From the NCBI GenBank assembly GCA_000200715.1, contig DP000238.1, positions 924,593-956,592 of the forward strand: DNA of 32,000 nt. The letters are read 5' to 3'. Both the position numbers and the translations under genes were made by a program. Shown here one piece after another: positions 1 through 32,000 of this stretch; within the stretch, counting starts at the first letter, position 1, and each line of letters starts with the position of its first letter. Under the pieces are notes generated by a model. The model had not been told where the DNA came from, ran no database searches, and saw only the letters and a program-made list of their open reading frames with translations. Source of the stretch: Cenarchaeum symbiosum A. Its GTDB lineage: Archaea > Thermoproteota > Nitrososphaeria > Nitrososphaerales > Nitrosopumilaceae.

Positions 1-1146
1 GCGGCATACGCGGACAGCGCAGAGTCCGGCAGTGGCGAGCCCGGCGGGATGATATTCTCTGCCGACGGGACCAGCATGTACCTGCTCGATGCAGATGATG
101 GCGGCGTGCGCGAATATTCCATATCGCCCCCGTACGGCTTTGACTCTGTAAGCAGTGTAATGCTCCACGAAATAGAGGGCGCGGCCAACCTTACAGGCAT
201 GACGTTCTCGCCAGACGGAACGGCCATCTTTATCTCGGGAGACGCAGGAATATTCCGGTACGAGCTGCCCGCAGAGTACTCGCCTGCCGGGGCGGTTCTG
301 TCCGGCAGGTTTACGCCGGCGGCCCCCGCGGGTGCTCCCGCCGATATAGAGATCTCAGCCGACGGGCTGCACCTTGTTGTGGCAGGCGCAGACGGCTCCA
401 TACACGGGTACGCGCTCGACAGACAGTCCGAGCTGGGGGCACGCGGCGTGCCCCGCGCGCTGAATCTCGGAGGGGGGTCGGTCCCCGCGGGCGTGGCGTT
501 CTCTGGGAATGGCTCCATAGCATACGTGGCAGATTCCGGCAGCGGCGAGGTTCGCGCGTACGGCCTTGCCTCCCCGTACGACATACAGGGGGCCGCATCG
601 ATCTTCAGCCTGAGCGTTCCTGCAGTGCCGGCAGGTGTCGCGCTATCGCCTGACGGCCAGAGGATGCTAGTGCCCGAGCCCGGCGGCATTCTTCAGTATG
701 TGCTGGGCACGCCCTACGACCTGTCGTCTGCCGTGCTCGGGGTCAGTTTTGTCCCGGACGAGGAGCCGGATCCCCGCGGGGTCGCGTTTACACCCGACGG
801 CCTGCGGATGTTTGTATCAGGGCCGGAATTCATCCACAGATACGGGCTTGCAGAGCCGTACAATGTAGACGACCCCGCATACGCGGGATCCGACGCGTCC
901 CCCATTCCGTCAACCGAGGGGGTGGCGTTCTCTGATCACGGCTATAGGATGTTTGTCGCCGGCGGGGGCGCTGTCAGCGCCTACTCCCTGGATGATCCGT
1001 TTGCCCCGTCCACTGCCATCCACGACGGGTCGTTTGACCTCGGGGACGGGGCGGACCCGCGGGGCGTGGCATTCTCTGCGGACGGCAGCAGGATGTTCGT
1101 TCCCGGCGGCGGAAATGAATTCGTGCTACAATATGCAGTGGGAACG
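1..1146 (+). repeat. Propeller module P0, with 8 blades visible and truncated by the window edge.
   Basis: The blade cores are MIFSADG, MTFSPDG, IEISADG, VAFSGNG, VALSPDG, VAFTPDG, VAFSDHG and VAFSADG. The module ends at the hairpin HRIDVC..GGC (nt 1162-1197). Confidence 0.75.
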
Positions 1147-4100
1147 CACCGCATAGACGTGTGCCCCGACGGGATGTCGGTCTTTGAGGGCGGCTGCACG
1201 ATGACGGGGCCCGCGGGCGGGCCGCGCCTCGTATCTGCAGCCATGGACCCCCGCACCGGGGAGCTCGAGATGTTCTTTGATAGGGCAATGGACCCGGGCC
1301 TATCCACGGGGATTGTGCAGATACGGGACGGTGTATCGCCTGCCGGCGGAACCACTCTTGCGGGCAGCTTCTCGGCAGGGCCGCGGCCCGAGGTATTACG
1401 CATCACGCTTGAGAACGATTCCAGGGCAGAGGCTGCAGAATTTGCAGACCCCCGGCTGTACTTTGGAAATGATGCACTGCAGGGCTTGGACGGGGGGTTC
1501 TTCCCTGCCGCCTTTGACGCGCCGCGCACGGAATTCACGGGAGTGCTCGACGTCTCCACATGGGATACAACGGTACGCGGCGTCACATTTTCGCACGACG
1601 GGCTCCAGGTGTTCACGGTAAGCCACGGCGACACCATAGTCCGCTTTGTGCTCTCCGAGCCCTACGACATAAACACCGCGTCGCATGCGAGGACGTACGG
1701 CGGCAACATACAAGACGAGGCGGGCAGCGGCATAAGGTTCTCGTCTGACGGGATGATCATGTTCACATCCGACTGGGGCAAGGACGCCATCCACAGGTAC
1801 GACCTTGTCTCGCCATACGAGCTCGACGGAAGGGTGCGCGGCGGCTCGTTCAATGTGAGGTCCCAGACCGGGACGCCCTTTGGCCTTGACTTTTCCGCAG
1901 ACGGCAGCATCATGTTTGTGATCTCATCCAATCCGGGCACGCTCTTCCGGTACGACCTTGGAATTCCATACGACGTGAGGTCCGCCGTGCTCGATAGCAG
2001 GCTTGACATATCGGGCGAGCTCACCGCCGGCCACGGAGTAGACTTTGCCCCCGACGGCATGAGGTTCATAGCGGCGGGCTTTGAGTTTGAGGGCCCCGAC
2101 GCGACCAGCACGGATGTGAACCAGTACGACTTGTCCGAACCGTACAACATAACGAGCGCCGTGCATGCAGGCGCGTATATTGTGCCCGCTGCACAGGGCG
2201 GGTTTACCAACGACATAGCCCTCTCGGAGGACGGGACGGTATTCCTCCTGGCCGACCCCCAGTTTGACGCAATACAGCAGTTCAGGCTAGCCGAGCCGTT
2301 TGACCTGCTGCCCCGCGCATACCATGCGTCGGCCAACATTACAGCGCATGCGCCAGAACCAGAAGACATAGTGATCTATGGAAACGGCTCGCGAATGCTC
2401 ATACTCGACGGGGATGCGGGCGGCGTATACGAATACGGGATCGCCGAGCCTCACGACGTGCGCACCATGTCATATACGGGGGTGTTCCAGAATGTGACAA
2501 GGGACGGGGGGAGCCCCTCGGGGCTGGCCCTCTCGCCCGACGGAACACTCATGCTGGTATCAGGATCCCCGCAGGGCCACGTCTCCGCGTATGCACTGGG
2601 AACAGCACACGACATATCGAGTGCGGCCTACTCGAGCAGCCTCAACGTCTCAGATATGGCCCCGGACCCCACCGGCGTGGACATATCCGATGACGGGTCG
2701 TGGCTGTTCGTCAGCAGGGAGAGGGGAAGCCGGGGGGACGTGCACCGGTACCATCTGGCCGAGCCGTTTGAGATAGGCACGGCGCTGTACCTTGATACCC
2801 TGGATACGGACAAGGATGGCAGGCCTTCCGAGGCCGCCCTTGGAACAGACGGCCTGTATCTGCTTGCGACAAATAGGGACCTTGGCGCGGTGGCCCACTA
2901 TACAATGGATGTGCCGTTTGAGATCGACGGCGGCGTGCTGGAATACGTCCTGGATGTATCCCCAGAAGAGGCGGCACCCGCGGGGCTTGATGTGGCAGAT
3001 GACGGGAGCAGCATGCACGTGGCCGGCGCCGGCGGCATCCACCAGTACCTGTTTGACGGCAGGCCTCTAGAGTACTGTTCGGAAGGGCAGTCCATATACA
3101 ACGGCGCGTGCGCCGGCGGGCTGCCGGAGGCGCCATCCATAACGTCTGCTGCCGCAATGCTGCAGGCTGGCGGCGGAACTATAGAGGTCCGCTTTGACAG
3201 GCAGGTTCGCGCCGATACCGCAAGGCCTTCGATAATAAACATAACCGACGGGGGAGCGGCTGCAGGGTTTGCGCTAAATCCCGGCAGCGCCGCGGGAACA
3301 GGCAACGTGCTGAGCTTTGCCATCGATGCCGATGGTGCCGCAGAGCTGGCGGGGCAGGCGGGGCCCGTGGTCCGCTTTGGCGCGGGCTCGCTGCTCGCGG
3401 ATAACGGGGCCGCGTTTCCCCCCGTCTTTGGGCTGAGCCCCCTCATGTACGAGGGGGCGGTTGATACGTCCGCCCAGGCGGCAAGCGTGGGCGGCGCCGC
3501 GTTTGGCGCCGGCGGCAGCAGGTTGTTTGTAGCCGGGGAAGACGGCATGATTCACAGGTACGACCTGCCTGTGCCCTTCTGGCCCGCCGGCGCCACCCAT
3601 GCAGAGAGTCATGACTTTGGGGCGGGCGGCCTGGCGGGGGTTGCCCTGTCGGATAACGGCCGCAGGATCTTTGTCATAAGCGGGGCGGACGGCCGCATAG
3701 ACCAGTACAACCTCGGGACCGCCTTTGATCTTGGAGGACCTGTCCACATGGGATCGTTCGATACAGGGGCGAATGCCAGCGGGATATACCTTGCGCCCGG
3801 CGGCGCAAACATGCTCGTCTCAAATTCCAGCGGGTCTGTGCACAGGTATGCGCTCGGAGCGCTCTTTGATGTGACCTCCGCCGTTCCCGCGGGCTCCGCG
3901 GATACGGGCGCTATAGAGCCCACCGGCGTCGCGTTCTCGGCTGACGGCCTAAACATGATAGTCTCGGACCGGTCGGGCATGCTGCACAGCTATGCCCTGG
4001 GCGTGGGCTTTGATCTGGGCAGCCTGGTCCGCGGAGGCACGTTTAGCTCGGCCGTGCAGTCGCCGTCCCCCGCAGACGTGGCGTTCTCGCCGGATGGAAC

Positions 4101-7100
4101 GACGATGATCATATCCGAGAGAACAGGATCCATCCATGCGTACTCGCTCAACTCGCACCCGGTCAGGATCTGCGCCGCCCCGGGCATGCTGTCCGGGGGC
4201 GCATGCGCCCCGCCGGAGATGCCGCGGATCACAGATGCCGCGCTGGCTGGCGGCGTGGTGGTGCTCGAGTTTGACAGGACGATAGACGTCTCGACTGTCA
4301 ACATATCGAGAATGCACGTGGCCGACGGGCTGAACCTGAGCAGGAGCGTGGACCTCCACGGGGGCATCCTCGAGACCGCCTCGGATCTTGACACGCTAAG
4401 AATCAGGCACTCCGGCCTGCTCGGTGCTGAATTTGGAGACGCCTCCATTCACTTTGACGCAGGGGCACTTGAGGATTCCATGGGCATGCCGTTTCCCCCC
4501 GCGTTCGGGCTGCCCCTGCCCGCCCACGTGGAGACGCTCTCCGGGGTAGTAGGGGAGAGACCTACCGGGATGGCCTTTGATCCCGGCGGCATGCGCATGT
4601 ACGTGACTGGGCGGGACCCGGGGGCTGTGCGCATGTACGCGCTTCCGGGGCCCTTTGATATAGCGGGGGCCGTCGAGGGTGACGCGTTTTCTGTAGAAGA
4701 GGACGGCGTCCCGACGGGCATCGCGTTTTCCCCGAACGGCAGCCGCATGTTCCTCTCGGGGAACACGGGCGATTCCATATACGGGTACAATCTATCCATC
4801 CCGTACGATGTGACTACTTCCGTGCACTCGGAGACCTTTTCGGTGGCAGGCCAGGACGCCTCCCCCACGGGCGTGGCGTTCTCAGATGACGGCATGCACA
4901 TGATGGTCTCCGGGGATGCAGGGGACTCTGTATACGCGTATGTGCTAGCAGAGCCGTACGACATAACGGGCGCCGTGCATGCGGGCACGCTCGACATATC
5001 AGGACAGGAGACGGGCCCAAACGATATAGCCATCGGGCCGCTGGGGATGCGCGTCTTTGTAACAGGGGGCGCAGGAGGCGCTGTGCACATGTACGAGCTT
5101 GCCGAACAGTACTCGCTTGACGGGGCGCTATACTCTGCAACGCTTGCAGTGGGCGGCGAGGATTCCGCCCCCGTGGGCTCTGCATTCTCGGGGCACGGCC
5201 TTGACATATTCGTAATTGGCAACCAGAACGACGGCGTATACGGGTACGACCTTGCCGCGCCCTACGACCTCTCACAGGCGGGCACAGACCTGTACACGCC
5301 GGATGCCTCCGGCGACATAAACCCCACCGGGGCCGTCCTGTCCCCTGACGGCGCGCACCTCTTCATAACTGACAGCACGGAGGTAATAGACCTGCGGCAC
5401 GACCTGGCAGTCCCCAATTACATAGCATCTGCGGGCCCCGCCGGGACGCTGCCGACGGGCACGGCGGGCATCACGGGGGCGGACATATCAGCCGACGGGA
5501 CGATGATCTTTGTCATGAACAACAGCGATGATACGGTGTACAGGTATTCCATGGATGCCCCGTACGATGTATCAGCGGCAGTCGAGGACATGACTCTCGA
5601 CGTCTCCGGTCAGGAGAGGACGCCGACGGGGCTAGACGTCTCATCTGATGGAACATGGATCTTTGTCACCGGGATTACCAGCGATTCTGTGCACAGCTAC
5701 CGCATGGGCACGCCCTTTGATATAGGCGGGGCCGCATACAATGCATCCCTGGCCGTCCAGGACTCCGCCCCGCAGGGTGTAGCAGTGTCGGACGACGGGC
5801 TGTTCATCATGGTGGCGGGAAACGAAAACGACAGGCTGTACAGGTATGCCATGTCCTCCCCGTTCGACCTGAATACCGCGTCATATGCCGGCTCGTTTTA
5901 CACGGGAATGCAGGATGTTACGCCGCGGGACGTCTCGTTTGCGGCAGGCGGCACATCGGTCCTTGTGCCCGGGAGCAGCAACGACTCTGTGCACAAGTAC
6001 CCCCTGAATGTGCACCGCCTGGAGGTCTGCCAGGAGGGCGAGCGGTTCACAAACGGGGCATGCTCCGTCAGGGCGGCAGGGAGCCCATCCATGGTATCCG
6101 CCTCGATAGACGGCTCCGCCCTACTCAGCATGCTGTTTGACCAGGAGATAGATGCAGGCACGGTGGACGCTTCGAGAATCCACGTCAGGGACGGGGGAGG
6201 GTTTGACGGAGGGATTGCCCTGTCCGGATTAAACGCCACCATAAGCGGGGGGGCAGTAGAGTTTGTCCTGGGGACGGCGGATGCCGCCGAGGTGCTCGGA
6301 TATGAAAACCCGAGGCTGCACTTTGATTCAGGCGCGCTATCCAGCTCCGGCGGGGGGAGCTTTCCGCGCCCCTACGGGCTGCCCCTGCCGGCATACAGGG
6401 AGAGCGTGCCCGCGCCAGGAGACGGGACTGTTCCCGGAGGGCTGGCCTTTTCGCCTGACGGCATGCGGATGTACACGCTGGGCACAGGCAATGGAACCGT
6501 AGAAGAGTACAGCCTTTCTGGCCCCTACGATTCGTCTGGCGCCACGCTCCAGGGTTCACTGTACATAGGGGAGAGGGAGGAGAGCCCCACCGGGCTTGCC
6601 CTTGGGGATGACGGCAGCGCCCTATTTGTCGTGGGCACCGGTTCCGGTTCTGTGCACATGTATGATCTAGACTCTGCATACTCTGTAGAGAGCGCCACAT
6701 ATGCAGGCTCGAGGACGGTATCGGGGCAGGAGGGCGAGCCTGCAGGGGTCGCCTTCTCGTCAAACGGCACGCTCATGTTCGTCTTCGGGGAACAGACGGG
6801 GCAGGTGCACAGGTACGGCCTAGAGCAGCCGTACCGGCCAGGCGGGTCCGGGTACCTTGGAGTGTTTGACCCCGGGGACCTGCCGGGAATCCCGCAGGAT
6901 ATCATATTCTCGGCCGACGGGAGCGGCATGTCGCTGCTCTATTCCGGGGAGGTGCCGGGGGTCATCTCGGATGCGGTGCACCATTACCGGCTGGGGGCCC
7001 CGTACGAGACGGCGGGCGCCGCATACGCGGGCAACTATTCTGTAACCCGGTGGGATGACGAGCCCCGGGGCGCGGCCTATGCGGCCGACGGCAGCAGCAT

Positions 7101-10100
7101 GCTGGTTCTGGGCGCAGAAGGCATCCACAGGTATGATCTTGCCGCCCCGTTTGATCCCGTCAGGACCATCAGCTCGGGGCGGACAGATATCAGCTCCGAC
7201 GTGCAGTACCCGATAGATGCGGCATTCTCCGCGGATGGTACGAGGATGTTCGCGCTGGATCTGTCCGATCCGCACATTCACGTGTACGAGCTGGGCACGC
7301 CGTTTGACGCGCGCACCGCAAGCCGCACGATGCTGCTCAACCTGACAGAAGAGCGCAATCCAAAGGGTATAGAGTTCTCAAGGGACGGCACGCAGATGAT
7401 GATCCTCGGCAGGGAAGAGCTGCACAGGTATTCCCTTGACGAGCCGTTTGAAACAGAGCCCGTCCATGTATCGACCCAGGATGATTTCATCTTTATCGTA
7501 AACAGGTTCAGCGGGATGGACTTTTCATCCGACGGCCTGAGCCTGTTCCATACCAGCCTTGCCTCCCTGCAGGTCCAGGCGTTCAGCCTCGGTGCTCCAT
7601 ACGACATACGGTCGTATGCGCACCTGCCGTCACTGAACATAGGGGAGCTCGGCAGCCAGCCCGTGGCGCTTGCGTTCTCTGAATCAGGCGACAGGATGTT
7701 TGTTCTCGAGGCGGGATCCGACGGCCTGCACGAATACAGCCTTGGAATACCGTACAACCTGGACACGGCGGAGCGCGCGGGCACCCATGTGGCAGGCGTA
7801 TTAGATGCAAGCATCGGCGGGATCTCGTTTTCAAAAGACGGGCAGAAGCTGTACATTCTCAGCGACGTGCCGGGCACAATAGACCAGCATGTTATCGGCA
7901 CGCGCCAGCTCAACACATGCTCGGCAGATCAGGCGGCATTTGAGGGGACATGCAGGAGGGAGCTTGCCGTGCACGGAAGCGACGAGCCGGCAGTAAGCGA
8001 GAACCCGGCGCGGCACATCGGCGACGAGTCCGCGGTGGCGGACTCTGCGGTGGCCGAGATCACCTTCCATCAGGCTCCCGTGTTCAACGGGGCATTTCTG
8101 GACATGGGGGGGAGAATCCTCGAGCTGGCCTTTGACGAGGAGATAGACGTGGCAAGGCCGGAGAGAATGAGCATAACTGATTCAAAAGACTATGCGCAGG
8201 GCACATCCCTCGCAGGCGCCTCGGTGGGCGGGGAAGGCGGGATAGTGCGCCTCGGCCTGACGGCAGAACAGATGGCCGGGATAGCCAGTTATCAGAGCCC
8301 CGCGCTGCGCCTCGGGGAATTGGCCGTGATCGGAACCGGCGGCGGCGCGTTTCCGGGCCCCTACGATATAGCAGATGCGGCATACGTGGGATCGGCAGAC
8401 GTGGCTGGCGACGCATCCCACCCCACCGGGGTTGCATTTGCCCCAAACGGCTCGAGGTTCTTTGTGGCCGACCCCACAAATGTAAGAAGCAGGGTGGTCC
8501 AGTACGGCTGGGACGGCTCCAACATAGCTAGCGCCGCGCCCGAGGGGTCGGCTGTGCTCACCGGGCCGGAGAACTCCCGCAACATAGAGTTGGGCGGCAT
8601 CTCGCTTGACCCGGATGGCGGCAGGCTGCTGGCCACCGATATCGAGGGGTCCGCCAGGGTGTACTCGTATTCGATAGAGGGGGCGGAGATAGGCGCGCTG
8701 GAGTATGACGGGGGCAGCCTCAACACAAACAACAGGGCGAGCTTCCCGACGGACGCGGTGGCGGGCTTTGGGGGGCACAGGCTGTTTGTAAGCAATTATG
8801 TCGACAGCAGGATACACGTGTACAACCTGGACAGACCCCACGACATAGGCGCAGGCAGCGCGGCATACAACGGGTCCGTGCAGACAGATGCGGGCGGCCT
8901 CAACGCAACGGGCGTCTTTGTATCCCCCAACGGGGCGCACATGATCGTGACCCTCCAGGACGGGCTCGACGGGGGGAGAATACTCCGGTACAACATGTCC
9001 ACGCCGTTTGACGCATACGGGATAATACAGGACGGCGCGCTGGATATTTCGGGCGAGACCGTGGCGCCGCAGGGCGCGGCCTTTACACCCGACGGCCTCG
9101 AGATGATAGTGGTGGATAGTGCCGTGGGAATGCTGCGCCATTATTCCCTGGGAATACGGAACATCACAGTATGCGAGGAGGGGATGATTGTAGACTCGGG
9201 AATGTGCACCGTAGAGAGGGCGGACGCGACGAGCAGGCCCGGGGTCTCGGACAGAGCTTCCATCCGGGAGATGGCGCCGACGGTCCTCTCGGTCTCGCTG
9301 TACGCGGACCCGGGGGTGCTCGAGATAGCCTTTGATGCGGCGATAAACTCCAGCCTGACCGACCCCTCTAAAATGCACATAAGGGACGGATCCGCGCCGT
9401 CGGGCGGGACATCCCTTGCGGGCGGGGGCGTCGTGGGCAGCACGCCAGAGAATGCGGCGGGGATAAGCCTCACGCAGGCGCAGCTCTCCGAGATATCAGG
9501 GTACGAAAATCCCACCCTGCATCTGGCCCCCGGCGCACTGCAGAGCATCGGGGGCCACGCGTACCCGCCCGGCGGCGGCCTGCCATTCCCGTCGGAATAC
9601 GCGAGCATAGACCTTTTGGAATACGACAACTCTGCGGCAGCGATAGCATTCTCAGAAGACGGCACAAGGATGTTCATGATCGGGGGCGAGTTTGAGACCG
9701 TGTTTGCATTCGATCTGTCCCGGCCGTTTATGATAGATACTGCGCGGCCCGCGGGATCATTCCATGCAGGCGACGATGTGAGGTTTGTAGAAGACATGGA
9801 GTTTGCGCGCGGCGGGGGATCTGTATTTGTCTCCGATTCATCGACCGACCTTGTACATGCGTACGCGCTTGGCGCCCCCTACGACGTGACCACGGCAGTG
9901 CGCGAACAGACGCTGGACACGGGTGCCGACGGGCTGGACGCCAGGGGGACTGCCTTTTCGCGCGACGGCAGGACGCTGTTTGTGCTCGATGGGGACGAGA
10001 CTGCCGCCAGGTATGCCACATCCTCGCCCTACTACATAGAGGGGGCCGAGTATGAAGGGGACGTACCCGTGGACGGGGCGCGCTTTGTGACCAATATGGA

Positions 10101-13100
10101 GTTCTCCAGGGACGGCACCACGATGCTGATAGTCGCGGTCAACACCAGCGGCGCCTTCAGCCTGGAGATACTCCAGTATGGCATGGATGCGCCATTCGAT
10201 GTGGGATCGGCCGAGCCCGAGGGCACGCTCGATACGGAGATACTGGGGGATCCGGTGGATGTGGCGGTCTCGTCAGACGGCCTGCGGGCATTTGCAATAG
10301 CCGGCGGCACCAGCACCGTGCACGGCTTCTCCCTGGCCGGCGCGTTTGACGCGGCCCGGTATCCGCCGGCAGAGGGCGCGTACGTGGGCGCAGAAGAGCA
10401 GGCGCCAACGGGCGCGGCAGTCTCCGGCGACGGGTCCATCTTTGTAGTCGGGGAATCTGGGATGATACGCAGGTATGACGCGGGCTCCGGCGGGTATGCA
10501 GAGGCGTATTCCGGCGCGGACAGAAACGCCACGGCGGCCACGGATATTGCATTCTCGGATGACGGCATGCTTGTCTTCATACTTGATGACGGCTCCGATG
10601 CGCTGTACGGATACAGGGCGGACTCGCCGTACGAGCTCGGCGGGCTGCCGCCGGCAGGCAGCCTGTATGTTGGGGATAATTCAAGCTCGCCTGCGGGGGC
10701 TGCATTCTCGGATGGCGGGGGCAGGCTCTTTGTGGCGGATGGCGCGACGGGAATGGTGCACGGGTATTCGCTTGCGGCGCCCTATGCGCTGGATGGCGCC
10801 ACATATACGGGGTCGTACGATTCTTCAGAACAGCAGGGCGCCCCCACCGGGGTGGCATTCTCGCCCGGTGGCATGGAGATGTTCATTTCAGGGGGGGAGT
10901 TTGTGCACATGTACGGGCTTGATGCGCCCTATGAGGTGGAATCGGCAGACAGTTCAGGCTCGTTCTATACGGGAAGGCATGACGGCGCCATACAGGGCGT
11001 GGACTTTTTCCCCGGCGGCTCGGCCATGGCGGTGGTCGGGGATGAGACGGACACCGTATACGTCTACGCGCTGGGCACGCACCACATCAGAGAGTGCGGT
11101 TTGGAGTATTCCTCCGGCGTGTGCATGCCTGATGACCTGCTTGCATACGGAAGGGCGGCGCCAACAGTGGCCGATTCGGCCGGGCTGGCGGCATTGTTCT
11201 TCCTGTCGGGAGGCGACGCGCCGGCGGTTCTAGATCTGCCCGGCGTGGGCGAGATCCCCATCCTGCCCATACCCGTGCCCGGCGATGACAGCCCGTCATT
11301 TGCGGAACTGCCCGGCGTGAAAGTCATGATGGGTGTAGGTGCTCCGAATGGAACGGACAGGCCGACCGTGGCAGAGGAGCACCGCCTGGTCCGGACCGTG
11401 TCGTTGTCCGGAAACGACACCCTGACAGTTGAGGAGAGGGACGACGTGGGATCCATGGCAAGGCCGAATGCAACGGATGCGCCGGCCATATCCGATCCGG
11501 TCAGGGTGGCCGTATTGTTCCATCTGGAGGGAGACGACGCGCCGGCTGTTCTAGATCTGCCCAGCGTGGGCGAGATGGCCAATCGGCCCATACCCGTGCC
11601 CGGCGATGACAGCCCGTCATTTGCGGAACTGCCCGGCGTGAAAGTCATGATGGGTGGAGATGCTCCAAATGGAACGGACAGGCCGACCGTGGCCGAGGAG
11701 CACCGCCTGGTCCGGACCGTGTCGTTGTCCGGAAACGACACCCTGACAGTTGAGGAGAGGGACGACGTGGGATCCATGGCAAGGCCGAATGCAACGGATG
11801 CGCCGGCCATATCCGATCCGGTCAGGGTGGCCGTATTGTTCCATCTGGAGGGAGACGACGCGCCGGCTGTTCTAGATGTGCCCGGCGTGGGCGAGACGGC
11901 CAATCGGCCCATACCCGTGCCCGGCGATGACAGCCCGTCATTTGCGGAACTGCCCGGCGTGAAAGTCATGATGGGTGGAGATGCTCCGAATGGAACGGAC
12001 AGGCCGACCGTGGCAGAGGAGCACCGCCTGGTCCGGACCGTGTCGTTGTCCGGAAACGACACCCTGACAGTTGAGGAGAGGGACGACGTGGGATCCATGG
12101 CAACCCCGAATGCAACGGATGCGCCGGCCATATCCGATCCGGTCAGGGTGGCCGTATTGTTCCATCTGGAGGGAGACGACGCGCCGGCTGTTCTAGATCT
12201 GCCCGGCGTGGGCGAGACGGCCAATCGGCCCATACCCGTGCCCGGCGATGACAGCCCGTCATTTGCGGAACTGCCCGGCGTGAAAGTCATGATGGGTGGA
12301 GATGCTCCAAATGGAACGGACAGGCCGACCGTGGCAGAGGAGCACCGCCTGGTCCGGACCGTGTCGTTGTCCGGAAACGACACCCCGTCAGTTGAGGAGA
12401 GGGAAGACGTGGGCGGCATGAGCCGGAATGCAGTGGATAGGCCGGCCATATCCGATCCGGCCAGGCTGTCTGCACAGTTCTTCCTGTCTGGAGACGACGC
12501 GCCGACGGTTCTAGATGTGCCCAGCGTGAGCGATCGCGCGGAGCACACTGGCAGCGGTGTGATGTCGCCGCCTGACCTGCAGGTGGTTTCCACCGTGCTG
12601 GACAGCAGGGGCGTACTGGAGATAACCTTTGACGGATTGGTGGTCGCAGAGAATATAGACTACAACCTGATTAGCATTACCGACGGGTATGCGCCAGCCG
12701 GGCGCATACTGCTGTCCCCCGGCGAGCTCACCCATTCCGGGGAGAACAGTCTGCGCTATACCCTGGGCGAGAACAAGTGGAACCTTGTGCGGAATTATGC
12801 GGATCCCCGGCTGCGGGTCGACATCGGGGCACTCGGGCCGGGCCTGCCCGATGTAGGATACCGGCTGCCGGATTCATTGTACCCGTACGAGCCGGATGTT
12901 GTATCCGCGGCCCTGCCCAACAACACCGAGGGAGCGCATCAGGGACTTGCATTCTCGAGGGACGGCACGGTGATGTTCACGGTGGGTCTGAATCTGGACA
13001 CGGTGTTCCGGTATGTGCTAGAACAACCCTACGACATATCCTCGGCAAGAATTGAAGGAAACTACAGCGTGGGCGACCGGGAGGTCAACCCGCGCGGACT

Positions 13101-16100
13101 GGCGTTCTCCCCGGACGGGCTCAAGATGTTCGTCGTGGGAAACGATGCGGTGCACCAGTATGCACTGGGCTCGCAGTTTGGCTTCAGCCCCGCCCCGTCG
13201 TTCGAGCATGACTTTAGTGTGGCCGAGGACGGCCTGGTCACGGGAATAGACTTTGGGAATAACGGCACCAGGATGTACCTATCGGGCGCAAACAACAGCG
13301 CCATCCAGCAGTACGACCTCTCTACACCGTACGATATAGAGGCGCAGCCCGTCCATGCGGGGAACTTTAGCACCGCCGGCCAGTATGACTCGCCCCGCGG
13401 GGTAGTAGTCTCCGGCGACGGCCGCATCATGCTGGTACTGGGCCAGCCGGACGACAAGGTGTTCATGTACGGGATGGACGAGCCGCACGATATATCCACC
13501 GCAGGGTATGTGGGCTCCCACGAGATCACAAACTCGGAGCGCAACCCGGAGGGAATAGCGGCGTCGGACGACGGAAGGCTGCTCTTTGTCACGGGCACCG
13601 TGACCAACAGTGTGTTCAGGTACAATCTCGGGGCGCCGTACGATGCGGCCCGGGACGGGGCGGGGGCCGGGCCCACCCTGACCAATACCATCAGGGCCCC
13701 TACGGGGATTGTATTTTCCCCTGACGGCCTGCAGTTGTTCCTCTCCTCCCACGGTGCAGATCTTGTACAATCGTACAACCTGACAGCCCCCTATGGCGTG
13801 GCGACGGCCACGCCTGCGGACACTTATAATCTTCCCGTGGACCCCGGCCGCAATCGTCCATTTGATGTGGAATTTTCCACGGATGGCCTCCTGATGTTTA
13901 CCACCGGGCGTAACCCCCTAAGACTGTATTCGTTTACGCTGGATGCGCCGTACAACATATTGTCGGCCGTGGAGAATAGCAGGTACGACATAACGATAGC
14001 GCCGTTGAATACTCAGACGGGCGTGATATTCAACCCCAATGGGACCATCATGCTGCTTGCAGCGGGAACCCGCGGCGGCGGCATCATACAGGAATACAAC
14101 CTCCCCAGCCCGTACAACATATCCGGCGCCGTGGCGGCCCCGTTCAGCATAACGGACGGGCTGGTCCCGCTGGGGATTACATACTCGTCGGACGGGCACA
14201 GGCTCTTCGTCATGGATGATGCCGAGGTGGTGCACAGGTACGACCTTCTAACGCCGTATACGCTGAGGGATGCCCTGTTTGTGGACTCTGGTGAATTCAA
14301 AGACGGTGCCCAGCCCAACGACTTGGCGTTCTCCGGTGACGGCGGAAAGATGTTCATAGCCTGGGGCAACGATAACAGGATAGAGACGTACAACCTGACA
14401 GCCCCCTACGACATAACCTCGTCTGCCAGCCCCGTGTCCCTTTCAGCGGACACCGGCTCCCCCACCCCGAGCGACGTCTCCGTGAGCGCAGACGGCAGGA
14501 CGGTGCTTGTATTCAACAATGTACGGGACGCGGTCATTGGGCACAGCCTACGCCAGCCGTACGACCTGTCCACACCCGCATCATCGGTCCAATCGGCAGA
14601 GGCCGACAACACCAATGTAAACGCGATGGAGTTCTCACCCAACGGGACGCTGATGTTCCTGTCGGGATGGAACGAGACAAGTCCCATAGTACAAGGACGA
14701 ACTGTCTATACGTACAACCTGAGCGCCCCGTTTGACGTATCCACGTTCCAGCGCATAGGCGAGTTTCACACCCGGGATGCGGTAAATGCGCTGACGGGAG
14801 ACGCCAGTATAAGCAGCCCCTCGGCAATGAGGTTCTCGGCTGACGGGACGGATCTGTATCTAATAGACGAAATCGATCAGTTGATACATCACTTTAGCCT
14901 GAGCAGCCCGTACCTGCTTGACAATACGACTGCCTATGTGGAAGCCCTTGATGTCAATCCGCCGGAGAGCAACCCCTCCGGGCTTGAACTGTCGGCCGAC
15001 GGCACAAGGCTGTTCATCACGGGGGCCGGCAGTGACCGCATACGCCAGTACGACATGGATATCGCGTACAACCTCTCCACCGCCGTGCATTCGGAATCGA
15101 TCAACGCGGTCGGGCTCGACAGCCAGGCCCGTGGGCTTGCATTCTCAGAGGACGGCTCTAGATTGTTCTTTGTCGGGGATGATACGGATCGGATATACCT
15201 GCTTGATCTGGCGGCCCCCGAGGTCATACGTGTACTGCCCGGCATGTTAGATGATGTGATATCTGTGACGCACAACGTAACGGCGGTGGACAGGCCCTCT
15301 ATCTCCGATGGCCGCCCAGACTCCACGGTTAAACCCATATCCGCCGGAGACGCCCCGTCATTTGTGGATGCGCCCGGCGTGGACGCCATGATAGGTAGGG
15401 ATGTGATGGATGCGCCGGCCGTATCCGATCCGGCCAGGCTGGCTGTATCGTTCCACCTGACGGGAGACGACGCGCCGGCGGTTCTAGATGTGCCCGGCGT
15501 GGGCGAGACGGCCAATCGGCCCATACCCGTGCCCGGCGATGACAGCCCGTCATTTGCGGAACTGCCCGGCGTGAAAGTCGTGATGGATGTAGATGCTCCA
15601 AATGGAACGGACAGGCCGACCGTGGCCGAGGAGCACCGCCTGGTCCGGACCGTGTCGTTGTCCGGAAACGACACCCTGACAGTTGAGGAGAGGGAAGACG
15701 TGGGCGGCATGAGCCGGAATGCAGTGGATAGGCCGGTCATATCCGATCCGGTCAGGGTGGCCGTATTGTTCCATCTGGAGGGAGACGACGCGCCGGCGGT
15801 TCTAGATGTGCCCGGCGTGGGCGAGATGGCCAACCAGTCCATACCCAGGCCCGCCGAGGATAGACCGTCATTCATGGATCTATCCGGTGTGGACTTTGCG
15901 GCGGTCAGGAATGCGGCAGACGCGCCGGCCGTGTCCGACGAGCCCAATCTGGCCCGGAGCACATCCATATCCGGAAATGATTCGCCATCATTCGAGGATA
16001 TGCCCGGCGTGGGCGGCATGGTAGCCCCGAATGCAGCGGATGCGCCGGCCATATCCGATCCGGCCAGGGTGGCCGTATTGTTCCATCTGGAGGGAGACGA

Positions 16101-18441
16101 CGCGCCGGCGGTTGATGATCTGCCCAGCGTGGGCGAGACGGCCAATCGGCCCATACCCGTGCCCGGCGATGACAGCCCGTCATTTGCGGAACTGCCCGGC
16201 GTGAAAGTCATGATGGGTGTAGGTGCTCCGAATGGAACGGACAGGCCGACCGTGGCAGAGGAGCACCGCCTGGTCCGGACCGTGTCGTTGTCCGGAAACG
16301 ACACCCTGACAGTTGAGGAGAGGGACGACGTGGGATCCATGGCAAGGCCGAATGCAACGGATGCGCCGGCCATATCCGATCCGGCCAGGGTGGCTGTATT
16401 GTTCCATCTGGAGGGAGACGACGCGCCGGCGGTTGATGATCTGCCCAGCGTGGGCGAGACGGCCAATCGGCCCATACCCGTGCCCGGCGATGACAGCCCG
16501 TCATTTGCGGAACTGCCCGGCGTGAAAGTCATGATGGGTGGAGATGCTCCGAATGGAACGGACAGGCCGACCGTGGCAGAGGAGCACCGCCTGGTCCGGA
16601 CCGTGTCGTTGTCCGGAAACGACACCCTGACAGTTGAGGAGAGGGACGACGTGGGATCCATGGCAACCCCGAATGCAACGGATGCGCCGGCCATATCCGA
16701 TCCGGTCAGGGTGGCCGTATTGTTCCATCTGGAGGGAGACGACGCGCCGGCGGTTCTAGATGCGCCCGGCGTGGGCGAGATCCCCGTCCTACCCATACCC
16801 CTGCCCGGCGGAGATAGCCCGTCATTCATGGAACTGCCCGGCGCGAACGTTATGACGGGCGGGGATACGGTAAACAGGAGTGCAGCGGATGCGCCGACCG
16901 TGGCCGAAGACCAACGCGTGGCCCGGAGCACATCCATATCCGAAGATGATTCCCCGACATTTGAGGAGATGCCCGGCGTGGGCGGCATGACTAGCCGGGA
17001 TGCGGCGGATATGCCTGCCGTCTCCGATCCGGTCAGGGTGGCCGTATTGTTCTTCCTGTCGGGAGATGACGCACCGGCGGTTCTAGACGTGCCCCGCGTG
17101 GACAGCAGCATCGGGGACATGCCCGGCGCGGGCCATGGCGATGACACACTGGCCGTGGCTGATCATGCCAGCCTCGGGGTATACAGGATGGCGTCCGACG
17201 CGCCGGTCATTGAAGATATAATGGATACAATAGTCAATGGCACGTTCCGGCTCACCCCGAGAGATATTCCGGTCGTGGCTGATCCGGCCAGGCTGGCTGC
17301 ACAGTTCTTCCTGTCGGGAGATGACGCACCTACTGTTCTAGATGTGCCCGGCGTGAATAGCGGCGTCGAGGATGCACCAACCGTGTCTGATCACGCCAGC
17401 ATCGGGTTCTCCCGGATGGCATCCGACGAGCCGGCCGTGGCAGATTCCGCCCAGCCCGGCGACCTGATGTTCCGCGATACTCCAGACGTCGAAGATTCGG
17501 CGGCGCTCGGCCTCTCCATTACTGTCTCCGACGAGCCCGCCGTGGCCGACCGCACGCCGGGTATAGAACCGGCAGACAGTCCGGCAGTCTCGGATTCGGC
17601 CGTGCATGCAGTCATGCCGGGTCCGCCGGCAGAACCCGAGCCCCGGCCCGCGCCGAGCCCCGCACCCCGGTCCGGCGGGGGCGGCGGAGGCGGCAGCCGC
17701 ACCGGAGTCACCTTCGAGGGCGGCGCATCCTCGGGGCACAGCGTATCGTTTAGCTTCATCTCAAGCGCGGCAGACGCAATGCACGGCCTGTCGGACATAC
17801 GCCTGGCACCCGGCGCGGCCCTTACGGTGGCGCCCCAGATGGTCCCCGACAACCTAAACGTCTTCGAGATGGAGCTGGCCTTTGGCACGGACGACGGCGC
17901 GGCTGCAAACGTCCATTACAGCAGGATAGGCAACTTCCTCGGGATTACCTGCGACGGGGACGCGTATACATCCGGGATGCTGCACGCGTGCGACATCTCG
18001 TCCGCCATATCCGAGGATTCCGTCACAGTCCACGGGGAGGGCCCTGCCTTTGAGGGGATAACCGTGCCCTTTGAGGGCGACTTTGAGGGGACCGTCAGCA
18101 TACTCCTCCGGGACAGCCGCGGCATAATCTTGGCCGCGCATGAATCCGACGTGTACGGCATACAGACAGCCCTGCCCGCGGAGCCGGAGCCCCCCGCCCC
18201 CGCCGAGATCGCCCCCGCCGTGGATGATGCCGCCCCGGAGGAGCCCCGCCGCGCAGAGCCCGATCCGGAGCCTGTGGAGCGCGCCCCGGAGCCGGAGCCT
18301 GAGCCCAGCGCGGATCCGGTGCGCATTGCGGGGCCCGAGCCTGCAGACCCCGAGCCCGAGGATGAGGGGGTCATAGGGATGATAGTCGACTTTATCAGGT
18401 CCGTCCTGGGCCGGGTCTGGCCTGCGGCCGGCACCCCATGA
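1..18441 (+). CDS. Giant extracellular repeat protein, 5'-partial (6,146 codons visible). It contains beta-propeller blade arrays, Cys-hairpin/Ig-like spacers, two acidic 107-aa tandem-repeat arrays and a Pro/Glu-rich C-terminus.
   Basis: Frame 1 is open from nt 1 to the TGA at 18439-18441. Nt 1-48 encode AAYADSAESGSGEPGG with no stop and resemble the inter-blade loops seen later (e.g. ATYAGSRTVSGQEGEPAG), so the ATG at 49 is internal. There are 73 copies of the blade motif G-[VIL]-[AD]-[FIL]-S-x-D-G-x-x-[ML]-[FLIV]-V ... [HRQ]-x-Y-x-L-x-x-P-[YF]-D-[IV]-x-x-A, 7 spaced Cys hairpins and in-frame 321-bp repeats. An 18.4-kb open frame with periodic conservation cannot arise by chance. Confidence 0.92.
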   Translation, partial: AAYADSAESGSGEPGGMIFSADGTSMYLLDADDGGVREYSISPPYGFDSVSSVMLHEIEGAANLTGMTFSPDGTAIFISGDAGIFRYELPAEYSPAGAVLSGRFTPAAPAGAPADIEISADGLHLVVAGADGSIHGYALDRQSELGARGVPRALNLGGGSVPAGVAFSGNGSIAYVADSGSGEVRAYGLASPYDIQGAASIFSLSVPAVPAGVALSPDGQRMLVPEPGGILQYVLGTPYDLSSAVLGVSFVPDEEPDPRGVAFTPDGLRMFVSGPEFIHRYGLAEPYNVDDPAYAGSDASPIPSTEGVAFSDHGYRMFVAGGGAVSAYSLDDPFAPSTAIHDGSFDLGDGADPRGVAFSADGSRMFVPGGGNEFVLQYAVGTHRIDVCPDGMSVFEGGCTMTGPAGGPRLVSAAMDPRTGELEMFFDRAMDPGLSTGIVQIRDGVSPAGGTTLAGSFSAGPRPEVLRITLENDSRAEAAEFADPRLYFGNDALQGLDGGFFPAAFDAPRTEFTGVLDVSTWDTTVRGVTFSHDGLQVFTVSHGDTIVRFVLSEPYDINTASHARTYGGNIQDEAGSGIRFSSDGMIMFTSDWGKDAIHRYDLVSPYELDGRVRGGSFNVRSQTGTPFGLDFSADGSIMFVISSNPGTLFRYDLGIPYDVRSAVLDSRLDISGELTAGHGVDFAPDGMRFIAAGFEFEGPDATSTDVNQYDLSEPYNITSAVHAGAYIVPAAQGGFTNDIALSEDGTVFLLADPQFDAIQQFRLAEPFDLLPRAYHASANITAHAPEPEDIVIYGNGSRMLILDGDAGGVYEYGIAEPHDVRTMSYTGVFQNVTRDGGSPSGLALSPDGTLMLVSGSPQGHVSAYALGTAHDISSAAYSSSLNVSDMAPDPTGVDISDDGSWLFVSRERGSRGDVHRYHLAEPFEIGTALYLDTLDTDKDGRPSEAALGTDGLYLLATNRDLGAVAHYTMDVPFEIDGGVLEYVLDVSPEEAAPAGLDVADDGSSMHVAGAGGIHQYLFDGRPLEYCSEGQSIYNGACAGGLPEAPSITSAAAMLQAGGGTIEVRFDRQVRADTARPSIINITDGGAAAGFALNPGSAAGTGNVLSFAIDADGAAELAGQAGPVVRFGAGSLLADNGAAFPPVFGLSPLMYEGAVDTSAQAASVGGAAFGAGGSRLFVAGEDGMIHRYDLPVPFWPAGATHAESHDFGAGGLAGVALSDNGRRIFVISGADGRIDQYNLGTAFDLGGPVHMGSFDTGANASGIYLAPGGANMLVSNSSGSVHRYALGALFDVTSAVPAGSADTGAIEPTGVAFSADGLNMIVSDRSGMLHSYALGVGFDLGSLVRGGTFSSAVQSPSPADVAFSPDGTTMIISERTGSIHAYSLNSHPVRICAAPGMLSGGACAPPEMPRITDAALAGGVVVLEFDRTIDVSTVNISRMHVADGLNLSRSVDLHGGILETASDLDTLRIRHSGLLGAEFGDASIHFDAGALEDSMGMPFPPAFGLPLPAHVETLSGVVGERPTGMAFDPGGMRMYVTGRDPGAVRMYALPGPFDIAGAVEGDAFSVEEDGVPTGIAFSPNGSRMFLSGNTGDSIYGYNLSIPYDVTTSVHSETFSVAGQDASPTGVAFSDDGMHMMVSGDAGDSVYAYVLAEPYDITGAVHAGTLDISGQETGPNDIAIGPLGMRVFVTGGAGGAVHMYELAEQYSLDGALYSATLAVGGEDSAPVGSAFSGHGLDIFVIGNQNDGVYGYDLAAPYDLSQAGTDLYTPDASGDINPTGAVLSPDGAHLFITDSTEVIDLRHDLAVPNYIASAGPAGTLPTGTAGITGADISADGTMIFVMNNSDDTVYRYSMDAPYDVSAAVEDMTLDVSGQERTPTGLDVSSDGTWIFVTGITSDSVHSYRMGTPFDIGGAAYNASLAVQDSAPQGVAVSDDGLFIMVAGNENDRLYRYAMSSPFDLNTASYAGSFYTGMQDVTPRDVSFAAGGTSVLVPGSSNDSVHKYPLNVHRLEVCQEGERFTNGACSVRAAGSPSMVSASIDGSALLSMLFDQEIDAGTVDASRIHVRDGGGFDGGIALSGLNATISGGAVEFVLGTADAAEVLGYENPRLHFDSGALSSSGGGSFPRPYGLPLPAYRESVPAPGDGTVPGGLAFSPDGMRMYTLGTGNGTVEEYSLSGPYDSSGATLQGSLYIGEREESPTGLALGDDGSALFVVGTGSGSVHMYDLDSAYSVESATYAGSRTVSGQEGEPAGVAFSSNGTLMFVFGEQTGQVHRYGLEQPYRPGGSGYLGVFDPGDLPGIPQDIIFSADGSGMSLLYSGEVPGVISDAVHHYRLGAPYETAGAAYAGNYSVTRWDDEPRGAAYAADGSSMLVLGAEGIHRYDLAAPFDPVRTISSGRTDISSDVQYPIDAAFSADGTRMFALDLSDPHIHVYELGTPFDARTASRTMLLNLTEERNPKGIEFSRDGTQMMILGREELHRYSLDEPFETEPVHVSTQDDFIFIVNRFSGMDFSSDGLSLFHTSLASLQVQAFSLGAPYDIRSYAHLPSLNIGELGSQPVALAFSESGDRMFVLEAGSDGLHEYSLGIPYNLDTAERAGTHVAGVLDASIGGISFSKDGQKLYILSDVPGTIDQHVIGTRQLNTCSADQAAFEGTCRRELAVHGSDEPAVSENPARHIGDESAVADSAVAEITFHQAPVFNGAFLDMGGRILELAFDEEIDVARPERMSITDSKDYAQGTSLAGASVGGEGGIVRLGLTAEQMAGIASYQSPALRLGELAVIGTGGGAFPGPYDIADAAYVGSADVAGDASHPTGVAFAPNGSRFFVADPTNVRSRVVQYGWDGSNIASAAPEGSAVLTGPENSRNIELGGISLDPDGGRLLATDIEGSARVYSYSIEGAEIGALEYDGGSLNTNNRASFPTDAVAGFGGHRLFVSNYVDSRIHVYNLDRPHDIGAGSAAYNGSVQTDAGGLNATGVFVSPNGAHMIVTLQDGLDGGRILRYNMSTPFDAYGIIQDGALDISGETVAPQGAAFTPDGLEMIVVDSAVGMLRHYSLGIRNITVCEEGMIVDSGMCTVERADATSRPGVSDRASIREMAPTVLSVSLYADPGVLEIAFDAAINSSLTDPSKMHIRDGSAPSGGTSLAGGGVVGSTPENAAGISLTQAQLSEISGYENPTLHLAPGALQSIGGHAYPPGGGLPFPSEYASIDLLEYDNSAAAIAFSEDGTRMFMIGGEFETVFAFDLSRPFMIDTARPAGSFHAGDDVRFVEDMEFARGGGSVFVSDSSTDLVHAYALGAPYDVTTAVREQTLDTGADGLDARGTAFSRDGRTLFVLDGDETAARYATSSPYYIEGAEYEGDVPVDGARFVTNMEFSRDGTTMLIVAVNTSGAFSLEILQYGMDAPFDVGSAEPEGTLDTEILGDPVDVAVSSDGLRAFAIAGGTSTVHGFSLAGAFDAARYPPAEGAYVGAEEQAPTGAAVSGDGSIFVVGESGMIRRYDAGSGGYAEAYSGADRNATAATDIAFSDDGMLVFILDDGSDALYGYRADSPYELGGLPPAGSLYVGDNSSSPAGAAFSDGGGRLFVADGATGMVHGYSLAAPYALDGATYTGSYDSSEQQGAPTGVAFSPGGMEMFISGGEFVHMYGLDAPYEVESADSSGSFYTGRHDGAIQGVDFFPGGSAMAVVGDETDTVYVYALGTHHIRECGLEYSSGVCMPDDLLAYGRAAPTVADSAGLAALFFLSGGDAPAVLDLPGVGEIPILPIPVPGDDSPSFAELPGVKVMMGVGAPNGTDRPTVAEEHRLVRTVSLSGNDTLTVEERDDVGSMARPNATDAPAISDPVRVAVLFHLEGDDAPAVLDLPSVGEMANRPIPVPGDDSPSFAELPGVKVMMGGDAPNGTDRPTVAEEHRLVRTVSLSGNDTLTVEERDDVGSMARPNATDAPAISDPVRVAVLFHLEGDDAPAVLDVPGVGETANRPIPVPGDDSPSFAELPGVKVMMGGDAPNGTDRPTVAEEHRLVRTVSLSGNDTLTVEERDDVGSMATPNATDAPAISDPVRVAVLFHLEGDDAPAVLDLPGVGETANRPIPVPGDDSPSFAELPGVKVMMGGDAPNGTDRPTVAEEHRLVRTVSLSGNDTPSVEEREDVGGMSRNAVDRPAISDPARLSAQFFLSGDDAPTVLDVPSVSDRAEHTGSGVMSPPDLQVVSTVLDSRGVLEITFDGLVVAENIDYNLISITDGYAPAGRILLSPGELTHSGENSLRYTLGENKWNLVRNYADPRLRVDIGALGPGLPDVGYRLPDSLYPYEPDVVSAALPNNTEGAHQGLAFSRDGTVMFTVGLNLDTVFRYVLEQPYDISSARIEGNYSVGDREVNPRGLAFSPDGLKMFVVGNDAVHQYALGSQFGFSPAPSFEHDFSVAEDGLVTGIDFGNNGTRMYLSGANNSAIQQYDLSTPYDIEAQPVHAGNFSTAGQYDSPRGVVVSGDGRIMLVLGQPDDKVFMYGMDEPHDISTAGYVGSHEITNSERNPEGIAASDDGRLLFVTGTVTNSVFRYNLGAPYDAARDGAGAGPTLTNTIRAPTGIVFSPDGLQLFLSSHGADLVQSYNLTAPYGVATATPADTYNLPVDPGRNRPFDVEFSTDGLLMFTTGRNPLRLYSFTLDAPYNILSAVENSRYDITIAPLNTQTGVIFNPNGTIMLLAAGTRGGGIIQEYNLPSPYNISGAVAAPFSITDGLVPLGITYSSDGHRLFVMDDAEVVHRYDLLTPYTLRDALFVDSGEFKDGAQPNDLAFSGDGGKMFIAWGNDNRIETYNLTAPYDITSSASPVSLSADTGSPTPSDVSVSADGRTVLVFNNVRDAVIGHSLRQPYDLSTPASSVQSAEADNTNVNAMEFSPNGTLMFLSGWNETSPIVQGRTVYTYNLSAPFDVSTFQRIGEFHTRDAVNALTGDASISSPSAMRFSADGTDLYLIDEIDQLIHHFSLSSPYLLDNTTAYVEALDVNPPESNPSGLELSADGTRLFITGAGSDRIRQYDMDIAYNLSTAVHSESINAVGLDSQARGLAFSEDGSRLFFVGDDTDRIYLLDLAAPEVIRVLPGMLDDVISVTHNVTAVDRPSISDGRPDSTVKPISAGDAPSFVDAPGVDAMIGRDVMDAPAVSDPARLAVSFHLTGDDAPAVLDVPGVGETANRPIPVPGDDSPSFAELPGVKVVMDVDAPNGTDRPTVAEEHRLVRTVSLSGNDTLTVEEREDVGGMSRNAVDRPVISDPVRVAVLFHLEGDDAPAVLDVPGVGEMANQSIPRPAEDRPSFMDLSGVDFAAVRNAADAPAVSDEPNLARSTSISGNDSPSFEDMPGVGGMVAPNAADAPAISDPARVAVLFHLEGDDAPAVDDLPSVGETANRPIPVPGDDSPSFAELPGVKVMMGVGAPNGTDRPTVAEEHRLVRTVSLSGNDTLTVEERDDVGSMARPNATDAPAISDPARVAVLFHLEGDDAPAVDDLPSVGETANRPIPVPGDDSPSFAELPGVKVMMGGDAPNGTDRPTVAEEHRLVRTVSLSGNDTLTVEERDDVGSMATPNATDAPAISDPVRVAVLFHLEGDDAPAVLDAPGVGEIPVLPIPLPGGDSPSFMELPGANVMTGGDTVNRSAADAPTVAEDQRVARSTSISEDDSPTFEEMPGVGGMTSRDAADMPAVSDPVRVAVLFFLSGDDAPAVLDVPRVDSSIGDMPGAGHGDDTLAVADHASLGVYRMASDAPVIEDIMDTIVNGTFRLTPRDIPVVADPARLAAQFFLSGDDAPTVLDVPGVNSGVEDAPTVSDHASIGFSRMASDEPAVADSAQPGDLMFRDTPDVEDSAALGLSITVSDEPAVADRTPGIEPADSPAVSDSAVHAVMPGPPAEPEPRPAPSPAPRSGGGGGGGSRTGVTFEGGASSGHSVSFSFISSAADAMHGLSDIRLAPGAALTVAPQMVPDNLNVFEMELAFGTDDGAAANVHYSRIGNFLGITCDGDAYTSGMLHACDISSAISEDSVTVHGEGPAFEGITVPFEGDFEGTVSILLRDSRGIILAAHESDVYGIQTALPAEPEPPAPAEIAPAVDDAAPEEPRRAEPDPEPVERAPEPEPEPSADPVRIAGPEPADPEPEDEGVIGMIVDFIRSVLGRVWPAAGTP
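1540..3066 (+). repeat. Propeller module P1 (10 blades).
   Basis: I counted ten S-x-D-G-type blade cores by eye, from GVTFSHDG to GLDVADDG. The module ends at the hairpin LEYC..GAC (3076-3111). Confidence 0.75.
3457..4160 (+). repeat. Propeller module P2 (5 blades).
   Basis: The blade cores are AAFGAGG, VALSDNG, IYLAPGG, VAFSADG and VAFSPDG. The module ends at the hairpin VRIC..GAC (4171-4206). Confidence 0.75.
4531..6018 (+). repeat. Propeller module P3 (10 blades).
   Basis: There are ten blade cores, from GMAFDPGG to DVSFAAGG. The module ends at the hairpin LEVC..GAC (6028-6063). Confidence 0.75.
6400..7908 (+). repeat. Propeller module P4 (10 blades).
   Basis: There are ten blade cores, from GLAFSPDG to GISFSKDG. 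The module ends at the hairpin LNTC..GTC (7918-7953). Confidence 0.75.
8362..9162 (+). repeat. Propeller module P5 (5 blades).
   Basis: The blade cores are VAFAPNG, ISLDPDG, VAGFGGH, VFVSPNG and AAFTPDG. The module ends at the hairpin ITVC..GMC (9172-9207). Confidence 0.7.
9595..11085 (+). repeat. Propeller module P6 (10 blades).
   Basis: There are ten blade cores, from AIAFSEDG to GVDFFPGG. The module ends at the shorter hairpin IREC..GVC (11095-11124, C-x8-C). Confidence 0.75.
11191..12540 (+). repeat. Tandem-repeat array A: about 4.2 copies of a 321-bp (107-aa) in-frame unit.
   Basis: Unit starts (codon V/A of A-[AV]-LF[FH]L) fall at 11191, 11512, 11833 and 12154, and a partial fifth unit starts at 12475. 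Units 2 and 3 differ at only 4 of 107 aa. The unit sequence is AVLFHLEGDDAPAVLDLPSVGEMANRPIPVPGDDSPSFAELPGVKVMMGGDAPNGTDRPTVAEEHRLVRTVSLSGNDTLTVEERDDVGSMARPNATDAPAISDPVRV. Confidence 0.95.
12910..15215 (+). repeat. Propeller module P7 (15 blades), with no terminal Cys hairpin.
   Basis: There are fifteen blade cores, from GLAFSRDG to GLAFSEDG. An Ig-like spacer (~12560-12880) precedes the module, and array B follows it directly. Confidence 0.75.
15290..17600 (+). repeat. Tandem-repeat array B: 6-7 units of 312-327 bp of the same family as array A, decaying at both ends.
   Basis: Unit starts fall at 15445, 15763, 16075, 16396, 16717 and 17044, and a degenerate unit starts near 17299. The units at 16075 and 16396 are near-identical to array A units, down to the GVG versus GGD and ARPNAT versus ATPNAT variants. 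The units at 15763 and 16717 are a divergent subtype (..ARSTSIS..DSPSFE.MPGVGGM..). Confidence 0.9.
17610..18441 (+). other. C-terminal region of the giant protein: a Pro-rich linker, a Gly7 run, a domain of about 150 aa with a C-x12-C pair, a Pro/Glu-rich tail and an 18-aa amphipathic end.
   Basis: The Pro-rich linker and Gly run read PGPPAEPEPRPAPSPAPRSGGGGGGGS. The Cys pair is ITC..(x12)..C at nt 17950-17991. The tail reads ALPAEPEPPAPAE...PEPEPEPSADP...PEPEDE and the protein ends GVIGMIVDFIRSVLGRVWPAAGTP*. Confidence 0.7.
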
Positions 18442-18501
18442 GAGTCAGGGGTGCGGATTCTGCCCCGGCGGCCCGTTTCCCGCCAGGTGTGCGCCATTGG
18501 A

Positions 18502-18508
18502 TTTTATA
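18502..18508 (+). promoter_or_regulatory. TATA-like box (TTTTATA) about 25 nt upstream of the ATG at 18530.
   Basis: This is the only AT-rich heptamer in a GC-rich spacer. Its spacing matches the other putative promoters in this window. Confidence 0.5.
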
Positions 18509-18529
18509 CAAGGCGTGCATGGCCTGTGC

Positions 18530-18994
18530 ATGGTCCGGCTCCGCTACTGGAAGCTCAGCCCCGACGAGGTCGCGGGGCTCAGTTACCCCGAGGAGATGCT
18601 GCTAAACTGGGACATAAAATGCACAAGGGAGCCGGAGATCGAGGGGCGCTTTATAGGCGTCTTTATGTACAAAAACGGGGCCCCCATCGACTATACGCCG
18701 ACCAAGGGCATTGCATACTTTTACAACAACATAAGCAGGGAGGAGCTGCCGACGATAACGGGCTTTCTCAAAAAGAGGTTCGGCGGCGAAGAGCTGGAAA
18801 AGGGCGAGAGGATCTTCCTCAAAAATTCCAGGGAGACGTATTCCCCGGCGGACATAGCCGGGCTGGCCCGCGAGCTGGAGGTGGAGTTTAGCACAAAAGC
18901 GGTCATAACGCTAGAGTTCCAGGGGCTTGAAGAGGAGAAGGCCAAGGAGTCCGGCCTGCCCGAGGCCAAGCTGCTCCCCATACCTGGAAAGTAG
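18530..18994 (+). CDS. Hypothetical protein (154 aa).
   Basis: The ORF has ordinary protein-like composition (MVRLRYWKLSPDEVAGLSYPEEM...). I chose the ATG at 18530 over the track's TTG at 18497 because the TATA-like box lies inside the extension. I recognise no family. Confidence 0.7.
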   Translation: MVRLRYWKLSPDEVAGLSYPEEMLLNWDIKCTREPEIEGRFIGVFMYKNGAPIDYTPTKGIAYFYNNISREELPTITGFLKKRFGGEELEKGERIFLKNSRETYSPADIAGLARELEVEFSTKAVITLEFQGLEEEKAKESGLPEAKLLPIPGK

Positions 18995-19022
18995 ATAAGC
19001 CGGGGGATGGCACAGGGCCCGT

Positions 19023-19817
19023 ATGTCCGAGATGCAGTTCGGCAAGCACCTCGACGAGCTCCGGCGCAGGGCCCTCCGGGTGGTCGTCATAACGGGGGCT
19101 GTCACCGCCTTTTTGCTGGCCTTCCACGCCGAGCCCGCCGAGCTGTGGGGGGCCACCGTCTACTATCCGGTGCCCGACCCGCTGCACAACATGGCCGCCC
19201 AGATAACCGACCACATGAGGGCCGCCCTTGTGCCCGAGGGCGTCGAGCTGATACAGACCACGCCGGGGCAGGCGTTCTTTGCGCAGGTGTACATAGCCGC
19301 CCTCGTCGGGGTCACGGTCTCGACGCCCGTGGCCGTCCGGGAGCTGGCGGCATTCCTCAGGCCCGCCCTCAGGGAAAGCGAGATCCACGTGGGCCGCTCG
19401 ATATCCGCGCCGGCTGTCGGGCTCTTTGCCGCAGGGTGCGCGTTTTCCTATATCGTGGTCATACCATACATACTTGACTTTCTGTACAAGATAGGCGAGT
19501 CTGCCGGGATAACCACGTTTCTCAATGTAATGGACTTTGTGTCGTTTGTGCTGCAGTTCCTGCTCGCCTTTGGGATATCGTTCCAGCTGCCCCTGGTCAT
19601 GTTTGCCGTCACCGCGTCCGGCATGGTGGACGGCCGGTTCTGGAGGAGGAACATCAGGTATGCGCTACTGGGGATAGTGATATTTGGCGCGGCCATAACG
19701 CCCGACGGGTCCGGCGTCACCATGTGGTTTGTAGCGGGGCCGATGATTGGATTGTACTTTGCGGGCATGTTCTTTGCCGAGAGGCGGGAGCGCAAGGAGA
19801 AGAGCGCCGGGGCCTAG
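19023..19817 (+). CDS. tatC: Sec-independent (twin-arginine) protein translocase subunit TatC.
   Basis: The N-terminus carries the HLDELRRR motif and the protein has a six-TM profile. It also shows the ..FAFGISFQLPLVMF.. and ..AAITPDG.. signatures typical of TatC. Confidence 0.9.
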   Translation: MSEMQFGKHLDELRRRALRVVVITGAVTAFLLAFHAEPAELWGATVYYPVPDPLHNMAAQITDHMRAALVPEGVELIQTTPGQAFFAQVYIAALVGVTVSTPVAVRELAAFLRPALRESEIHVGRSISAPAVGLFAAGCAFSYIVVIPYILDFLYKIGESAGITTFLNVMDFVSFVLQFLLAFGISFQLPLVMFAVTASGMVDGRFWRRNIRYALLGIVIFGAAITPDGSGVTMWFVAGPMIGLYFAGMFFAERRERKEKSAGA

Positions 19818-19858
19818 GGCGCGGCACGCCCGGTGCCTGAAAGGCGCGCGATTAAACG

Positions 19859-19865
19859 TTTAAAT
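19859..19865 (+). promoter_or_regulatory. TATA-like box (TTTAAAT) about 28 nt upstream of the tatA ATG.
   Basis: It is an AT-rich element in the 72-bp tatC-tatA spacer. Confidence 0.45.
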
Positions 19866-19889
19866 CAGTAATTGCCGCATCCGTATTCG

Positions 19890-20081
19890 ATGTTCCCGCT
19901 GGCAGGCTTTATCGCAGGGCAGGAGTGGATCTTTATCATAGTTATAGCAGTCGTGCTCATATTCGGGGCAAAAAAGATCCCCGAGCTTGCAAAGACCTTT
20001 GGAAAGGCAAAGGGCGAGTACGAAAAGGGCAAGATAGAGGCAGACAAGGAGCTCAAGGAATTCAAAGAGGGCAAGGACTAG
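19890..20081 (+). CDS. tatA: Twin-arginine translocase subunit TatA/E.
   Basis: The sequence MFPLAGFIAGQEWIFIIVIAVVLIFGAKKIPELAKTFGKAKGEYEKG shows the classic single TM, the FG-x-KK-[IL]-PE hinge and an amphipathic helix. I prefer the ATG at 19890 to the track's TTG at 19872. Confidence 0.85.
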   Translation: MFPLAGFIAGQEWIFIIVIAVVLIFGAKKIPELAKTFGKAKGEYEKGKIEADKELKEFKEGKD

Positions 20082-20488
20082 GCGGCGCCTGCCAGCCCGT
20101 CTATGGCATCCTTTAGCCCGTCTGTTATCCTGCCCTTTGAGAGCAAGCCCCTCATTCCCATCCGGATGTCGGCGTCTATACTTATCATGGTCCCGCCTGT
20201 GGCTGGCTCGTACCTTTCGGTGATGCGGCTGCCCTTTGCATCGCCTCCCAGTATGTCCATTCTGTGCAGGCCCGGCGGCTCTGCCGTGTGCCTTGCGGTT
20301 ATGACCAGCTCCCTCCCTCCCAGCAGGCGGTGCTCTTCTGTGACGGTCTTGCCGTTTCTAGAGGAGAGCACGCGGACCGACGGGTAATATTCCGGGAGCA
20401 GCTCTGCGAGCCGCGCATAATCCGTGGCCAGACAGAATACTGTGCCCCTGTCCGCCCGGACCAGCCTCTCAAAGGCAATCTTGGTCAT
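20078..20488 (-). CDS. SRPBCC/START-like (polyketide cyclase/Bet v1-fold) family protein.
   Basis: It is 136 aa. The length and alternating beta/long C-terminal helix pattern (ERLVRADRGTVFCLATDYARLAELLPEY..) are typical of SRPBCC proteins. A TATA-like CTTTTAAC (20511-20518, minus strand) lies about 26 nt upstream. Confidence 0.6.
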   Translation of the reverse strand: MTKIAFERLVRADRGTVFCLATDYARLAELLPEYYPSVRVLSSRNGKTVTEEHRLLGGRELVITARHTAEPPGLHRMDILGGDAKGSRITERYEPATGGTMISIDADIRMGMRGLLSKGRITDGLKDAIDGLAGAA

Positions 20489-20545
20489 GATATTGTTCCA
20501 TGATATAGGAGTTAAAAGCCTGACCTTGGGGACAGGTGCGCTAAA

Positions 20546-21118
20546 TCAGGCAGAATCCGCGGGGCCCTTTCCCCATCTAGGGTACAGGTCGTGCTCTATG
20601 CCGAACTGGTCGAGGCACTTGCCCACGCCGTGATCTACCATGTCGGATACGGAGCCCGGGCGGGTATAGAACTCGGCCATTGGCGGCAGTATCACCACTC
20701 CCAGCCGGGCAAGCTTGAGCATGTTCTCGAGGTGTATCGCGGAGAGCGGCGATTCTCTTGCCATCAGGACCAGTTTGCGCGATTCCTTGATGGTCACACC
20801 TGCAGCCCTGGACAAAAGAGTCTCGTCATATCCGTTTGCTATGCTGGAGAGCGTCTTCATGCTGCAGGGGGCGATGATCATCCCGCCGGTCCTGTGTGTG
20901 CCGCTGGACACGCTGGCTGCCATGTTGTGCGCGCCAGATACCGTGCCCGCAAGTGATGCGACCTGCTCGGCCGTATAGGATGTCTCCATGGGTATGCACT
21001 TTGCGCCCCATTCGCTCATTATCAGGTGGGTGTGTATTCCAAGCTCCCGGAGCACCTCTAGCATGCGTATCCCGTAGATGACGCCGGTGCTGCCGGATAT
21101 CCCTATTACCAGTTCCAC
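20546..21118 (-). CDS. ubiX: Flavin prenyltransferase UbiX/Pad1 family (prFMN synthase).
   Basis: The motifs ELVIGISGSTG.IYG.R.LE, MIIAPCSMKTLSSIANGY..L..RAA.V.LKE.RKLVL..RE.PL and HLENML.L...G..I.PP match UbiX. The start is ambiguous. GTG at 21118 gives a canonical N-terminus (M-ELVIGISG) and has a TATA-like CTAAAATA (21140-21147, minus strand) about 25 nt upstream, whereas the track start is GTG at 21187. Confidence 0.85.
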   Translation of the reverse strand: MELVIGISGSTGVIYGIRMLEVLRELGIHTHLIMSEWGAKCIPMETSYTAEQVASLAGTVSGAHNMAASVSSGTHRTGGMIIAPCSMKTLSSIANGYDETLLSRAAGVTIKESRKLVLMARESPLSAIHLENMLKLARLGVVILPPMAEFYTRPGSVSDMVDHGVGKCLDQFGIEHDLYPRWGKGPADSA

Positions 21119-21655
21119 GGCCTGCGTTATGATGGCCCGTATTTTAGCCGTTTGCGCCCCCGTGTATCTAGTGTCCGCATCACACACGGGTTTGGCGGCC
21201 TAGGACCAGGCTCTTCTAAATAATCCTGATCTCTAAAATAATTTGCCAAGCGGTTTATTCAACGCCAGCAGGCCAATCTCCCAAATCTCACAAGTTTCAT
21301 CCTCCCGGCGGGCCGCTGGCCAAGCCTAACTGTGCCACATGCGCAGGGGTTTTCGGGCAGGTGGTTCAAACCAGCAAATTTCCCAGATTCCCCCTTTCGG
21401 AGGCCGGCCTTTTGCCTGCCATGCATGTCGCATTTACCCAATCCCCCCTTCAGTGAACCGACCCACTGCACTTGGTCCGCGTGCAGTTTTCATGGCCAAA
21501 CAGTATGTTTACGCATCCAGTGTCCCGGGGCAAGCATGCCGCATTTCTCGGAGAATGAATGTCCCACCAGGTAGTTTTTCTCGCAAATGCTTCTTGCGCC
21601 TGTCCTCCATCAACCTAATGAGGGGGCAAACACTCATGCAAAACACATCAGTACC

Positions 21656-21665
21656 TTTTTAAATA
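21656..21665 (+). promoter_or_regulatory. TATA-like box (TTTTTAAATA) about 24 nt upstream of the ATG at 21685.
   Basis: It marks the left edge of the low-GC islet. Confidence 0.5.
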
Positions 21666-21684
21666 CCTCTGGTCATTTTCTATC

Positions 21685-22239
21685 ATGGATTATAAAAAAA
21701 TAAATGCTCAGGACGCTGTTCTTTTAATCGTACATGCCAACAACGATGAACTGCGTGGTAGAACGATCCTCCAAAAGCTGGCATATTTTTGGACGCTTTC
21801 CATTTCTCCGATTATCAATGTTAGCTTCGAGTCCCATTACTATGGCCCGTATAGCGCTGAAATACGCCATGCACTGGACATAACTGTAGCAAAGTCGCTG
21901 ATGGATGAAAGCATCAGATCCGAGGAGACTTATAACAGATATTGTTATAAAATTACTGAAGACTCCAAAGATCTTGTCCGGACTATTGCAGAGGAGTATA
22001 AAGACGAATTCAAACAAATTAGTCACATTATAGCCACCTGTAAAGAATTTGAGTGCCTTCAATACAAAGAACTTTCACACGCAGTAAAGGCCTACTATCT
22101 ATATGACAAAATGGCCGAAAAAGAAAAAACTAAATCCGCAGAAGTCATGGTTGGTAAAGCACGTTCGTTTGGCTGGAGTGTTGAACAGAAAAAAATTCAA
22201 AACGGAATCAAACTCCTCGAAAAACTTGAGCTTATCTGA
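21685..22239 (+). CDS. Panacea/DUF4065-like (SocA-type antitoxin domain) protein encoded in a low-GC islet.
   Basis: The segment RTILQKLAYFW...(x18)...FESHYYGPYSAEIRHAL matches my recall of the Panacea signature (K-L-Q-K-L-x-Y, then F-x-A-W-x-x-G-P-x-x-x-x-[VIL]-Y). Two 60-nt lines I counted inside the gene are 37-38% GC, versus 67% for a flanking line. The family call is from memory and has not been searched. Confidence 0.6.
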   Translation: MDYKKINAQDAVLLIVHANNDELRGRTILQKLAYFWTLSISPIINVSFESHYYGPYSAEIRHALDITVAKSLMDESIRSEETYNRYCYKITEDSKDLVRTIAEEYKDEFKQISHIIATCKEFECLQYKELSHAVKAYYLYDKMAEKEKTKSAEVMVGKARSFGWSVEQKKIQNGIKLLEKLELI

Positions 22240-22254
22240 AAACGATTGTTACGG

Positions 22255-22259
22255 TTTTT
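22255..22259 (+). terminator. Oligo-T (T5) 16 nt after the stop of the Panacea-like gene.
   Basis: Archaeal termination commonly uses short T-runs. This run is short, so confidence is low. Confidence 0.3.
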
Positions 22260-22370
22260 ACAGCAAGAGACTGAGATATATGCGATGATAATGTGCAGAT
22301 CCTTCGGCCCGGGGCCGTCAAATCCGTGCGTGGTGTGAATATCCACCCCGTGCAGCGGGGGCCCAGGTAC

Positions 22371-22514
22371 CTACCGCCCGTCCGGTCCGGGCCCGTCGCC
22401 GGGGGGGATCTCCTTCGCCTCGCGCCTCCTCTTGAGCCACAGGCTGATGCACCCCGCCGCCATTGCCGTAAGCAGTATGATGCCCGTGATCTGCAGCTCT
22501 GCGTGGTAGAACAA
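22371..22514 (-). CDS. Possible small membrane peptide (47 aa from TTG, or 30 aa from the ATG at 22463). It is speculative.
   Basis: The translation is LFYHAELQITGIILLTAMAAGCISLWLKRRREAKEIPPGDGPGPDGR*, which is one clean TM helix followed by KRRR (positive-inside). It falls below the 60-aa track cutoff and I saw no obvious TATA box. Confidence 0.2.
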   Translation of the reverse strand: MFYHAELQITGIILLTAMAAGCISLWLKRRREAKEIPPGDGPGPDGR

Positions 22515-22680
22515 CCGTATCTCGTATCAGGGGCGAATAAATTCCTTGCCGGATGGGGAGGGCGCCAATGGCTGCCGGCGCACCCCCTGCGGGCCTTGCA
22601 GGGCGTCAGTCAAGCCGGGGGCGGGCGTGCTCTGGGCGGCATTTGGACCCACTTCTGCACAAAGGACAGGGGTTGGCTTT

Positions 22681-22688
22681 AAAAAAAA
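22681..22688 (-). terminator. T8 run on the minus strand, 24 nt downstream of a short minus-strand ORF fragment that stops at 22712.
   Basis: A8 on the + strand equals T8 on the minus strand. It may terminate a decayed gene or an ncRNA lying in 22.7-23.1 kb. Confidence 0.3.
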
Positions 22689-23117
22689 CTGAAAAGAGCA
22701 AGACCGTTGAGCTAGCCTGCAGATATGAGGTCAAAGGTGTGCATTGCGTACACCGTGTCTACGGCATTGACCATAGTACCGGATGCAGAAACTGCGGGGG
22801 ACAAACGGCCGGGAACATCACAGCCTGCAGGGCAGGTATTCTAGTCCGTACAGATGGCAGGGATGTGACTGTCCGGTCTTAGGATGGGGGCAGACATGGC
22901 ATTCATGACCGCCGTACTTTGTCATCAACACAGGCGCCCTGCCGATCATGGATCAGGCAGATCATACGCCAGATCCAGCAGGCATGCAGAGGGGTAGGCC
23001 CTGTACATCGATCACTGCTCCACGAAGGCCTTCAGGCGTAAGAGAGGTACATGCCTGCCTCCAAATGGAGGGCGTCAACTACTACCAAGGGCGATTTCAT
23101 GGCCAATCTTGGAAAGG

Positions 23118-23128
23118 ATTAATAATTA
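23118..23128 (+). promoter_or_regulatory. TATA-like box (ATTAATAATTA) about 24 nt upstream of the ATG at 23147.
   Basis: It is an AT-rich block in otherwise GC-rich DNA. Confidence 0.45.
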
Positions 23129-23146
23129 CTATTTGCTGGGCGTGGC

Positions 23147-23800
23147 ATGATCGGGAGAACGTATGTGGCAGGAGCAGGCCTGGCGGCCGTGCTGCTCGCA
23201 ATGGCGTTTACCCCCGCAGGCGCGCTGTCCTCTCCCGCTGAGAGCGGGATCCAGTTCTATGGGATGGCGGAGCTGGTACACAGGGATGCCGGCGGCGACG
23301 TGCTGGCCTCACAGACCGTCCACAACAGGCTCGTGGACACCGGCGAGATATTCATACTAGATACCATATTCAATACCGATACCGCCATAACACCGGACAG
23401 CCAGAGGATCGACACGATCTGCCTCACCAGTACACAGGTGGACGATCCCCCTGAAGATGCCCTAGCAAGCTCCTATGAGGCAACCCTCGCCGGTTCCGGC
23501 GGAGACCCGTGCAAGTCTGTCACTGAGGTCATTCTACCAGGAGCCAGCGATCCACTCTACGGCGCTGCCGTCATAGGCCCCCTCACATGGCAGGCAGGAC
23601 TAGACCTAGGGACAACCCCGGACCAGACCATCGAAGGGGTGCTCGTATGCATCAAGAATAACCCAGATGGCCCCACCAATGATAATTGTGCAGACGCGGG
23701 AGATCTCTTTGCAGCAGTGGATGCAGGGCCCTTCACACCCACAGGCTCCGAGACGGTCGATATAACCTACATATTCAACATGTCATCACCCGACACCTGA
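23147..23800 (+). CDS. Secreted hypothetical protein (217 aa) with an N-terminal signal peptide and 4 Cys.
   Basis: MIGRTYVAGAGLAAVLLAMAFTPAGA is a signal-like n-h-c region. The mature part is T/D/G-rich with Cys at ..TICLT.., ..DPCKS.., ..LVCIK.. and ..DNCAD... I recognise no family. Confidence 0.7.
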   Translation: MIGRTYVAGAGLAAVLLAMAFTPAGALSSPAESGIQFYGMAELVHRDAGGDVLASQTVHNRLVDTGEIFILDTIFNTDTAITPDSQRIDTICLTSTQVDDPPEDALASSYEATLAGSGGDPCKSVTEVILPGASDPLYGAAVIGPLTWQAGLDLGTTPDQTIEGVLVCIKNNPDGPTNDNCADAGDLFAAVDAGPFTPTGSETVDITYIFNMSSPDT

Positions 23801-23842
23801 TACTAGTCTACACAGCACAGCCATCTACAGTAGAGCGAAATC

Positions 23843-23851
23843 ATAATTATA
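23843..23851 (+). promoter_or_regulatory. TATA-like box (ATAATTATA) about 26 nt upstream of the purP ATG.
   Basis: The spacing supports ATG 23873 as a leaderless start. Confidence 0.5.
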
Positions 23852-23872
23852 CCGCCCGGATTTGTACAATAC

Positions 23873-24964
23873 ATGATAAACAGCTCCGAGATGGGCAGGA
23901 TAGCGGCAGGATATGGCAGCCCAAGGGTGGGCGTGCTTGGCAGCCACTCGGCCCTGGAGATAATGGACGGGGCGGTCGACGAGGGCCTCGACACGGTGGT
24001 AATCTGCGAAAAGGGCAGGGAGACGCCATACAAAAGGTTCGGAAGGATAGCAGGCGAGACTGTCGTGCTGCACCGGTTTATAGACATGGCCTCGAGGCGC
24101 ATGCAAAAGATGCTGCTGGATACCGAGACGATAATAGTCCCGCACAGGTCCCTGACGGCGTACCTCGGATACGACATACTTGAGGACCGCCTGGCCGTCC
24201 CCATATTCGGCAACAGGGCGCTCTTCCGTGCAGAAGAGCGCGACGTGGAAAGAAACCAGTACCACCTTCTACACAAGGCGCGCATAAAGCACCCGAAACT
24301 CTTCAAGGACCCGAGGCAGATATCGGGGCCCTGCATAGTAAAGGTGATGGAAAAGGGAAGGTCGCTTGAGCGCGCATTCTTTACGGTAGGCTCGTACAAG
24401 GACTATAAAGAGCAGTCAAAATCCAAGATAGAGCGCGGACTCATATCGGAAAAGGCGCTAGAAAGTGCATCCATAGAGGAGCTGGCAGTCGGCACGTACC
24501 TCAATTTCAACTACTTTTACACGCCGGTCTCCGACCAGGTGGACTTTATGGGGATAGAGAGGAGGCTGCAGACGAATACAAACGACTTTACCTCCCTGCC
24601 GGCAAAGCAGCAGCTGGCCATGGATATAGAGCTGCAGAACATAGAAGTGGGCCACACGCCGGCAAGCGTTAGAGAATCACTGCTCGAGGGGATATTTTCC
24701 ATGGGGGACAGGTTCGTCCGGGCCGTGAAAAAAGAGTACCCGCCGGGGATAATCGGCCCGTTCTCTCTGCAAAGCGTGGTCACGCGCGATCTAGAGTTCA
24801 TAGTATATGACGTCTCCCTCAGGGTGCCAGGCAACCCCATACTATCCACGACAACCCCCTATACAAAATACCAGTACGGCGAGACCTTTGGGGTGGGCCG
24901 GCGCATAGCCATGGAGATAAGGCGGGCGGCAAACGAGGGCAGGCTGCCCGAGATAGTCACCTAG
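23873..24964 (+). CDS. purP: 5-formaminoimidazole-4-carboxamide ribonucleotide (FAICAR) synthetase PurP (archaeal ATP-grasp).
   Basis: ..VLGSHSALEIMDGAVDEGLDTVVICEKGRETPYKRF.. and ..IVPHRSLTAYLG...VPIFGNRALFRAEERD.. closely resemble the methanogen PurP N-terminus as I recall it. The 363-aa length fits. Confidence 0.9.
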   Translation: MINSSEMGRIAAGYGSPRVGVLGSHSALEIMDGAVDEGLDTVVICEKGRETPYKRFGRIAGETVVLHRFIDMASRRMQKMLLDTETIIVPHRSLTAYLGYDILEDRLAVPIFGNRALFRAEERDVERNQYHLLHKARIKHPKLFKDPRQISGPCIVKVMEKGRSLERAFFTVGSYKDYKEQSKSKIERGLISEKALESASIEELAVGTYLNFNYFYTPVSDQVDFMGIERRLQTNTNDFTSLPAKQQLAMDIELQNIEVGHTPASVRESLLEGIFSMGDRFVRAVKKEYPPGIIGPFSLQSVVTRDLEFIVYDVSLRVPGNPILSTTTPYTKYQYGETFGVGRRIAMEIRRAANEGRLPEIVT

Positions 24965-25410
24965 GCCTCCATCTTTTCCCGCAGCAGGCCCTTTCTGACC
25001 AGTATGGGTATCTTGTAGAATGCGGCAAGCGCCATCGCATCAGACGCGCGATAGTTCCGCAGGACGAGGTCCTTTCTGCCGGTAAAGTACAGGTTGGCCC
25101 GGAGCACCTGGCCGCTGCTGTATATCTTCACCTTTACCAAAACGAGGTCGTTTTCGTCGCAGATCTCCTCTACCATCTTGTATACGGTCGGGACCTGGTC
25201 GGGGTCGGCGTCCATAAAGCCCGATATGTGGCGCGCAACCTCGCCAGAGAACGCCCTCATGTGGAACTCTTGGCCCTCGTCAGACTTTAGAATAAGCACG
25301 CCCTCGACAGCATACGGGTCGACAAAGCCCACGTAGTCGATCTTGACTGATTCATAGTCCGGCTCCTGCTTTTGGTCGATCTCCACACGCCACATCCCCC
25401 ATATTGCCAT
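24961..25410 (-). CDS. Bifunctional nuclease (BFN/DUF151) domain protein.
   Basis: The sequence from MAIWGMWRVEI... onward includes GVLILKSDEGQEFHMRAFSGEVARHIS...PTVYKMVEEI...VKVKIY..GQVLRANLYF......RASDAMALAAFYKIPILV, which matches the DUF151 pattern. The track ORF (to 25764) adds a 118-aa His/Arg-rich extension that overlaps the trkH start, so I reject that extension. Confidence 0.7.
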   Translation of the reverse strand: MAIWGMWRVEIDQKQEPDYESVKIDYVGFVDPYAVEGVLILKSDEGQEFHMRAFSGEVARHISGFMDADPDQVPTVYKMVEEICDENDLVLVKVKIYSSGQVLRANLYFTGRKDLVLRNYRASDAMALAAFYKIPILVRKGLLREKMEA

Positions 25411-25476
25411 ATAAACATGCCACGGGGACGCCGGTTCAACCCTTAAAATGCCGGCCGCCGGCCGGCGGGTTGTACC

Positions 25477-27306
25477 ATGTCCACCGAGCCGCAGCGCGCA
25501 GTAAAGTATGTCATGGGCCGGCCAGTCTCCGTATACATGAAAAACGACGTGCTGGTCCTGCCGCGCGGGATGCTCACGCGCAGGGCGGCAAGCATGATGC
25601 AGAGCAGCGAGCACGACGATGTGGTGGTCACCGAGGGGGGCGTGCCCGTGGGTATTGTCACCGACGAGGACATACTCGGCAAGGTCGGCGACTACAAGGT
25701 GACCGCGGAAGAGACCACCCTTGGCGACATAATGAGCGAACCGCTCCACACCATAGACGAGCATGCCTCGCTAAGGGAGGCCATAAACAAGATGAACAAG
25801 CACGGCATAAGGAAGCTGCCCGTGCTGTCCAAAAAGAATACGGTCATAGGGATAATAACGCACGGAGCGGTAGCGGTGGCCGTCAGGAATGCCGCGGCCA
25901 CAAAGCCGAGGCTGCTCAGCCCGCCGGTCAAGGCGATACTAGGCAACCTTGGGTTTGTGCTGCAGTTTGCGGGGGCTCTTCTGCTGGTTCCCGCGATAGT
26001 GGCGACGGTCCTCAACGATACAGTAACGGCCACCGGCATATACCTGACAACAGTCCTGCTGCTGGTCACTGGGTTCTTTCTCAATTCATACGGGGAAAAG
26101 GCCAGCCTGAACATGCAGCAGGCATCAATACTGGTCTTTGTCAGCCTGTTCATACTGACCCTGTTTGGGACCATACCGTACCTGTACGTTGCACCGCCGG
26201 GCGAGGGCTCGGCCGCCGAGGTCTTTGCAAACAGCTTCTTTTCTAGCGCGGCGGGCTTTACCACCGGGGGCATATCGATATACGACCCCGACGAGCTGCC
26301 GCAGAGCTTTACCTTTTTTCGCAGCTTTACACAATTAGTGGGCGGGATGAGTTTCATCTATCTTGTGATAACCGCGTTTTATCCCGAGAGCAAGCTCCGG
26401 TCGATGCGCGGATTCATATCCGGCAGGACCCTGCACATGAGGGAGCTGTTCGGGACCATCACGTTCATCTTTGGGCTGTACATAGTGATAGTGGCCACTC
26501 TTTTGTACCTGTTCGGCGAGCAGGACATACTAGATAACATCTCGCTTGCAATGAGCACGCTGGCTACCGGCGGCTTTGTGCCCTCGTCTACGATACTCGA
26601 AGACATGGTCTGGCAGGAGCACCTCATACTCATGGCGGCCATGATCCTGGGCGCCCTGCCCTTTACATTCCACTACGGGTTTGTCAGGAAAAAGTTCCTC
26701 TCGCCCAGGCTGGGAAAAGAGGTGCTCGCCTACTTTGCCCTTCTCGGCGGGGCGGCCCTTTTGTTCACATGGGTAAGCGGCCTTGGGCCGGTCTTTGGGA
26801 CGTTTTATACCGTCTCTGCTAGCACTACAGCGGGCCTGCAGATATCGAGCCTTGAATCGCTCAGCGGGCCCGCGCATGCTATTCTCATACTGCTCATGTT
26901 TGTCGGCGGGTGCGGCTTCTCCACTGCGGGGGGGATCAAGATATACCGGTTCATGCAGGTAAGGGGCGCCTGGAGGCTGCTGCGCGGCGGCCTCCGGGGA
27001 GGGGAGGATGCCACCAAGGATGAGAAAGACGAGAGGAAAGAGACTGCGACTGCCGTGCTCATAATAATGCTGTTCCCGCTGATTGCAGGCGTTACCACCA
27101 TCCACCTGATGGGGATAACCGACGCGACCCTTGATAATGCGTTTTTAGAGGCGGCAGGGCTGATAACAACAGGGGGCCTGTCTGCCGATGTGATCACAGC
27201 CGAGCTGGATCCTGCCACCATGATCACGTTTGGCTTTTTGATGATATTTGGCAGGCTGGAGATAATAGCCATCCTGTACATTTTTGTGCCGCGCCTCGCC
27301 CCCTGA
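25477..27306 (+). CDS. trkH: K+ transporter of the TrkH/KtrB family with an N-terminal CBS-pair (Bateman) domain fused to it.
   Basis: Aa ~10-150 contain two CBS motifs (..VVVTEGGVPVGIVTDEDIL.. and ..IRKLPVLSKKNTVIGIITHG..). The remainder has TrkH-type P-loops (GFTTGGIS, LATGGFVPS, STTAGLQIS, LITTGGLSA) and the GFSTAGGIKIYRF loop. Confidence 0.85.
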   Translation: MSTEPQRAVKYVMGRPVSVYMKNDVLVLPRGMLTRRAASMMQSSEHDDVVVTEGGVPVGIVTDEDILGKVGDYKVTAEETTLGDIMSEPLHTIDEHASLREAINKMNKHGIRKLPVLSKKNTVIGIITHGAVAVAVRNAAATKPRLLSPPVKAILGNLGFVLQFAGALLLVPAIVATVLNDTVTATGIYLTTVLLLVTGFFLNSYGEKASLNMQQASILVFVSLFILTLFGTIPYLYVAPPGEGSAAEVFANSFFSSAAGFTTGGISIYDPDELPQSFTFFRSFTQLVGGMSFIYLVITAFYPESKLRSMRGFISGRTLHMRELFGTITFIFGLYIVIVATLLYLFGEQDILDNISLAMSTLATGGFVPSSTILEDMVWQEHLILMAAMILGALPFTFHYGFVRKKFLSPRLGKEVLAYFALLGGAALLFTWVSGLGPVFGTFYTVSASTTAGLQISSLESLSGPAHAILILLMFVGGCGFSTAGGIKIYRFMQVRGAWRLLRGGLRGGEDATKDEKDERKETATAVLIIMLFPLIAGVTTIHLMGITDATLDNAFLEAAGLITTGGLSADVITAELDPATMITFGFLMIFGRLEIIAILYIFVPRLAP

Positions 27307-27319
27307 GGGCAGGATACAG

Positions 27320-27325
27320 TTTAAT
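27320..27325 (+). promoter_or_regulatory. TATA-like TTTAAT about 26 nt upstream of the GTG at 27349.
   Basis: The spacing is consistent with the other genes in the window. The box itself is weak. Confidence 0.35.
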
Positions 27326-27348
27326 GTGAAGGAGTACAAAGTGCGCCC

Positions 27349-28161
27349 GTGAATGCTCTAAGGGACGGCAGGGGCCCGATCGTGCTTGGGATCATCGCCA
27401 TGGCGGCGCTCTTTCTTGTATATTCAAAGTACCAGGACCCCGAGTTCATCACGCCTGGAGCGGTGGACAGCTTTCTGAGGATGGCATACGGCTTTTACGT
27501 GGGGATGCTGGCGTCGATGGCGTCAGTGGCCTATGGGCTGCACAAGTACCACTCGGCTGCCGCAGCAGGCGGCCGGGGCATGCTGTCCGTCATAGCCCTC
27601 GCGACCAGCGGCAGAAAGCCCCGCAAGGTCTTTGTCGCCACGTTTGTCGCATACGGGATATTCTTTTCTCTTACATCGGGGACGCTTGTATACCAGCCCG
27701 AGATCATCTTTTCGTTCCACTACGGGGTGGATGTGCCGTCGGCCGAGATCATACCGTGCTGCGACGCGCCGGGCTTTATGCCAAAGATCCACGTGTATAT
27801 AACAGAGAATGTCGGCCTGCAGGTGATCCCCCTGAACCTGGCCCTGCAGGTGGCTGTCTCGTATCTTGTTGCCGTCAACATATCGCTGGCGGCGGGCGCA
27901 TATGCTGCAGCCAAGAGGGGCGCCGGCGTGGGCGGGATAGGCGCGGTGACGGGCCTCTTTGTGGCATGCCCGACATGCGTGGGGTCGCTGCTCTCGGCAT
28001 TTGTCGGGACGGCAAGCGGCATAGCCCTTGCAGCTACGCTAGCACAGTTTCAGACCGTATTCATAGCAGTCAGCATACCGGTCCTGCTGGTGGGCCCCGT
28101 CATCATGGCAAGAAAGCTGCAGGGGGGCGATTGCGCGCTGGACCTTGCCGTGAATCACTGA
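27349..28161 (+). CDS. Multi-pass membrane protein with vicinal CC and intramembrane CPTC motifs. Its function is unknown.
   Basis: It is 270 aa with about 6 hydrophobic segments and a GTG start. The two Cys motifs are ..AEIIPCCDAPGF.. and ..GLFVACPTCVGSLLSAF... Confidence 0.7.
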   Translation: MNALRDGRGPIVLGIIAMAALFLVYSKYQDPEFITPGAVDSFLRMAYGFYVGMLASMASVAYGLHKYHSAAAAGGRGMLSVIALATSGRKPRKVFVATFVAYGIFFSLTSGTLVYQPEIIFSFHYGVDVPSAEIIPCCDAPGFMPKIHVYITENVGLQVIPLNLALQVAVSYLVAVNISLAAGAYAAAKRGAGVGGIGAVTGLFVACPTCVGSLLSAFVGTASGIALAATLAQFQTVFIAVSIPVLLVGPVIMARKLQGGDCALDLAVNH

Positions 28162-28180
28162 GTGCAGGAGCACGGGATCT

Positions 28181-28579
28181 TTGGACGGCGCGCCGGACGC
28201 GCCCGATACCGGCAGTCCCCCGCCTCAATACAAGAACGAGGGCACCGCTCTGGCGCTGTCCGTCGTTCTTGGCCTGGTAGGAATAGGGGGCGCGGGCCAC
28301 ATGTATGCAGGAAAGGCGGGAAAGGGCGCCGGCCTGCTGGTTCTCAGCATGCCCCTGTATGGGATGGTCCTGCTGATACTGTACGTATTCATTGGAATCG
28401 GCTTTCTTGTGGCCGTCGATGAGGAGGTAGGGCCATATCTTAAAACACTCGTCATATTCATCGGAACCTGCTTTATGGCATCATACGTCTGGCTGTTCTT
28501 TTGGCAGGTTTTTGACGCCAGGAAGCTGTGCAGGATGTATAACGGCCAGATAAGGAAAACAGGCATGCCGCCATGGTAG
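28181..28579 (+). CDS. TM2-domain-like small membrane protein.
   Basis: KNEGTALALSVVLGLVGIGGAGHMYAGKAGKGAGLLVL resembles the TM2 signature (A-x-x-L-x-x-F-L-G-x-x-G-x-H-R-F-Y-x-G-K). The only in-frame start is TTG, 20 nt after the upstream stop and preceded by GGAG, so it is probably co-transcribed. Confidence 0.55.
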   Translation: MDGAPDAPDTGSPPPQYKNEGTALALSVVLGLVGIGGAGHMYAGKAGKGAGLLVLSMPLYGMVLLILYVFIGIGFLVAVDEEVGPYLKTLVIFIGTCFMASYVWLFFWQVFDARKLCRMYNGQIRKTGMPPW

Positions 28580-28757
28580 GAGCACAGCCTGCCCACATTG
28601 AGTGTAAGACATGGTGATGGGAGCAAGGCTGGGCACCAGGATTCAAGGCCGGCTCAAGGCGCGGGAACCGTCCAACTGTGCATGGCCCGCCCATCAACCG
28701 GCTGTATCGATAACAATCACAGGCAGTGGCCGCCTGGGCGGTCGATGCATGTTGCCA

Positions 28758-28765
28758 TTTTTTTT
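28758..28765 (+). terminator. T8 run in the intergenic region downstream of the TM2 gene.
   Basis: It is the longest T-run on the + strand in the window, about 180 nt after the stop at 28579. Confidence 0.4.
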
Positions 28766-28866
28766 CAAGGTCCTTTATAAGGGATAATCATGCCTAGTGT
28801 GCTTGTTCCGGCCCCCGGCCTGACCAACCCGGCGTGCCACATTTTACAAGAGCCCCGCTACGCAAC

Positions 28867-28873
28867 TTTATAT
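28867..28873 (+). promoter_or_regulatory. TATA-like box (TTTATAT) about 26 nt upstream of the ATG at 28896.
   Basis: It supports the + strand frame as the expressed one in this repetitive locus. Confidence 0.5.
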
Positions 28874-28895
28874 TCCCACGTCCGGGGGGCTCCGC

Positions 28896-29276
28896 ATGAA
28901 AAAGGCATACATTGCAGTCGGGATTCTAGTCCCAGTGGCCATAGTGTCCATAATCTTCGGGTCCTTGGGGTCCGAAGGTGACTCCATGATGGAGGGCAGC
29001 ATGATGGACGACCTCATGATGGATGATACCATGGTTGATGAGACCATGATGGATGACTCTATGATGGACGAGGCGGACATGATGGATGATACCATGATGG
29101 ACGAGACGGACATGATGGATGATACCATGATGGACGAGATGGACATGATGGATGACTCTATGATGGATGATACCATGATGGACGAATCCGAGATGGAAGA
29201 GACCATGATGGACGAGATGGAAGAAGAGCCCCAGCACATCAGCATAAGCGTGGGCGACACACCGGCATTCCAATAG
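28896..29276 (+). CDS. Membrane-anchored Met/Asp/Glu-rich repeat protein (126 aa).
   Basis: The N-terminal TM or signal anchor is MKKAYIAVGILVPVAIVSIIFGSLG. Aa 31-111 then contain 30 Met and 36 Asp/Glu in 81 residues (MMDDT/MMDES/MMDET...), and the protein ends PQHISISVGDTPAFQ. Confidence 0.7.
   Translation: MKKAYIAVGILVPVAIVSIIFGSLGSEGDSMMEGSMMDDLMMDDTMVDETMMDDSMMDEADMMDDTMMDETDMMDDTMMDEMDMMDDSMMDDTMMDESEMEETMMDEMEEEPQHISISVGDTPAFQ
28986..29228 (+). repeat. Coding microsatellite-like tract, (ATGATGGAYGAN NNN)n, with a 33-nt higher-order unit.
   Basis: ATGATGGATGATACCATGATGGACGAGACGGAC is followed directly by ATGATGGATGATACCATGATGGACGAGATGGAC, and there are many 15-nt MMD[DE]x units. Confidence 0.85.
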
Positions 29277-29327
29277 ATACACGGTTCCACATCACCATTT
29301 CCCCGGGCAGACACCCGGACCCCGGCG

Positions 29328-29708
29328 CTACAGGCCGCCGGTCATATCCTTTATTCTGTTTATTAACCCGATTTTTGTATCCATGTGCACTTCGGGCTCC
29401 ATCGTAAAGTAGATGGTGTAGTTTCTCGGGTACAGAACAATCTGCGTGACCCGCTCGCGCTCGACATGCACATAACTGACGGCCCCCAGGGTGTCATCGA
29501 ACTCCTCGCGCATGCGCCTCCTCTTGGCCACCTGCCTGCAAAAATGCTCCTCTTCTTTTTGTGATTCAAGCGATGTCTTGCCCCTCTTCATTATCGCCTC
29601 GACTATTGCGCCATCCTCGTCTATGACTGCCGCAAAGCGCATCTGCGGCTCGAGGTCTATCATGTCCTCGACAAGATCCTTGAGGTTCCCGTCCCCGTAA
29701 TAGCCCAT
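29328..29708 (-). CDS. Hypothetical protein (126 aa), possibly with a Roadblock/LC7-like fold.
   Basis: I prefer the ATG at 29708 (MGYYGDGNLKDLVEDM...) because TTTATAA (29732-29738, minus strand) lies about 27 nt upstream and inside the track's 35-aa extension. The pattern ..RFAAVIDEDGAIVEAI....VHVERERVTQIVLY.RNYTIYFTME is Roadblock-like, but this assignment is tentative. Confidence 0.65.
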   Translation of the reverse strand: MGYYGDGNLKDLVEDMIDLEPQMRFAAVIDEDGAIVEAIMKRGKTSLESQKEEEHFCRQVAKRRRMREEFDDTLGAVSYVHVERERVTQIVLYPRNYTIYFTMEPEVHMDTKIGLINRIKDMTGGL

Positions 29709-29731
29709 TGCGCGCGGCCGCCCGCACCCGG

Positions 29732-29738
29732 TTATAAA
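29732..29738 (-). promoter_or_regulatory. TATA box (TTTATAA on the minus strand) about 27 nt upstream of the ATG at 29708.
   Basis: It is a perfect TATA-like heptamer in GC-rich DNA. Confidence 0.5.
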
Positions 29739-29829
29739 CGGGATTCTCCCCAGGACTGTGTGCCCGGCACATGCCGCAGGCGCAAGATAGCGGATCCAAC
29801 TAAAATAGGGCACAGTGCCGCGCCGCCCC

Positions 29830-30000
29830 GTGAAGACCCACAGGATACTTACATTTCTTGGGGCTGTGCTGCTTGCGGCTACGGTTGCCCTGTATTACGG
29901 GGAAGATGGGGGATCGGATCTGGCGTATGTGACAGGGGCTGCAATGCTTGCAGCGCTGGCAGGCGGCCTTCTCTTATTCAACAAGGATCATGTAAAATAG
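29830..30000 (+). CDS. Small 2-TM membrane protein (56 aa, or 61 aa from the GTG at 29815).
   Basis: The two hydrophobic helices are ILTFLGAVLLAATVALYY and AYVTGAAMLAALAGGLLLF. TAAAATA at 29801-29807 lies 26 nt upstream of the in-frame GTG at 29830. Confidence 0.45.
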   Translation: MKTHRILTFLGAVLLAATVALYYGEDGGSDLAYVTGAAMLAALAGGLLLFNKDHVK

Positions 30001-32000
30001 CTATTCCCTGTCTATGAACTCGGATACTGTCGGCGGGTCGGGCGCGAGCCCCTTGCGCTTGCGTATGTCAGATATGGATTCTGCCAGCCTGGACTTTGGC
30101 ACCTCGGCCCACCTCTTGAAATGAGAGTTCCACATGGCCTTGCCGGCGGTCTGGCCCCTCATTTCTTCGGACAGCGTAAAGGTCTCGGATGCGGGTATCT
30201 CGCCTGTTACAATGCTGGCGGGGCCCTTTTGGATCATGTCCATGACCTTGCCCGATTTTGAGGATAGAACAGTGGCCACATTTCCCACCATGTCGGTAGG
30301 CACCCTTACCTCTATGGCAAGTATCGGCTCGAGGAGCGAGGTGCCGGCGGTCAATAGCGCCCCCATGCATGCCCGTCGCGACGCGGGCCCGAGCTGGGAT
30401 AGCCCCCGGTGTGCCGCATCCTCGTGGGGCACAAAGTGCGTAAACGTAAACTTGCAGTCCCTCATCTGCTCCCTGCACATGGGGCCCTCCTTCATTGCAT
30501 CATCAAAGCCAGAGTTTATGGAATCCGTCGATTCCTGCACAAACTGCACGCCCTTGGTCCCGTTGATCATCACGTTGCCCCGCGGGTCGAGCTTCATCAC
30601 CCGCTTTACTGTATCGGTGTCCCAGCCCTGCTCCTTGAGCAGGTCGGCCATCTCTTTTTTGTCCTTCATCTCGCTTATGCGGCCCGACCGGAGCATATCG
30701 CCGATGGTAGGCTCGAGGGGCTCGACCCTCATGAATATCTTGTTGTGGCGGTTGGGCGACTTTGACATGACTGCCTCGCACCCGGAACTTACCGTCTCTC
30801 TATAGTTGATGAGGGGCTCTGAAGTGATTATCTCCACTTTTGCATCCTGTATTCTATGTGTCGCCACGTCAAGGTGCAGCACGCCCATGCCAGAAACGAT
30901 GGTCTCGCCGCTCTCTTCGTCTATTTTTACCACAAGGTTGGGATCCTCTATGGTCAGCTGCTTTAGCACCTCTACTAGCCGCGGCAGGTCCTTGGGGTGC
31001 TTTGGCTCGACGGCTATCTGGACTACAGGCTCTGATACATAGCTGACACCTTCGAATACCTTTATCCCGGCTATAGATGATAGCGTGTTGCCTGCCCTTG
31101 AATCGGCAAGACCAATGAGCGCGGGTATGTTGCCTGCGCCAAGCTCGCCTACTTGCTCCCTCTGGTTGCCCATGAAAAAGTTGACCGACTGGACGCGGCC
31201 TTCGCGCTTTGCGTCTATTATGTTGACGGTCTGCCCGTCCCGGATGGTACCGGAGAAGAGCCTCCCTATGGCCACGGAACCCGCGGCCTTGTCGAGCACC
31301 ATGTTGACTACCATCATTATGGTCGGGCCGTCGTCCTTGCATGCGAGGAGCGCCTTGCCTATGTCGGATTCAAGGTCGCCGTGCCAGATCTTGGGTATTC
31401 TGTACTTTTGGGCCACGTGCGGGGGCGGGTGGTGCTTTACTACCATGCCGAGGACCGCGTCAGCCAGCGGGGCGCGCTCGACGAGCTCGTCGACCTTGCC
31501 TTCTGAATAGGCATCTATTACATCCTTGAATGTTATGCCCTTTTCCTTCATTACGTCTACGTTTATGGCCCATTTGTCTTTTGCCGAGCCGAATGTAACG
31601 CTGGCATCCTGTATGGAGACCTTCCAGGCATCTCTGTATTCCGGTTCTGCATACGTATCTAGCAGCTGGTTAAAGTTGGAGACTACGGATGCCAGTGTCT
31701 CTTGCATCTTCTCAGGAGTCAGGCGGAGCTCCTTGATGAGGCGGTCGACCTTGTTTATGAAAAGGACGGGCCGGACGAGCTCTTCGAGCGCCATCCTTGT
31801 TACGGTTTCTGTCTGCGTCATTATCCCCTCGACTGCATCGCAGACGACCACCGCGCCGTCTATTGCCCGGAGGCTGCGTATGACCCTGCCGCTAAAGTCC
31901 ACGTGGCCCGGCGTGTCTATCATGTTTATGACGTATTCATCCTCTTTCTGGGTATAGTGTAATGTGACGTTGGCCTGGTATATGGTGATGCCCCGCTCCT
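30001..32000 (-). CDS. fusA: Translation elongation factor aEF-2, with its N-terminus beyond the window edge.
   Basis: The frame stays open to nt 32000 (..ERGITIYQANVTLHYTQKEDEYVINMIDTPGHVDF..). It carries G3 DTPGH, G4 NKVD and the diphthamide motif H-E-D-A-A-H-R-G. The stop is the TAG at 30001-30003. Confidence 0.95.
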   Translation of the reverse strand, partial: ERGITIYQANVTLHYTQKEDEYVINMIDTPGHVDFSGRVIRSLRAIDGAVVVCDAVEGIMTQTETVTRMALEELVRPVLFINKVDRLIKELRLTPEKMQETLASVVSNFNQLLDTYAEPEYRDAWKVSIQDASVTFGSAKDKWAINVDVMKEKGITFKDVIDAYSEGKVDELVERAPLADAVLGMVVKHHPPPHVAQKYRIPKIWHGDLESDIGKALLACKDDGPTIMMVVNMVLDKAAGSVAIGRLFSGTIRDGQTVNIIDAKREGRVQSVNFFMGNQREQVGELGAGNIPALIGLADSRAGNTLSSIAGIKVFEGVSYVSEPVVQIAVEPKHPKDLPRLVEVLKQLTIEDPNLVVKIDEESGETIVSGMGVLHLDVATHRIQDAKVEIITSEPLINYRETVSSGCEAVMSKSPNRHNKIFMRVEPLEPTIGDMLRSGRISEMKDKKEMADLLKEQGWDTDTVKRVMKLDPRGNVMINGTKGVQFVQESTDSINSGFDDAMKEGPMCREQMRDCKFTFTHFVPHEDAAHRGLSQLGPASRRACMGALLTAGTSLLEPILAIEVRVPTDMVGNVATVLSSKSGKVMDMIQKGPASIVTGEIPASETFTLSEEMRGQTAGKAMWNSHFKRWAEVPKSRLAESISDIRKRKGLAPDPPTVSEFIDRE

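What the first reader, a model, noticed from the sequence alone, without database searches (positions are those of the whole stretch)
1..18441. Single ORF of more than 6,146 codons fills 58% of the window and is still open at its 5' end
One frame runs without a stop from nt 1 to 18441. The first 16 codons already look like an inter-blade loop, so the gene begins upstream and the protein is larger than 6,146 aa. Its composition is acidic and Ser/Gly/Asp-rich, and its 16 Cys all fall in regularly spaced pairs, which argues for an extracellular protein. If the host-associated, Cenarchaeum-like guess is right, a multivalent surface protein of this size is a candidate attachment or host-interaction factor. 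The function is entirely inferred.
Basis: partly seen in the sequence, partly recalled or inferred. Interest (0 to 1): 0.8.

Follow-up and report, generated by a model that had tools for sequence, protein, structure and literature searches.

The report
Giant five-bladed-propeller surface protein
The long open frame is a real gene of the sponge symbiont Cenarchaeum symbiosum A; it encodes more than 6,146 residues of what is most likely a sugar-coated, strongly acidic cell-surface protein built from about fifteen small five-bladed propeller domains, one of at least nine such genes in that genome, and its function has never been tested.

Summary
Frame 1 is stop-free from nt 1 to the TGA at 18439-18441 (6,146 codons; chance about 1e-80) and starts in the middle of a repeat.

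The window is Cenarchaeum symbiosum A: nine neighbouring proteins are exact matches. By locus-tag order the gene is probably CENSYa_0897, public since 2006 and unstudied.

The protein contains 73 blades of about 50 residues, related to the YVTN propeller of a Methanosarcina S-layer protein (1L0Q, E 9e-26). The blades come in blocks of at least 8, then 10, 5, 10, 10, 5, 10 and 15. A 5-blade block models as one compact domain (pLDDT 90, pTM 0.86).

Blocks are capped by a Cys-x10-Cys loop and separated by Big_5-like Ig domains. After them come two arrays of 107-residue acidic repeats, a Cenarchaeum-only C-terminal domain, a Pro/Glu spacer and a conserved amphipathic tail.

A surface location is supported indirectly:
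- Six of eight strain-A paralogs have signal-peptide-like N-termini.
- N-glycosylation sequons are about three-fold enriched.
- Lys is 0.34% and net charge is -543.

A role in host attachment is still inference. The true start and total length could not be retrieved.

Verdict: a real, moderately interesting variant of a known kind, the giant modular surface protein.

The parts
1..18441 (+). Giant ORF, 6,146 codons plus TGA, open at the 5' end. Probably CENSYa_0897 of Cenarchaeum symbiosum A; the tag is inferred from locus-tag order.
   Evidence: stop-free frame, P about 1e-80; the next gene is CENSYa_0898
7..1197 (+). Propeller block M0: 8 blades visible, so at least 2 more lie upstream if the multiples-of-five rule holds. 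Includes the Cys388-x10-Cys399 loop.
   Evidence: blade HMM; Cys positions
1198..1539 (+). Spacer domain L1, a roughly 110-residue beta-sandwich, Big_5-like.
   Evidence: hhalign probability 95% to a Big_5-matching segment; 7 strands in the model
1540..3111 (+). Propeller block M1: 10 blades (two five-blade units) plus the Cys1026/1037 loop.
3112..3444 (+). Spacer domain L2.
3445..4206 (+). Propeller block M2: 5 blades plus the Cys1391/1402 loop. This is the unit that was modelled.
   Evidence: AlphaFold2 pLDDT 89.8, pTM 0.86, 20 strands plus hairpin
4207..4530 (+). Spacer domain L3.
4531..6063 (+). Propeller block M3: 10 blades plus the Cys2010/2021 loop.
   Evidence: (low-confidence hinge exactly between blades 5 and 6)
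6064..6399 (+). Spacer domain L4.
6400..7953 (+). Propeller block M4: 10 blades plus the Cys2640/2651 loop.
7954..8388 (+). Spacer domain L5, with a short acidic insertion before it.
8389..9207 (+). Propeller block M5: 5 blades plus the Cys3058/3069 loop.
9208..9600 (+). Spacer domain L6.
9601..11124 (+). Propeller block M6: 10 blades plus the Cys3699-x8-Cys3708 loop.
11125..12552 (+). Acidic repeat array 1: about 4.1 copies of a 321-nt (107-residue) unit. Three copies are 98-99% identical. Each unit is made of roughly 20-residue D-x-P-x-V-x-D/E sub-repeats.
   Evidence: sequence
12553..12903 (+). Spacer domain L7, 76% identical to the matching domain of CENSYa_0917.
12904..15255 (+). Propeller block M7: 15 blades (three five-blade units) with no Cys loop. 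It is 62-77% identical to CENSYa_0917.
15256..17640 (+). Acidic repeat array 2: about 5.3 copies of the same 321-nt unit, followed by degenerate short D-x-P-x-V repeats.
17674..17694 (+). Gly7 run (residues 5892-5898). A poly-Gly run also precedes the C-terminal domain in the paralogs.
17701..18171 (+). C-terminal domain of about 155 residues with a conserved Cys pair (5984/5997) and LRD-x-x-G motif. Among the 150 best relatives it occurs only in six C. symbiosum sequences.
   Evidence: 24 invariant columns; no PDB or Pfam relative
18172..18366 (+). Pro/Glu-rich spacer.
   Evidence: present in all paralogs with an intact C-terminus
18367..18438 (+). Terminal amphipathic segment GVIGMIVDFIRSVLGRVW(PAAGTP). 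The paralogs share the motif [IL][LI]Dx[IL]I[DEG]FF[RA]S[LI][FL]G. Proposed to be the tether.
   Evidence: hydrophobic moment 0.45-0.61

Best explanation
The ORF is the 3' 18.4 kb of a functional gene of Cenarchaeum symbiosum A, probably CENSYa_0897. I propose that it encodes a secreted, N-glycosylated, strongly anionic giant protein displayed on the cell surface.

Shown:
- The chain is a string of beads. At least 14 five-bladed propellers of the YVTN/WD40-like type are grouped one, two or three per block.
- Each block except the last is closed by a short Cys-x10-Cys loop.
- Blocks are separated by Big_5-like Ig domains.
- They are followed by two arrays of acidic 107-residue repeats, a family-specific C-terminal domain, a Pro/Glu spacer and a short amphipathic C-terminal helix.

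Inferred:
- The protein is exported by an N-terminal signal peptide like those of its paralogs.
- It is tethered at its C-terminal end, through the conserved domain and helix, to the membrane or the S-layer.
- The acidic repeats and Pro/Glu spacer act as an extended stalk that projects the propeller array outward.
- The variable loops of many similar but non-identical propellers bind ligands weakly and multivalently. Candidate ligands are glycans or matrix components of the sponge mesohyl, or other cells.
- The coat is therefore adhesive or a recognition layer.
- The nine or more paralogs, with diverged N-terminal arrays and a shared C-terminal cassette, would give a diversified set of such coats.
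For: Real gene: a stop-free run with P about 1e-80, a coding GC3 pattern, and homology along its whole length to 8,946 cluster representatives, 1,954 of them at E<1e-30.

Identity of the organism: exact matches of nine neighbours to C. symbiosum A.

Five-bladed unit:
- Blade runs in the window are 8+, 10, 5, 10, 10, 5, 10 and 15.
- Five is the modal run length (319 runs) in 141 non-Cenarchaeum relatives.
- The AlphaFold2 model of a 5-blade block has pLDDT 89.8 and pTM 0.86, with 20 strands.
- The 10-blade model has a low-confidence hinge exactly between blades 5 and 6.

Surface kinship:
- The best solved relative by sequence profile is the M. mazei surface-layer protein 1L0Q, E 8.6e-26.
- The spacer profile matches a Big_5-type Ig segment with hhalign probability 95%.
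- Bacterial relatives carry Bact_surface_Ig-like, Big_5 and PKD domains and a signal peptide.

Export: six of eight strain-A paralogs begin with a hydrophobic signal-like segment followed by a spacer domain.

Glycosylation:
- 70 of 178 Asn lie in N-x-S/T, against 24 +/- 4.4 in shuffles (maximum 38 in 1,000) and 12% in neighbouring genes.
- The excess is present in all eight strain-A paralogs and absent in the mostly unnamed non-Cenarchaeum relatives.

Charge: Lys is 0.34% against 4.5% in the neighbours; net charge is -543 and pI 4.2. The Nitrosopumilus S-layer protein has a similar composition (PMC11153153).

C-terminal tether: the domain, Pro/Glu spacer and amphipathic tail are conserved in five strain-A paralogs. 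A sixth sequence, the fosmid-derived O74056, has the C-terminal domain but a different C-terminal end.
Against: - The N-terminus of this protein was not seen, so its own signal peptide is unverified.
- There is no transmembrane segment and no PGF/PEF-CTERM sorting signal at the C-terminus, so the tether is conjecture.
- No ligand-binding residues can be named. The only invariant blade positions are structural Gly, Tyr and Pro.
- No expression, proteomic or localisation data were found.
- Ring closure of the five blades rests on model confidence and counting. Coordinates could not be inspected, and no five-bladed structure came up in Foldseek; the best hits were seven-bladed WD40s at TM 0.57 or less.
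- Repeat copies that are 98-99% identical make the exact copy number, and so the length, dependent on assembly.
Confidence: 0.6

Rival explanations
1. The protein is a non-adhesive polyanionic coat. It is a surface glycoprotein whose main job is electrostatic or protective. It could concentrate ammonium and other cations near an ammonia oxidiser, as proposed for the thaumarchaeal S-layer. It could also shield the cell from host proteases and phagocytosis. In this reading the propellers are only rigid, protease-resistant filler.
For: Net charge is -543, pI 4.2, and there are only 21 Lys in 6,146 residues. The Nitrosopumilus S-layer protein is likewise acidic and low in Lys and Arg, carries 17 N-glycans and acts as an ammonium trap (PMC11153153). 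Acidic putative S-layer proteins are expanded in sponge ammonia oxidisers (PMC6790972). The acidic repeat arrays make up about 20% of the visible protein.
Against: It is not a homolog of the Ig-array S-layer protein family. A charge function does not explain roughly 15 diverged propellers or nine diverged paralogs. Arg is retained at 4.7%, so it is Lys specifically that is avoided, not positive charge in general.
Confidence: 0.2
2. The protein is released rather than tethered. The giant protein is shed or secreted into the sponge mesohyl as a matrix, biofilm or effector component, and the C-terminal module serves export or processing instead of anchoring.
For: There is no transmembrane helix or archaeosortase signal at the C-terminus. 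A conserved extreme C-terminal motif can be a secretion or processing signal.
Against: A Pro/Glu spacer followed by an amphipathic helix is a typical stalk-and-tether layout. No dedicated secretion genes lie next to the gene apart from a tatC, and the paralog signal peptides mostly lack twin arginines.
Confidence: 0.1
3. The protein is an enzyme array. The propellers would be catalytic SGL, lactonase or strictosidine-synthase-like domains, for example lactonases that quench bacterial signals in the sponge.
For: Pfam SGL (73 bits against a 26.3 cut-off) and Lactonase (68 bits against 21.7) score above their whole-protein cut-offs. A survey of proteins above 5,000 residues lists these two domains as exclusive to Thaumarchaeota among archaea (PMC11573180).
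Against: The scores are sums of blade-level matches that each cover only a third or less of the 246- or 344-position models. The unit here has five blades, not the six or seven of those enzymes. No polar residue is invariant across units; only Gly, Tyr and Pro are.
Confidence: 0.03
4. The gene is an artefact or is decaying. The ORF could be an assembly chimera of a mixed symbiont population, or a pseudogene family member that merely looks intact.
For: Repeat copies are 98-99% identical within and between the two arrays. Several paralogs look truncated or frameshifted: the C-terminus of CENSYa_0849, both ends of 0819 and the C-terminus of 0708. From my own knowledge, the genome was assembled from fosmids of an uncultured population.
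Against: A decaying gene would not be expected to keep 18.4 kb free of stops (P about 1e-80). The blade periodicity, the multiples-of-five rule and the module order are all intact. All repeat units are multiples of 3 nt (321 nt).
Confidence: 0.05

Closest known systems
Methanosarcina mazei surface-layer protein MA0829 (PDB 1L0Q): YVTN beta-propeller plus PKD domain. Described by Jing et al. 2002, cited in PMC6697440.
   Same: It is an archaeal surface protein. Its propeller blades are the best solved sequence relative of the blades here (profile E 8.6e-26). The propeller is followed by an Ig-like beta-sandwich domain.
   Different: From my recollection of Jing et al. 2002, 1L0Q has a single seven-bladed propeller with blades of about 42 residues. 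Here the blades are about 50 residues with a P-Y-D-I-x-x-A extension, close in fives, and are repeated about 15 times. The spacer is Big_5-like rather than PKD. The protein is roughly ten times larger.
Paralogs in the same genome: CENSYa_0917, 0849, 0848, 0842, 0846, 0708, 0582 and 0819, plus O74056 from the 1998 fosmid
   Same: They share the same blades, Cys loops, spacer domain, acidic repeats, C-terminal domain, Pro/Glu spacer and terminal motif. Residues 3600-6146 are 55-77% identical to CENSYa_0917, which by locus-tag order lies just beyond the window.
   Different: Residues 1-3600 are only 25-40% identical to any paralog. At more than 6,146 residues this is the longest member seen; the next are 5,278 and 5,246.
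Uncharacterised giant proteins with arrays of five-blade units in bacteria and metagenomes (for example P0003 with 6,246 residues on an 8.6-Mb contig, P0005, P0006 and P0007)
   Same: They share the blade family at 30-40% identity and the same five-blade periodicity, for example 14 x 5, 10 x 5 and 8 x 5. They are of giant size. P0006 has a signal peptide and Ig-like spacers.
   Different: They lack the Cenarchaeum C-terminal domain and the acidic 107-residue repeats. They carry other surface modules such as Bact_surface_Ig-like, PKD and DUF285. They show no sequon excess and less Lys depletion, with a median of 2.0%.
Giant repetitive bacterial adhesins, such as RTX/Bap-type adhesins built from Ig-like extender repeats, ligand-binding modules and a cell anchor (from general knowledge)
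   Same: The design logic is the same: great length, a repetitive extender region, multiple binding modules, an acidic composition and an anchor at one end.
   Different: There is no sequence relationship. No RTX or type 1 secretion signals are present. The binding modules here are propellers rather than lectin or vWA domains. The host is an archaeon with an S-layer.
Nitrosopumilus maritimus S-layer protein NmSLP (Nmar_1547)
   Same: It is a thaumarchaeal surface glycoprotein that is acidic and low in Lys, with many N-glycans (PMC11153153).
   Different: NmSLP is an array of ten Ig-like domains (1,734 residues) that forms a hexagonal lattice. It has no propellers, and no homology to it was detected.

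Membership tests
YVTN-type beta-propeller repeat (as in PDB 1L0Q) | Blade-level sequence similarity to the YVTN repeat | tested here: met
   A profile of 14 five-blade units finds 1L0Q as the best solved relative, E 8.6e-26, with 2 stretches covering profile positions 13-258.
YVTN-type beta-propeller repeat (as in PDB 1L0Q) | Seven blades of about 40 residues closing one ring | tested here: not met
   Blades are about 50 residues (HMM length 51). They occur in runs of 5, 10 and 15. The 5-blade unit models as a compact domain with pTM 0.86.
Pfam SGL (PF08450) and Lactonase (PF10282) enzyme propellers | Full-length match to the six- or seven-bladed domain model | tested here: not met
   Whole-protein scores pass the cut-offs, but the best stretches cover only positions 127-199 of 246 or 241-320 of 344. 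These are blade-level matches summed over many blades.
Pfam SGL (PF08450) and Lactonase (PF10282) enzyme propellers | Conserved catalytic or metal-binding residues | tested here: not met
   The invariant columns across the 14 units are Gly x5 and Tyr; Tyr and Pro are nearly invariant. No conserved Asp, Glu, His or Asn was found.
Archaeal surface (S-layer-type) glycoprotein | N-terminal signal peptide | not testable with these tools
   The 5' end is outside the window and could not be retrieved. Six of eight strain-A paralogs have a signal-like N-terminus.
Archaeal surface (S-layer-type) glycoprotein | Enrichment of N-glycosylation sequons | tested here: met
   There are 70 sequons against 24 +/- 4.4 expected, about 10 standard deviations above expectation. 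The eight strain-A paralogs show 0.22-0.47 sequons per Asn against 0.15 expected.
Archaeal surface (S-layer-type) glycoprotein | Recognised C-terminal anchor (transmembrane helix, PGF-CTERM or PEF-CTERM) | tested here: not met
   No NCBIfam sorting-signal match was found. The tail is an 18-residue amphipathic segment with charged residues, not a transmembrane helix.
Archaeal surface (S-layer-type) glycoprotein | Forms the two-dimensional lattice (a true S-layer protein) | not testable with these tools
   This needs electron microscopy or proteomics. The known thaumarchaeal S-layer protein belongs to a different, Ig-array family.
Big_5 (PF13205) bacterial Ig-like domain, for the spacer domain | Sequence or profile similarity to Big_5 | tested here: inconclusive
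   There was no direct Pfam hit and no PDB hit. The spacer profile does align to the Big_5-matching segment of relative P0006 with hhalign probability 95%, E 2e-8. The link is therefore indirect.
C. symbiosum giant propeller paralog family | Spacer domain, Cys-capped propeller blocks, C-terminal domain, Pro/Glu spacer and terminal FFRSLFG-like motif | tested here: met
   All elements are present and alignable.

The most novel reading that the evidence does not exclude
The five-blade unit could be a distinct, so far undescribed closed propeller type built from YVTN/WD40-like blades. It would serve as a portable 'bead' in about two thousand clusters of giant surface proteins across bacteria and archaea.

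In Cenarchaeum symbiosum the unit would have been expanded by cassette duplication and gene conversion into a diversified surface repertoire. That repertoire takes up about 5% of the genome and is Lys-free, glycosylated and polyanionic. It would mediate recognition by the sponge, or evasion of it. This would be an archaeal counterpart of variable adhesin families in bacterial symbionts.
Probability: 0.25. Interest if true: 0.7.

Novelty: new variant of a known kind. Interest (0 to 1): 0.45.

Why it matters
Cenarchaeum symbiosum is the classic uncultured archaeal sponge symbiont, and how it is recognised and tolerated by its host is unknown.

This gene and its eight strain-A paralogs encode at least 33,450 residues. 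That is about 100 kb, or 4.9% of a 2.05-Mb genome, a large investment in one class of surface protein. The published comparisons of sponge Thaumarchaeota that I read do not discuss it.

If the proteins are displayed and bind host components, they are the obvious candidates for the symbiont-host interface.

Structurally, a propeller that closes with five WD40/YVTN-like blades and is used as a repeating bead would be a new entry in the propeller catalogue. It is common in metagenomes: 1,954 cluster representatives at E<1e-30.

The near-absence of lysine and the sequon excess are testable signatures of selection on an exposed archaeal glycoprotein.

None of this is a new principle. Giant modular surface proteins are well known, and the sequence has been public since 2006.

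Tried and rejected
1. Retrieving the 5' end failed by every route.
- The species-representative genome collection does not return C. symbiosum. It gave only two Verrucomicrobiales MAG loci at about 30% identity.
- An exact 50-mer was absent from the JGI metagenomes.
- Gene-position look-ups with three exact C. symbiosum neighbour proteins found no record.
- The TatC look-up hit only a 1-kb contig from a semi-synthetic benchmark run, ERR2185279.

2. The word-indexed protein search returned nothing for three different queries. One query was an alignment containing proteins that are in its own collection. I treat this as a blind spot of the tool for these giant proteins, not as evidence of absence.

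3. The giant protein itself is in neither protein library. The best hits are 30-42% identical, so its annotated length could not be read.

5. The spacer and C-terminal domains have no Pfam, NCBIfam or PDB sequence relatives.

6. Literature searches for the locus tags, accessions or 'giant genes' together with Cenarchaeum found nothing specific. The 2006 genome paper is not held.

7. I considered Tat export because tatC lies 580 nt downstream. I rejected it as unsupported: most paralog signal peptides lack a twin-arginine motif.

8. I considered a link to the 'expanded S-layer proteins' of sponge ammonia oxidisers. Those are orthologs of the Ig-array S-layer protein, which is a different family.
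Full report
**1. The observation**

Frame 1 of the + strand is free of stops from nt 1 to a TGA at 18439-18441, which is 6,146 codons. The next longest stop-free run in any frame is 742 codons. With the local base composition a stop is expected every 34 codons or so, so 6,146 stop-free codons have a chance of about 1e-80. GC is 0.65, 0.50 and 0.74 at codon positions 1, 2 and 3.

The frame is open at the 5' end in a meaningful way. The first 16 residues align with the end of the repeat consensus. The first repeat match starts at residue 3, so the first ATG (nt 49) lies inside a repeat.

**2. Source**

Nine ORFs downstream of the giant ORF are identical, residue for residue, to proteins of Cenarchaeum symbiosum A: ABK77530 (CENSYa_0898, at 18497-18991), then 0901, UbiX, 0904, 0906, the PurP-like ATP-grasp enzyme, TrkH, 0911 and ABK77546. 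All lie on a 2,045,086-bp contig.

By locus-tag order the giant ORF should be CENSYa_0897. This is an inference, because the protein itself is in neither protein library I could search.

I could not obtain the upstream DNA, so the true start and total length remain unknown. All complete blocks have 5, 10 or 15 blades and the first block shows only 8. The paralogs begin with a signal peptide followed by a spacer domain. At least about 240 further residues are therefore expected upstream (inference).

**3. Anatomy**

*Blades.* A blade HMM built from the protein has 51 positions and the consensus SPTGVAFSPDGTRMFVLGGGSGTVHRYSLGAPYDISGAVYAGSLDVGGEEG. It finds 73 blades in blocks of 8 (cut by the window), 10, 5, 10, 10, 5, 10 and 15.

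*Block ends.* Every block except the last ends in a variant blade. There the P-Y-D motif is replaced by G-T-H-x-I-x-V-C-x10-C.

*Spacers.* Blocks are separated by a domain of about 110 residues with the consensus SAxLDxxGxLExxFDxxID...IxDG...GG...P.L.F..GAL. It is predicted as a seven-strand beta-sandwich. It has no direct Pfam or PDB relative. Its profile does align, with hhalign probability 95% (E 2e-8), to the segment of a bacterial relative that Pfam assigns to Big_5.

*Acidic repeats.* After block 7 and after block 8 come two arrays of a 321-nt (107-residue) acidic repeat, at nt 11026-12533 and 15280-17360. Three copies are 98-99% identical. Copies in the second array, 4.9 kb away, are up to 97-98% identical to them. 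Each unit is made of roughly 20-residue D-x-P-x-V-x-D/E sub-repeats (sequence).

*C-terminal end.* The protein ends with these elements in order:
- a Gly7 run;
- a domain of about 155 residues with a conserved Cys pair;
- a Pro/Glu-rich spacer;
- the tail GVIGMIVDFIRSVLGRVWPAAGTP.

**4. The structural unit is five blades**

Three lines of evidence agree.
- Block sizes in the window are multiples of five.
- Among the 141 non-Cenarchaeum relatives retrieved, a run of five is by far the commonest: 319 runs, against 92 runs of four and 22 runs of ten. Whole proteins read 14 x 5, 10 x 5 or 8 x 5.
- AlphaFold2 on residues 1140-1405, using the 14 internal units as the alignment, gives mean pLDDT 89.8 and pTM 0.86, with 20 strands and a terminal hairpin. 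The 10-blade block gives pTM 0.46, and its low-confidence segment lies exactly at the blade 5/6 junction.

**5. Relatives**

An exhaustive HMMER search with residues 1403-2130 found 8,946 cluster representatives, 1,954 of them at E<1e-30. The best are proteins of 2,000-6,246 residues at 30-42% identity.

Those that share the whole architecture (spacer, acidic repeats, C-terminal domain) are all from C. symbiosum:

| Protein | Residues |
|---|---|
| CENSYa_0582 | 3,077 |
| CENSYa_0708 | 2,425 |
| CENSYa_0819 | 1,623 |
| CENSYa_0842 | 3,560 |
| CENSYa_0846 | 2,429 |
| CENSYa_0848 | 3,666 |
| CENSYa_0849 | 5,246 |
| CENSYa_0917 | 5,278 |
| O74056 (1998 fosmid) | 3,472 |

Together with this gene, the strain-A members encode at least 33,450 residues, about 4.9% of the genome (arithmetic).

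Residues 3600-6146 of the window protein are 55-77% identical to CENSYa_0917. By tag order that gene lies a few genes beyond the window. Residues 1-3600 are only 25-40% identical to anything. The gene is therefore a mosaic of a diverged propeller array and a recently shared C-terminal cassette.

Other relatives sit on 8.6-Mb and 8.3-Mb contigs, which are too large for a thaumarchaeon and so presumably bacterial, and in Verrucomicrobiales MAGs. One of them, P0006, has a signal peptide and Bact_surface_Ig-like and Big_5 domains. Another, P0007, has PKD and DUF285 domains.

By sequence profile the closest solved structure is the Methanosarcina mazei surface-layer protein 1L0Q, E 8.6e-26.

**6. 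Evidence for a surface glycoprotein**

- Six of eight strain-A paralogs start with a hydrophobic, signal-like segment followed directly by a spacer domain.
- 70 of 178 Asn are in N-x-S/T sequons. Shuffles give 24 +/- 4.4 with a maximum of 38 in 1,000, and the neighbouring genes show 12%.
- All eight strain-A paralogs show the excess (0.22-0.47 against 0.15 expected). The non-Cenarchaeum relatives do not (0.21 against 0.22).
- The protein has 21 Lys (0.34%) against 4.5% in the neighbours, net charge -543 and pI 4.2. The paralogs have 0.25-1.1% Lys. The Nitrosopumilus S-layer protein is also acidic, low in Lys and Arg and N-glycosylated (PMC11153153).
- The paired Cys at fixed positions fit disulfide-stapled loops.
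- The Pro/Glu spacer and the terminal motif [IL][LI]Dx[IL]I[DEG]FF[RA]S[LI][FL]G are conserved at the extreme C-terminus of five paralogs. The motif is amphipathic, with a hydrophobic moment of 0.45-0.61.

**7. Mechanism**

The explanation I commit to (confidence 0.6) has these steps:
- Sec-type export.
- N-glycosylation.
- Tethering at the C-terminal end through the conserved domain and helix.
- Projection of the propeller array on an acidic, extended stalk.
- Multivalent, low-affinity binding by the variable loops of about 15 non-identical propellers.

The architecture and the composition are shown. Export, tethering and binding are inferred.

The main rival (0.2) is that the same protein acts as a polyanionic, protease-resistant coat or cation trap rather than an adhesin. 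The two roles are not exclusive.

Three readings are less likely:
- A released matrix or effector protein (0.1).
- An enzymatic array (0.03). The Pfam SGL and Lactonase scores are sums of partial blade-level matches, and no polar residue is conserved.
- An artefact or pseudogene (0.05). The ORF is intact, although the repeat copy number is uncertain.

**8. Comparison and novelty**

The protein works like the giant modular surface proteins of bacteria. It is related at blade level to YVTN propellers of archaeal S-layer proteins.

It fails two membership tests: the seven-blade definition of that propeller, and the full-domain and catalytic definitions of SGL and Lactonase.

The sequence has been public since 2006. 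A survey of proteins above 5,000 residues noted in passing that SGL and Lactonase domains occur in thaumarchaeal giants (PMC11573180). The comparative papers on sponge Thaumarchaeota that I read do not discuss the family.

I rate it a new variant of a known kind. The grounds are the five-blade closure, the block-spacer grammar, the Cenarchaeum-specific C-terminal module and the 5%-of-genome expansion. Interest is moderate (0.45).

Noticed in passing
window 28896-29276 (+): A 126-residue ORF with an N-terminal hydrophobic segment (MKKAYIAVGILVPVAIVSIIFGSLG) followed by an extreme Met/Asp/Glu repeat (MMDD[ST]MMDE...). Met-rich motifs bind Cu(I) in other systems, and ammonia-oxidising archaea depend on copper, so it may be a small exported metal-binding protein. 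The two antisense ORFs across it look like by-products of the repeat.
   Followed up: no
window 19023-19817 (+): A tatC gene (Pfam TatC, E 2e-50) lies 580 nt downstream of the giant gene, after the 165-residue CENSYa_0898. Its exact product was found only on a 1-kb contig of the semi-synthetic benchmark run ERR2185279, so GenBank probably annotates a different start. No link to export of the giant protein could be shown.
   Followed up: partly
beyond the window's 3' end (inferred from locus tags): The paralog CENSYa_0917 (5,278 residues) should lie about three genes past CENSYa_0914 (29331-29813). Two giant paralogs would then flank a housekeeping stretch of about 14 kb that includes EF-2 (30001-31923, - strand). 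CENSYa_0842, 0846, 0848 and 0849 form another cluster.
   Followed up: partly
paralogs P0002 (CENSYa_0849), P0042 (CENSYa_0819), P0020 (CENSYa_0708): Several paralogs look truncated or frameshifted. The last 40 or so residues of 0849 leave the spacer-domain pattern. 0819 begins and ends with Cys- and Arg-rich out-of-pattern sequence. 0708 stops inside a blade. This points to gene decay, population heterogeneity or assembly errors in this family.
   Followed up: no
window 20000-23000: GC falls to 0.51-0.54, against 0.62-0.65 in the giant gene. The region holds CENSYa_0904 (21685-22239), which UniRef names a SocA-like Panacea antitoxin domain protein, and about 500 nt without a convincing ORF (21190-21680). 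It may be a small mobile or defence islet.
   Followed up: no
window 23147-23800 (+): CENSYa_0906 (217 residues) has a signal-like N-terminus, 0.9% Lys and 13.4% Asp+Glu. This is the same Lys-poor acidic signature as the giant protein. It has no Pfam match.
   Followed up: no
window 11347-12288 and 16231-16851: 321-nt repeat copies in two arrays 4.9 kb apart are up to 97-98% identical to each other at the DNA level. This indicates recent duplication or gene conversion inside the gene. It also means the repeat number in the deposited assembly may not be exact.
   Followed up: partly
tools: The word-indexed protein search returned no hit even for an alignment made of proteins that are in its own collection. 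Giant repetitive proteins seem to be invisible to it, so negative results from it should not be read as absence.
   Followed up: yes

What the first reader, a model, noticed from the sequence alone, without database searches (positions are those of the whole stretch)
1..15215. Blade counts per module are all multiples of five (8+, 10, 5, 10, 10, 5, 10, 15; 73 blades in total)
I counted S-x-D-G blade cores between consecutive Cys hairpins. The counts are 8 (cut by the window edge), 10, 5, 10, 10, 5, 10 and 15, with about 50 aa per blade. The motif superficially resembles 6-8-bladed YVTN/lactonase/WD40-like propellers. The strict multiples of five instead suggest that the folding unit is a five-bladed propeller (as in tachylectin-2-type lectins), strung 1-3 per module for about 15 propellers in total. 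Alternatively the units could be 10-bladed, as in Vps10/sortilin. Either arrangement would be an unusual poly-propeller architecture on one chain.
Basis: seen in the sequence. Interest (0 to 1): 0.75.

Follow-up and report, generated by a model that had tools for sequence, protein, structure and literature searches.

The report
Giant protein of chained five-bladed propellers
One archaeal gene of over 18 kb encodes a surface protein made of at least 15 small five-bladed beta-propeller domains in a row. The same five-blade unit recurs in thousands of uncharacterised giant proteins and in phage tail-fibre-like proteins, and no curated family searched here describes it.

Summary
A blade HMM recount of the single ORF (window 1-18441, + strand, cut at its 5' end) gives 8 (cut), 10, 5, 10, 10, 5, 10 and 15 blades, 73 in total, with a 51-aa period.

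The five-blade interpretation is strongly supported.
- In 153 relatives, 412 of 550 internal blade runs are multiples of five. Odd multiples (5, 15, 25, 35, 45, 65) occur.
- The last blade of a run lacks its outer-strand tail, and a tail-like strand precedes blade 1. This is a Velcro layout.
- Inside longer runs, every fifth tail is degenerate.
- AlphaFold2 folds the 5-blade module with pLDDT 88 and pTM 0.81.
- Predicted phage proteins match that ~250-aa unit at 1.4-1.6 Å rmsd, whereas 7-bladed WD40s match poorly.

A 10-bladed sortilin-like ring is unlikely but was not excluded by direct inspection, because model coordinates could not be read.

The blades are YVTN/lactonase-like in sequence. 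Pfam and NCBIfam have no specific family and the PDB has no solved member. The closest named relatives are the Cenarchaeum symbiosum hypothetical proteins CENSYa_0917 and CENSYa_0849.

The likely role is a multivalent surface adhesin. That part is inferred.

The parts
1..18441 (+). Single giant ORF, 6146 codons visible. Its 5' end lies outside the window. The stop codon is at 18439-18441.
1..1161 (+). Module 1: 8 blades visible, cut by the window edge. By the family rule the full run would be 10 or more.
1162..1197 (+). Cys hairpin 1 (CPDGMSVFEGGC)
1198..1494 (+). Linker domain 1, a beta-rich Ig-like domain of about 100 aa ('FD..ID....I.I.DG' pattern)
   Evidence: all-beta in the AF2 model of the equivalent linker 2. 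In one search the linker of relative P0010 hits Big_5 at E=0.003, below cutoff.
1495..3075 (+). Module 2: tail-like pre-strand plus 10 blades, read as 2 x 5
3076..3111 (+). Cys hairpin 2
3112..3408 (+). Linker domain 2 (Ig-like)
3409..4170 (+). Module 3: pre-strand plus 5 blades, one five-bladed propeller
   Evidence: In one search the AF2 pLDDT exceeds 94 over most of the propeller. In one search the fold matches phage domains at 1.4-1.6 Å rmsd.
4171..4206 (+). Cys hairpin 3
4207..4482 (+). Linker domain 3 (Ig-like)
4483..6027 (+). Module 4: pre-strand plus 10 blades
   Evidence: In one search the AF2 model has pLDDT 76.9 and pTM 0.58, with low confidence at the blade 5/6 junction.
6028..6063 (+). 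Cys hairpin 4
6064..6354 (+). Linker domain 4 (Ig-like)
6355..7917 (+). Module 5: pre-strand plus 10 blades
7918..7953 (+). Cys hairpin 5
7954..8343 (+). Linker domain 5, longer than the others, with an acidic N-terminal insert
8344..9171 (+). Module 6: pre-strand with a full 'PYDIADAAYVGSADV' tail motif, plus 5 blades. Blade 2 is very divergent.
9172..9207 (+). Cys hairpin 6
9208..9555 (+). Linker domain 6 (Ig-like)
9556..11094 (+). Module 7: pre-strand plus 10 blades
11095..11124 (+). Cys hairpin 7 (C-x8-C)
11208..12533 (+). Acidic tandem repeat array 1: 321-nt (107-aa) unit, 4.1 copies, 94% matches
12562..12858 (+). Linker domain 7 (Ig-like), preceding module 8
12859..15270 (+). Module 8: pre-strand plus 15 blades, read as 3 x 5. 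No closing Cys hairpin.
   Evidence: In one search this cassette is 56% identical to CENSYa_0917.
15408..17101 (+). Acidic tandem repeat array 2: same 321-nt unit, 5.3 copies, 80% matches
17674..18438 (+). C-terminal region: poly-Gly, then a beta-rich domain of about 170 aa with a Cys pair, then a Pro/Glu-rich spacer, then a short amphipathic end ('GVIGMIVDFIRSVLG'). The region is also present in CENSYa_0917 and other relatives. It may be an anchor.
   Evidence: No Pfam or NCBIfam match.

Best explanation
The gene encodes a giant, acidic, secreted or cell-surface protein of a Cenarchaeum/Nitrosopumilus-type archaeon. Its structural unit is a five-bladed beta-propeller of about 255 aa. The blades are about 51 aa long and of YVTN/lactonase type.

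Each propeller is probably closed by a Velcro arrangement. A strand that is homologous to the outer-strand tail ('P-Y/F-D...A...G.h.V') lies ahead of blade 1. The fifth blade stops after its third strand, and the leading strand completes it. In 10- and 15-blade modules, the tail of blade 5 (and of blade 10) would play this role for the next propeller. The propellers would then be joined by very short linkers.

Modules of 1-3 propellers are separated by a disulfide-type Cys hairpin plus an Ig-like spacer domain. Near the C-terminus they are instead separated by long acidic 107-aa repeat stalks. The visible chain therefore carries at least 15 propellers (73 blades plus the cut part).

The most likely function is multivalent binding of host, prey or matrix ligands, that is adhesion or surface recognition. 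The conserved blade motifs would be structural, and the variable loops would give each propeller its own specificity.

What is shown: the blade counts, the family-wide rule of five, the truncated last blade and the tail-like pre-strand, the confident 5-blade model, and the structural match to phage domains.

What is inferred: the exact strand pairing of the Velcro, the 2x5 and 3x5 partition of longer modules, the surface location, and the binding function.
For: Counts: 8+, 10, 5, 10, 10, 5, 10, 15 by HMM.

Family-wide rule:
- The five-blade profile finds 87,209 representatives at E<=1e-3 and 6,216 at E<=1e-30.
- In the top 150 plus 3 earlier hits, internal run lengths are 5 (341 runs), 10 (38), 15 (22), 20 (2), 25 (6) and 30 (3). 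That is 412 of 550 runs.
- A further 56 runs have length 4, 9 or 14, which fits one missed blade.
- Runs that touch a protein end include lengths of 20, 25, 35, 40, 45 and 65.

Velcro signature:
- 83% of last blades are truncated, against 3% of internal blades.
- Segments ahead of blade 1 score 7.9 bits on a tail HMM, against 0.7 bits for control segments (p=6e-99).

Period-5 punctuation inside runs of 10 or more:
- 20.5% of blades at position 5, 10 and so on are truncated, against 4-6% at the other four phases.
- Their tail score is lower (Mann-Whitney p=8e-4).
- Relative P0001 repeats its N-terminal 'TLFPTFVDSFSV' marker before blade 6.

The rule is not a copying artefact. Whole-blade similarity shows no lag-5 or position-specific signal, either in the window protein or in 36 long runs of relatives. 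The count is therefore conserved while the sequences diverge.

Structure:
- The AF2 model of hairpin + linker + 5 blades + hairpin has pLDDT 88.3 and pTM 0.81. pLDDT exceeds 94 over most of the propeller. It shows 5 x (3-4) strands plus a 7-residue pre-strand.
- BFVD phage models match the propeller as one unit at rmsd 1.4 Å over 249 columns and 1.6 Å over 261 columns.
- 7-bladed WD40 structures reach only TM 0.36-0.42 at rmsd 5-15 Å.
- The 10-blade model has pTM 0.58 despite good per-half pLDDT, with low confidence at the 5/6 junction. Its best PDB matches are tandem double propellers, and no sortilin appears in the top 50.

Function:
- The phage homologue in Lentibacter phage ICBM2 (gp51) lies between tail assembly chaperone genes, next to a tail protein.
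- Another BFVD match is named baseplate wedge subunit.
- Relative CENSYa_0849 starts with a signal-peptide-like sequence.
- Ig-like spacers, Cys hairpins and acidic repeats are typical of extracellular proteins (inference).
Against: - I could not read model coordinates. Ring closure and the pre-strand/last-blade pairing were therefore never seen directly.
- AlphaFold2 was given only five blades in the confident model, so it had no other blade number to choose.
- The 10-blade model is only of moderate confidence.
- A short strand ('HPVRI') directly follows strand C of the last blade. It could itself be the fourth strand, which would change the Velcro details.
- Module 6 reaches five blades only with a very weak blade.
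- About 15% of runs in relatives are neither multiples of five nor one short of one.
- No ligand, no localisation data and no N-terminus are available for this protein.
- The phage context supports binding only by analogy.
Confidence: 0.8

Rival explanations
1. The 10-blade modules fold as single 10-bladed rings like the Vps10 domain of sortilin. The 5- and 15-blade modules would then be a different arrangement, or would pair up.
For: Four of the seven complete modules have 10 blades. A pre-strand before blade 1 together with a truncated blade 10 fits one big ring as well as it fits 2 x 5. I could not inspect the coordinates of the 10-blade model.
Against: - Odd multiples (5, 15, 25, 35, 45, 65) are common in the family, and five is by far the commonest run length.
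- Blade 5 carries junction-type degeneration.
- P0001 repeats its start marker before blade 6.
- The 10-blade model has pTM 0.58 with a low-confidence 5/6 junction, and its best matches are tandem double propellers rather than sortilin.
- There is no Asp-box (SxDxGxTW) and no Sortilin-Vps10 Pfam match.
Confidence: 0.08
2. The multiples of five record only the unit of gene amplification, a five-blade DNA cassette copied repeatedly. They say nothing about folding, and the blades close into conventional 6-8-bladed propellers regardless of module borders.
For: The blades are YVTN/lactonase-like. All solved relatives found by sequence are 6-8-bladed. Cassette amplification is real elsewhere in this gene, in the 321-nt acidic repeats.
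Against: - Blades five apart are no more alike than other pairs, in the window protein or in 36 long runs of relatives.
- Isolated modules of exactly five blades, flanked by unrelated domains, are the commonest form. They cannot make a 6-8-bladed ring on their own.
- The five-blade module gives a confident compact model.
- That model matches phage five-blade domains at about 1.5 Å and matches 7-bladed structures poorly.
Confidence: 0.05
3. The five-blade units are half or partial rings that close only by oligomerisation, for example as dimers forming 10-bladed rings. Some engineered and natural partial propellers behave this way.
For: Oligomeric propellers built from fragments exist (PMC6805158, listed). 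Phage tail fibres that carry this domain are normally oligomeric (general knowledge).
Against: - Every unit has its own closure elements, a pre-strand and a truncated last blade.
- The monomer model has pTM 0.81.
- Propellers strung 10 aa apart on one chain would be hard to pair between chains (inference).
Confidence: 0.05

Closest known systems
YVTN beta-propeller of the Methanosarcina mazei surface-layer protein (PDB 1L0Q; Jing et al. 2002, cited in PMC6697440)
   Same: It is an archaeal cell-surface protein. Its blades carry the 'SPDGxxhYV' core. It is the best full-domain sequence match in the PDB (E=3.8e-20). Its propeller is combined with Ig-like/PKD spacer domains.
   Different: 1L0Q is seven-bladed with blades of about 42 aa. 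Here there are five blades of about 51 aa, with an extra 'PYDxxxA' tail segment. The TIGR02276 YVTN repeat model scores below its cutoff. 1L0Q has one propeller, whereas this chain has at least 15.
Tachylectin-2 and other five-bladed propellers (GH43, olfactomedin, phage phi11 RBP platform)
   Same: Five blades per ring. In tachylectin-2 each blade has its own sugar-binding site, which is a plausible functional analogy.
   Different: No sequence relationship was detected: no Tachylectin or GH43 Pfam hits and none among the PDB sequence hits. None was in the top 50 Foldseek PDB matches. Those proteins carry one propeller, not chains of them.
Sortilin/Vps10 10-bladed propeller
   Same: A ten-blade count in four modules, and a superficially similar S-x-D-G motif.
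   Different: Vps10 uses Asp-box blades (SxDxGxTW). There is no Pfam match here. The family-wide counts include odd multiples of five, and the structural matches are to tandem propellers.
Tandem WD40 double propellers (Aip1 1NR0, Utp21, PWP2; Nostoc 2YMU)
   Same: Several propellers on one chain joined by short linkers, with Velcro-type closure. These are the best Foldseek matches to the 10-blade model.
   Different: They are 7+7 blades with WD40 sequence features. TM is only about 0.3 with rmsd of 13-23 Å. They are intracellular scaffolds and never carry 15 propellers.
Cenarchaeum symbiosum A hypothetical proteins CENSYa_0917 (5278 aa) and CENSYa_0849 (5246 aa)
   Same: Same architecture: hairpins, Ig-like spacers, runs of 5, 10 and 15 blades, acidic repeats and the C-terminal domain. 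The module 8 cassette is 56% identical to CENSYa_0917.
   Different: Both are annotated only as hypothetical. The other modules are about 27% identical, so the window protein is a distinct paralogue or an orthologue from a related organism.
Marine phage tail-fibre-like proteins (Lentibacter phage vB_LenP_ICBM2 gp51; Roseobacter phages CRP-9, -13, -2, -738; Synechococcus phage S-SKS1)
   Same: They contain one copy of the same five-blade domain of about 255 aa. The phage domains match relative P0003 at 32-44% identity, and the ICBM2 protein matches the window model at rmsd 1.6 Å.
   Different: They carry a single propeller on a phage tail module, flanked by tail assembly chaperone genes. They are also uncharacterised.

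Membership tests
YVTN beta-propeller repeat family (TIGR02276; 1L0Q type) | Repeat matches the curated YVTN repeat model above its cutoff | tested here: not met
   TIGR02276 scores 16.9 bits against a cutoff of 27.85 on module 4.
YVTN beta-propeller repeat family (TIGR02276; 1L0Q type) | Detectable homology to the solved YVTN propeller | tested here: met
   The five-blade profile matches 1L0Q at E=3.8e-20 over profile positions 14-255.
YVTN beta-propeller repeat family (TIGR02276; 1L0Q type) | Seven blades per propeller | tested here: not met
   Runs are 5, 10 and 15 here, and five is the modal run length family-wide.
Lactonase (PF10282) / SGL (PF08450) 6-7-bladed enzyme propellers | Whole-protein Pfam score above the gathering threshold | tested here: met
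   SGL scores 61-63 bits (cutoff 26.3) and Lactonase 61.6 bits (cutoff 21.7) on some segments. These scores are summed from partial matches that cover only 2-4 blades of the profile.
Lactonase (PF10282) / SGL (PF08450) 6-7-bladed enzyme propellers | Full-length match to the 6- or 7-blade domain, with catalytic or metal-binding residues | tested here: not met
   The best stretches cover profile positions 127-199 of 246 and 144-322 of 344 only. The blade number is five. Catalytic residues were not examined.
Tachylectin-2-type five-bladed lectins | Five blades closing one ring | tested here: inconclusive
   The blade count, the confident AF2 model and the phage structural matches all support it. 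Ring closure was not seen in coordinates.
Tachylectin-2-type five-bladed lectins | Sequence membership in the tachylectin repeat family | tested here: not met
   No Tachylectin Pfam hit at E<=0.1 on any segment. None among the 61 PDB sequence hits.
Tachylectin-2-type five-bladed lectins | Carbohydrate binding at each blade | not testable with these tools
   Needs binding assays.
Vps10/sortilin 10-bladed propeller | Asp-box blades (SxDxGxTW) and a Sortilin-Vps10 domain match | tested here: not met
   The core is S-x-D-G with no following x-T-W. There is no such Pfam hit.
Vps10/sortilin 10-bladed propeller | Ten blades closing one ring | tested here: inconclusive
   Four modules have 10 blades, but the odd multiples in the family, the junction signature and pTM 0.58 argue for 2 x 5. 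Coordinates were not inspected.
WD40 repeat | WD40 Pfam match above cutoff, and a seven-blade ring | tested here: not met
   PF00400 scores 21.8-29.7 bits against a cutoff of 27, from single short stretches. The structural match to WD40 propellers has TM 0.36-0.42.

The most novel reading that the evidence does not exclude
This window shows a member of a very large, uncatalogued domain family: a strictly five-bladed beta-propeller built from YVTN/WD40-hub-type blades, with its own Velcro layout. The unit is chained up to at least 13 propellers per uninterrupted run and at least 15 per protein in giant surface proteins of ammonia-oxidising archaea and marine bacteria. It is used singly as a receptor-binding module in marine phage tail fibres. 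If so, it would be a new propeller lineage. It would also be the first natural 'poly-propeller' fibre, and a possible shared recognition module between phages and the cells they meet.
Probability: 0.45. Interest if true: 0.7.

Novelty: new variant of a known kind. Interest (0 to 1): 0.58.

Why it matters
Beta-propellers of the YVTN/lactonase/WD40 type are expected to have 6-8 blades. This lineage fixes the number at five across thousands of proteins. That gives a natural system for asking what sets blade number and how neighbouring propellers on one chain avoid mis-pairing.

It also gives a domain-level annotation to some of the largest 'hypothetical' genes of sponge-associated and marine ammonia-oxidising archaea, including CENSYa_0917 and CENSYa_0849. 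These proteins are prime candidates for host or particle attachment.

The same unit occurs in tail-fibre-like genes of marine phages. This suggests a ligand-binding role that could be tested with small, well-behaved constructs of about 255 aa.

Tried and rejected
- Position-specific blade similarity in the window protein. Same pentad position versus different position differed by 0.7 score units, and 250 of 2000 permutations were as high. There is no five-blade super-repeat.
- Lag analysis of whole-blade similarity in 36 long runs of relatives. There is no lag-5 peak. Blade-length series show no clean period.
- Word-indexed homologue search with module 3. It returned only 3 hits. The exhaustive profile search was needed.
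- Genome scan with the pentad alignment. I repeated it with a single pentad.
- Foldseek against the PDB. It returns only blade-level similarity to 7-bladed WD40s and is uninformative on ring size.
- PHROGs gave no family for the window module, P0002 or P0003. NCBIfam gave only sub-threshold propeller hits.
- Pfam on the window's linker domains, acidic repeat and C-terminal domain gave nothing.
- Look-up of the contig encoding CENSYa_0917 for synteny. It is not on record.
- Literature searches for a description of this five-blade family or of the Cenarchaeum giant proteins found none.
Full report
**What is in the window**

Frame 1 of the + strand is open from base 1 to a stop at 18439-18441, which is 6146 codons. 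The gene runs off the left edge, so its start is missing.

The genes downstream are:
- TatC
- a UbiX-type flavoprotein
- PurP (DUF1246/DUF1297)
- a CBS-TrkH protein
- DUF6659
- archaeal EF-2

Together they mark the source as an archaeon. The closest named relatives of the giant protein are two 'hypothetical proteins' of Cenarchaeum symbiosum A, CENSYa_0917 and CENSYa_0849. More distant relatives lie in several Nitrosopumilus genomes, often at many loci per genome.

**Checking the count**

I built a blade HMM from the strict S-x-D-G seeds and searched it back against the protein. It returns 73 blades in eight runs of 8 (cut), 10, 5, 10, 10, 5, 10 and 15. The period is 51 aa.

Runs 1-7 are each followed by a Cys hairpin. 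Run 8 is instead flanked by two arrays of a 107-aa acidic tandem repeat.

Only 42 of 73 blades carry literal S-x-D-G, and only the Gly is invariant.

The weakest point is blade 2 of the second 5-blade module (aa 2862-2913). It scores 2.6 bits and is missed by a family-wide HMM. Its spacing and sequence still identify it as a blade.

Seven complete runs all divisible by five would have probability about 1e-5 by chance.

**Anatomy of a module**

Each module has four parts in order:
1. A Cys hairpin.
2. A beta-rich spacer of about 100 aa.
3. A short segment that looks like the C-terminal 'tail' of a blade ('FPxP-F/Y-G/D...').
4. The blades.

A regular blade reads '..P.G[VIL].[FL]S.DG..[ML]F[VI].G.....[VI]..Y.L..P[YF]D...A...G...V'. 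The last blade of every module stops right after the 'V..Y.L' strand and lacks the PYD tail. This is the layout expected for Velcro closure: an N-terminal outer strand completes the last blade.

**Is five the folding unit?**

A profile of the 14 five-blade units in the window was searched against 1.84 billion cluster representatives. It found 87,209 proteins at E<=1e-3 and 6,216 at E<=1e-30. The best 150 are mostly proteins of 1,000-6,000 aa.

I recounted blades in these 150 plus three earlier hits, using an HMM rebuilt on 4,240 blades:
- Internal runs have lengths 5 (341 runs), 10 (38), 15 (22), 20 (2), 25 (6) and 30 (3). That is 412 of 550 runs, against 20% expected by chance.
- A further 56 runs have length 4, 9 or 14, as expected if one divergent blade is missed.
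- Runs that touch a protein end include lengths of 20, 25, 35, 40, 45 and 65.

Odd multiples are common, so the unit is five and not ten.

The closure signature is also family-wide:
- 83% of last blades are truncated, against 3% of internal blades.
- The segment ahead of blade 1 scores as a tail: 7.9 bits against 0.7 bits for control segments, p=6e-99.
- Inside runs of ten or more, blades 5, 10 and so on are truncated in 20.5% of cases, against 4-6% at the other four phases. Their tails also score lower, p=8e-4.
- A 610-aa relative with ten blades repeats its N-terminal marker 'TLFPTFVDSFSV' exactly before blade 6.

Blades five apart are no more similar than other pairs, either in the window protein or in 36 long runs of relatives. 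The rule is therefore not a trace of copying a five-blade cassette. The number is maintained while the sequences diverge, which points to a folding constraint.

**Structure prediction**

The 5-blade module with its spacer and both hairpins (aa 1026-1405) gives pLDDT 88.3 and pTM 0.81. pLDDT exceeds 94 over most of the propeller. The model has a 7-residue pre-strand and five sets of three to four strands.

Foldseek against predicted viral structures matches the propeller as one unit:
- rmsd 1.4 Å over 249 columns for an uncultured phage protein;
- rmsd 1.6 Å over 261 columns for Lentibacter phage ICBM2.

Solved 7-bladed WD40 propellers reach only TM 0.36-0.42 at 5-15 Å.

The 10-blade module 4 gives pLDDT 76.9 but pTM only 0.58, with a low-confidence stretch at the blade 5/6 junction. 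Its best PDB matches are tandem double propellers such as Aip1, Utp21 and PWP2, and sortilin is not among the top 50. This fits two rings whose relative orientation is uncertain.

**What the blades are related to**

Pfam gives only partial matches to SGL, Lactonase, WD40, NHL and similar families. NCBIfam gives only sub-threshold YVTN and PQQ-propeller hits. PHROGs has no family for the window module.

By profile, the best solved relatives are a Nostoc WD40 protein (short pieces only) and the 7-bladed YVTN propeller of a Methanosarcina S-layer protein, at E=3.8e-20.

No tachylectin, GH43 or Vps10 relationship appears. The five-blade unit is thus a variant of the YVTN/lactonase lineage with a non-standard blade number. 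I found no curated family and no paper that describes it.

**Function**

Function is inferred, not shown. The supporting features are:
- The protein is acidic (D+E 13.9%, K 0.3%).
- It carries Cys hairpins, Ig-like spacers and long acidic repeats. The spacer of a relative hits Big_5 at E=0.003, below cutoff.
- Its C-terminal domain is shared with its Cenarchaeum relatives.
- One of those relatives begins with a signal-peptide-like sequence.
- The single-copy phage version of the domain sits between tail assembly chaperone genes next to a tail protein in Lentibacter phage ICBM2. It also occurs in Roseobacter and Synechococcus phages.

Taken together, the most likely role is a multivalent surface adhesin or recognition fibre in which each propeller offers a separate binding face.

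**Verdict**

The 10-bladed alternative is unlikely. The architecture is unusual relative to curated knowledge but widespread in uncharacterised sequences, so I rate it a new variant of a known kind, of moderate to good interest.

Noticed in passing
window 11208-12533 and 15408-17101: Two arrays of the same 321-nt (107-aa) acidic, Pro/Asp-rich tandem repeat bracket the 15-blade module. They have 4.1 copies at 94% matches and 5.3 copies at 80% matches. The high nucleotide identity implies recent amplification or gene conversion. CENSYa_0917 has similar repeats.
   Followed up: partly
window 17674-18438: The C-terminal region has no Pfam or NCBIfam match. It consists of poly-Gly, a Cys-pair beta domain of about 170 aa, a PEPEPE-type spacer and an amphipathic end, 'GVIGMIVDFIRSVLG'. 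Cenarchaeum relatives have a similar end (e.g. '...LIDFFRSLFG'). It may be a sorting or anchoring signal.
   Followed up: partly
window 28896-29276 (+): A small ORF of 126 aa with an N-terminal hydrophobic segment followed by about 15 'MMD(D/E)x' repeats. The underlying DNA repeat spans 28984-29217. A Met/Asp-rich secreted protein like this could bind metal, for example copper, in an ammonia oxidiser. This was not tested.
   Followed up: no
window 1-19000 versus 20000-32000: The giant gene has 59-65% G+C, whereas the downstream housekeeping genes have 51-58%. This could reflect its Gly/Ala/Pro/Asp-rich composition or a separate evolutionary history.
   Followed up: no
window 19023-19817 (+): A TatC translocase gene lies about 580 bp downstream of the giant gene on the same strand. 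CENSYa_0917 has an RRR-containing N-terminus. Whether these giants use Tat or Sec export is open, because the N-terminus of the window protein is missing.
   Followed up: no
window 12200-16700 (aa 4068-5567): This cassette covers part of repeat array 1, module 8 and part of repeat array 2. It is 56% identical to CENSYa_0917 aa 3385-4997. The remaining modules are only 25-30% identical to any Cenarchaeum paralogue. That suggests module-wise exchange or mosaic evolution of these genes.
   Followed up: partly
whole ORF, window 1-18438: Lysine is almost absent (0.3%) while Arg is 4.7% and Asp is 9.0%. This is an unusually strong Lys avoidance for a 6,000-aa protein.
   Followed up: no
L021 3276-4487 (Lentibacter phage vB_LenP_ICBM2 gp51) and neighbours: Three successive 'hypothetical or tail protein + tail assembly chaperone' gene pairs occur in this podophage. 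The middle protein carries the five-blade domain. Relatives P0004, P0008, P0016 and P0024 have uninterrupted runs of 40 to more than 80 blades of a 'TPWDISTA' subtype, on contigs of unknown origin.
   Followed up: partly

What the first reader, a model, noticed from the sequence alone, without database searches (positions are those of the whole stretch)
15290..17600. Array B shares near-identical units with array A about 2.9 kb away, which suggests intragenic gene conversion or recombination
Array B has units starting at 15445, 15763, 16075, 16396, 16717 and 17044. Some of its copies match specific array A variants. The unit at 16075 carries the MMGVGAPNG variant of A-unit 1, and the unit at 16396 carries the GSMATPNATD variant of A-unit 3. 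Two interleaved units (15763 and 16717) are instead a divergent subtype (..ARSTSIS..DSP[ST]FE.MPGVGGM..). Shared variants between arrays indicate sequence exchange. Unequal recombination between A and B would delete or duplicate the intervening Ig-like spacer plus the 15-blade module P7 in frame. That would be a built-in mechanism for switching the architecture of a surface protein.
Basis: partly seen in the sequence, partly recalled or inferred. Interest (0 to 1): 0.7.

Follow-up and report, generated by a model that had tools for sequence, protein, structure and literature searches.

The report
Two repeat arrays exchanging sequence
Inside one giant surface-protein gene of the sponge-dwelling archaeon Cenarchaeum symbiosum, two separate runs of a 321-base repeat carry patches of identical DNA. 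This is best explained by ordinary copying (gene conversion) between the runs; a purpose-built switch is not supported.

Summary
One open reading frame of more than 6130 aa holds two 321-nt (107-aa) tandem arrays, A at 11197-12477 and B at 15451-17304.

The longest exact repeats in the region lie between the arrays, at 304 nt and 236 nt. Of 29 informative sites, 24 are shared across arrays. Trees for different parts of the unit disagree, and at least 6 recombination events are needed. Unit dN/dS is close to 1, so selection does not explain the identity. Outside the arrays, the comparable modules of the gene are only 20-37% identical at protein level.

The best explanation is concerted evolution of two related linker arrays through gene-conversion patches. 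Each unit is five copies of a roughly 20-aa D-x-P-x-V-x-D linker motif, and the region is probably a disordered acidic stalk.

Recombination between A and B would indeed be in frame, because every offset is a multiple of 3. No deletion or duplication variant could be found, and no recombinase lies nearby, so a "built-in switch" is speculation.

Paralogues in the same genome change architecture exactly at such linkers, which supports slow evolutionary module shuffling. This is a known kind of process in an uncharacterised, lineage-restricted protein family. Interest is modest.

The parts
1..18441 (+). Giant ORF. The listed start is the ATG at 49 (6130 aa), but the frame is open from base 1, so the gene may continue upstream of the window. 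It is built of repeated modules: beta-propeller, C-x(n)-C loop and Ig-like spacer. The source is Cenarchaeum symbiosum A, and this is the gene just upstream of TatC (ABK77531.1).
11155..11196 (+). A0: a single linker motif (AAPTVADSAGLAAL) after the C-x(n)-C loop, leading into array A.
11197..12477 (+). Array A: four units (A1 11197, A2 11518, A3 11839, A4 12160) of 321/318 nt. Each unit is five D-x-P-x-V-x-D sub-motifs.
12478..12528 (+). A5 stub (FFLSGDDAPTVLDVPSV): a truncated terminal unit related to the B6/B7 junction. Homology to the paralogue CENSYa_0917 begins immediately after it, at SDRAE (12529).
12529..15288 (+). Intervening unique segment: Ig-like spacer 7 and the last propeller of about 15 blades. 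It is 70% identical at protein level to the corresponding part of the paralogue CENSYa_0917.
15289..15450 (+). B0: a degenerate half unit (DRPSISDG...PARLAVS).
15451..17049 (+). Array B full units: B1 15451 (type I with the older 't' tail), B2 15769 (type II), B3 16081, B4 16402 (both type I) and B5 16723 (type II).
17050..17616 (+). Degenerate terminal units B6 (17050, 255 nt) and B7 (17305), followed by trailing short motifs.
11885..12188 (+). 304-nt tract in A3 and the start of A4, exactly identical to 16448-16751 (B4 and the start of B5). Offset 4563 = 3 x 1521.
16448..16751 (+). Partner of the 304-nt tract. On its left lie the B3/B4-only variant at columns 34-36 and the A at column 46, which A2 also carries; on its right, column 30 of the next unit.
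11265..11500 (+). 236-nt tract in A1, exactly identical to 16149-16384 (B3). Offset 4884 = 3 x 1628.
16149..16384 (+). Partner of the 236-nt tract. The 5' part of B3 matches B4, and its 3' tail carries the PAR variant of B2 and A4.
17695..18180 (+). Conserved C-terminal domain following a glycine run. Among named hits the family is found only in C. symbiosum giant proteins. A Pro/Glu-rich tail and a predicted terminal helix (about 18370-18417) follow.

Best explanation
Arrays A and B are two related copies of one repeat family inside a single giant, probably secreted, multi-propeller protein of Cenarchaeum symbiosum A. The 321-nt unit is a higher-order repeat of five copies of a roughly 20-aa acidic, proline-rich linker motif (D-x-P-x-V-x-D). 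The same motif occurs singly in other inter-module linkers of this protein, and as 38- to 45-aa higher-order units in its paralogues. The arrays most likely encode a flexible, weakly constrained stalk or spacer. They evolve in concert. Homologous recombination between misaligned units, probably during repair or replication on the same or the sister chromosome, has copied patches of 236-304 nt between the arrays. It has also spread one derived unit variant (..DDVGSMA[RT]PNAT..) to A1-A3 and to B3-B4. Older variants survive at array edges (A4, B1, the A5 stub, B6, B7) and as type II units (B2, B5). What is shown: the mosaic pattern, the patches bounded on both sides, the near-neutral evolution of the units, and the absence of similarity in the flanks. 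What is inferred: the enzymatic route (RadA-type homologous recombination or template switching), the direction of transfer, and the stalk function. A crossover between A and B would delete or duplicate the spacer and last propeller in frame. I regard that as a possible by-product and not a demonstrated function.
For: (1) Exact inter-array tracts of 304 and 236 nt are longer than any within-array match. (2) The mean number of differences between type I units is about the same between arrays (18.9) as within A (21.3) or within B (20.7), derived from the matrix. (3) Of 29 parsimony-informative sites, 24 have the minor allele shared by an A unit and a B unit; 159 of 406 site pairs fail the four-gamete test, and Rm is at least 6. 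(4) Trees for three segments of the unit disagree: (B3,B4) at the 5' end, (A1,B3) and (A3,B4) in the middle, and (A4,B1) at the 3' end. (5) Permutation tests show that differences cluster. (6) dN/dS is 0.4-1.7 among units and about 1 for most pairs. dS is 0.018 for A3-B4 against 0.30-0.40 between type I and type II, so identity extends to silent sites and is not due to selection. (7) The Ig-like spacers of the same gene are only 20-37% identical at protein level, and no other nucleotide-level repeat exists in the gene. (8) Comparison with the paralogue CENSYa_0917: the flanking spacer and propeller are 70% identical, and type II unit B5 is 75% identical to its counterpart. Type I units are only 63-64% identical to theirs, while being 80-97% identical to each other across both arrays. 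Homogenisation therefore happened after the paralogues split. (9) The motif occurs 59 times in the protein: 22 in A, 34 in B and 3 in other linkers. (10) AlphaFold gives no structure for two units (pLDDT 41.7). The arrays are 17-18% Asp+Glu and 11.5% Pro, with no Trp or Cys and almost no Tyr.
Against: Only one assembled sequence is available, so no event has been observed directly and no polymorphism data exist. The direction of transfer (A to B or B to A) cannot be polarised. Clustering of differences could partly reflect uneven mutation or constraint along the unit. The AlphaFold result rests on a shallow alignment of 7 rows, so disorder is suggestive only. The genome was assembled from clone libraries of a natural population (my recollection of the genome paper, which is not in the library). 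Some interior unit assignments could therefore be assembly-dependent.
Confidence: 0.75

Rival explanations
1. One-off segmental copy: a block of array B (or A) was duplicated once into the other position, and the two copies have simply diverged since, with no further exchange.
For: A1-A2-A3 can be derived from a B3-B4-like pair plus one unequal crossover: (VG,R)-(GD,R)-(GD,T) from (VG,R)-(GD,T). The paralogue CENSYa_0917 has a different, 42-aa-unit array at the position of A, so 107-aa units at A may be a late arrival.
Against: No contiguous stretch of B is collinear with A. A lacks type II units and B6. A4 alone combines a type I body, a B1-like tail and a B6-like end. Differences between matched units are strongly clustered instead of evenly spread. 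At least 6 recombination events are required. B3 and B4 share variants absent from all A units (columns 34-36), flanking their A-identical patches.
Confidence: 0.1
2. Assembly artefact: reads from near-identical units were assigned to the wrong array when the genome was assembled, which created the shared tracts.
For: The units are 97-98% identical and both arrays would lie on one large-insert clone. The genome is a composite from an uncultured population (from memory; the paper could not be read). The only other data set containing this locus is a semi-synthetic metagenome built from reference genomes, so it gives no independent check.
Against: Each array keeps private variants: column 30 T in A2-A4 and columns 34-36 GAT in B3/B4. 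Both arrays also keep distinct edge units. All junctions stay in frame with no stop in 6130 codons. The A4/B1 sharing involves 14 sites in units anchored next to unique flanks.
Confidence: 0.08
3. Dedicated architecture switch: the two arrays are maintained as recombination targets so that cells can delete or re-insert the spacer and last-propeller module, giving surface variation.
For: All A-to-B offsets are in frame. In the paralogue family, homology breaks exactly at linker arrays. The window gene and CENSYa_0917 match from SDRAE at the 3' edge of array A onward. CENSYa_0917 matches CENSYa_0582 up to the start of its array. AAC62699.1 matches CENSYa_0842 up to the linker after the C-x(n)-C loop.
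Against: No deletion or duplication variant was found. There is no recombinase, reverse transcriptase or silent cassette in the window. The patches look like conversion without crossover. A deletion cannot be reversed within a lineage without a donor copy. The paralogue breakpoints separate sequences that are only 70-78% identical, so they reflect old events and not frequent switching.
Confidence: 0.06
4. Convergence or purifying selection keeps independently evolving units alike.
For: None beyond the similarity itself.
Against: dN/dS is about 1, and silent sites are as conserved as replacement sites within the tracts. dS is 0.018 for A3-B4 against 0.3-0.4 between type I and type II.
Confidence: 0.01

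Closest known systems
Intragenic tandem repeats of bacterial surface proteins that recombine (group B Streptococcus alpha C and Rib; M protein repeat blocks; Staphylococcus SasG/Aap; Enterococcus Esp). Comparison from my own knowledge.
   Same: In-frame repeats of hundreds of bases, near-identical at nucleotide level, lie in a large secreted protein. They evolve by unequal recombination or conversion, and copy number changes protein length.
   Different: Here two arrays separated by 2.9 kb of unique coding sequence share units. The host is an archaeon. The unit is itself a five-part higher-order repeat of a linker motif and not a folded domain. Size variants have not been observed.
Yeast FLO and Candida ALS adhesin repeats (Verstrepen et al. 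2005; from my own knowledge).
   Same: Intragenic repeats act as recombination substrates. Exchange between arrays and paralogues creates new alleles and chimeric genes.
   Different: In yeast, recombination frequency and its functional consequence were measured. Here both are only inferred.
Higher-order repeat satellites with homogenised interiors and divergent edges (from my own knowledge).
   Same: A short motif is nested in a longer unit. Interior units are near-identical, while edge units (A4, the A5 stub, B0, B1, B6, B7) are older and more divergent.
   Different: The repeats here are coding and in frame, within a single gene.
Extender regions of giant adhesins (Marinomonas MpIBP, SiiE, LapA/BapA) and giant archaeal surface proteins such as halomucin (from my own knowledge).
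   Same: A very large modular surface protein contains a long repetitive segment that probably projects the ligand-binding modules away from the cell.
   Different: Those extenders are folded Ig-like domains. Here AlphaFold finds no fold, and the sequence is acidic, Pro-rich and low in complexity.
CENSYa_0917, 0566, 0582, 0842, 0848 and related paralogues of C. symbiosum A.
   Same: They share the C-terminal domain (30-44% identity). The paralogues I read in full have the same propeller modules and arrays of the D-x-P-x-V motif. CENSYa_0917 shares the whole 3' core at 70% identity and has 107-109-aa units.
   Different: Their arrays use other higher-order unit lengths (38 to about 45 aa). None I examined has a second 107-aa-type array upstream of the last module.

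Membership tests
Ectopic (non-allelic) gene conversion between repeats | Tracts of identity bounded on both sides by diverged sequence | tested here: met
   The 236-nt and 304-nt exact tracts each end at a difference from the matching A unit on both sides (left: B-only GAT plus the column-46 A also found in A2).
Ectopic (non-allelic) gene conversion between repeats | Phylogenetic incongruence along the sequence (mosaicism) | tested here: met
   Rm is at least 6 and 159 of 406 site pairs are incompatible. Segment trees are discordant. Permutation p values range from 1e-4 to 3e-3.
Ectopic (non-allelic) gene conversion between repeats | Silent-site divergence in the tract far below that of the surrounding paralogous sequence | tested here: met
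   dS is 0.018 for A3-B4 against 0.30-0.40 between type I and type II. Comparable modules elsewhere in the gene are 20-37% identical at protein level.
Ectopic (non-allelic) gene conversion between repeats | Donor and recipient identified with an outgroup | tested here: inconclusive
   The only outgroup is the paralogue CENSYa_0917. It shows that ..VGG.. tails are older and ..VGSMA.PNAT.. is derived, but it does not show in which array the derived form arose.
Recombining tandem-repeat surface proteins (alpha C / FLO type) | In-frame tandem repeats that are near-identical at DNA level | tested here: met
Recombining tandem-repeat surface proteins (alpha C / FLO type) | Repeat-number or architecture variants among isolates or population reads | not testable with these tools
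   No second copy of the locus exists in any collection. The Logan hit comes from a synthetic data set.
Recombining tandem-repeat surface proteins (alpha C / FLO type) | Export to the cell surface | tested here: inconclusive
   The N-terminus lies outside the window. The paralogues CENSYa_0917 and CENSYa_0842 start with signal-peptide-like hydrophobic segments, judged by eye. No prediction tool was run.
Programmed variation systems (silent-cassette conversion, shufflons, diversity-generating retroelements) | A dedicated recombinase or reverse transcriptase, or silent donor cassettes, at the locus | tested here: not met
   Pfam scans of the giant ORF and of ten downstream ORF products show none; four more neighbours carry ordinary source names (TatC, UbiX, an ATP-grasp enzyme, Trk). 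Both arrays are translated parts of one ORF.
Folded repeat-domain extender (BIg/Ig-like) | The unit folds as an autonomous domain | tested here: not met
   AlphaFold gives pLDDT 41.7 and no secondary structure, from a shallow alignment. There is no Pfam match in the arrays. The unit decomposes into five 19-24-aa motifs.

The most novel reading that the evidence does not exclude
The D-x-P-x-V-x-D linker arrays act as recombination joints for a whole family of at least 12 giant propeller proteins in Cenarchaeum symbiosum. Homologous exchange at these joints, within a gene (A x B) and between paralogues, swaps, deletes or duplicates propeller modules. The symbiont population would then carry a combinatorially variable surface coat, an archaeal analogue of antigenic variation that could matter for recognition by the sponge host or by viruses.
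Probability: 0.15. Interest if true: 0.7.

Novelty: new member of a known kind. Interest (0 to 1): 0.35.

Why it matters
Concerted evolution of repeats in surface proteins is well known in bacteria and fungi but rarely documented in archaea. Here it occurs in an uncharacterised family of giant proteins that, among the hits whose source I looked up, comes only from a sponge symbiont. The result identifies which parts of the gene are fast-evolving spacer and which are conserved modules. It shows that family members differ in architecture exactly at these linkers. It also gives concrete, testable predictions: in-frame deletions of 4563 or 4884 nt, and copy-number variants. These could be checked with long reads from the sponge holobiont. 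It does not reveal a new mechanism.

Tried and rejected
1. I looked for the locus or its relatives in other genomes and metagenomes. The genome-contig scan with the region 11101-18438 found nothing. Two metagenome-contig scans found nothing. The source genome's own records appear to be hidden from these collections.

2. I tested synteny. UbiX relatives from 80 genomes (77% identity or less) have no homologue of the giant protein within 10 kb.

3. The exact TatC match in the Logan run ERR2185279 looked like independent population data. That run is a semi-synthetic metagenome built from reference genomes, so I rejected it as evidence.

4. Word-indexed protein searches were swamped by low-complexity words. 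One returned only CENSYa_0566, one returned nothing, and one returned only distant propeller proteins at about 30% identity.

5. I first read P0009 as an orthologue from another species. The cluster look-up showed it is CENSYa_0917, a paralogue in the same genome, and I reworded the argument accordingly.

6. AlphaFold models of two units and of the C-terminal domain had too low a confidence for a fold search.

7. The genome paper (PMC1643844) is not held in the library, and no paper mentions the locus tags.

8. I rejected the idea that one array was split by insertion of the spacer and propeller. A4 and B1 carry the same part of the unit, so they are copies of each other and not two halves of one unit.
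Full report
**Source and context**

Four neighbouring proteins are exact matches to Cenarchaeum symbiosum A entries: TatC (ABK77531.1), UbiX (ABK77534.1), an ATP-grasp enzyme (ABK77539.1) and a Trk transporter (ABK77541.1), all on the 2,045,086-bp chromosome. The window therefore comes from this uncultured sponge-symbiotic thaumarchaeon. The finding lies inside one very long ORF, listed as 49-18441 and 6130 aa. Its frame is open back to base 1, so the gene may be longer. By accession arithmetic it is probably ABK77530, which would be CENSYa_0897 or 0898; I did not verify this.

The protein is modular. It has seven copies of a propeller, a C-x(n)-C loop and an Ig-like spacer, then a last propeller of about 15 blades, and then a C-terminal domain. 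The propellers match the Lactonase and SGL Pfam families.

**Checking the observation**

Tandem Repeats Finder and the repeat finder both report two arrays of period 321 nt. With the anchor F[FH]L.GDDAP, the units start as follows:
- Array A: A1 11197, A2 11518, A3 11839, A4 12160, and a 17-aa stub A5 at 12478.
- Array B: B1 15451, B2 15769, B3 16081, B4 16402, B5 16723, B6 17050 and B7 17305.

Nucleotide identity is 98.1% for A3-B4, 97.2% for A2-B4 and 94.4% for A1-B3. B2 and B5 are a divergent type II, 75-78% identical to type I and 80% to each other.

The two longest exact repeats in the whole region lie between the arrays. They are 304 nt (11885-12188 = 16448-16751) and 236 nt (11265-11500 = 16149-16384).

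**Is it exchange?**

Among the seven type I units, 29 sites are parsimony-informative. In 24 of them the minor allele is shared by an A unit and a B unit. Only five are private to one array: column 30 in A2-A4, columns 34-36 in B3/B4, and column 59 in A1/A2. Of 406 site pairs, 159 fail the four-gamete test, and the Hudson-Kaplan minimum is 6 events.

Neighbour-joining trees do not group units by array, and (A4,B1) has 99.8% bootstrap support. Trees for three segments of the unit disagree: (B3,B4) and (A1,B5) at the 5' end, (A1,B3) and (A3,B4) in the middle, and (A3,B4), (A1,A2,B3) and (A4,B1) at the 3' end. A GENECONV-style permutation test shows that differences are clustered, with p about 1e-4 for A1-B3, 9e-4 for A3-B4 and 0.003 for A4-B1.

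B3 and B4 each look like a patch.
- B3 has a 5' part identical to B4, with the variant GAT at columns 34-36 that only B3 and B4 carry. Its central 236 nt are identical to A1 and include the A1/B3-only VG variant. Its 3' tail carries the PAR variant of B2 and A4.
- B4 has the same 5' part, followed by 304 nt identical to A3 that run 29 nt into the next unit.

Patches bounded on both sides are the expected product of conversion without crossover.

Selection is not the cause. dN/dS among units is about 1 for most pairs (range 0.4-1.7). dS is 0.018 for A3-B4 against 0.30-0.40 between types.

A recent duplication that included the flanks is also excluded. The Ig-like spacers are 20-37% identical at protein level, and no other nucleotide-level repeat exists in the gene.

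A single block copy does not fit either. No contiguous part of B is collinear with A, and A4 alone combines three B-unit types.

**What the units are**

Each 107-aa unit breaks into five sub-motifs of 19-24 aa that start with D-x-P-x-[VFI]-x-[DE]. A loose pattern for this motif matches 59 times in the protein: 22 times in array A, 34 in array B, and 3 in other inter-module linkers at aa 2645, 3062 and 5081. The arrays are thus expansions of the ordinary linker motif into a higher-order repeat.

They are acidic, with net charges of -45 and -91. They contain 11.5% Pro and no Trp or Cys, and almost no Tyr. They have no Pfam match. AlphaFold gives pLDDT 41.7 with no secondary structure, though from a shallow alignment. 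I infer a flexible stalk or spacer.

**Family context**

An exhaustive HMMER search with the C-terminal domain found only 17 representatives among 1.84 billion proteins. The eight I looked up are seven C. symbiosum A paralogues (CENSYa_0582, 0816, 0842, 0846, 0848, 0917, 1361) plus AAC62699.1, labelled 'unknown [Cenarchaeum symbiosum]'; the separate hit CENSYa_0566 also comes from this genome. Those I read carry arrays of the same short motif but with other higher-order lengths, from 38 to about 45 aa. Only CENSYa_0917, and in part CENSYa_0848, carry 107-109-aa-type units.

CENSYa_0917 shares the 3' core with the window gene. The Ig-like spacer and last propeller are 70% identical. Homology starts exactly at P[SG]VSDRAE, the 3' edge of array A. 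Upstream of that point CENSYa_0917 has a 42-aa-unit array and modules 78% identical to CENSYa_0582.

Type II unit B5 is 75% identical to its CENSYa_0917 counterpart, about the same as the flanking sequence. Type I units are only 63-64% identical to theirs, yet 80-97% identical to each other across both window arrays. The type I variant therefore spread through both arrays after the paralogues diverged, which is concerted evolution. The ..VGG.. tails of A4 and B1 resemble the paralogue and type II units, so they are the older state and they sit at the array edges.

In a similar way, AAC62699.1 matches CENSYa_0842 at 70% identity up to the linker after a C-x(n)-C loop, and only at 26% beyond it. 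Architecture in this family thus changes at linker arrays on an evolutionary timescale.

**The switching idea**

All A-to-B offsets of matching tracts are multiples of 3: 4563, 4884, 4242, 5205, 3933, 3612, 3921, 3291, 4254, 3609 and 3930. A crossover would therefore be in frame. For example, it would remove 1521 aa, comprising A4, the spacer, the last propeller and B0-B3.

There is no evidence that this happens or is used. No variant molecule could be retrieved. The one other data set containing this locus is synthetic. No recombinase or reverse transcriptase was seen among the window ORFs (Pfam scans; source names). The observed patches are of the kind that preserves the intervening module.

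**Caveats**

Only one assembled sequence exists. From memory, the genome was assembled from clones of a natural population; the paper could not be read. Misassignment of reads among 97-98% identical units therefore cannot be excluded. However, the private variants, the distinct edge units and the uninterrupted frame argue against it.

**Verdict**

Exchange between the arrays is well supported and is best described as gene-conversion-driven concerted evolution of two related linker arrays. The "built-in switch" remains an untested possibility. This is a new example of a known process in an uncharacterised archaeal protein family.

Noticed in passing
window 28896-29276 (+); tandem repeats 28984-29217: A 126-aa ORF with an N-terminal hydrophobic segment followed by Met/Asp-rich repeats (MMDDTMMDE...; periods 15, 33 and 66 nt). 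It has no Pfam match. In a copper-dependent ammonia oxidiser, a Met-rich acidic repeat could bind metal.
   Followed up: partly
window 14934-17147 (-) and 11064-12593 (-): Long antisense ORFs (737 and 509 aa) lie exactly over arrays B and A. They are most likely a by-product of GC-rich, stop-poor repeats and not genes.
   Followed up: no
window 21000-22300: GC falls to 0.49, against 0.55-0.65 elsewhere. The ORF at 21685-22239 (184 aa) has no Pfam match. This may be a small foreign insert.
   Followed up: partly
window 1-48: The reading frame of the giant ORF is open from the first base of the window (AAYADSAESGSGEPGG before the first Met). The gene probably extends upstream, and the true protein would then be longer than 6130 aa.
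   Followed up: partly
window 13001-15000: The last propeller module has lower GC (0.58-0.60) than the rest of the giant gene (0.61-0.65).
   Followed up: no
window 17641-18438: The C-terminal region consists of a glycine run, a beta-rich domain of about 150 aa, a Pro/Glu-rich tail and a terminal helix (G.I..I.DF.RS.LG). The family has only 17 representatives among 1.84 billion proteins, and every hit whose source I looked up is from C. symbiosum. It may be a lineage-specific cell-surface anchor. The AlphaFold confidence was too low for a fold search.
   Followed up: partly
paralogues outside the window (CENSYa_0917, 0582, 0842; AAC62699.1): CENSYa_0917 looks like a chimera. Its aa 2064-3351 are 78% identical to CENSYa_0582, and its 3' core is 70% identical to the window gene, with the join at a linker array. 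AAC62699.1 and CENSYa_0842 share 70% identity only up to a linker.
   Followed up: partly
window 24961-25404 (-): A small ORF with a bifunctional nuclease domain (PF02577) overlaps the 5' end of the Trk-type transporter gene on the opposite strand. The longer 267-aa ORF call at 24961-25764 is probably over-extended.
   Followed up: no

What the first reader, a model, noticed from the sequence alone, without database searches (positions are those of the whole stretch)
21656..22290. A ~640-bp low-GC islet carries a lone Panacea/DUF4065-like (antitoxin-type) gene
The 184-aa ORF is strikingly AT-rich. I counted 37-38% GC in two 60-nt lines, against 67% in a flanking line. It uses AT-rich codons, has its own strong TATA-like box and is followed by a T5 run. 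The N-terminal half matches the Panacea domain as I recall it (..ILQKLAYFW.. then ..FESHYYGPYSAEI..). Panacea antitoxins normally sit in two-gene operons with very diverse toxins, yet here no co-oriented partner ORF of 60 aa or more is adjacent. Several explanations are possible. It could be an orphan antitoxin (anti-addiction), a fused or novel single-gene system, or a pair with an unannotated small toxin. It could also be a non-TA use of the domain in archaea. The compositional contrast argues for horizontal acquisition.
Basis: partly seen in the sequence, partly recalled or inferred. Interest (0 to 1): 0.65.

Follow-up and report, generated by a model that had tools for sequence, protein, structure and literature searches.

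The report
Partnerless antitoxin-like gene, one of eleven
This small AT-rich archaeal gene resembles the toxin-blocking half of the DarG antitoxin; its relatives elsewhere almost always sit beside a nucleotide-degrading HD enzyme, but this sponge symbiont has lost that enzyme gene and kept eleven diverged copies of the small gene.

Summary
A 184-aa ORF lies at 21685-22239 (+) with GC 39% and GC3 0.39; the genome's long-ORF median GC3 is 0.70. It has a TATA-like box 24 nt upstream, a T5 run downstream and no credible partner ORF.

"Panacea" is only a distant resemblance: PF13274 scores 19.6 bits against a cut-off of 25.7, and only 2 of 72 family members hit it. The real match, by sequence and predicted fold, is the C-terminal, DarT-binding domain of DarG (PDB 7yk3, TM 0.65).

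The protein belongs to a widespread family of about 180 aa. In 71 of 79 loci from other genomes the family gene directly adjoins a SAMHD1-like HD phosphohydrolase gene. That pair is listed, untested, in the 2022 Panacea dataset.

The gene is not alone in its genome (apparently Cenarchaeum symbiosum). There are 11 paralogues, 7 of them in tandem, and none has an HD partner or an HD remnant. They form one clade (bootstrap 100) nested among HD-linked relatives and are under purifying selection. Same-genus genomes lack both the insert carrying the target and the array.

Best reading: an orphaned, expanded antidote-type gene family. Its function is inferred, not tested.

The parts
21656..21665 (+). 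TATA-like box TTTTTAAATA, centred about 24 nt before the ATG (own promoter; leaderless or short-leader mRNA inferred)
   Evidence: Read. Similar TTTAAA/CATAAAT boxes lie 25-30 nt before the ATG of the other paralogues.
21685..22239 (+). 184-aa gene for a stand-alone DarG-C-terminal-domain-like protein (peripheral Panacea, called 'YwgA-like' in earlier scan notes): N-terminal winged-helix-like half plus C-terminal helical bundle
   Evidence: ORF. PADLOC DarG 9.1e-11 for aa 7-179 against positions 162-326 of 329; NCBIfam DarG 4.1e-8. AF2 pLDDT 95.8. Foldseek 7yk3 B/D TM 0.65/0.64. 589 representative homologues. Keeps the family motifs GRTxLQKLxYF, HYYGPYS, LSxAxK and GW.
22255..22259 (+). T5 run 16 nt after the stop codon, a plausible archaeal oligo-T terminator
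   Evidence: Read.
22279..22339 (.). Solo copy of a dispersed repeat of about 60-80 nt. In other copies it abuts fragments of IS66-like transposase genes. Mobile-DNA debris at the right edge of the islet.
   Evidence: Five other copies at 76-87% identity. Neighbouring ORF fragments carry CWAHILR and FLRYEDVEPTNNAA motifs. Only the repeat itself is shared with the window.
21188..22370 (.). Segment of about 1.15-1.2 kb that is absent from the same-genus genome G001, where UbiX and the small TM gene are only tens of bases apart. It holds a 470-bp stretch with no credible gene, the target gene and the repeat.
   Evidence: L113: UbiX, small TM gene and PurP lie within about 300 bp of intergenic DNA. 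G071 and G052 show the same UbiX to small-gene adjacency.
20546..21187 (-). Left flank: UbiX-family flavin prenyltransferase (housekeeping, GC3 0.71)
   Evidence: NCBIfam TIGR00421 7.6e-71; conserved in relatives.
22371..22514 (-). Right flank: conserved 47-aa membrane-protein gene (GC3 0.90)
   Evidence: 78% DNA identity to G001, G071 and G052 at the syntenic place; GC3.

Best explanation
SHOWN:
- The gene encodes an intact, stand-alone member of a widespread protein family of about 180 aa. Its sequence and predicted fold match the C-terminal domain of the antitoxin DarG, the part that binds and blocks the toxin DarT.
- In other archaea and bacteria this family gene directly adjoins, often with overlapping stop and start codons, a SAMHD1-like HD phosphohydrolase gene (Pfam HD + HD_assoc_2).
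- That pair is mobile. It is patchily distributed, lies next to an integrase on one viral contig, and its gene order differs between archaea and bacteria.
- In this genome the partner-type HD gene is absent. The small gene exists as 11 diverged paralogues that descend from one ancestor, 7 in a tandem array and 4 dispersed. Each has its own promoter-like box.
- The target is a dispersed duplicate and the sister of array copy C1:1995983. It lies in an insert of about 1.2 kb between ubiX and a small conserved gene, bordered by a repeat associated with insertion sequences.

INFERRED:
- In the canonical pair, the small protein binds the HD enzyme and holds its (d)NTP-degrading activity in check, as an antidote in a toxin-antitoxin or defence module.
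- The orphan copies still work as protein-binding inhibitors acting in trans. Their target could be HD-type enzymes brought in by viruses or mobile elements (anti-addiction or immunity), or the cell's own housekeeping HD dNTPase (C1:1544003-1545223).
For: Identity:
- PADLOC DarG 9.1e-11 over the full length; NCBIfam DarG 4.1e-8.
- Family profile against PDB: 7yk3_B at 5.4e-6.
- AF2 pLDDT 95.8; Foldseek 7yk3 TM 0.65/0.64 over the full length.

Pairing:
- 71 of 79 loci have a co-oriented HD ORF of about 420-500 aa within -28 to +13 nt or so. Archaea have family then HD; bacteria have HD then family.
- The partner is HD + HD_assoc_2 with the H..HD..D motifs intact.
- One viral contig carries integrase, HD and family gene in a row.
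- The pair is listed as predicted toxin|antitoxin cluster pT33/T34, untested, in the Kurata 2022 dataset.

Toxin-antitoxin-like asymmetry:
- In 151 Nitrosopumilaceae genomes every intact partner-type HD gene has an adjacent family gene.
- Intact family genes are often found beside decayed HD genes (47-52 aa remnants, frameshifts, one interrupted HD) or with none at all.

This genome:
- 11 copies, with no HD remnant within 2 kb of any copy.
- The only HD gene is the housekeeping orthologue. It shares 56-66% full-length identity with genes in all relatives tested, including genomes that lack the family.
- The 11 copies form one clade, UFBoot 100 / SH-aLRT 97, nested among HD-linked Nitrosopumilaceae copies. 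The target's sister is copy 1995983, with 100/100 support.
- dN is 0.31 with dS saturated; other pairs give dN/dS of about 0.2-0.4; family motifs are retained.
- Both the target site and the array site are empty in same-genus genomes.
Against: - No experiment exists for any member of this family or for the pair. Binding and inhibition of HD is inferred from the DarG analogy and from gene-neighbourhood logic.
- No complex could be modelled here, because the structure tool takes single chains only.
- With no cognate HD in this genome, the orphans' target is unknown.
- The N-terminal half has a PadR-like winged-helix fold, and several paralogues (not the target) have a conserved upstream palindrome. 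Either could indicate a DNA-binding role instead.
- The low GC of old paralogues is not explained by simple duplication within the genome.
Confidence: 0.55

Rival explanations
1. The orphan copies have been converted into transcription regulators. The PadR-like winged-helix half binds DNA, for example the TTGAC-N5-GTCAA palindrome upstream of several paralogues, and the proteins no longer act on an HD enzyme. In the canonical operon the small protein might even be only the regulator of the HD gene.
For: - After DarG, Foldseek hits are PadR/VanR-type regulators for the N-terminal half.
- The profile weakly hits a MarR-family protein.
- 4 of the 10 genome-wide matches to the relaxed palindrome lie 55-72 nt upstream of family copies.
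Against: - The palindrome is absent upstream of the target and of HD-linked relatives.
- The putative recognition helix and wing carry a net charge of -1 each, and the family's median pI is about 6.1, which is not typical of DNA-binding winged-helix proteins.
- The closest full-length structural match is a protein-binding domain.
- Overlapping stop and start codons and strict adjacency fit a stoichiometric protein complex.
- A dedicated regulator would be expected to disappear along with its target gene.
Confidence: 0.2
2. The copies are functionless leftovers of a decayed toxin-antitoxin or defence module, multiplied by recombination or IS activity and on their way to being lost.
For: - The HD partner is gone.
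- One copy (C1:1080253) has lost its C-terminal half, and two others have diverged motifs.
- IS debris lies next to the target.
Against: - Nine or ten of the 11 copies are intact ORFs, each with its own TATA-like box.
- Family-invariant residues are retained.
- dS is saturated while dN is 0.3-0.45, giving dN/dS of about 0.2-0.4, which implies long purifying selection.
- Orphan copies also persist in other Nitrosopumilaceae.
Confidence: 0.1
3. One reading: a classical Panacea antitoxin paired with an unannotated small toxin nearby, or a fused single-gene toxin-antitoxin.
For: Panacea antitoxins pair with many toxins, some of them small (Kurata et al. 2022, PMC8832971). Short ORFs of 30-61 aa do exist around the gene.
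Against: - No small ORF is conserved next to any of the 11 paralogues.
- The adjacent 107-aa ORF has no coding signature and no Pfam hit.
- The 184 aa are fully accounted for by the DarG-C-terminal-domain-like fold, leaving no extra domain.
- Pfam Panacea is below threshold.
Confidence: 0.05

Closest known systems
C-terminal domain of DarG (DarTG toxin-antitoxin and anti-phage system; PDB 7yk3; Deep et al. 2023, Structure 31:780, doi 10.1016/j.str.2023.04.008, cited via the reference list of PMC11825919)
   Same: Same fold over the whole length (TM 0.65). Shared QKLxYF...YGPYS motif. Profile similarity is 9e-11. In DarG this domain binds and inhibits the cognate toxin directly.
   Different: No macrodomain and no DarT. 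The family's partner is an HD phosphohydrolase, not an ADP-ribosyltransferase. Here there is no partner at all.
Panacea / DUF4065 (PF13274) antitoxins, PanA (Kurata et al. 2022, PMC8832971), including their untested predicted cluster pT33/T34 'HD domain-containing protein (YdhJ) + PanA'
   Same: Small antitoxin-type protein in two-gene operons. Weak similarity to PF13274. The HD + PanA pair in the paper's dataset (toxin|antitoxin order, -4 overlap) has the same architecture as the bacterial members found here.
   Different: The target and 70 of 72 family members fall below Pfam's Panacea threshold. This family has essentially one partner type rather than hyperpromiscuous pairing. The copies here have no partner.
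Orphan antitoxins and antitoxin mimics acting in trans, for example phage-encoded DarG-like or NADAR enzymes that neutralise DarT (PMC11825919, PMC11481870)
   Same: Antidote-type genes that exist without the toxin gene and can act against a toxin encoded elsewhere.
   Different: Those are carried by phages and their function has been tested. Here the orphans are chromosomal, expanded to 11 copies in an archaeal symbiont, and untested.
SAMHD1 / EF1143-type dNTP triphosphohydrolases and the single-gene anti-phage dGTPase (Tal et al., bioRxiv 10.1101/2021.04.26.441389)
   Same: The family's usual partner has the HD + HD_assoc_2 architecture and the catalytic H..HD..D motifs. PADLOC dGTPase matches the N-terminal part at about 1e-13.
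   Different: It is far below the curated cut-offs for dGTPase equivalogs. It comes with a dedicated small partner. It is absent from this genome apart from the housekeeping orthologue.

Membership tests
Pfam PF13274 SocA_Panacea (DUF4065) | Score at or above the Pfam gathering threshold (25.7 bits) | tested here: not met
   19.6 bits, E 0.0018, aa 41-107 only. Only 2 of 72 family members match at E<=0.01.
Pfam PF13274 SocA_Panacea (DUF4065) | Encoded in a two-gene operon with a toxin gene | tested here: not met
   No credible adjacent ORF at the target or at any of the 11 copies. Relatives elsewhere do pair with an HD gene.
Pfam PF13274 SocA_Panacea (DUF4065) | Neutralises its cognate toxin by direct binding | not testable with these tools
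   Needs co-expression and pull-down experiments.
DarG (DarTG antitoxin) | C-terminal toxin-binding domain (sequence and fold) | tested here: met
   PADLOC DarG 9.1e-11, aa 7-179 against positions 162-326 of 329. NCBIfam NF048014 at 4.1e-8. Foldseek 7yk3 B/D TM 0.65/0.64.
DarG (DarTG antitoxin) | N-terminal macrodomain (ADP-ribosyl glycohydrolase) | tested here: not met
   The 184-aa protein aligns only to the C-terminal part of the DarG models. NCBIfam score is 32.9 against a cut-off of 250.
DarG (DarTG antitoxin) | Adjacent DarT toxin gene | tested here: not met
   The flanks hold UbiX, a 47-aa TM gene and no credible ORF. The family's conserved neighbour is an HD gene, not DarT.
HD phosphohydrolase + DarG-CTD-like two-gene module (Kurata 2022 cluster pT33/T34; 'YwgA-like' in earlier scan notes) | Small protein belongs to the 180-aa family (full-length homology) | tested here: met
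   Full-length phmmer hits down to 1e-25. The target nests within the Nitrosopumilaceae clade of HD-linked genes.
HD phosphohydrolase + DarG-CTD-like two-gene module (Kurata 2022 cluster pT33/T34; 'YwgA-like' in earlier scan notes) | Directly adjacent, co-oriented SAMHD1-like HD gene | tested here: not met
   No HD gene or remnant within 2 kb of any of the 11 copies. The genome's only HD gene is the housekeeping orthologue at 1.544 Mb.
LmuC / MC2 (Lamassu, ABC-3C middle component 2) | Significant match to PF20288 or the PADLOC LmuC models, with LmuA/LmuB neighbours | tested here: not met
   PF20288 scores 16.5 bits against 26.9. LmuC models give E 1e-4 to 6e-4 over aa 60-135 only. There is no SMC-like neighbour.
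PadR-type winged-helix transcription regulators | PadR fold together with DNA-binding features | tested here: inconclusive
   The N-terminal half superposes on PadR proteins (target-normalised TM about 0.6, E 0.02-0.1). Pfam PadR hits 1 of 72 members. The recognition helix and wing are slightly acidic.

The most novel reading that the evidence does not exclude
After losing the HD enzyme, this sponge symbiont kept and diversified the antidote gene into a repertoire of 11 trans-acting inhibitors. The repertoire would work as an 'antidote library' that disarms SAMHD1-like nucleotide-depleting enzymes delivered by viruses or mobile elements. Alternatively, it would tune the cell's own housekeeping dNTPase. 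Either way it would be an expanded, partner-independent use of a toxin-binding domain, not described so far for DarG-type or Panacea-type proteins.
Probability: 0.2. Interest if true: 0.75.

Novelty: new variant of a known kind. Interest (0 to 1): 0.5.

Why it matters
The DarG C-terminal domain has been treated as an appendage of one toxin-antitoxin system. Here a free-standing relative is shown to be the near-obligate neighbour of SAMHD1-like HD enzymes across archaea and bacteria. In one lineage it outlived that enzyme and multiplied.

If the small protein is a dedicated inhibitor of a nucleotide-depleting enzyme, the pair would be a protein-gated version of dNTP-depletion immunity. The orphan expansion would then be a natural experiment on what antidotes do once the poison is gone: anti-addiction, immunity against incoming toxins, or control of the housekeeping dNTPase.

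The idea can be tested in E. coli laboratory strains with genes from cultured relatives such as Methanoculleus palmolei or Moorella mulderi.

It also corrects an annotation habit. These proteins are not caught by Pfam Panacea or by current defence-system models.

Tried and rejected
- No tRNA genes and no Rfam families in the window, so no attachment-site or RNA explanation.
- Flanking direct and inverted repeats around the islet: only chance-level short matches.
- The search for related loci with the broad alignment A1 failed because it had no conserved 7-10 column stretch. A tighter alignment, A2, worked.
- HD remnants next to the 11 copies: none, even with the --max setting at E<=10.
- Apparent fusions (family matches inside open frames of 426-572 aa in relatives) are open-frame artefacts of 65-70% GC DNA. 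They are ordinary family-then-HD pairs. One row in the second tree (L109) was mis-framed by me and should be ignored.
- The apparently partnerless HD genes of about 450 aa turned out to be the housekeeping orthologue of another genus.
- Conserved small ORFs in the array spacers or around the target: none.
- A different partner at the dispersed copies: none. One copy lies near a divergently oriented low-GC 231-aa membrane ORF with only a weak DUF2254 hit.
- Phage records gave no hit. Plasmids gave one partial hit. Viral contigs gave one locus, which carries the HD pair. The viral structure library matched only the winged-helix half.
- The upstream palindrome is not conserved in relatives and is absent at the target, so it cannot decide between the explanations.
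- Literature searches for the HD plus small-partner pair found nothing beyond the dataset entry.

Full report
**1. The observation**

The ORF is at 21685-22239 (+) and encodes 184 aa. Its GC is 0.39 and its GC3 is 0.39. Neighbouring genes (TatC, UbiX, PurP) have GC3 of 0.71-0.83. The median GC3 of this genome's long ORFs is 0.70 and the 1st percentile is 0.39. Only 1.8% of 555-bp windows genome-wide are at or below 40% GC.

A TTTTTAAATA box lies at 21656-21665, about 24 nt before the ATG. A T5 run lies at 22255-22259.

Two co-oriented ORFs of 60 aa or more do adjoin the gene: 21339-21662 (107 aa) and 22293-22682 (129 aa). Neither looks coding. The first has GC3 0.48, no Pfam hit and no relatives. 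The second is antisense to a conserved 47-aa membrane-protein gene at 22371-22514 (-) with GC3 0.90.

There are no tRNA genes and no Rfam families in the window.

**2. What the protein is**

Pfam's Panacea model (PF13274) matches only weakly, with E 0.0018 and 19.6 bits against a gathering score of 25.7. Of 72 aligned family members, only 2 touch it at E<=0.01.

The DarG antitoxin models match far better, but only through their C-terminal part:
- PADLOC DarG gives 9.1e-11, with aa 7-179 aligned to positions 162-326 of 329.
- NCBIfam NF048014 gives 4.1e-8.
- A family profile finds PDB 7yk3_B, the DarG C-terminal domain in the DarT-DarG complex, at 5.4e-6 through the shared QKLxYF...YGPYS stretch.

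An AlphaFold2 model built on the family alignment is very confident, with pLDDT 95.8 and pTM 0.91. Its best PDB matches are 7yk3 chains D and B, with TM 0.65/0.64 over the whole length. The next matches are PadR/VanR winged-helix regulators, which cover only the N-terminal half.

So the protein is a free-standing relative of the toxin-binding domain of DarG. The N-terminal half is winged-helix-like and the C-terminal half is a helical bundle. It has no macrodomain.

According to Deep et al. 2023, the DarG C-terminal domain keeps DarT inhibited by direct binding. I took this citation from the reference list of PMC11825919.

**3. The family and its usual partner**

An exhaustive phmmer search found 589 representative proteins at E<=1e-3. 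Nearly all are 175-200 aa and match over the full length.

Seventy-nine loci were fetched from GTDB species genomes. They span Nitrosopumilaceae, Methanomicrobiales, Methanoperedens, Thermoplasmata and many bacterial phyla, including the sponge-associated Poribacteria.

In 71 of the 79 loci the family gene directly adjoins a co-oriented ORF of 420-500 aa. Gaps run from about -28 to +13 nt and are often ATGA overlaps. The order is family then HD in archaea and HD then family in bacteria.

The partner carries Pfam HD (PF01966) and HD_assoc_2 (PF19276). It keeps the H..HD..D motifs, and only its N-terminus resembles dGTPase models. It is therefore a SAMHD1/EF1143-like phosphohydrolase.

The only viral contig found carries integrase, HD and family gene in a row.

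Supplementary dataset 2 of the Panacea paper lists 'HD domain-containing protein (YdhJ) + PanA' as predicted cluster pT33/T34, in T|A order with a -4 overlap, marked as not tested. I found no other literature on the pair.

Earlier notes of this scan describe the same pair in other genomes. I treated them as leads. I verified the dataset entry and re-derived the pairing independently.

**4. An asymmetry typical of toxin-antitoxin pairs**

I compared a family-centred search and an HD-centred search across 151 Nitrosopumilaceae genomes.

Every intact partner-type HD gene has a family gene next to it. The apparently partnerless HD genes of about 450 aa are the housekeeping orthologue of another genus.

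In contrast, intact family genes are repeatedly found beside decayed HD genes. Examples are remnants of 47-52 aa, frameshifts, a truncated HD and an HD interrupted by about 1.7 kb. Others have no HD at all.

Loss of the enzyme gene first and survival of the small gene is what is expected if HD is the harmful component and the small protein is its antidote. This is inference, not proof.

**5. The situation in this genome**

The window belongs to a single 2,045,086-bp contig with 57.4% GC.

It holds 11 family copies:
- the target;
- seven in a head-to-tail array at C1:1992080-1997334;
- three more at 1080253, 1303174 and 2013141.

None has an HD gene or an HD remnant within 2 kb. None has any other credible partner.

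The genome's single HD gene (C1:1544003-1545223, GC 63%) is the housekeeping orthologue. It shares 56-66% full-length identity with genes in all 11 relatives tested, including genomes that lack the family altogether. Partner-type HD genes are a separate paralogue group.

In trees, the 11 copies form one clade (SH-aLRT 95 in a 102-row tree; UFBoot 100 / SH-aLRT 97 in a careful 52-row tree). The clade nests among Nitrosopumilaceae copies that are HD-linked. The target is sister to array copy 1995983, with 56% identity and 100/100 support.

No closer homologue exists in the 15-billion-protein collection.

Between the target and its sister, dN is 0.31 and synonymous sites are saturated. Other pairs give dN/dS of about 0.2-0.4.

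The target keeps the family's invariant motifs. Copy 1080253 has lost its C-terminal half.

Each copy has its own TATA-like box 25-30 nt before the ATG.

**6. Both sites are insertions**

In the same-genus genome G001, UbiX, the 47-aa gene and PurP lie within about 300 bp of intergenic DNA. Here, about 1.2 kb (21188-22370, with the target) and a further 1.3 kb (with orf217) have been inserted.

At the other site, HMG-CoA reductase and HisG are about 120 bp apart in G001. Here they are 6.06 kb apart, with the array in between.

Directly after the target, at 22279-22339, lies a solo copy of a dispersed repeat of 60-80 nt. Elsewhere in the genome this repeat abuts IS66-like transposase fragments.

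The target therefore arrived at this site secondarily. The phylogeny suggests it arrived as a copy from within the lineage's own paralogue pool, not as a fresh import from a distant donor.

**7. What remains unexplained**

All paralogues have GC3 below the genome median (0.35-0.61), and the dispersed singletons are the lowest, even though the duplications are old.

Free-living relatives have about 33% GC, and high GC is a derived trait of sponge symbionts (PMC7848895). The copies may therefore cycle through an unsampled low-GC mobile pool, or something may be holding them AT-rich. I could not decide between these.

A TTGAC-N5-GTCAA palindrome lies 55-72 nt upstream of four or five paralogues. 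Four of the 10 genome-wide matches to the relaxed pattern are at those positions. It is absent at the target and in relatives.

**8. Mechanism and rivals**

Best-supported reading (confidence about 0.55 for the whole chain): the family is the antidote or inhibitor half of a mobile HD-enzyme module. This lineage lost the enzyme gene and expanded the antidote gene. The orphan proteins still act by binding a protein, either incoming HD-type enzymes or the housekeeping dNTPase.

The steps that are shown are identity, pairing, orphan status, single origin, purifying selection and insertion. The steps that are inferred are binding and inhibition of HD and the present role of the orphans.

Rivals:
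- Conversion to a transcription regulator (about 0.2). The PadR-like half and the palindrome favour it. The acidic recognition helix and wing, and the absence of the palindrome at the target, count against it.
- Functionless relics (about 0.1). Selection and intact motifs contradict it.
- A hidden small toxin or a fused system (about 0.05). No conserved small ORF and no spare domain were found.

**9. Verdict**

The gene is not a Pfam Panacea member and not a DarG. It belongs to the DarG-C-terminal-domain-like family whose normal partner is a SAMHD1-like HD enzyme. Here it is one of eleven partnerless copies.

The two-gene module is already on record as an untested prediction. The HD-less, monophyletic expansion under selection is the new element, so I class it as a new variant of a known kind, of moderate interest.

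The decisive tests are experimental.

Noticed in passing
own genome C1:1992080-1997334 (outside the window): Tandem array of seven diverged paralogues of the target (27-56% identity). Each has its own TATA-like box. Spacers are 80-265 bp with no conserved small ORF. The array is inserted between HMG-CoA reductase and hisG, which are adjacent in a same-genus genome.
   Followed up: yes
own genome, 55-72 nt upstream of copies at C1:1303174, 1992080, 1994320, 1995184, 1995983: Conserved motif GATTGATTTTGnnTTGAC-N5-GTCAA (a palindrome). Four of the 10 genome-wide matches to the relaxed pattern lie upstream of family copies. It is absent upstream of the target and of HD-linked relatives. The protein that binds it is unknown.
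   Followed up: partly
window 22279-22339: Dispersed repeat of about 60-80 nt, with five other copies in the genome (76-87% identity). Some copies abut fragments of IS66-like transposase genes (CWAHILR and FLRYEDVEPTNNAA motifs). In the window only the repeat itself is present.
   Followed up: partly
window 23147-23800: 217-aa ORF (GC3 0.65, no Pfam or NCBIfam hit). Its first 250 bp or so recur at many places in the genome (70-81% identity), so it belongs to a paralogous family. It lies in a second insertion of about 1.3 kb that the same-genus genome G001 lacks.
   Followed up: partly
window 1-18441: One open reading frame of more than 6,100 aa fills the first 18.4 kb of the window. Earlier scan notes describe it as a giant surface-protein gene.
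   Followed up: no
window 21188-21655: A stretch of about 470 bp between ubiX and the TATA box has no credible gene, only Pro/Arg-rich overlapping ORFs with no coding GC3 signature. It is part of the insert absent from G001 and shows no similarity to the spacers of the paralogue array or to IS interiors.
   Followed up: partly
own genome C1:2011552-2012247 (-): A 231-aa multi-pass membrane ORF with very low GC (GC3 0.28) and a weak DUF2254 hit (E 0.0012). It is divergently oriented, about 900 bp upstream of family copy 2013141, inside a larger low-GC patch.
   Followed up: partly
L023 / L089 (Nitrosopumilaceae genome G065, C1:1301471-1305003): A partner-type HD gene is split into an N-terminal piece (187 aa) and a C-terminal piece (about 320 aa) by about 1.5-1.7 kb of inserted DNA. 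The adjacent family gene is intact.
   Followed up: partly
L108 (IMG/VR contig IMGVR_UViG_3300036987_000345), 1377-4498: A tyrosine-recombinase-like integrase, then an HD gene (460 aa), then the family gene (184 aa, ATGA overlap), next to phage structural-like genes on the opposite strand. The pair appears to be prophage cargo.
   Followed up: partly

What the first reader, a model, noticed from the sequence alone, without database searches (positions are those of the whole stretch)
28896..29276. Membrane-anchored protein whose ectodomain is 37% Met and 44% Asp/Glu, written as (MMD[DE]x)n
After an N-terminal TM or signal anchor, residues 31-111 contain 30 Met and 36 Asp/Glu out of 81 residues (my count), arranged as pentapeptides such as MMDDT, MMDES and MMDET with a 33-nt higher-order DNA repeat. 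Met-rich tracts (MxM/MxxM) are established Cu(I)/Ag(I) ligands in CopA/PcoA/CusF/Ctr1-type proteins, and carboxylates favour Cu(II) or other cations. Ammonia-oxidising archaea depend heavily on copper enzymes, so a surface-tethered Met/Asp sponge could buffer, scavenge or detoxify copper, or act as an oxidant sink. A dedicated TATA-like box 26 nt upstream supports expression from the + strand. The density of Met-Met pairs is far beyond the Mets motifs I know of.
Basis: partly seen in the sequence, partly recalled or inferred. Interest (0 to 1): 0.75.

Follow-up and report, generated by a model that had tools for sequence, protein, structure and literature searches.

The report
Orphan membrane-anchored methionine/acid repeat protein
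A small, probably real gene of the sponge archaeon Cenarchaeum symbiosum encodes a membrane-anchored, disordered chain that is one-third methionine and almost half acidic; the same five-residue repeat is a common, apparently undescribed tether in exported proteins of marine ammonia-oxidising archaea and a stand-alone lipoprotein in sponge bacteria, but its role (oxidant or copper buffering) is untested.

Summary
Window 28896-29276 (+) is a 126-aa ORF in Cenarchaeum symbiosum A. Residues 31-111 hold 30 Met and 36 Asp/Glu of 81, as MM[DE][DE]x units with 15/33/66-nt periodicity. An A/T box lies 26 nt upstream.

The + frame is favoured by three things: the strongest N-terminal anchor of 162 ORFs in the window, the same promoter geometry as neighbouring genes, and in-frame fusion of the same peptide repeat to known domains in many other genomes.

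The protein has no orthologue and no family. It sits in lineage-specific DNA at a variable spot.

The repeat itself is not unique. A scan of 185,579 species genomes found 98 loci, including 35 Nitrosopumilaceae and 18 Poribacteria. In archaea it is always a tether between a signal anchor and a DM13, cupredoxin, DUF7482 or solute-binding domain, with 3-81 units. In Poribacteria it forms a conserved, syntenic "signal plus repeat only" lipoprotein.

The window ORF is therefore a cargo-less copy of this tether. The copper-sponge reading is chemically possible but not specifically supported. I lean slightly towards an MrpX-like sacrificial thioether (oxidant) buffer. A decayed remnant is a serious rival.

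The parts
28867..28874 (+). TATA-like A/T box (TTTATATT), centre 26 nt upstream of the ATG. Implies a leaderless or near-leaderless transcript.
   Evidence: There are only 36 runs of at least 7 A/T in the 32 kb. The starts of five neighbouring genes (184-aa, 217-aa, ATP-grasp, TrkH, DUF6659 from M36) have such a box 24-31 nt upstream.
28896..29276 (+). Complete ORF, 126 aa plus TAG stop: the Met/Asp/Glu repeat protein.
   Evidence: It is the only open frame on the + strand.
28896..28985 (+). Residues 1-30: KK n-region, 19-residue hydrophobic segment, then SLGSEGDS. Either a signal anchor (N-in, C-out) or a signal peptide.
   Evidence: AF2 helix 4-24, pLDDT 82 in that block. (hydropathy rank 1 of 162 ORFs).
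28986..29228 (+). Residues 31-111: the MM[DE][DE]x repeat tract (30 Met, 36 Asp/Glu), predicted disordered.
   Evidence: family D6.
29229..29273 (+). Residues 112-126: non-repeat tail PQHISISVGDTPAFQ. It weakly resembles the strand before the first copper ligand of archaeal cupredoxins (PTSVSINVGDT, 7 of 11). No folded domain follows.
   Evidence: E = 0.02 in a 900-nt search space only; not significant more broadly. (no DsbA-like remnant either).
28737..28765 (+). Hairpin followed by T8: probable end of the upstream transcription unit (TrkH / 270-aa / TM2). This leaves the Met-rich ORF as its own unit.
28868..29314 (-). Antisense shadow ORF (148 aa, SSIMV repeats), open by construction of the repeat. 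Not favoured as coding.
   Evidence: its synonymous fraction of 0.29 mimics the + frame's 0.33. It has no anchor and no A/T box at 24-31 nt.
28926..29282 (-). Second antisense shadow ORF (118 aa, HHGII repeats).
   Evidence: synonymous fraction 0.06, not coding-like.
28029..29356 (.). Lineage-specific DNA between the conserved 270-aa membrane gene and DUF6659. It carries TM2 (CENSYa_0911), CENSYa_0912 and the Met-rich ORF.
   Evidence: blastn homology to L101 stops at 28028 and resumes at 29357. (different or no content at this spot in relatives).

Best explanation
The ORF is a real, independently transcribed gene. Its product is inserted N-in/C-out by an N-terminal signal anchor (or is secreted after cleavage). 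It exposes about 95 residues of intrinsically disordered, polyanionic, thioether-rich chain in the space between membrane and S-layer.

It is a cargo-less, stand-alone copy of the MM[DE][DE]x tether that Nitrosopumilaceae place between the signal anchor and the folded ectodomain of many exported proteins.

Proposed mechanism: the roughly 30 exposed Met side chains act as a sacrificial buffer for reactive electrophiles at the cell surface, such as hypohalous acids, chloramines, peroxynitrite and singlet oxygen. This is how the periplasmic Met-rich peptide MrpX works. The Asp/Glu residues keep the Met-rich chain soluble and extended. Weak Cu(I) binding by the same thioethers may be a secondary property.

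Shown: the ORF, the anchor, the repeat, the promoter geometry, the predicted disorder, the orphan status, and the recurrence of the module with its architectures.
Inferred: expression, topology, and all of the chemistry.

Confidence that it is a real exported disordered repeat protein is about 0.85. The 0.3 below is for the oxidant-buffer function specifically.
For: Frame and expression:
- N-terminal anchor ranks 1 of 162 ORFs and is predicted as a helix over residues 4-24.
- The A/T box sits at -26, as in five neighbouring genes.
- Variation among repeat units falls mostly at third codon positions (18:6:3 for 3rd:1st:2nd).
- The same peptide repeat is fused in-frame to known domains in other genomes.

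Module:
- 98 loci in 185,579 species genomes, of which 35 are Nitrosopumilaceae. There the repeat lies next to DM13 (13), DUF7482 (6), cupredoxin (6) or solute-binding (2) domains, usually between the signal anchor and the domain, with 3 to 81 units.
- The peptide pattern is kept across different codon sets and different fifth residues, so selection seems to act on the peptide.

Autonomous function is possible:
- 18 Poribacteria species genomes carry a 90-158-aa lipoprotein that is signal plus repeat only, with a conserved leader. The gene order TPR / Met-rich / cytochrome-P460-domain / amylase is conserved wherever both flanks fall inside the fetched 8 kb (11 loci).

Precedent:
- MrpX is a small exported protein of 20% Met and 44% charged residues, experimentally a hypochlorite sink (PMC4436054). 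The window protein is 25% Met overall, and its ectodomain is 37% Met and 44% acidic.

Habitat:
- The module is enriched in sponge-associated lineages of several phyla, and C. symbiosum is itself a sponge symbiont (the sponge origin of many of these MAGs is my inference from their names).
Against: - No Msr or MsrPQ gene lies in the window, beside the Poribacteria family, or beside the stand-alone bacterial analogues L084, L043 and L087. A recycling partner, which defines the MrpX system, is therefore missing.
- Met reacts slowly with H2O2, the oxidant most often discussed for ammonia-oxidising archaea (own knowledge).
- The protein is an orphan. The closest relatives have nothing, or something else, at this spot. 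None of the 35 archaeal loci is a complete repeat-only protein.
- A regular MM-acid-acid-x pattern is not needed for a pure oxidant sink.
- No expression data exist.
Confidence: 0.3

Rival explanations
1. Cargo-less remnant or neutral ORF. The gene once encoded anchor + Met/acid tether + folded ectodomain (for example a cupredoxin) and lost the domain during rearrangement of this variable spot. Alternatively the tract expanded de novo. Promoter, anchor and linker persist, but the product has no function of its own.
For: - No orthologue exists anywhere.
- The ORF sits in lineage-specific DNA at a spot that is empty in L104 and differently filled in L001 and L101.
- In L101 the equivalent position and strand hold an anchor + Met/Asp/Lys-rich linker + DsbA-like protein.
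- All complete archaeal proteins with this repeat carry a domain.
- The tail PQHISISVGDT matches the cupredoxin strand PTSVSINVGDT at 7 of 11 positions.
Against: - The repeats are diverged (70-81% identity), yet the frame is intact over 81 codons, although both other + frames would stop within 15 nt of any frameshift.
- Variation is concentrated at third codon positions.
- The tail match is far too short to be significant, and no domain remnant follows it.
- The N-terminus has no identifiable parent.
- Stand-alone versions are conserved genes in Poribacteria.
Confidence: 0.25
2. Copper sponge or chaperone. The Met pairs bind Cu(I), or Ag(I), and the carboxylates attract Cu(II). The protein would buffer, relay or detoxify copper at the surface of a copper-dependent ammonia oxidiser.
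For: - Six of 35 archaeal loci put the same tether directly before a plastocyanin-type cupredoxin.
- Met clusters, including MMMM runs, are Cu(I) ligands in Ctr1, CopA/PcoA and CusF (own knowledge).
- Disordered periplasmic Met-rich metal sponges exist, such as SilE (PMC5008109).
- Four thioethers within seven residues (MMxxxMM) could wrap one Cu(I).
Against: - Canonical MxM and MxxM spacings are rare (1 and 3).
- There is no His or Cys in the repeat.
- No copper gene lies in the window or near the analogues.
- The tether is equally attached to DM13, DUF7482, solute-binding, DsbA-like, HlyD and OmpA domains.
- Met-only peptides bind Cu(I) only at about micromolar affinity. That is too weak to scavenge picomolar marine copper. 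Carboxylates would be saturated by seawater Mg and Ca (own knowledge).
Confidence: 0.22
3. Structural polyanion. The chain is a spacer or brush that fills or charges the pseudo-periplasm (entropic bristle, retention of cations such as NH4+, spacing of the S-layer). Met would serve only as a flexible, non-glycosylated hydrophobic filler.
For: - The repeat always sits between anchor and domain and tolerates 3 to 81 units within one protein family.
- It is predicted to be fully disordered.
- It carries 44% acidic residues.
Against: It does not explain why Met, a costly residue, is kept as a pair in every unit across phyla and codon sets, when Ser/Thr/Pro linkers are the norm.
Confidence: 0.1
4. 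The + frame is not translated. Either the antisense SSIMV ORF (28868-29314, starting 13 nt after the DUF6659 stop on the same strand) is the gene, or the tract is non-coding repeat DNA.
For: - The antisense -1 frame shows a synonymous fraction as high as the + frame (0.29 against 0.33).
- Relatives do have a co-directional gene after DUF6659.
- The one annotated CDS in this interval (ABK77545) could not be identified.
Against: - The antisense ORF has no anchor, no domain and no A/T box at 24-31 nt.
- The + frame has all of these.
- In other genomes the MM[DE][DE]x frame is continuous with DM13, cupredoxin, DUF7482 and other domains.
- No Rfam family matches.
Confidence: 0.05

Closest known systems
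MrpX, periplasmic methionine-rich peptide of Azospira suillum (Melnyk et al. 2015, PMC4436054)
   Same: Small exported protein made almost entirely of Met (20%) and charged residues (44%). No folded domain. Experimentally a sacrificial hypochlorite sink. The window protein has the same architecture and an even more extreme composition.
   Different: MrpX is bacterial, is encoded in a yedYZ (msrPQ)-mrpX operon under SigF/NrsF, and is recycled by YedY. No such genes lie near the window ORF. The window protein is built of regular pentapeptide repeats, is purely acidic, and probably stays membrane-anchored. Sequence homology was not testable here.
SilE / PcoE periplasmic metal 'molecular sponges' (PMC5008109)
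   Same: Exported, intrinsically disordered, Met-containing, bind many soft metal ions.
   Different: SilE and PcoE use paired His/Met motifs, fold on binding, and are encoded in sil/pco operons. The window repeat has no His. It gave no Pfam, NCBIfam or PDB match and has no metal operon nearby.
Mets motifs of Ctr1 and the Met-rich inserts of CopA/PcoA/CueO and CusF (own knowledge)
   Same: Clusters of thioethers exposed outside the cytoplasm.
   Different: Those motifs are defined by MxM or MxxM spacing and are part of a transporter or oxidase. Here the counts are MxM 1 and MxxM 3, against MM 13 and MxxxxM 21, and nothing is attached.
MM[DE][DE]x tethers of Nitrosopumilaceae exported proteins (DM13, cupredoxin, DUF7482, solute-binding). 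Unnamed; no description found in the searched literature.
   Same: Same pentapeptide, same position directly after an N-terminal signal anchor, same taxon. L083 even has a similar higher-order unit, MMDETMMEDKDE.
   Different: All complete archaeal examples continue into a folded domain. The window ORF ends 15 residues after the repeat.
Poribacteria Met/Asp lipoprotein family (unnamed; 18 genomes plus 18 database proteins)
   Same: Signal plus (MMDDx)n and nothing else, 90-158 aa, in a sponge symbiont.
   Different: Bacterial lipoprotein leader MLKFQ..FVSC, Gly at the fifth position, and conserved synteny with TPR and cytochrome-P460-domain genes. No detectable homology to the window protein outside the repeat.

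Membership tests
MrpX-type periplasmic Met-rich scavenger | Small exported protein with an N-terminal signal and no folded domain | tested here: met
   Anchor or signal at residues 1-24. The rest is predicted coil, pLDDT about 57. Cleavage versus anchoring is not resolved.
MrpX-type periplasmic Met-rich scavenger | Composition of about 20% Met plus about 44% charged residues | tested here: met
   25% Met and 33% charged overall. In the ectodomain, 37% Met and 44% Asp/Glu (MrpX figures).
MrpX-type periplasmic Met-rich scavenger | Encoded with yedYZ/msrPQ and controlled by a SigF/NrsF-type regulon | tested here: not met
   No molybdopterin oxidoreductase, ferric-reductase-like or Msr family among the window ORFs.
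MrpX-type periplasmic Met-rich scavenger | Sequence homology to MrpX | not tested
   No MrpX sequence or model was available. Pfam and NCBIfam gave no hit of any kind.
MrpX-type periplasmic Met-rich scavenger | Met residues oxidised by hypochlorite in vivo and re-reduced | not testable with these tools
   Needs biochemistry.
SilE/PcoE metal sponge | Sequence family membership | tested here: not met
   No Pfam, NCBIfam or PDB-sequence match.
SilE/PcoE metal sponge | Paired His/Met metal-binding motifs | tested here: not met
   One His in 126 residues, and it lies outside the repeat.
SilE/PcoE metal sponge | Located in a sil/pco/cus-type operon | tested here: not met
   The neighbours are a TrkH-CBS protein, a 270-aa membrane protein, a TM2 protein, DUF6659 and EF-2.
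Mets motif (Ctr1 / CopA-PcoA / CusF type) | MxM or MxxM spacing of thioethers | tested here: not met
   MxM 1 and MxxM 3, against MM 13, MxxxM 11 and MxxxxM 21.
Mets motif (Ctr1 / CopA-PcoA / CusF type) | Cu(I) or Ag(I) binding | not testable with these tools
   Needs ITC or competition assays.
Nitrosopumilaceae MM[DE][DE]x tether module (defined here) | Tandem MM[DE][DE]x pentapeptides directly after an N-terminal signal anchor | tested here: met
Nitrosopumilaceae MM[DE][DE]x tether module (defined here) | Tether leads into a folded ectodomain | tested here: not met
   Only a 15-residue tail follows, and the convergent DUF6659 gene ends 52 nt after the stop codon.
Poribacteria Met/Asp lipoprotein family | Conserved leader MLKFQ..FVSCERAQQIMTPVTDDMM and TPR / cytochrome-P460-domain synteny | tested here: not met
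   The window N-terminus is different, and the window protein was not recovered by the family search.
Poribacteria Met/Asp lipoprotein family | Architecture of signal plus Met/acid repeat only | tested here: met

The most novel reading that the evidence does not exclude
MM[DE][DE]x pentapeptide arrays are a previously unrecognised, convergently evolved extracytoplasmic module: a built-in thioether buffer against host- or metabolism-derived oxidants, and possibly against Cu(I). The module is used as a protective tether on redox ectodomains in marine ammonia-oxidising archaea. The C. symbiosum ORF and the Poribacteria lipoproteins would be its stand-alone forms, adapted to life inside sponges.
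Probability: 0.3. Interest if true: 0.75.

Novelty: new variant of a known kind. Interest (0 to 1): 0.55.

Why it matters
Exported Met-rich disordered proteins are known from only a few bacterial cases: MrpX for hypochlorite, and SilE/PcoE for silver and copper.

This work shows that a sequence-unrelated, strictly periodic version is common in the secretome of one of the ocean's most abundant archaeal families. It is also common in sponge symbionts from several phyla. No description of it turned up in the searched literature.

If the chain buffers oxidants or copper, it bears on two open questions. One is how catalase-poor, copper-dependent ammonia oxidisers cope with reactive species at their surface. 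The other is how sponge symbionts tolerate the host.

The module is short enough to synthesise, so both chemistries are directly testable. For this ORF alone the stakes are lower: it is an orphan and may be a remnant.

Tried and rejected
1. Orthologue search.
- A word-indexed search of 5.8 billion proteins gave 6 hits. Exhaustive HMMER over 1.84 billion representatives gave 12 hits. All were driven by the repeat; none is an orthologue.
- Pfam, NCBIfam and PDB sequence searches gave nothing.
- A back-translated N-terminus gave no match in metagenome contigs.

2. Annotation status.
- The exact sequence is absent from the gene index and from the 15-billion-protein collection, on either strand, in 13 start variants.
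- Accession numbering shows that one CDS (ABK77545) is annotated in the interval. I could not identify which ORF it is.

3. Frame test within the repeat.
- Synonymous and non-synonymous counts separate +0 and -1 from the other four frames, but not from each other. This test was dropped as a discriminator.

4. Truncated-domain idea.
- tblastn of cupredoxin, DM13, DUF7482 and the L101 DsbA-like protein against the locus found only an 11-residue match.
- The N-terminus has no significant match to archaeal anchors.
- The idea is kept as a rival, not as a finding.

5. Guilt by association.
- I looked for Msr/MsrPQ and for copper genes in four places: the window, the Poribacteria loci, the stand-alone analogues L084, L043 and L087, and the syntenic loci of relatives. 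Nothing was found.

6. Non-coding RNA. Rfam gave only two sub-threshold chance hits.

7. Structure. Single-sequence AF2 gives only the anchor helix, so no fold search was run.

8. Literature. Searches for the motif, the locus tags, Met-rich proteins in ammonia-oxidising archaea or sponge symbionts, and the MAG accessions returned nothing relevant.
Full report
**Source and observation**

Five window ORFs are exact matches to GenBank proteins of Cenarchaeum symbiosum A on a 2,045,086-bp contig:
- ABK77539
- ABK77541
- ABK77543 = CENSYa_0911
- ABK77544 = CENSYa_0912
- ABK77546

So the window comes from this sponge-symbiotic ammonia-oxidising archaeon.

The ORF at 28896..29276 (+) has an ATG start, a TAG stop and 126 codons. 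There are 13 MM pairs and 12 MM[DE][DE]x pentapeptides.

Tandem Repeats Finder reports periods of 15 nt (15 copies, 70% matches), 33 nt (5.7 copies, 81%) and 66 nt. The 33-nt unit encodes MMDD[T/S]-MMDExD. The box TTTATATT lies at 28867-28874, with its centre 26 nt before the ATG.

**Which frame is coding**

On the + strand only this frame is open. On the - strand two shadow ORFs (148 and 118 aa) are open by construction of the repeat.

Among 12 canonical 15-nt units, minor-allele counts by + frame codon position are 18 (third), 6 (first) and 3 (second). The two acidic codons vary almost only at the third base. That pattern indicates purifying selection. However, the antisense -1 frame (VSSIM) shares the third positions and scores similarly (synonymous fraction 0.29 against 0.33; the other four frames are at or below 0.06). 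This internal test therefore cannot decide between the two.

Four external features decide for the + frame:
1. The + ORF starts with MKK followed by a 19-residue hydrophobic segment. This is the most hydrophobic N-terminus of all 162 ORFs of at least 60 aa in the window. AlphaFold2 models it as a helix over residues 4-24.
2. Only 36 runs of at least 7 A/T exist in the 32 kb. Five neighbouring genes have one centred 24-31 nt upstream of their start (184-aa, 217-aa, ATP-grasp, TrkH, and DUF6659 from Met36), the same geometry as here. For a given start, the chance of this is about 1% (my estimate). A hairpin followed by T8 at 28737-28765 probably ends the upstream unit.
3. In other genomes the same peptide repeat is continuous, in frame, with recognised domains.
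4. No Rfam family reaches threshold.

I put the probability that the + ORF is a real exported protein at about 0.85.

**No orthologue, and a variable location**

The word-indexed search of 5.8 billion proteins returned six hits. The exhaustive HMMER search of 1.84 billion representatives returned twelve. All are driven by the repeat, and none shares the N-terminus or the tail. Pfam, NCBIfam and PDB sequence searches are empty. A back-translated N-terminus has no match in metagenome contigs. The anchor has no significant match to anchors of related archaeal proteins.

In Cenarchaeum-like relatives the flanking genes are conserved (TrkH-CBS, a 270-aa membrane protein, DUF6659, EF-2). The interval between the 270-aa gene and DUF6659 differs:

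| Locus | Content of the interval |
|---|---|
| L104 | Nothing |
| L001 | A DUF5615 gene |
| L101 | HNH gene, 104-aa gene, 457-aa protein |

DNA homology between the window and L101 stops at 28028 and resumes at 29357. The TM2 gene, CENSYa_0912 and the Met-rich ORF are therefore lineage-specific content at a variable spot.

The L101 457-aa protein lies tail-to-tail with DUF6659, on the strand corresponding to the window ORF. It consists of a signal anchor, a Met/Asp/Lys-rich linker (MDKDAM...) and a Thioredoxin_4/DsbA domain. No sequence homology to the window ORF is detectable.

**The repeat is a widespread module**

I scanned one genome from each of 185,579 species for DNA encoding (MM[DE][DE]x)2MM[DE]. 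The scan found 98 loci. By record title they divide as follows:

| Group | Loci |
|---|---|
| Nitrosopumilaceae / Nitrosopumilus / Cenarchaeum | 35 |
| Candidatus Poribacteria | 18 |
| Chloroflexota-type MAGs | 13 |
| Firmicutes | 11 |
| Others | 21 |

Pfam scanning of 94 of the encoded proteins gave DM13 (13), DUF7482 (7), plastocyanin-type Copper-bind (6) plus Cupredoxin_1 (3), and HlyD (5). It also gave periplasmic binding proteins, OmpA, SH3_3 and others. All of these are extracytoplasmic.

In the archaeal loci the repeat usually lies between an N-terminal signal anchor and the folded domain. The unit number ranges from 3 to 81 within single families. Examples are DUF7482 with 3 units in L008 and 81 in L029, and DM13 with 3 to 15 units. 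The fifth residue differs (T, K, S, G, D), and so does the acid codon set (GAT/GAC or GAA/GAG). The peptide pattern, not the DNA, is what is kept.

Met density reaches 50% over 343 residues in L022, so the window protein is not the extreme. None of the 35 archaeal loci encodes a complete protein that ends right after an anchor and the repeat. In that respect the window ORF is unique in the sample: an anchor and a tether without cargo.

**Stand-alone versions exist in bacteria**

All 18 Poribacteria loci encode a 90-158-aa protein with three parts:
- a conserved lipoprotein-like leader (MLKFQ..AFVSCERAQQIMTPVTDDMM);
- (MMDDG)n running to within 0-13 residues of the C-terminus;
- nothing else.

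The gene order TPR / Met-rich / cytochrome-P460-domain / alpha-amylase is conserved wherever both flanks are inside the fetched 8 kb (11 loci). A database search adds 18 more unnamed members. This shows that a repeat-only Met/acid exported protein can be a conserved gene. Smaller stand-alone examples occur in Litorimonas, Rhodothermales, Rhodobacterales and Paenibacillus.

Poribacteria are sponge symbionts, like C. symbiosum. Many of the other MAGs appear to come from host-associated assemblies, but that is my inference from their names only.

**Mechanism**

Apart from the anchor, the chain is predicted to be coil at pLDDT about 57. What is shown is therefore an N-in/C-out anchored (or secreted), disordered, polyanionic, thioether-rich chain. 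Its chemistry is inferred. Three readings compete.

1. Oxidant sink.
- The only experimentally characterised protein of this architecture and composition is MrpX: signal peptide, 20% Met, 44% charged. It is sacrificially oxidised by hypochlorite and re-reduced by YedY (PMC4436054).
- This reading explains why the module sits on unrelated, mostly redox, ectodomains, and why it is enriched in host-associated lineages.
- Against it: no Msr or MsrPQ gene lies near any instance I examined, and Met reacts slowly with H2O2 (own knowledge).

2. Copper binding.
- Six archaeal loci attach the tether to cupredoxins, and Met clusters bind Cu(I). SilE is the disordered-sponge precedent (PMC5008109).
- Against it: MxM and MxxM spacings are nearly absent (1 and 3, against 13 MM and 21 MxxxxM). 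There is no His or Cys. No copper gene is nearby.
- Also against it: Met-only sites bind at about micromolar affinity, which is too weak for scavenging marine copper (own knowledge).

3. Remnant.
- The ORF is an orphan at a variable spot, is unique among the archaeal loci in lacking cargo, and its tail PQHISISVGDT matches the cupredoxin strand PTSVSINVGDT at 7 of 11 positions.
- That match is too short to count, no domain remnant follows, and the frame is intact across diverged repeats.

I commit, narrowly, to the oxidant or thioether buffer (0.30). The remnant follows at 0.25, copper at 0.22, a purely structural polyanion at 0.10, and non-coding or antisense at 0.05.

**Comparison with known families**

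The protein works most like MrpX, but it fails the operon and regulon criterion, and homology was not testable. It is not a SilE/PcoE member: no family match, no His/Met motifs and no metal operon. It does not carry canonical Mets motifs. It belongs to the archaeal MM[DE][DE]x tether class by sequence and position, but lacks the ectodomain. It shares architecture, but not ancestry, with the Poribacteria family.

I found no description of the motif, the locus or these families in the searchable literature.

**Verdict**

The copper interpretation is possible but not specifically supported.

The more interesting result lies outside the ORF: an apparently undescribed, phylogenetically concentrated Met/acid pentapeptide module in exported proteins of marine ammonia oxidisers and sponge symbionts. 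I rate it as a new variant of a known kind (exported Met-rich disordered buffers), with interest 0.55.

Noticed in passing
window 27349-28161 (+): A 270-aa polytopic membrane protein with the motifs IPCCDAPGFMP and ACPTCVGS. It has no Pfam or NCBIfam family. It is always adjacent to the TrkH-CBS gene in relatives L001, L101 and L104. It could be an undescribed thiol- or metal-handling membrane protein.
   Followed up: partly
window 28029-29356; L001:8381-8715; L101:4381-7157; L104:836-840: The interval between the 270-aa membrane gene and DUF6659 is a variable spot in Cenarchaeum-like genomes. It is empty in L104. It holds a DUF5615 gene in L001. It holds HNH, a 104-aa gene and a DsbA-like gene in L101. 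It holds TM2, CENSYa_0912 and the Met-rich ORF in the window.
   Followed up: partly
L101:4394-5767 (-): A 457-aa protein with a signal anchor, a Met/Asp/Lys-rich linker (MDKDAMMDKDAM...) and a Thioredoxin_4/DsbA domain. It occupies the same position and relative strand as the window ORF, but shows no detectable homology to it.
   Followed up: partly
L072:4526-4891 (-) and 17 other Poribacteria loci (L004 to L100): A conserved, unnamed lipoprotein family: MLKFQ..FVSC leader plus (MMDDG)n only. It lies between a TPR gene and a cytochrome-P460-domain gene, next to an alpha-amylase.
   Followed up: partly
L029:5367-7790 (+); L022:4329-6569 (+): Extreme expansions of the module in DUF7482 proteins of Nitrosopumilus MAGs. 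L029 has 81 consecutive MMDDT units (414 aa). L022 has (MMMDE)n and MMTDE arrays at 50% Met over 343 aa.
   Followed up: no
L083:1673-2971 (-): A Nitrosopumilus protein with an N-terminal cupredoxin-like part, a (MMDETMMEDKDE)n array whose higher-order unit resembles the window's 11-residue unit, and a C-terminal PEFG...hydrophobic anchor. Pfam found no family for it.
   Followed up: no
window 28611-28787 (+): CENSYa_0912 (58 aa, annotated as hypothetical) overlaps a hairpin plus T8 terminator-like site at 28737-28765. It is probably a spurious call.
   Followed up: no
window 29328-29813 (-): The DUF6659 / Roadblock-like gene is annotated as 161 aa from a GTG. Its homologues are 126 aa, and an A/T box sits 27 nt upstream of Met36, so the true start is probably at 29708.
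   Followed up: partly
window 49-18441 (+): A giant 6130-aa ORF built of SGL/lactonase-type beta-propeller repeats. It contains blocks of 321-nt tandem repeats that are up to 99% identical, at 11026-12533 and 15280-17360.
   Followed up: no
window 29815-30000 (+): A 61-aa two-helix membrane ORF between DUF6659 and EF-2. It is conserved as an 82-aa ORF in L001, and gives only a weak GVDTG_CTERM hit.
   Followed up: no
window 19023-20081 (+): TatC and TatA genes lie side by side, so a twin-arginine export system is encoded near the locus.
   Followed up: no
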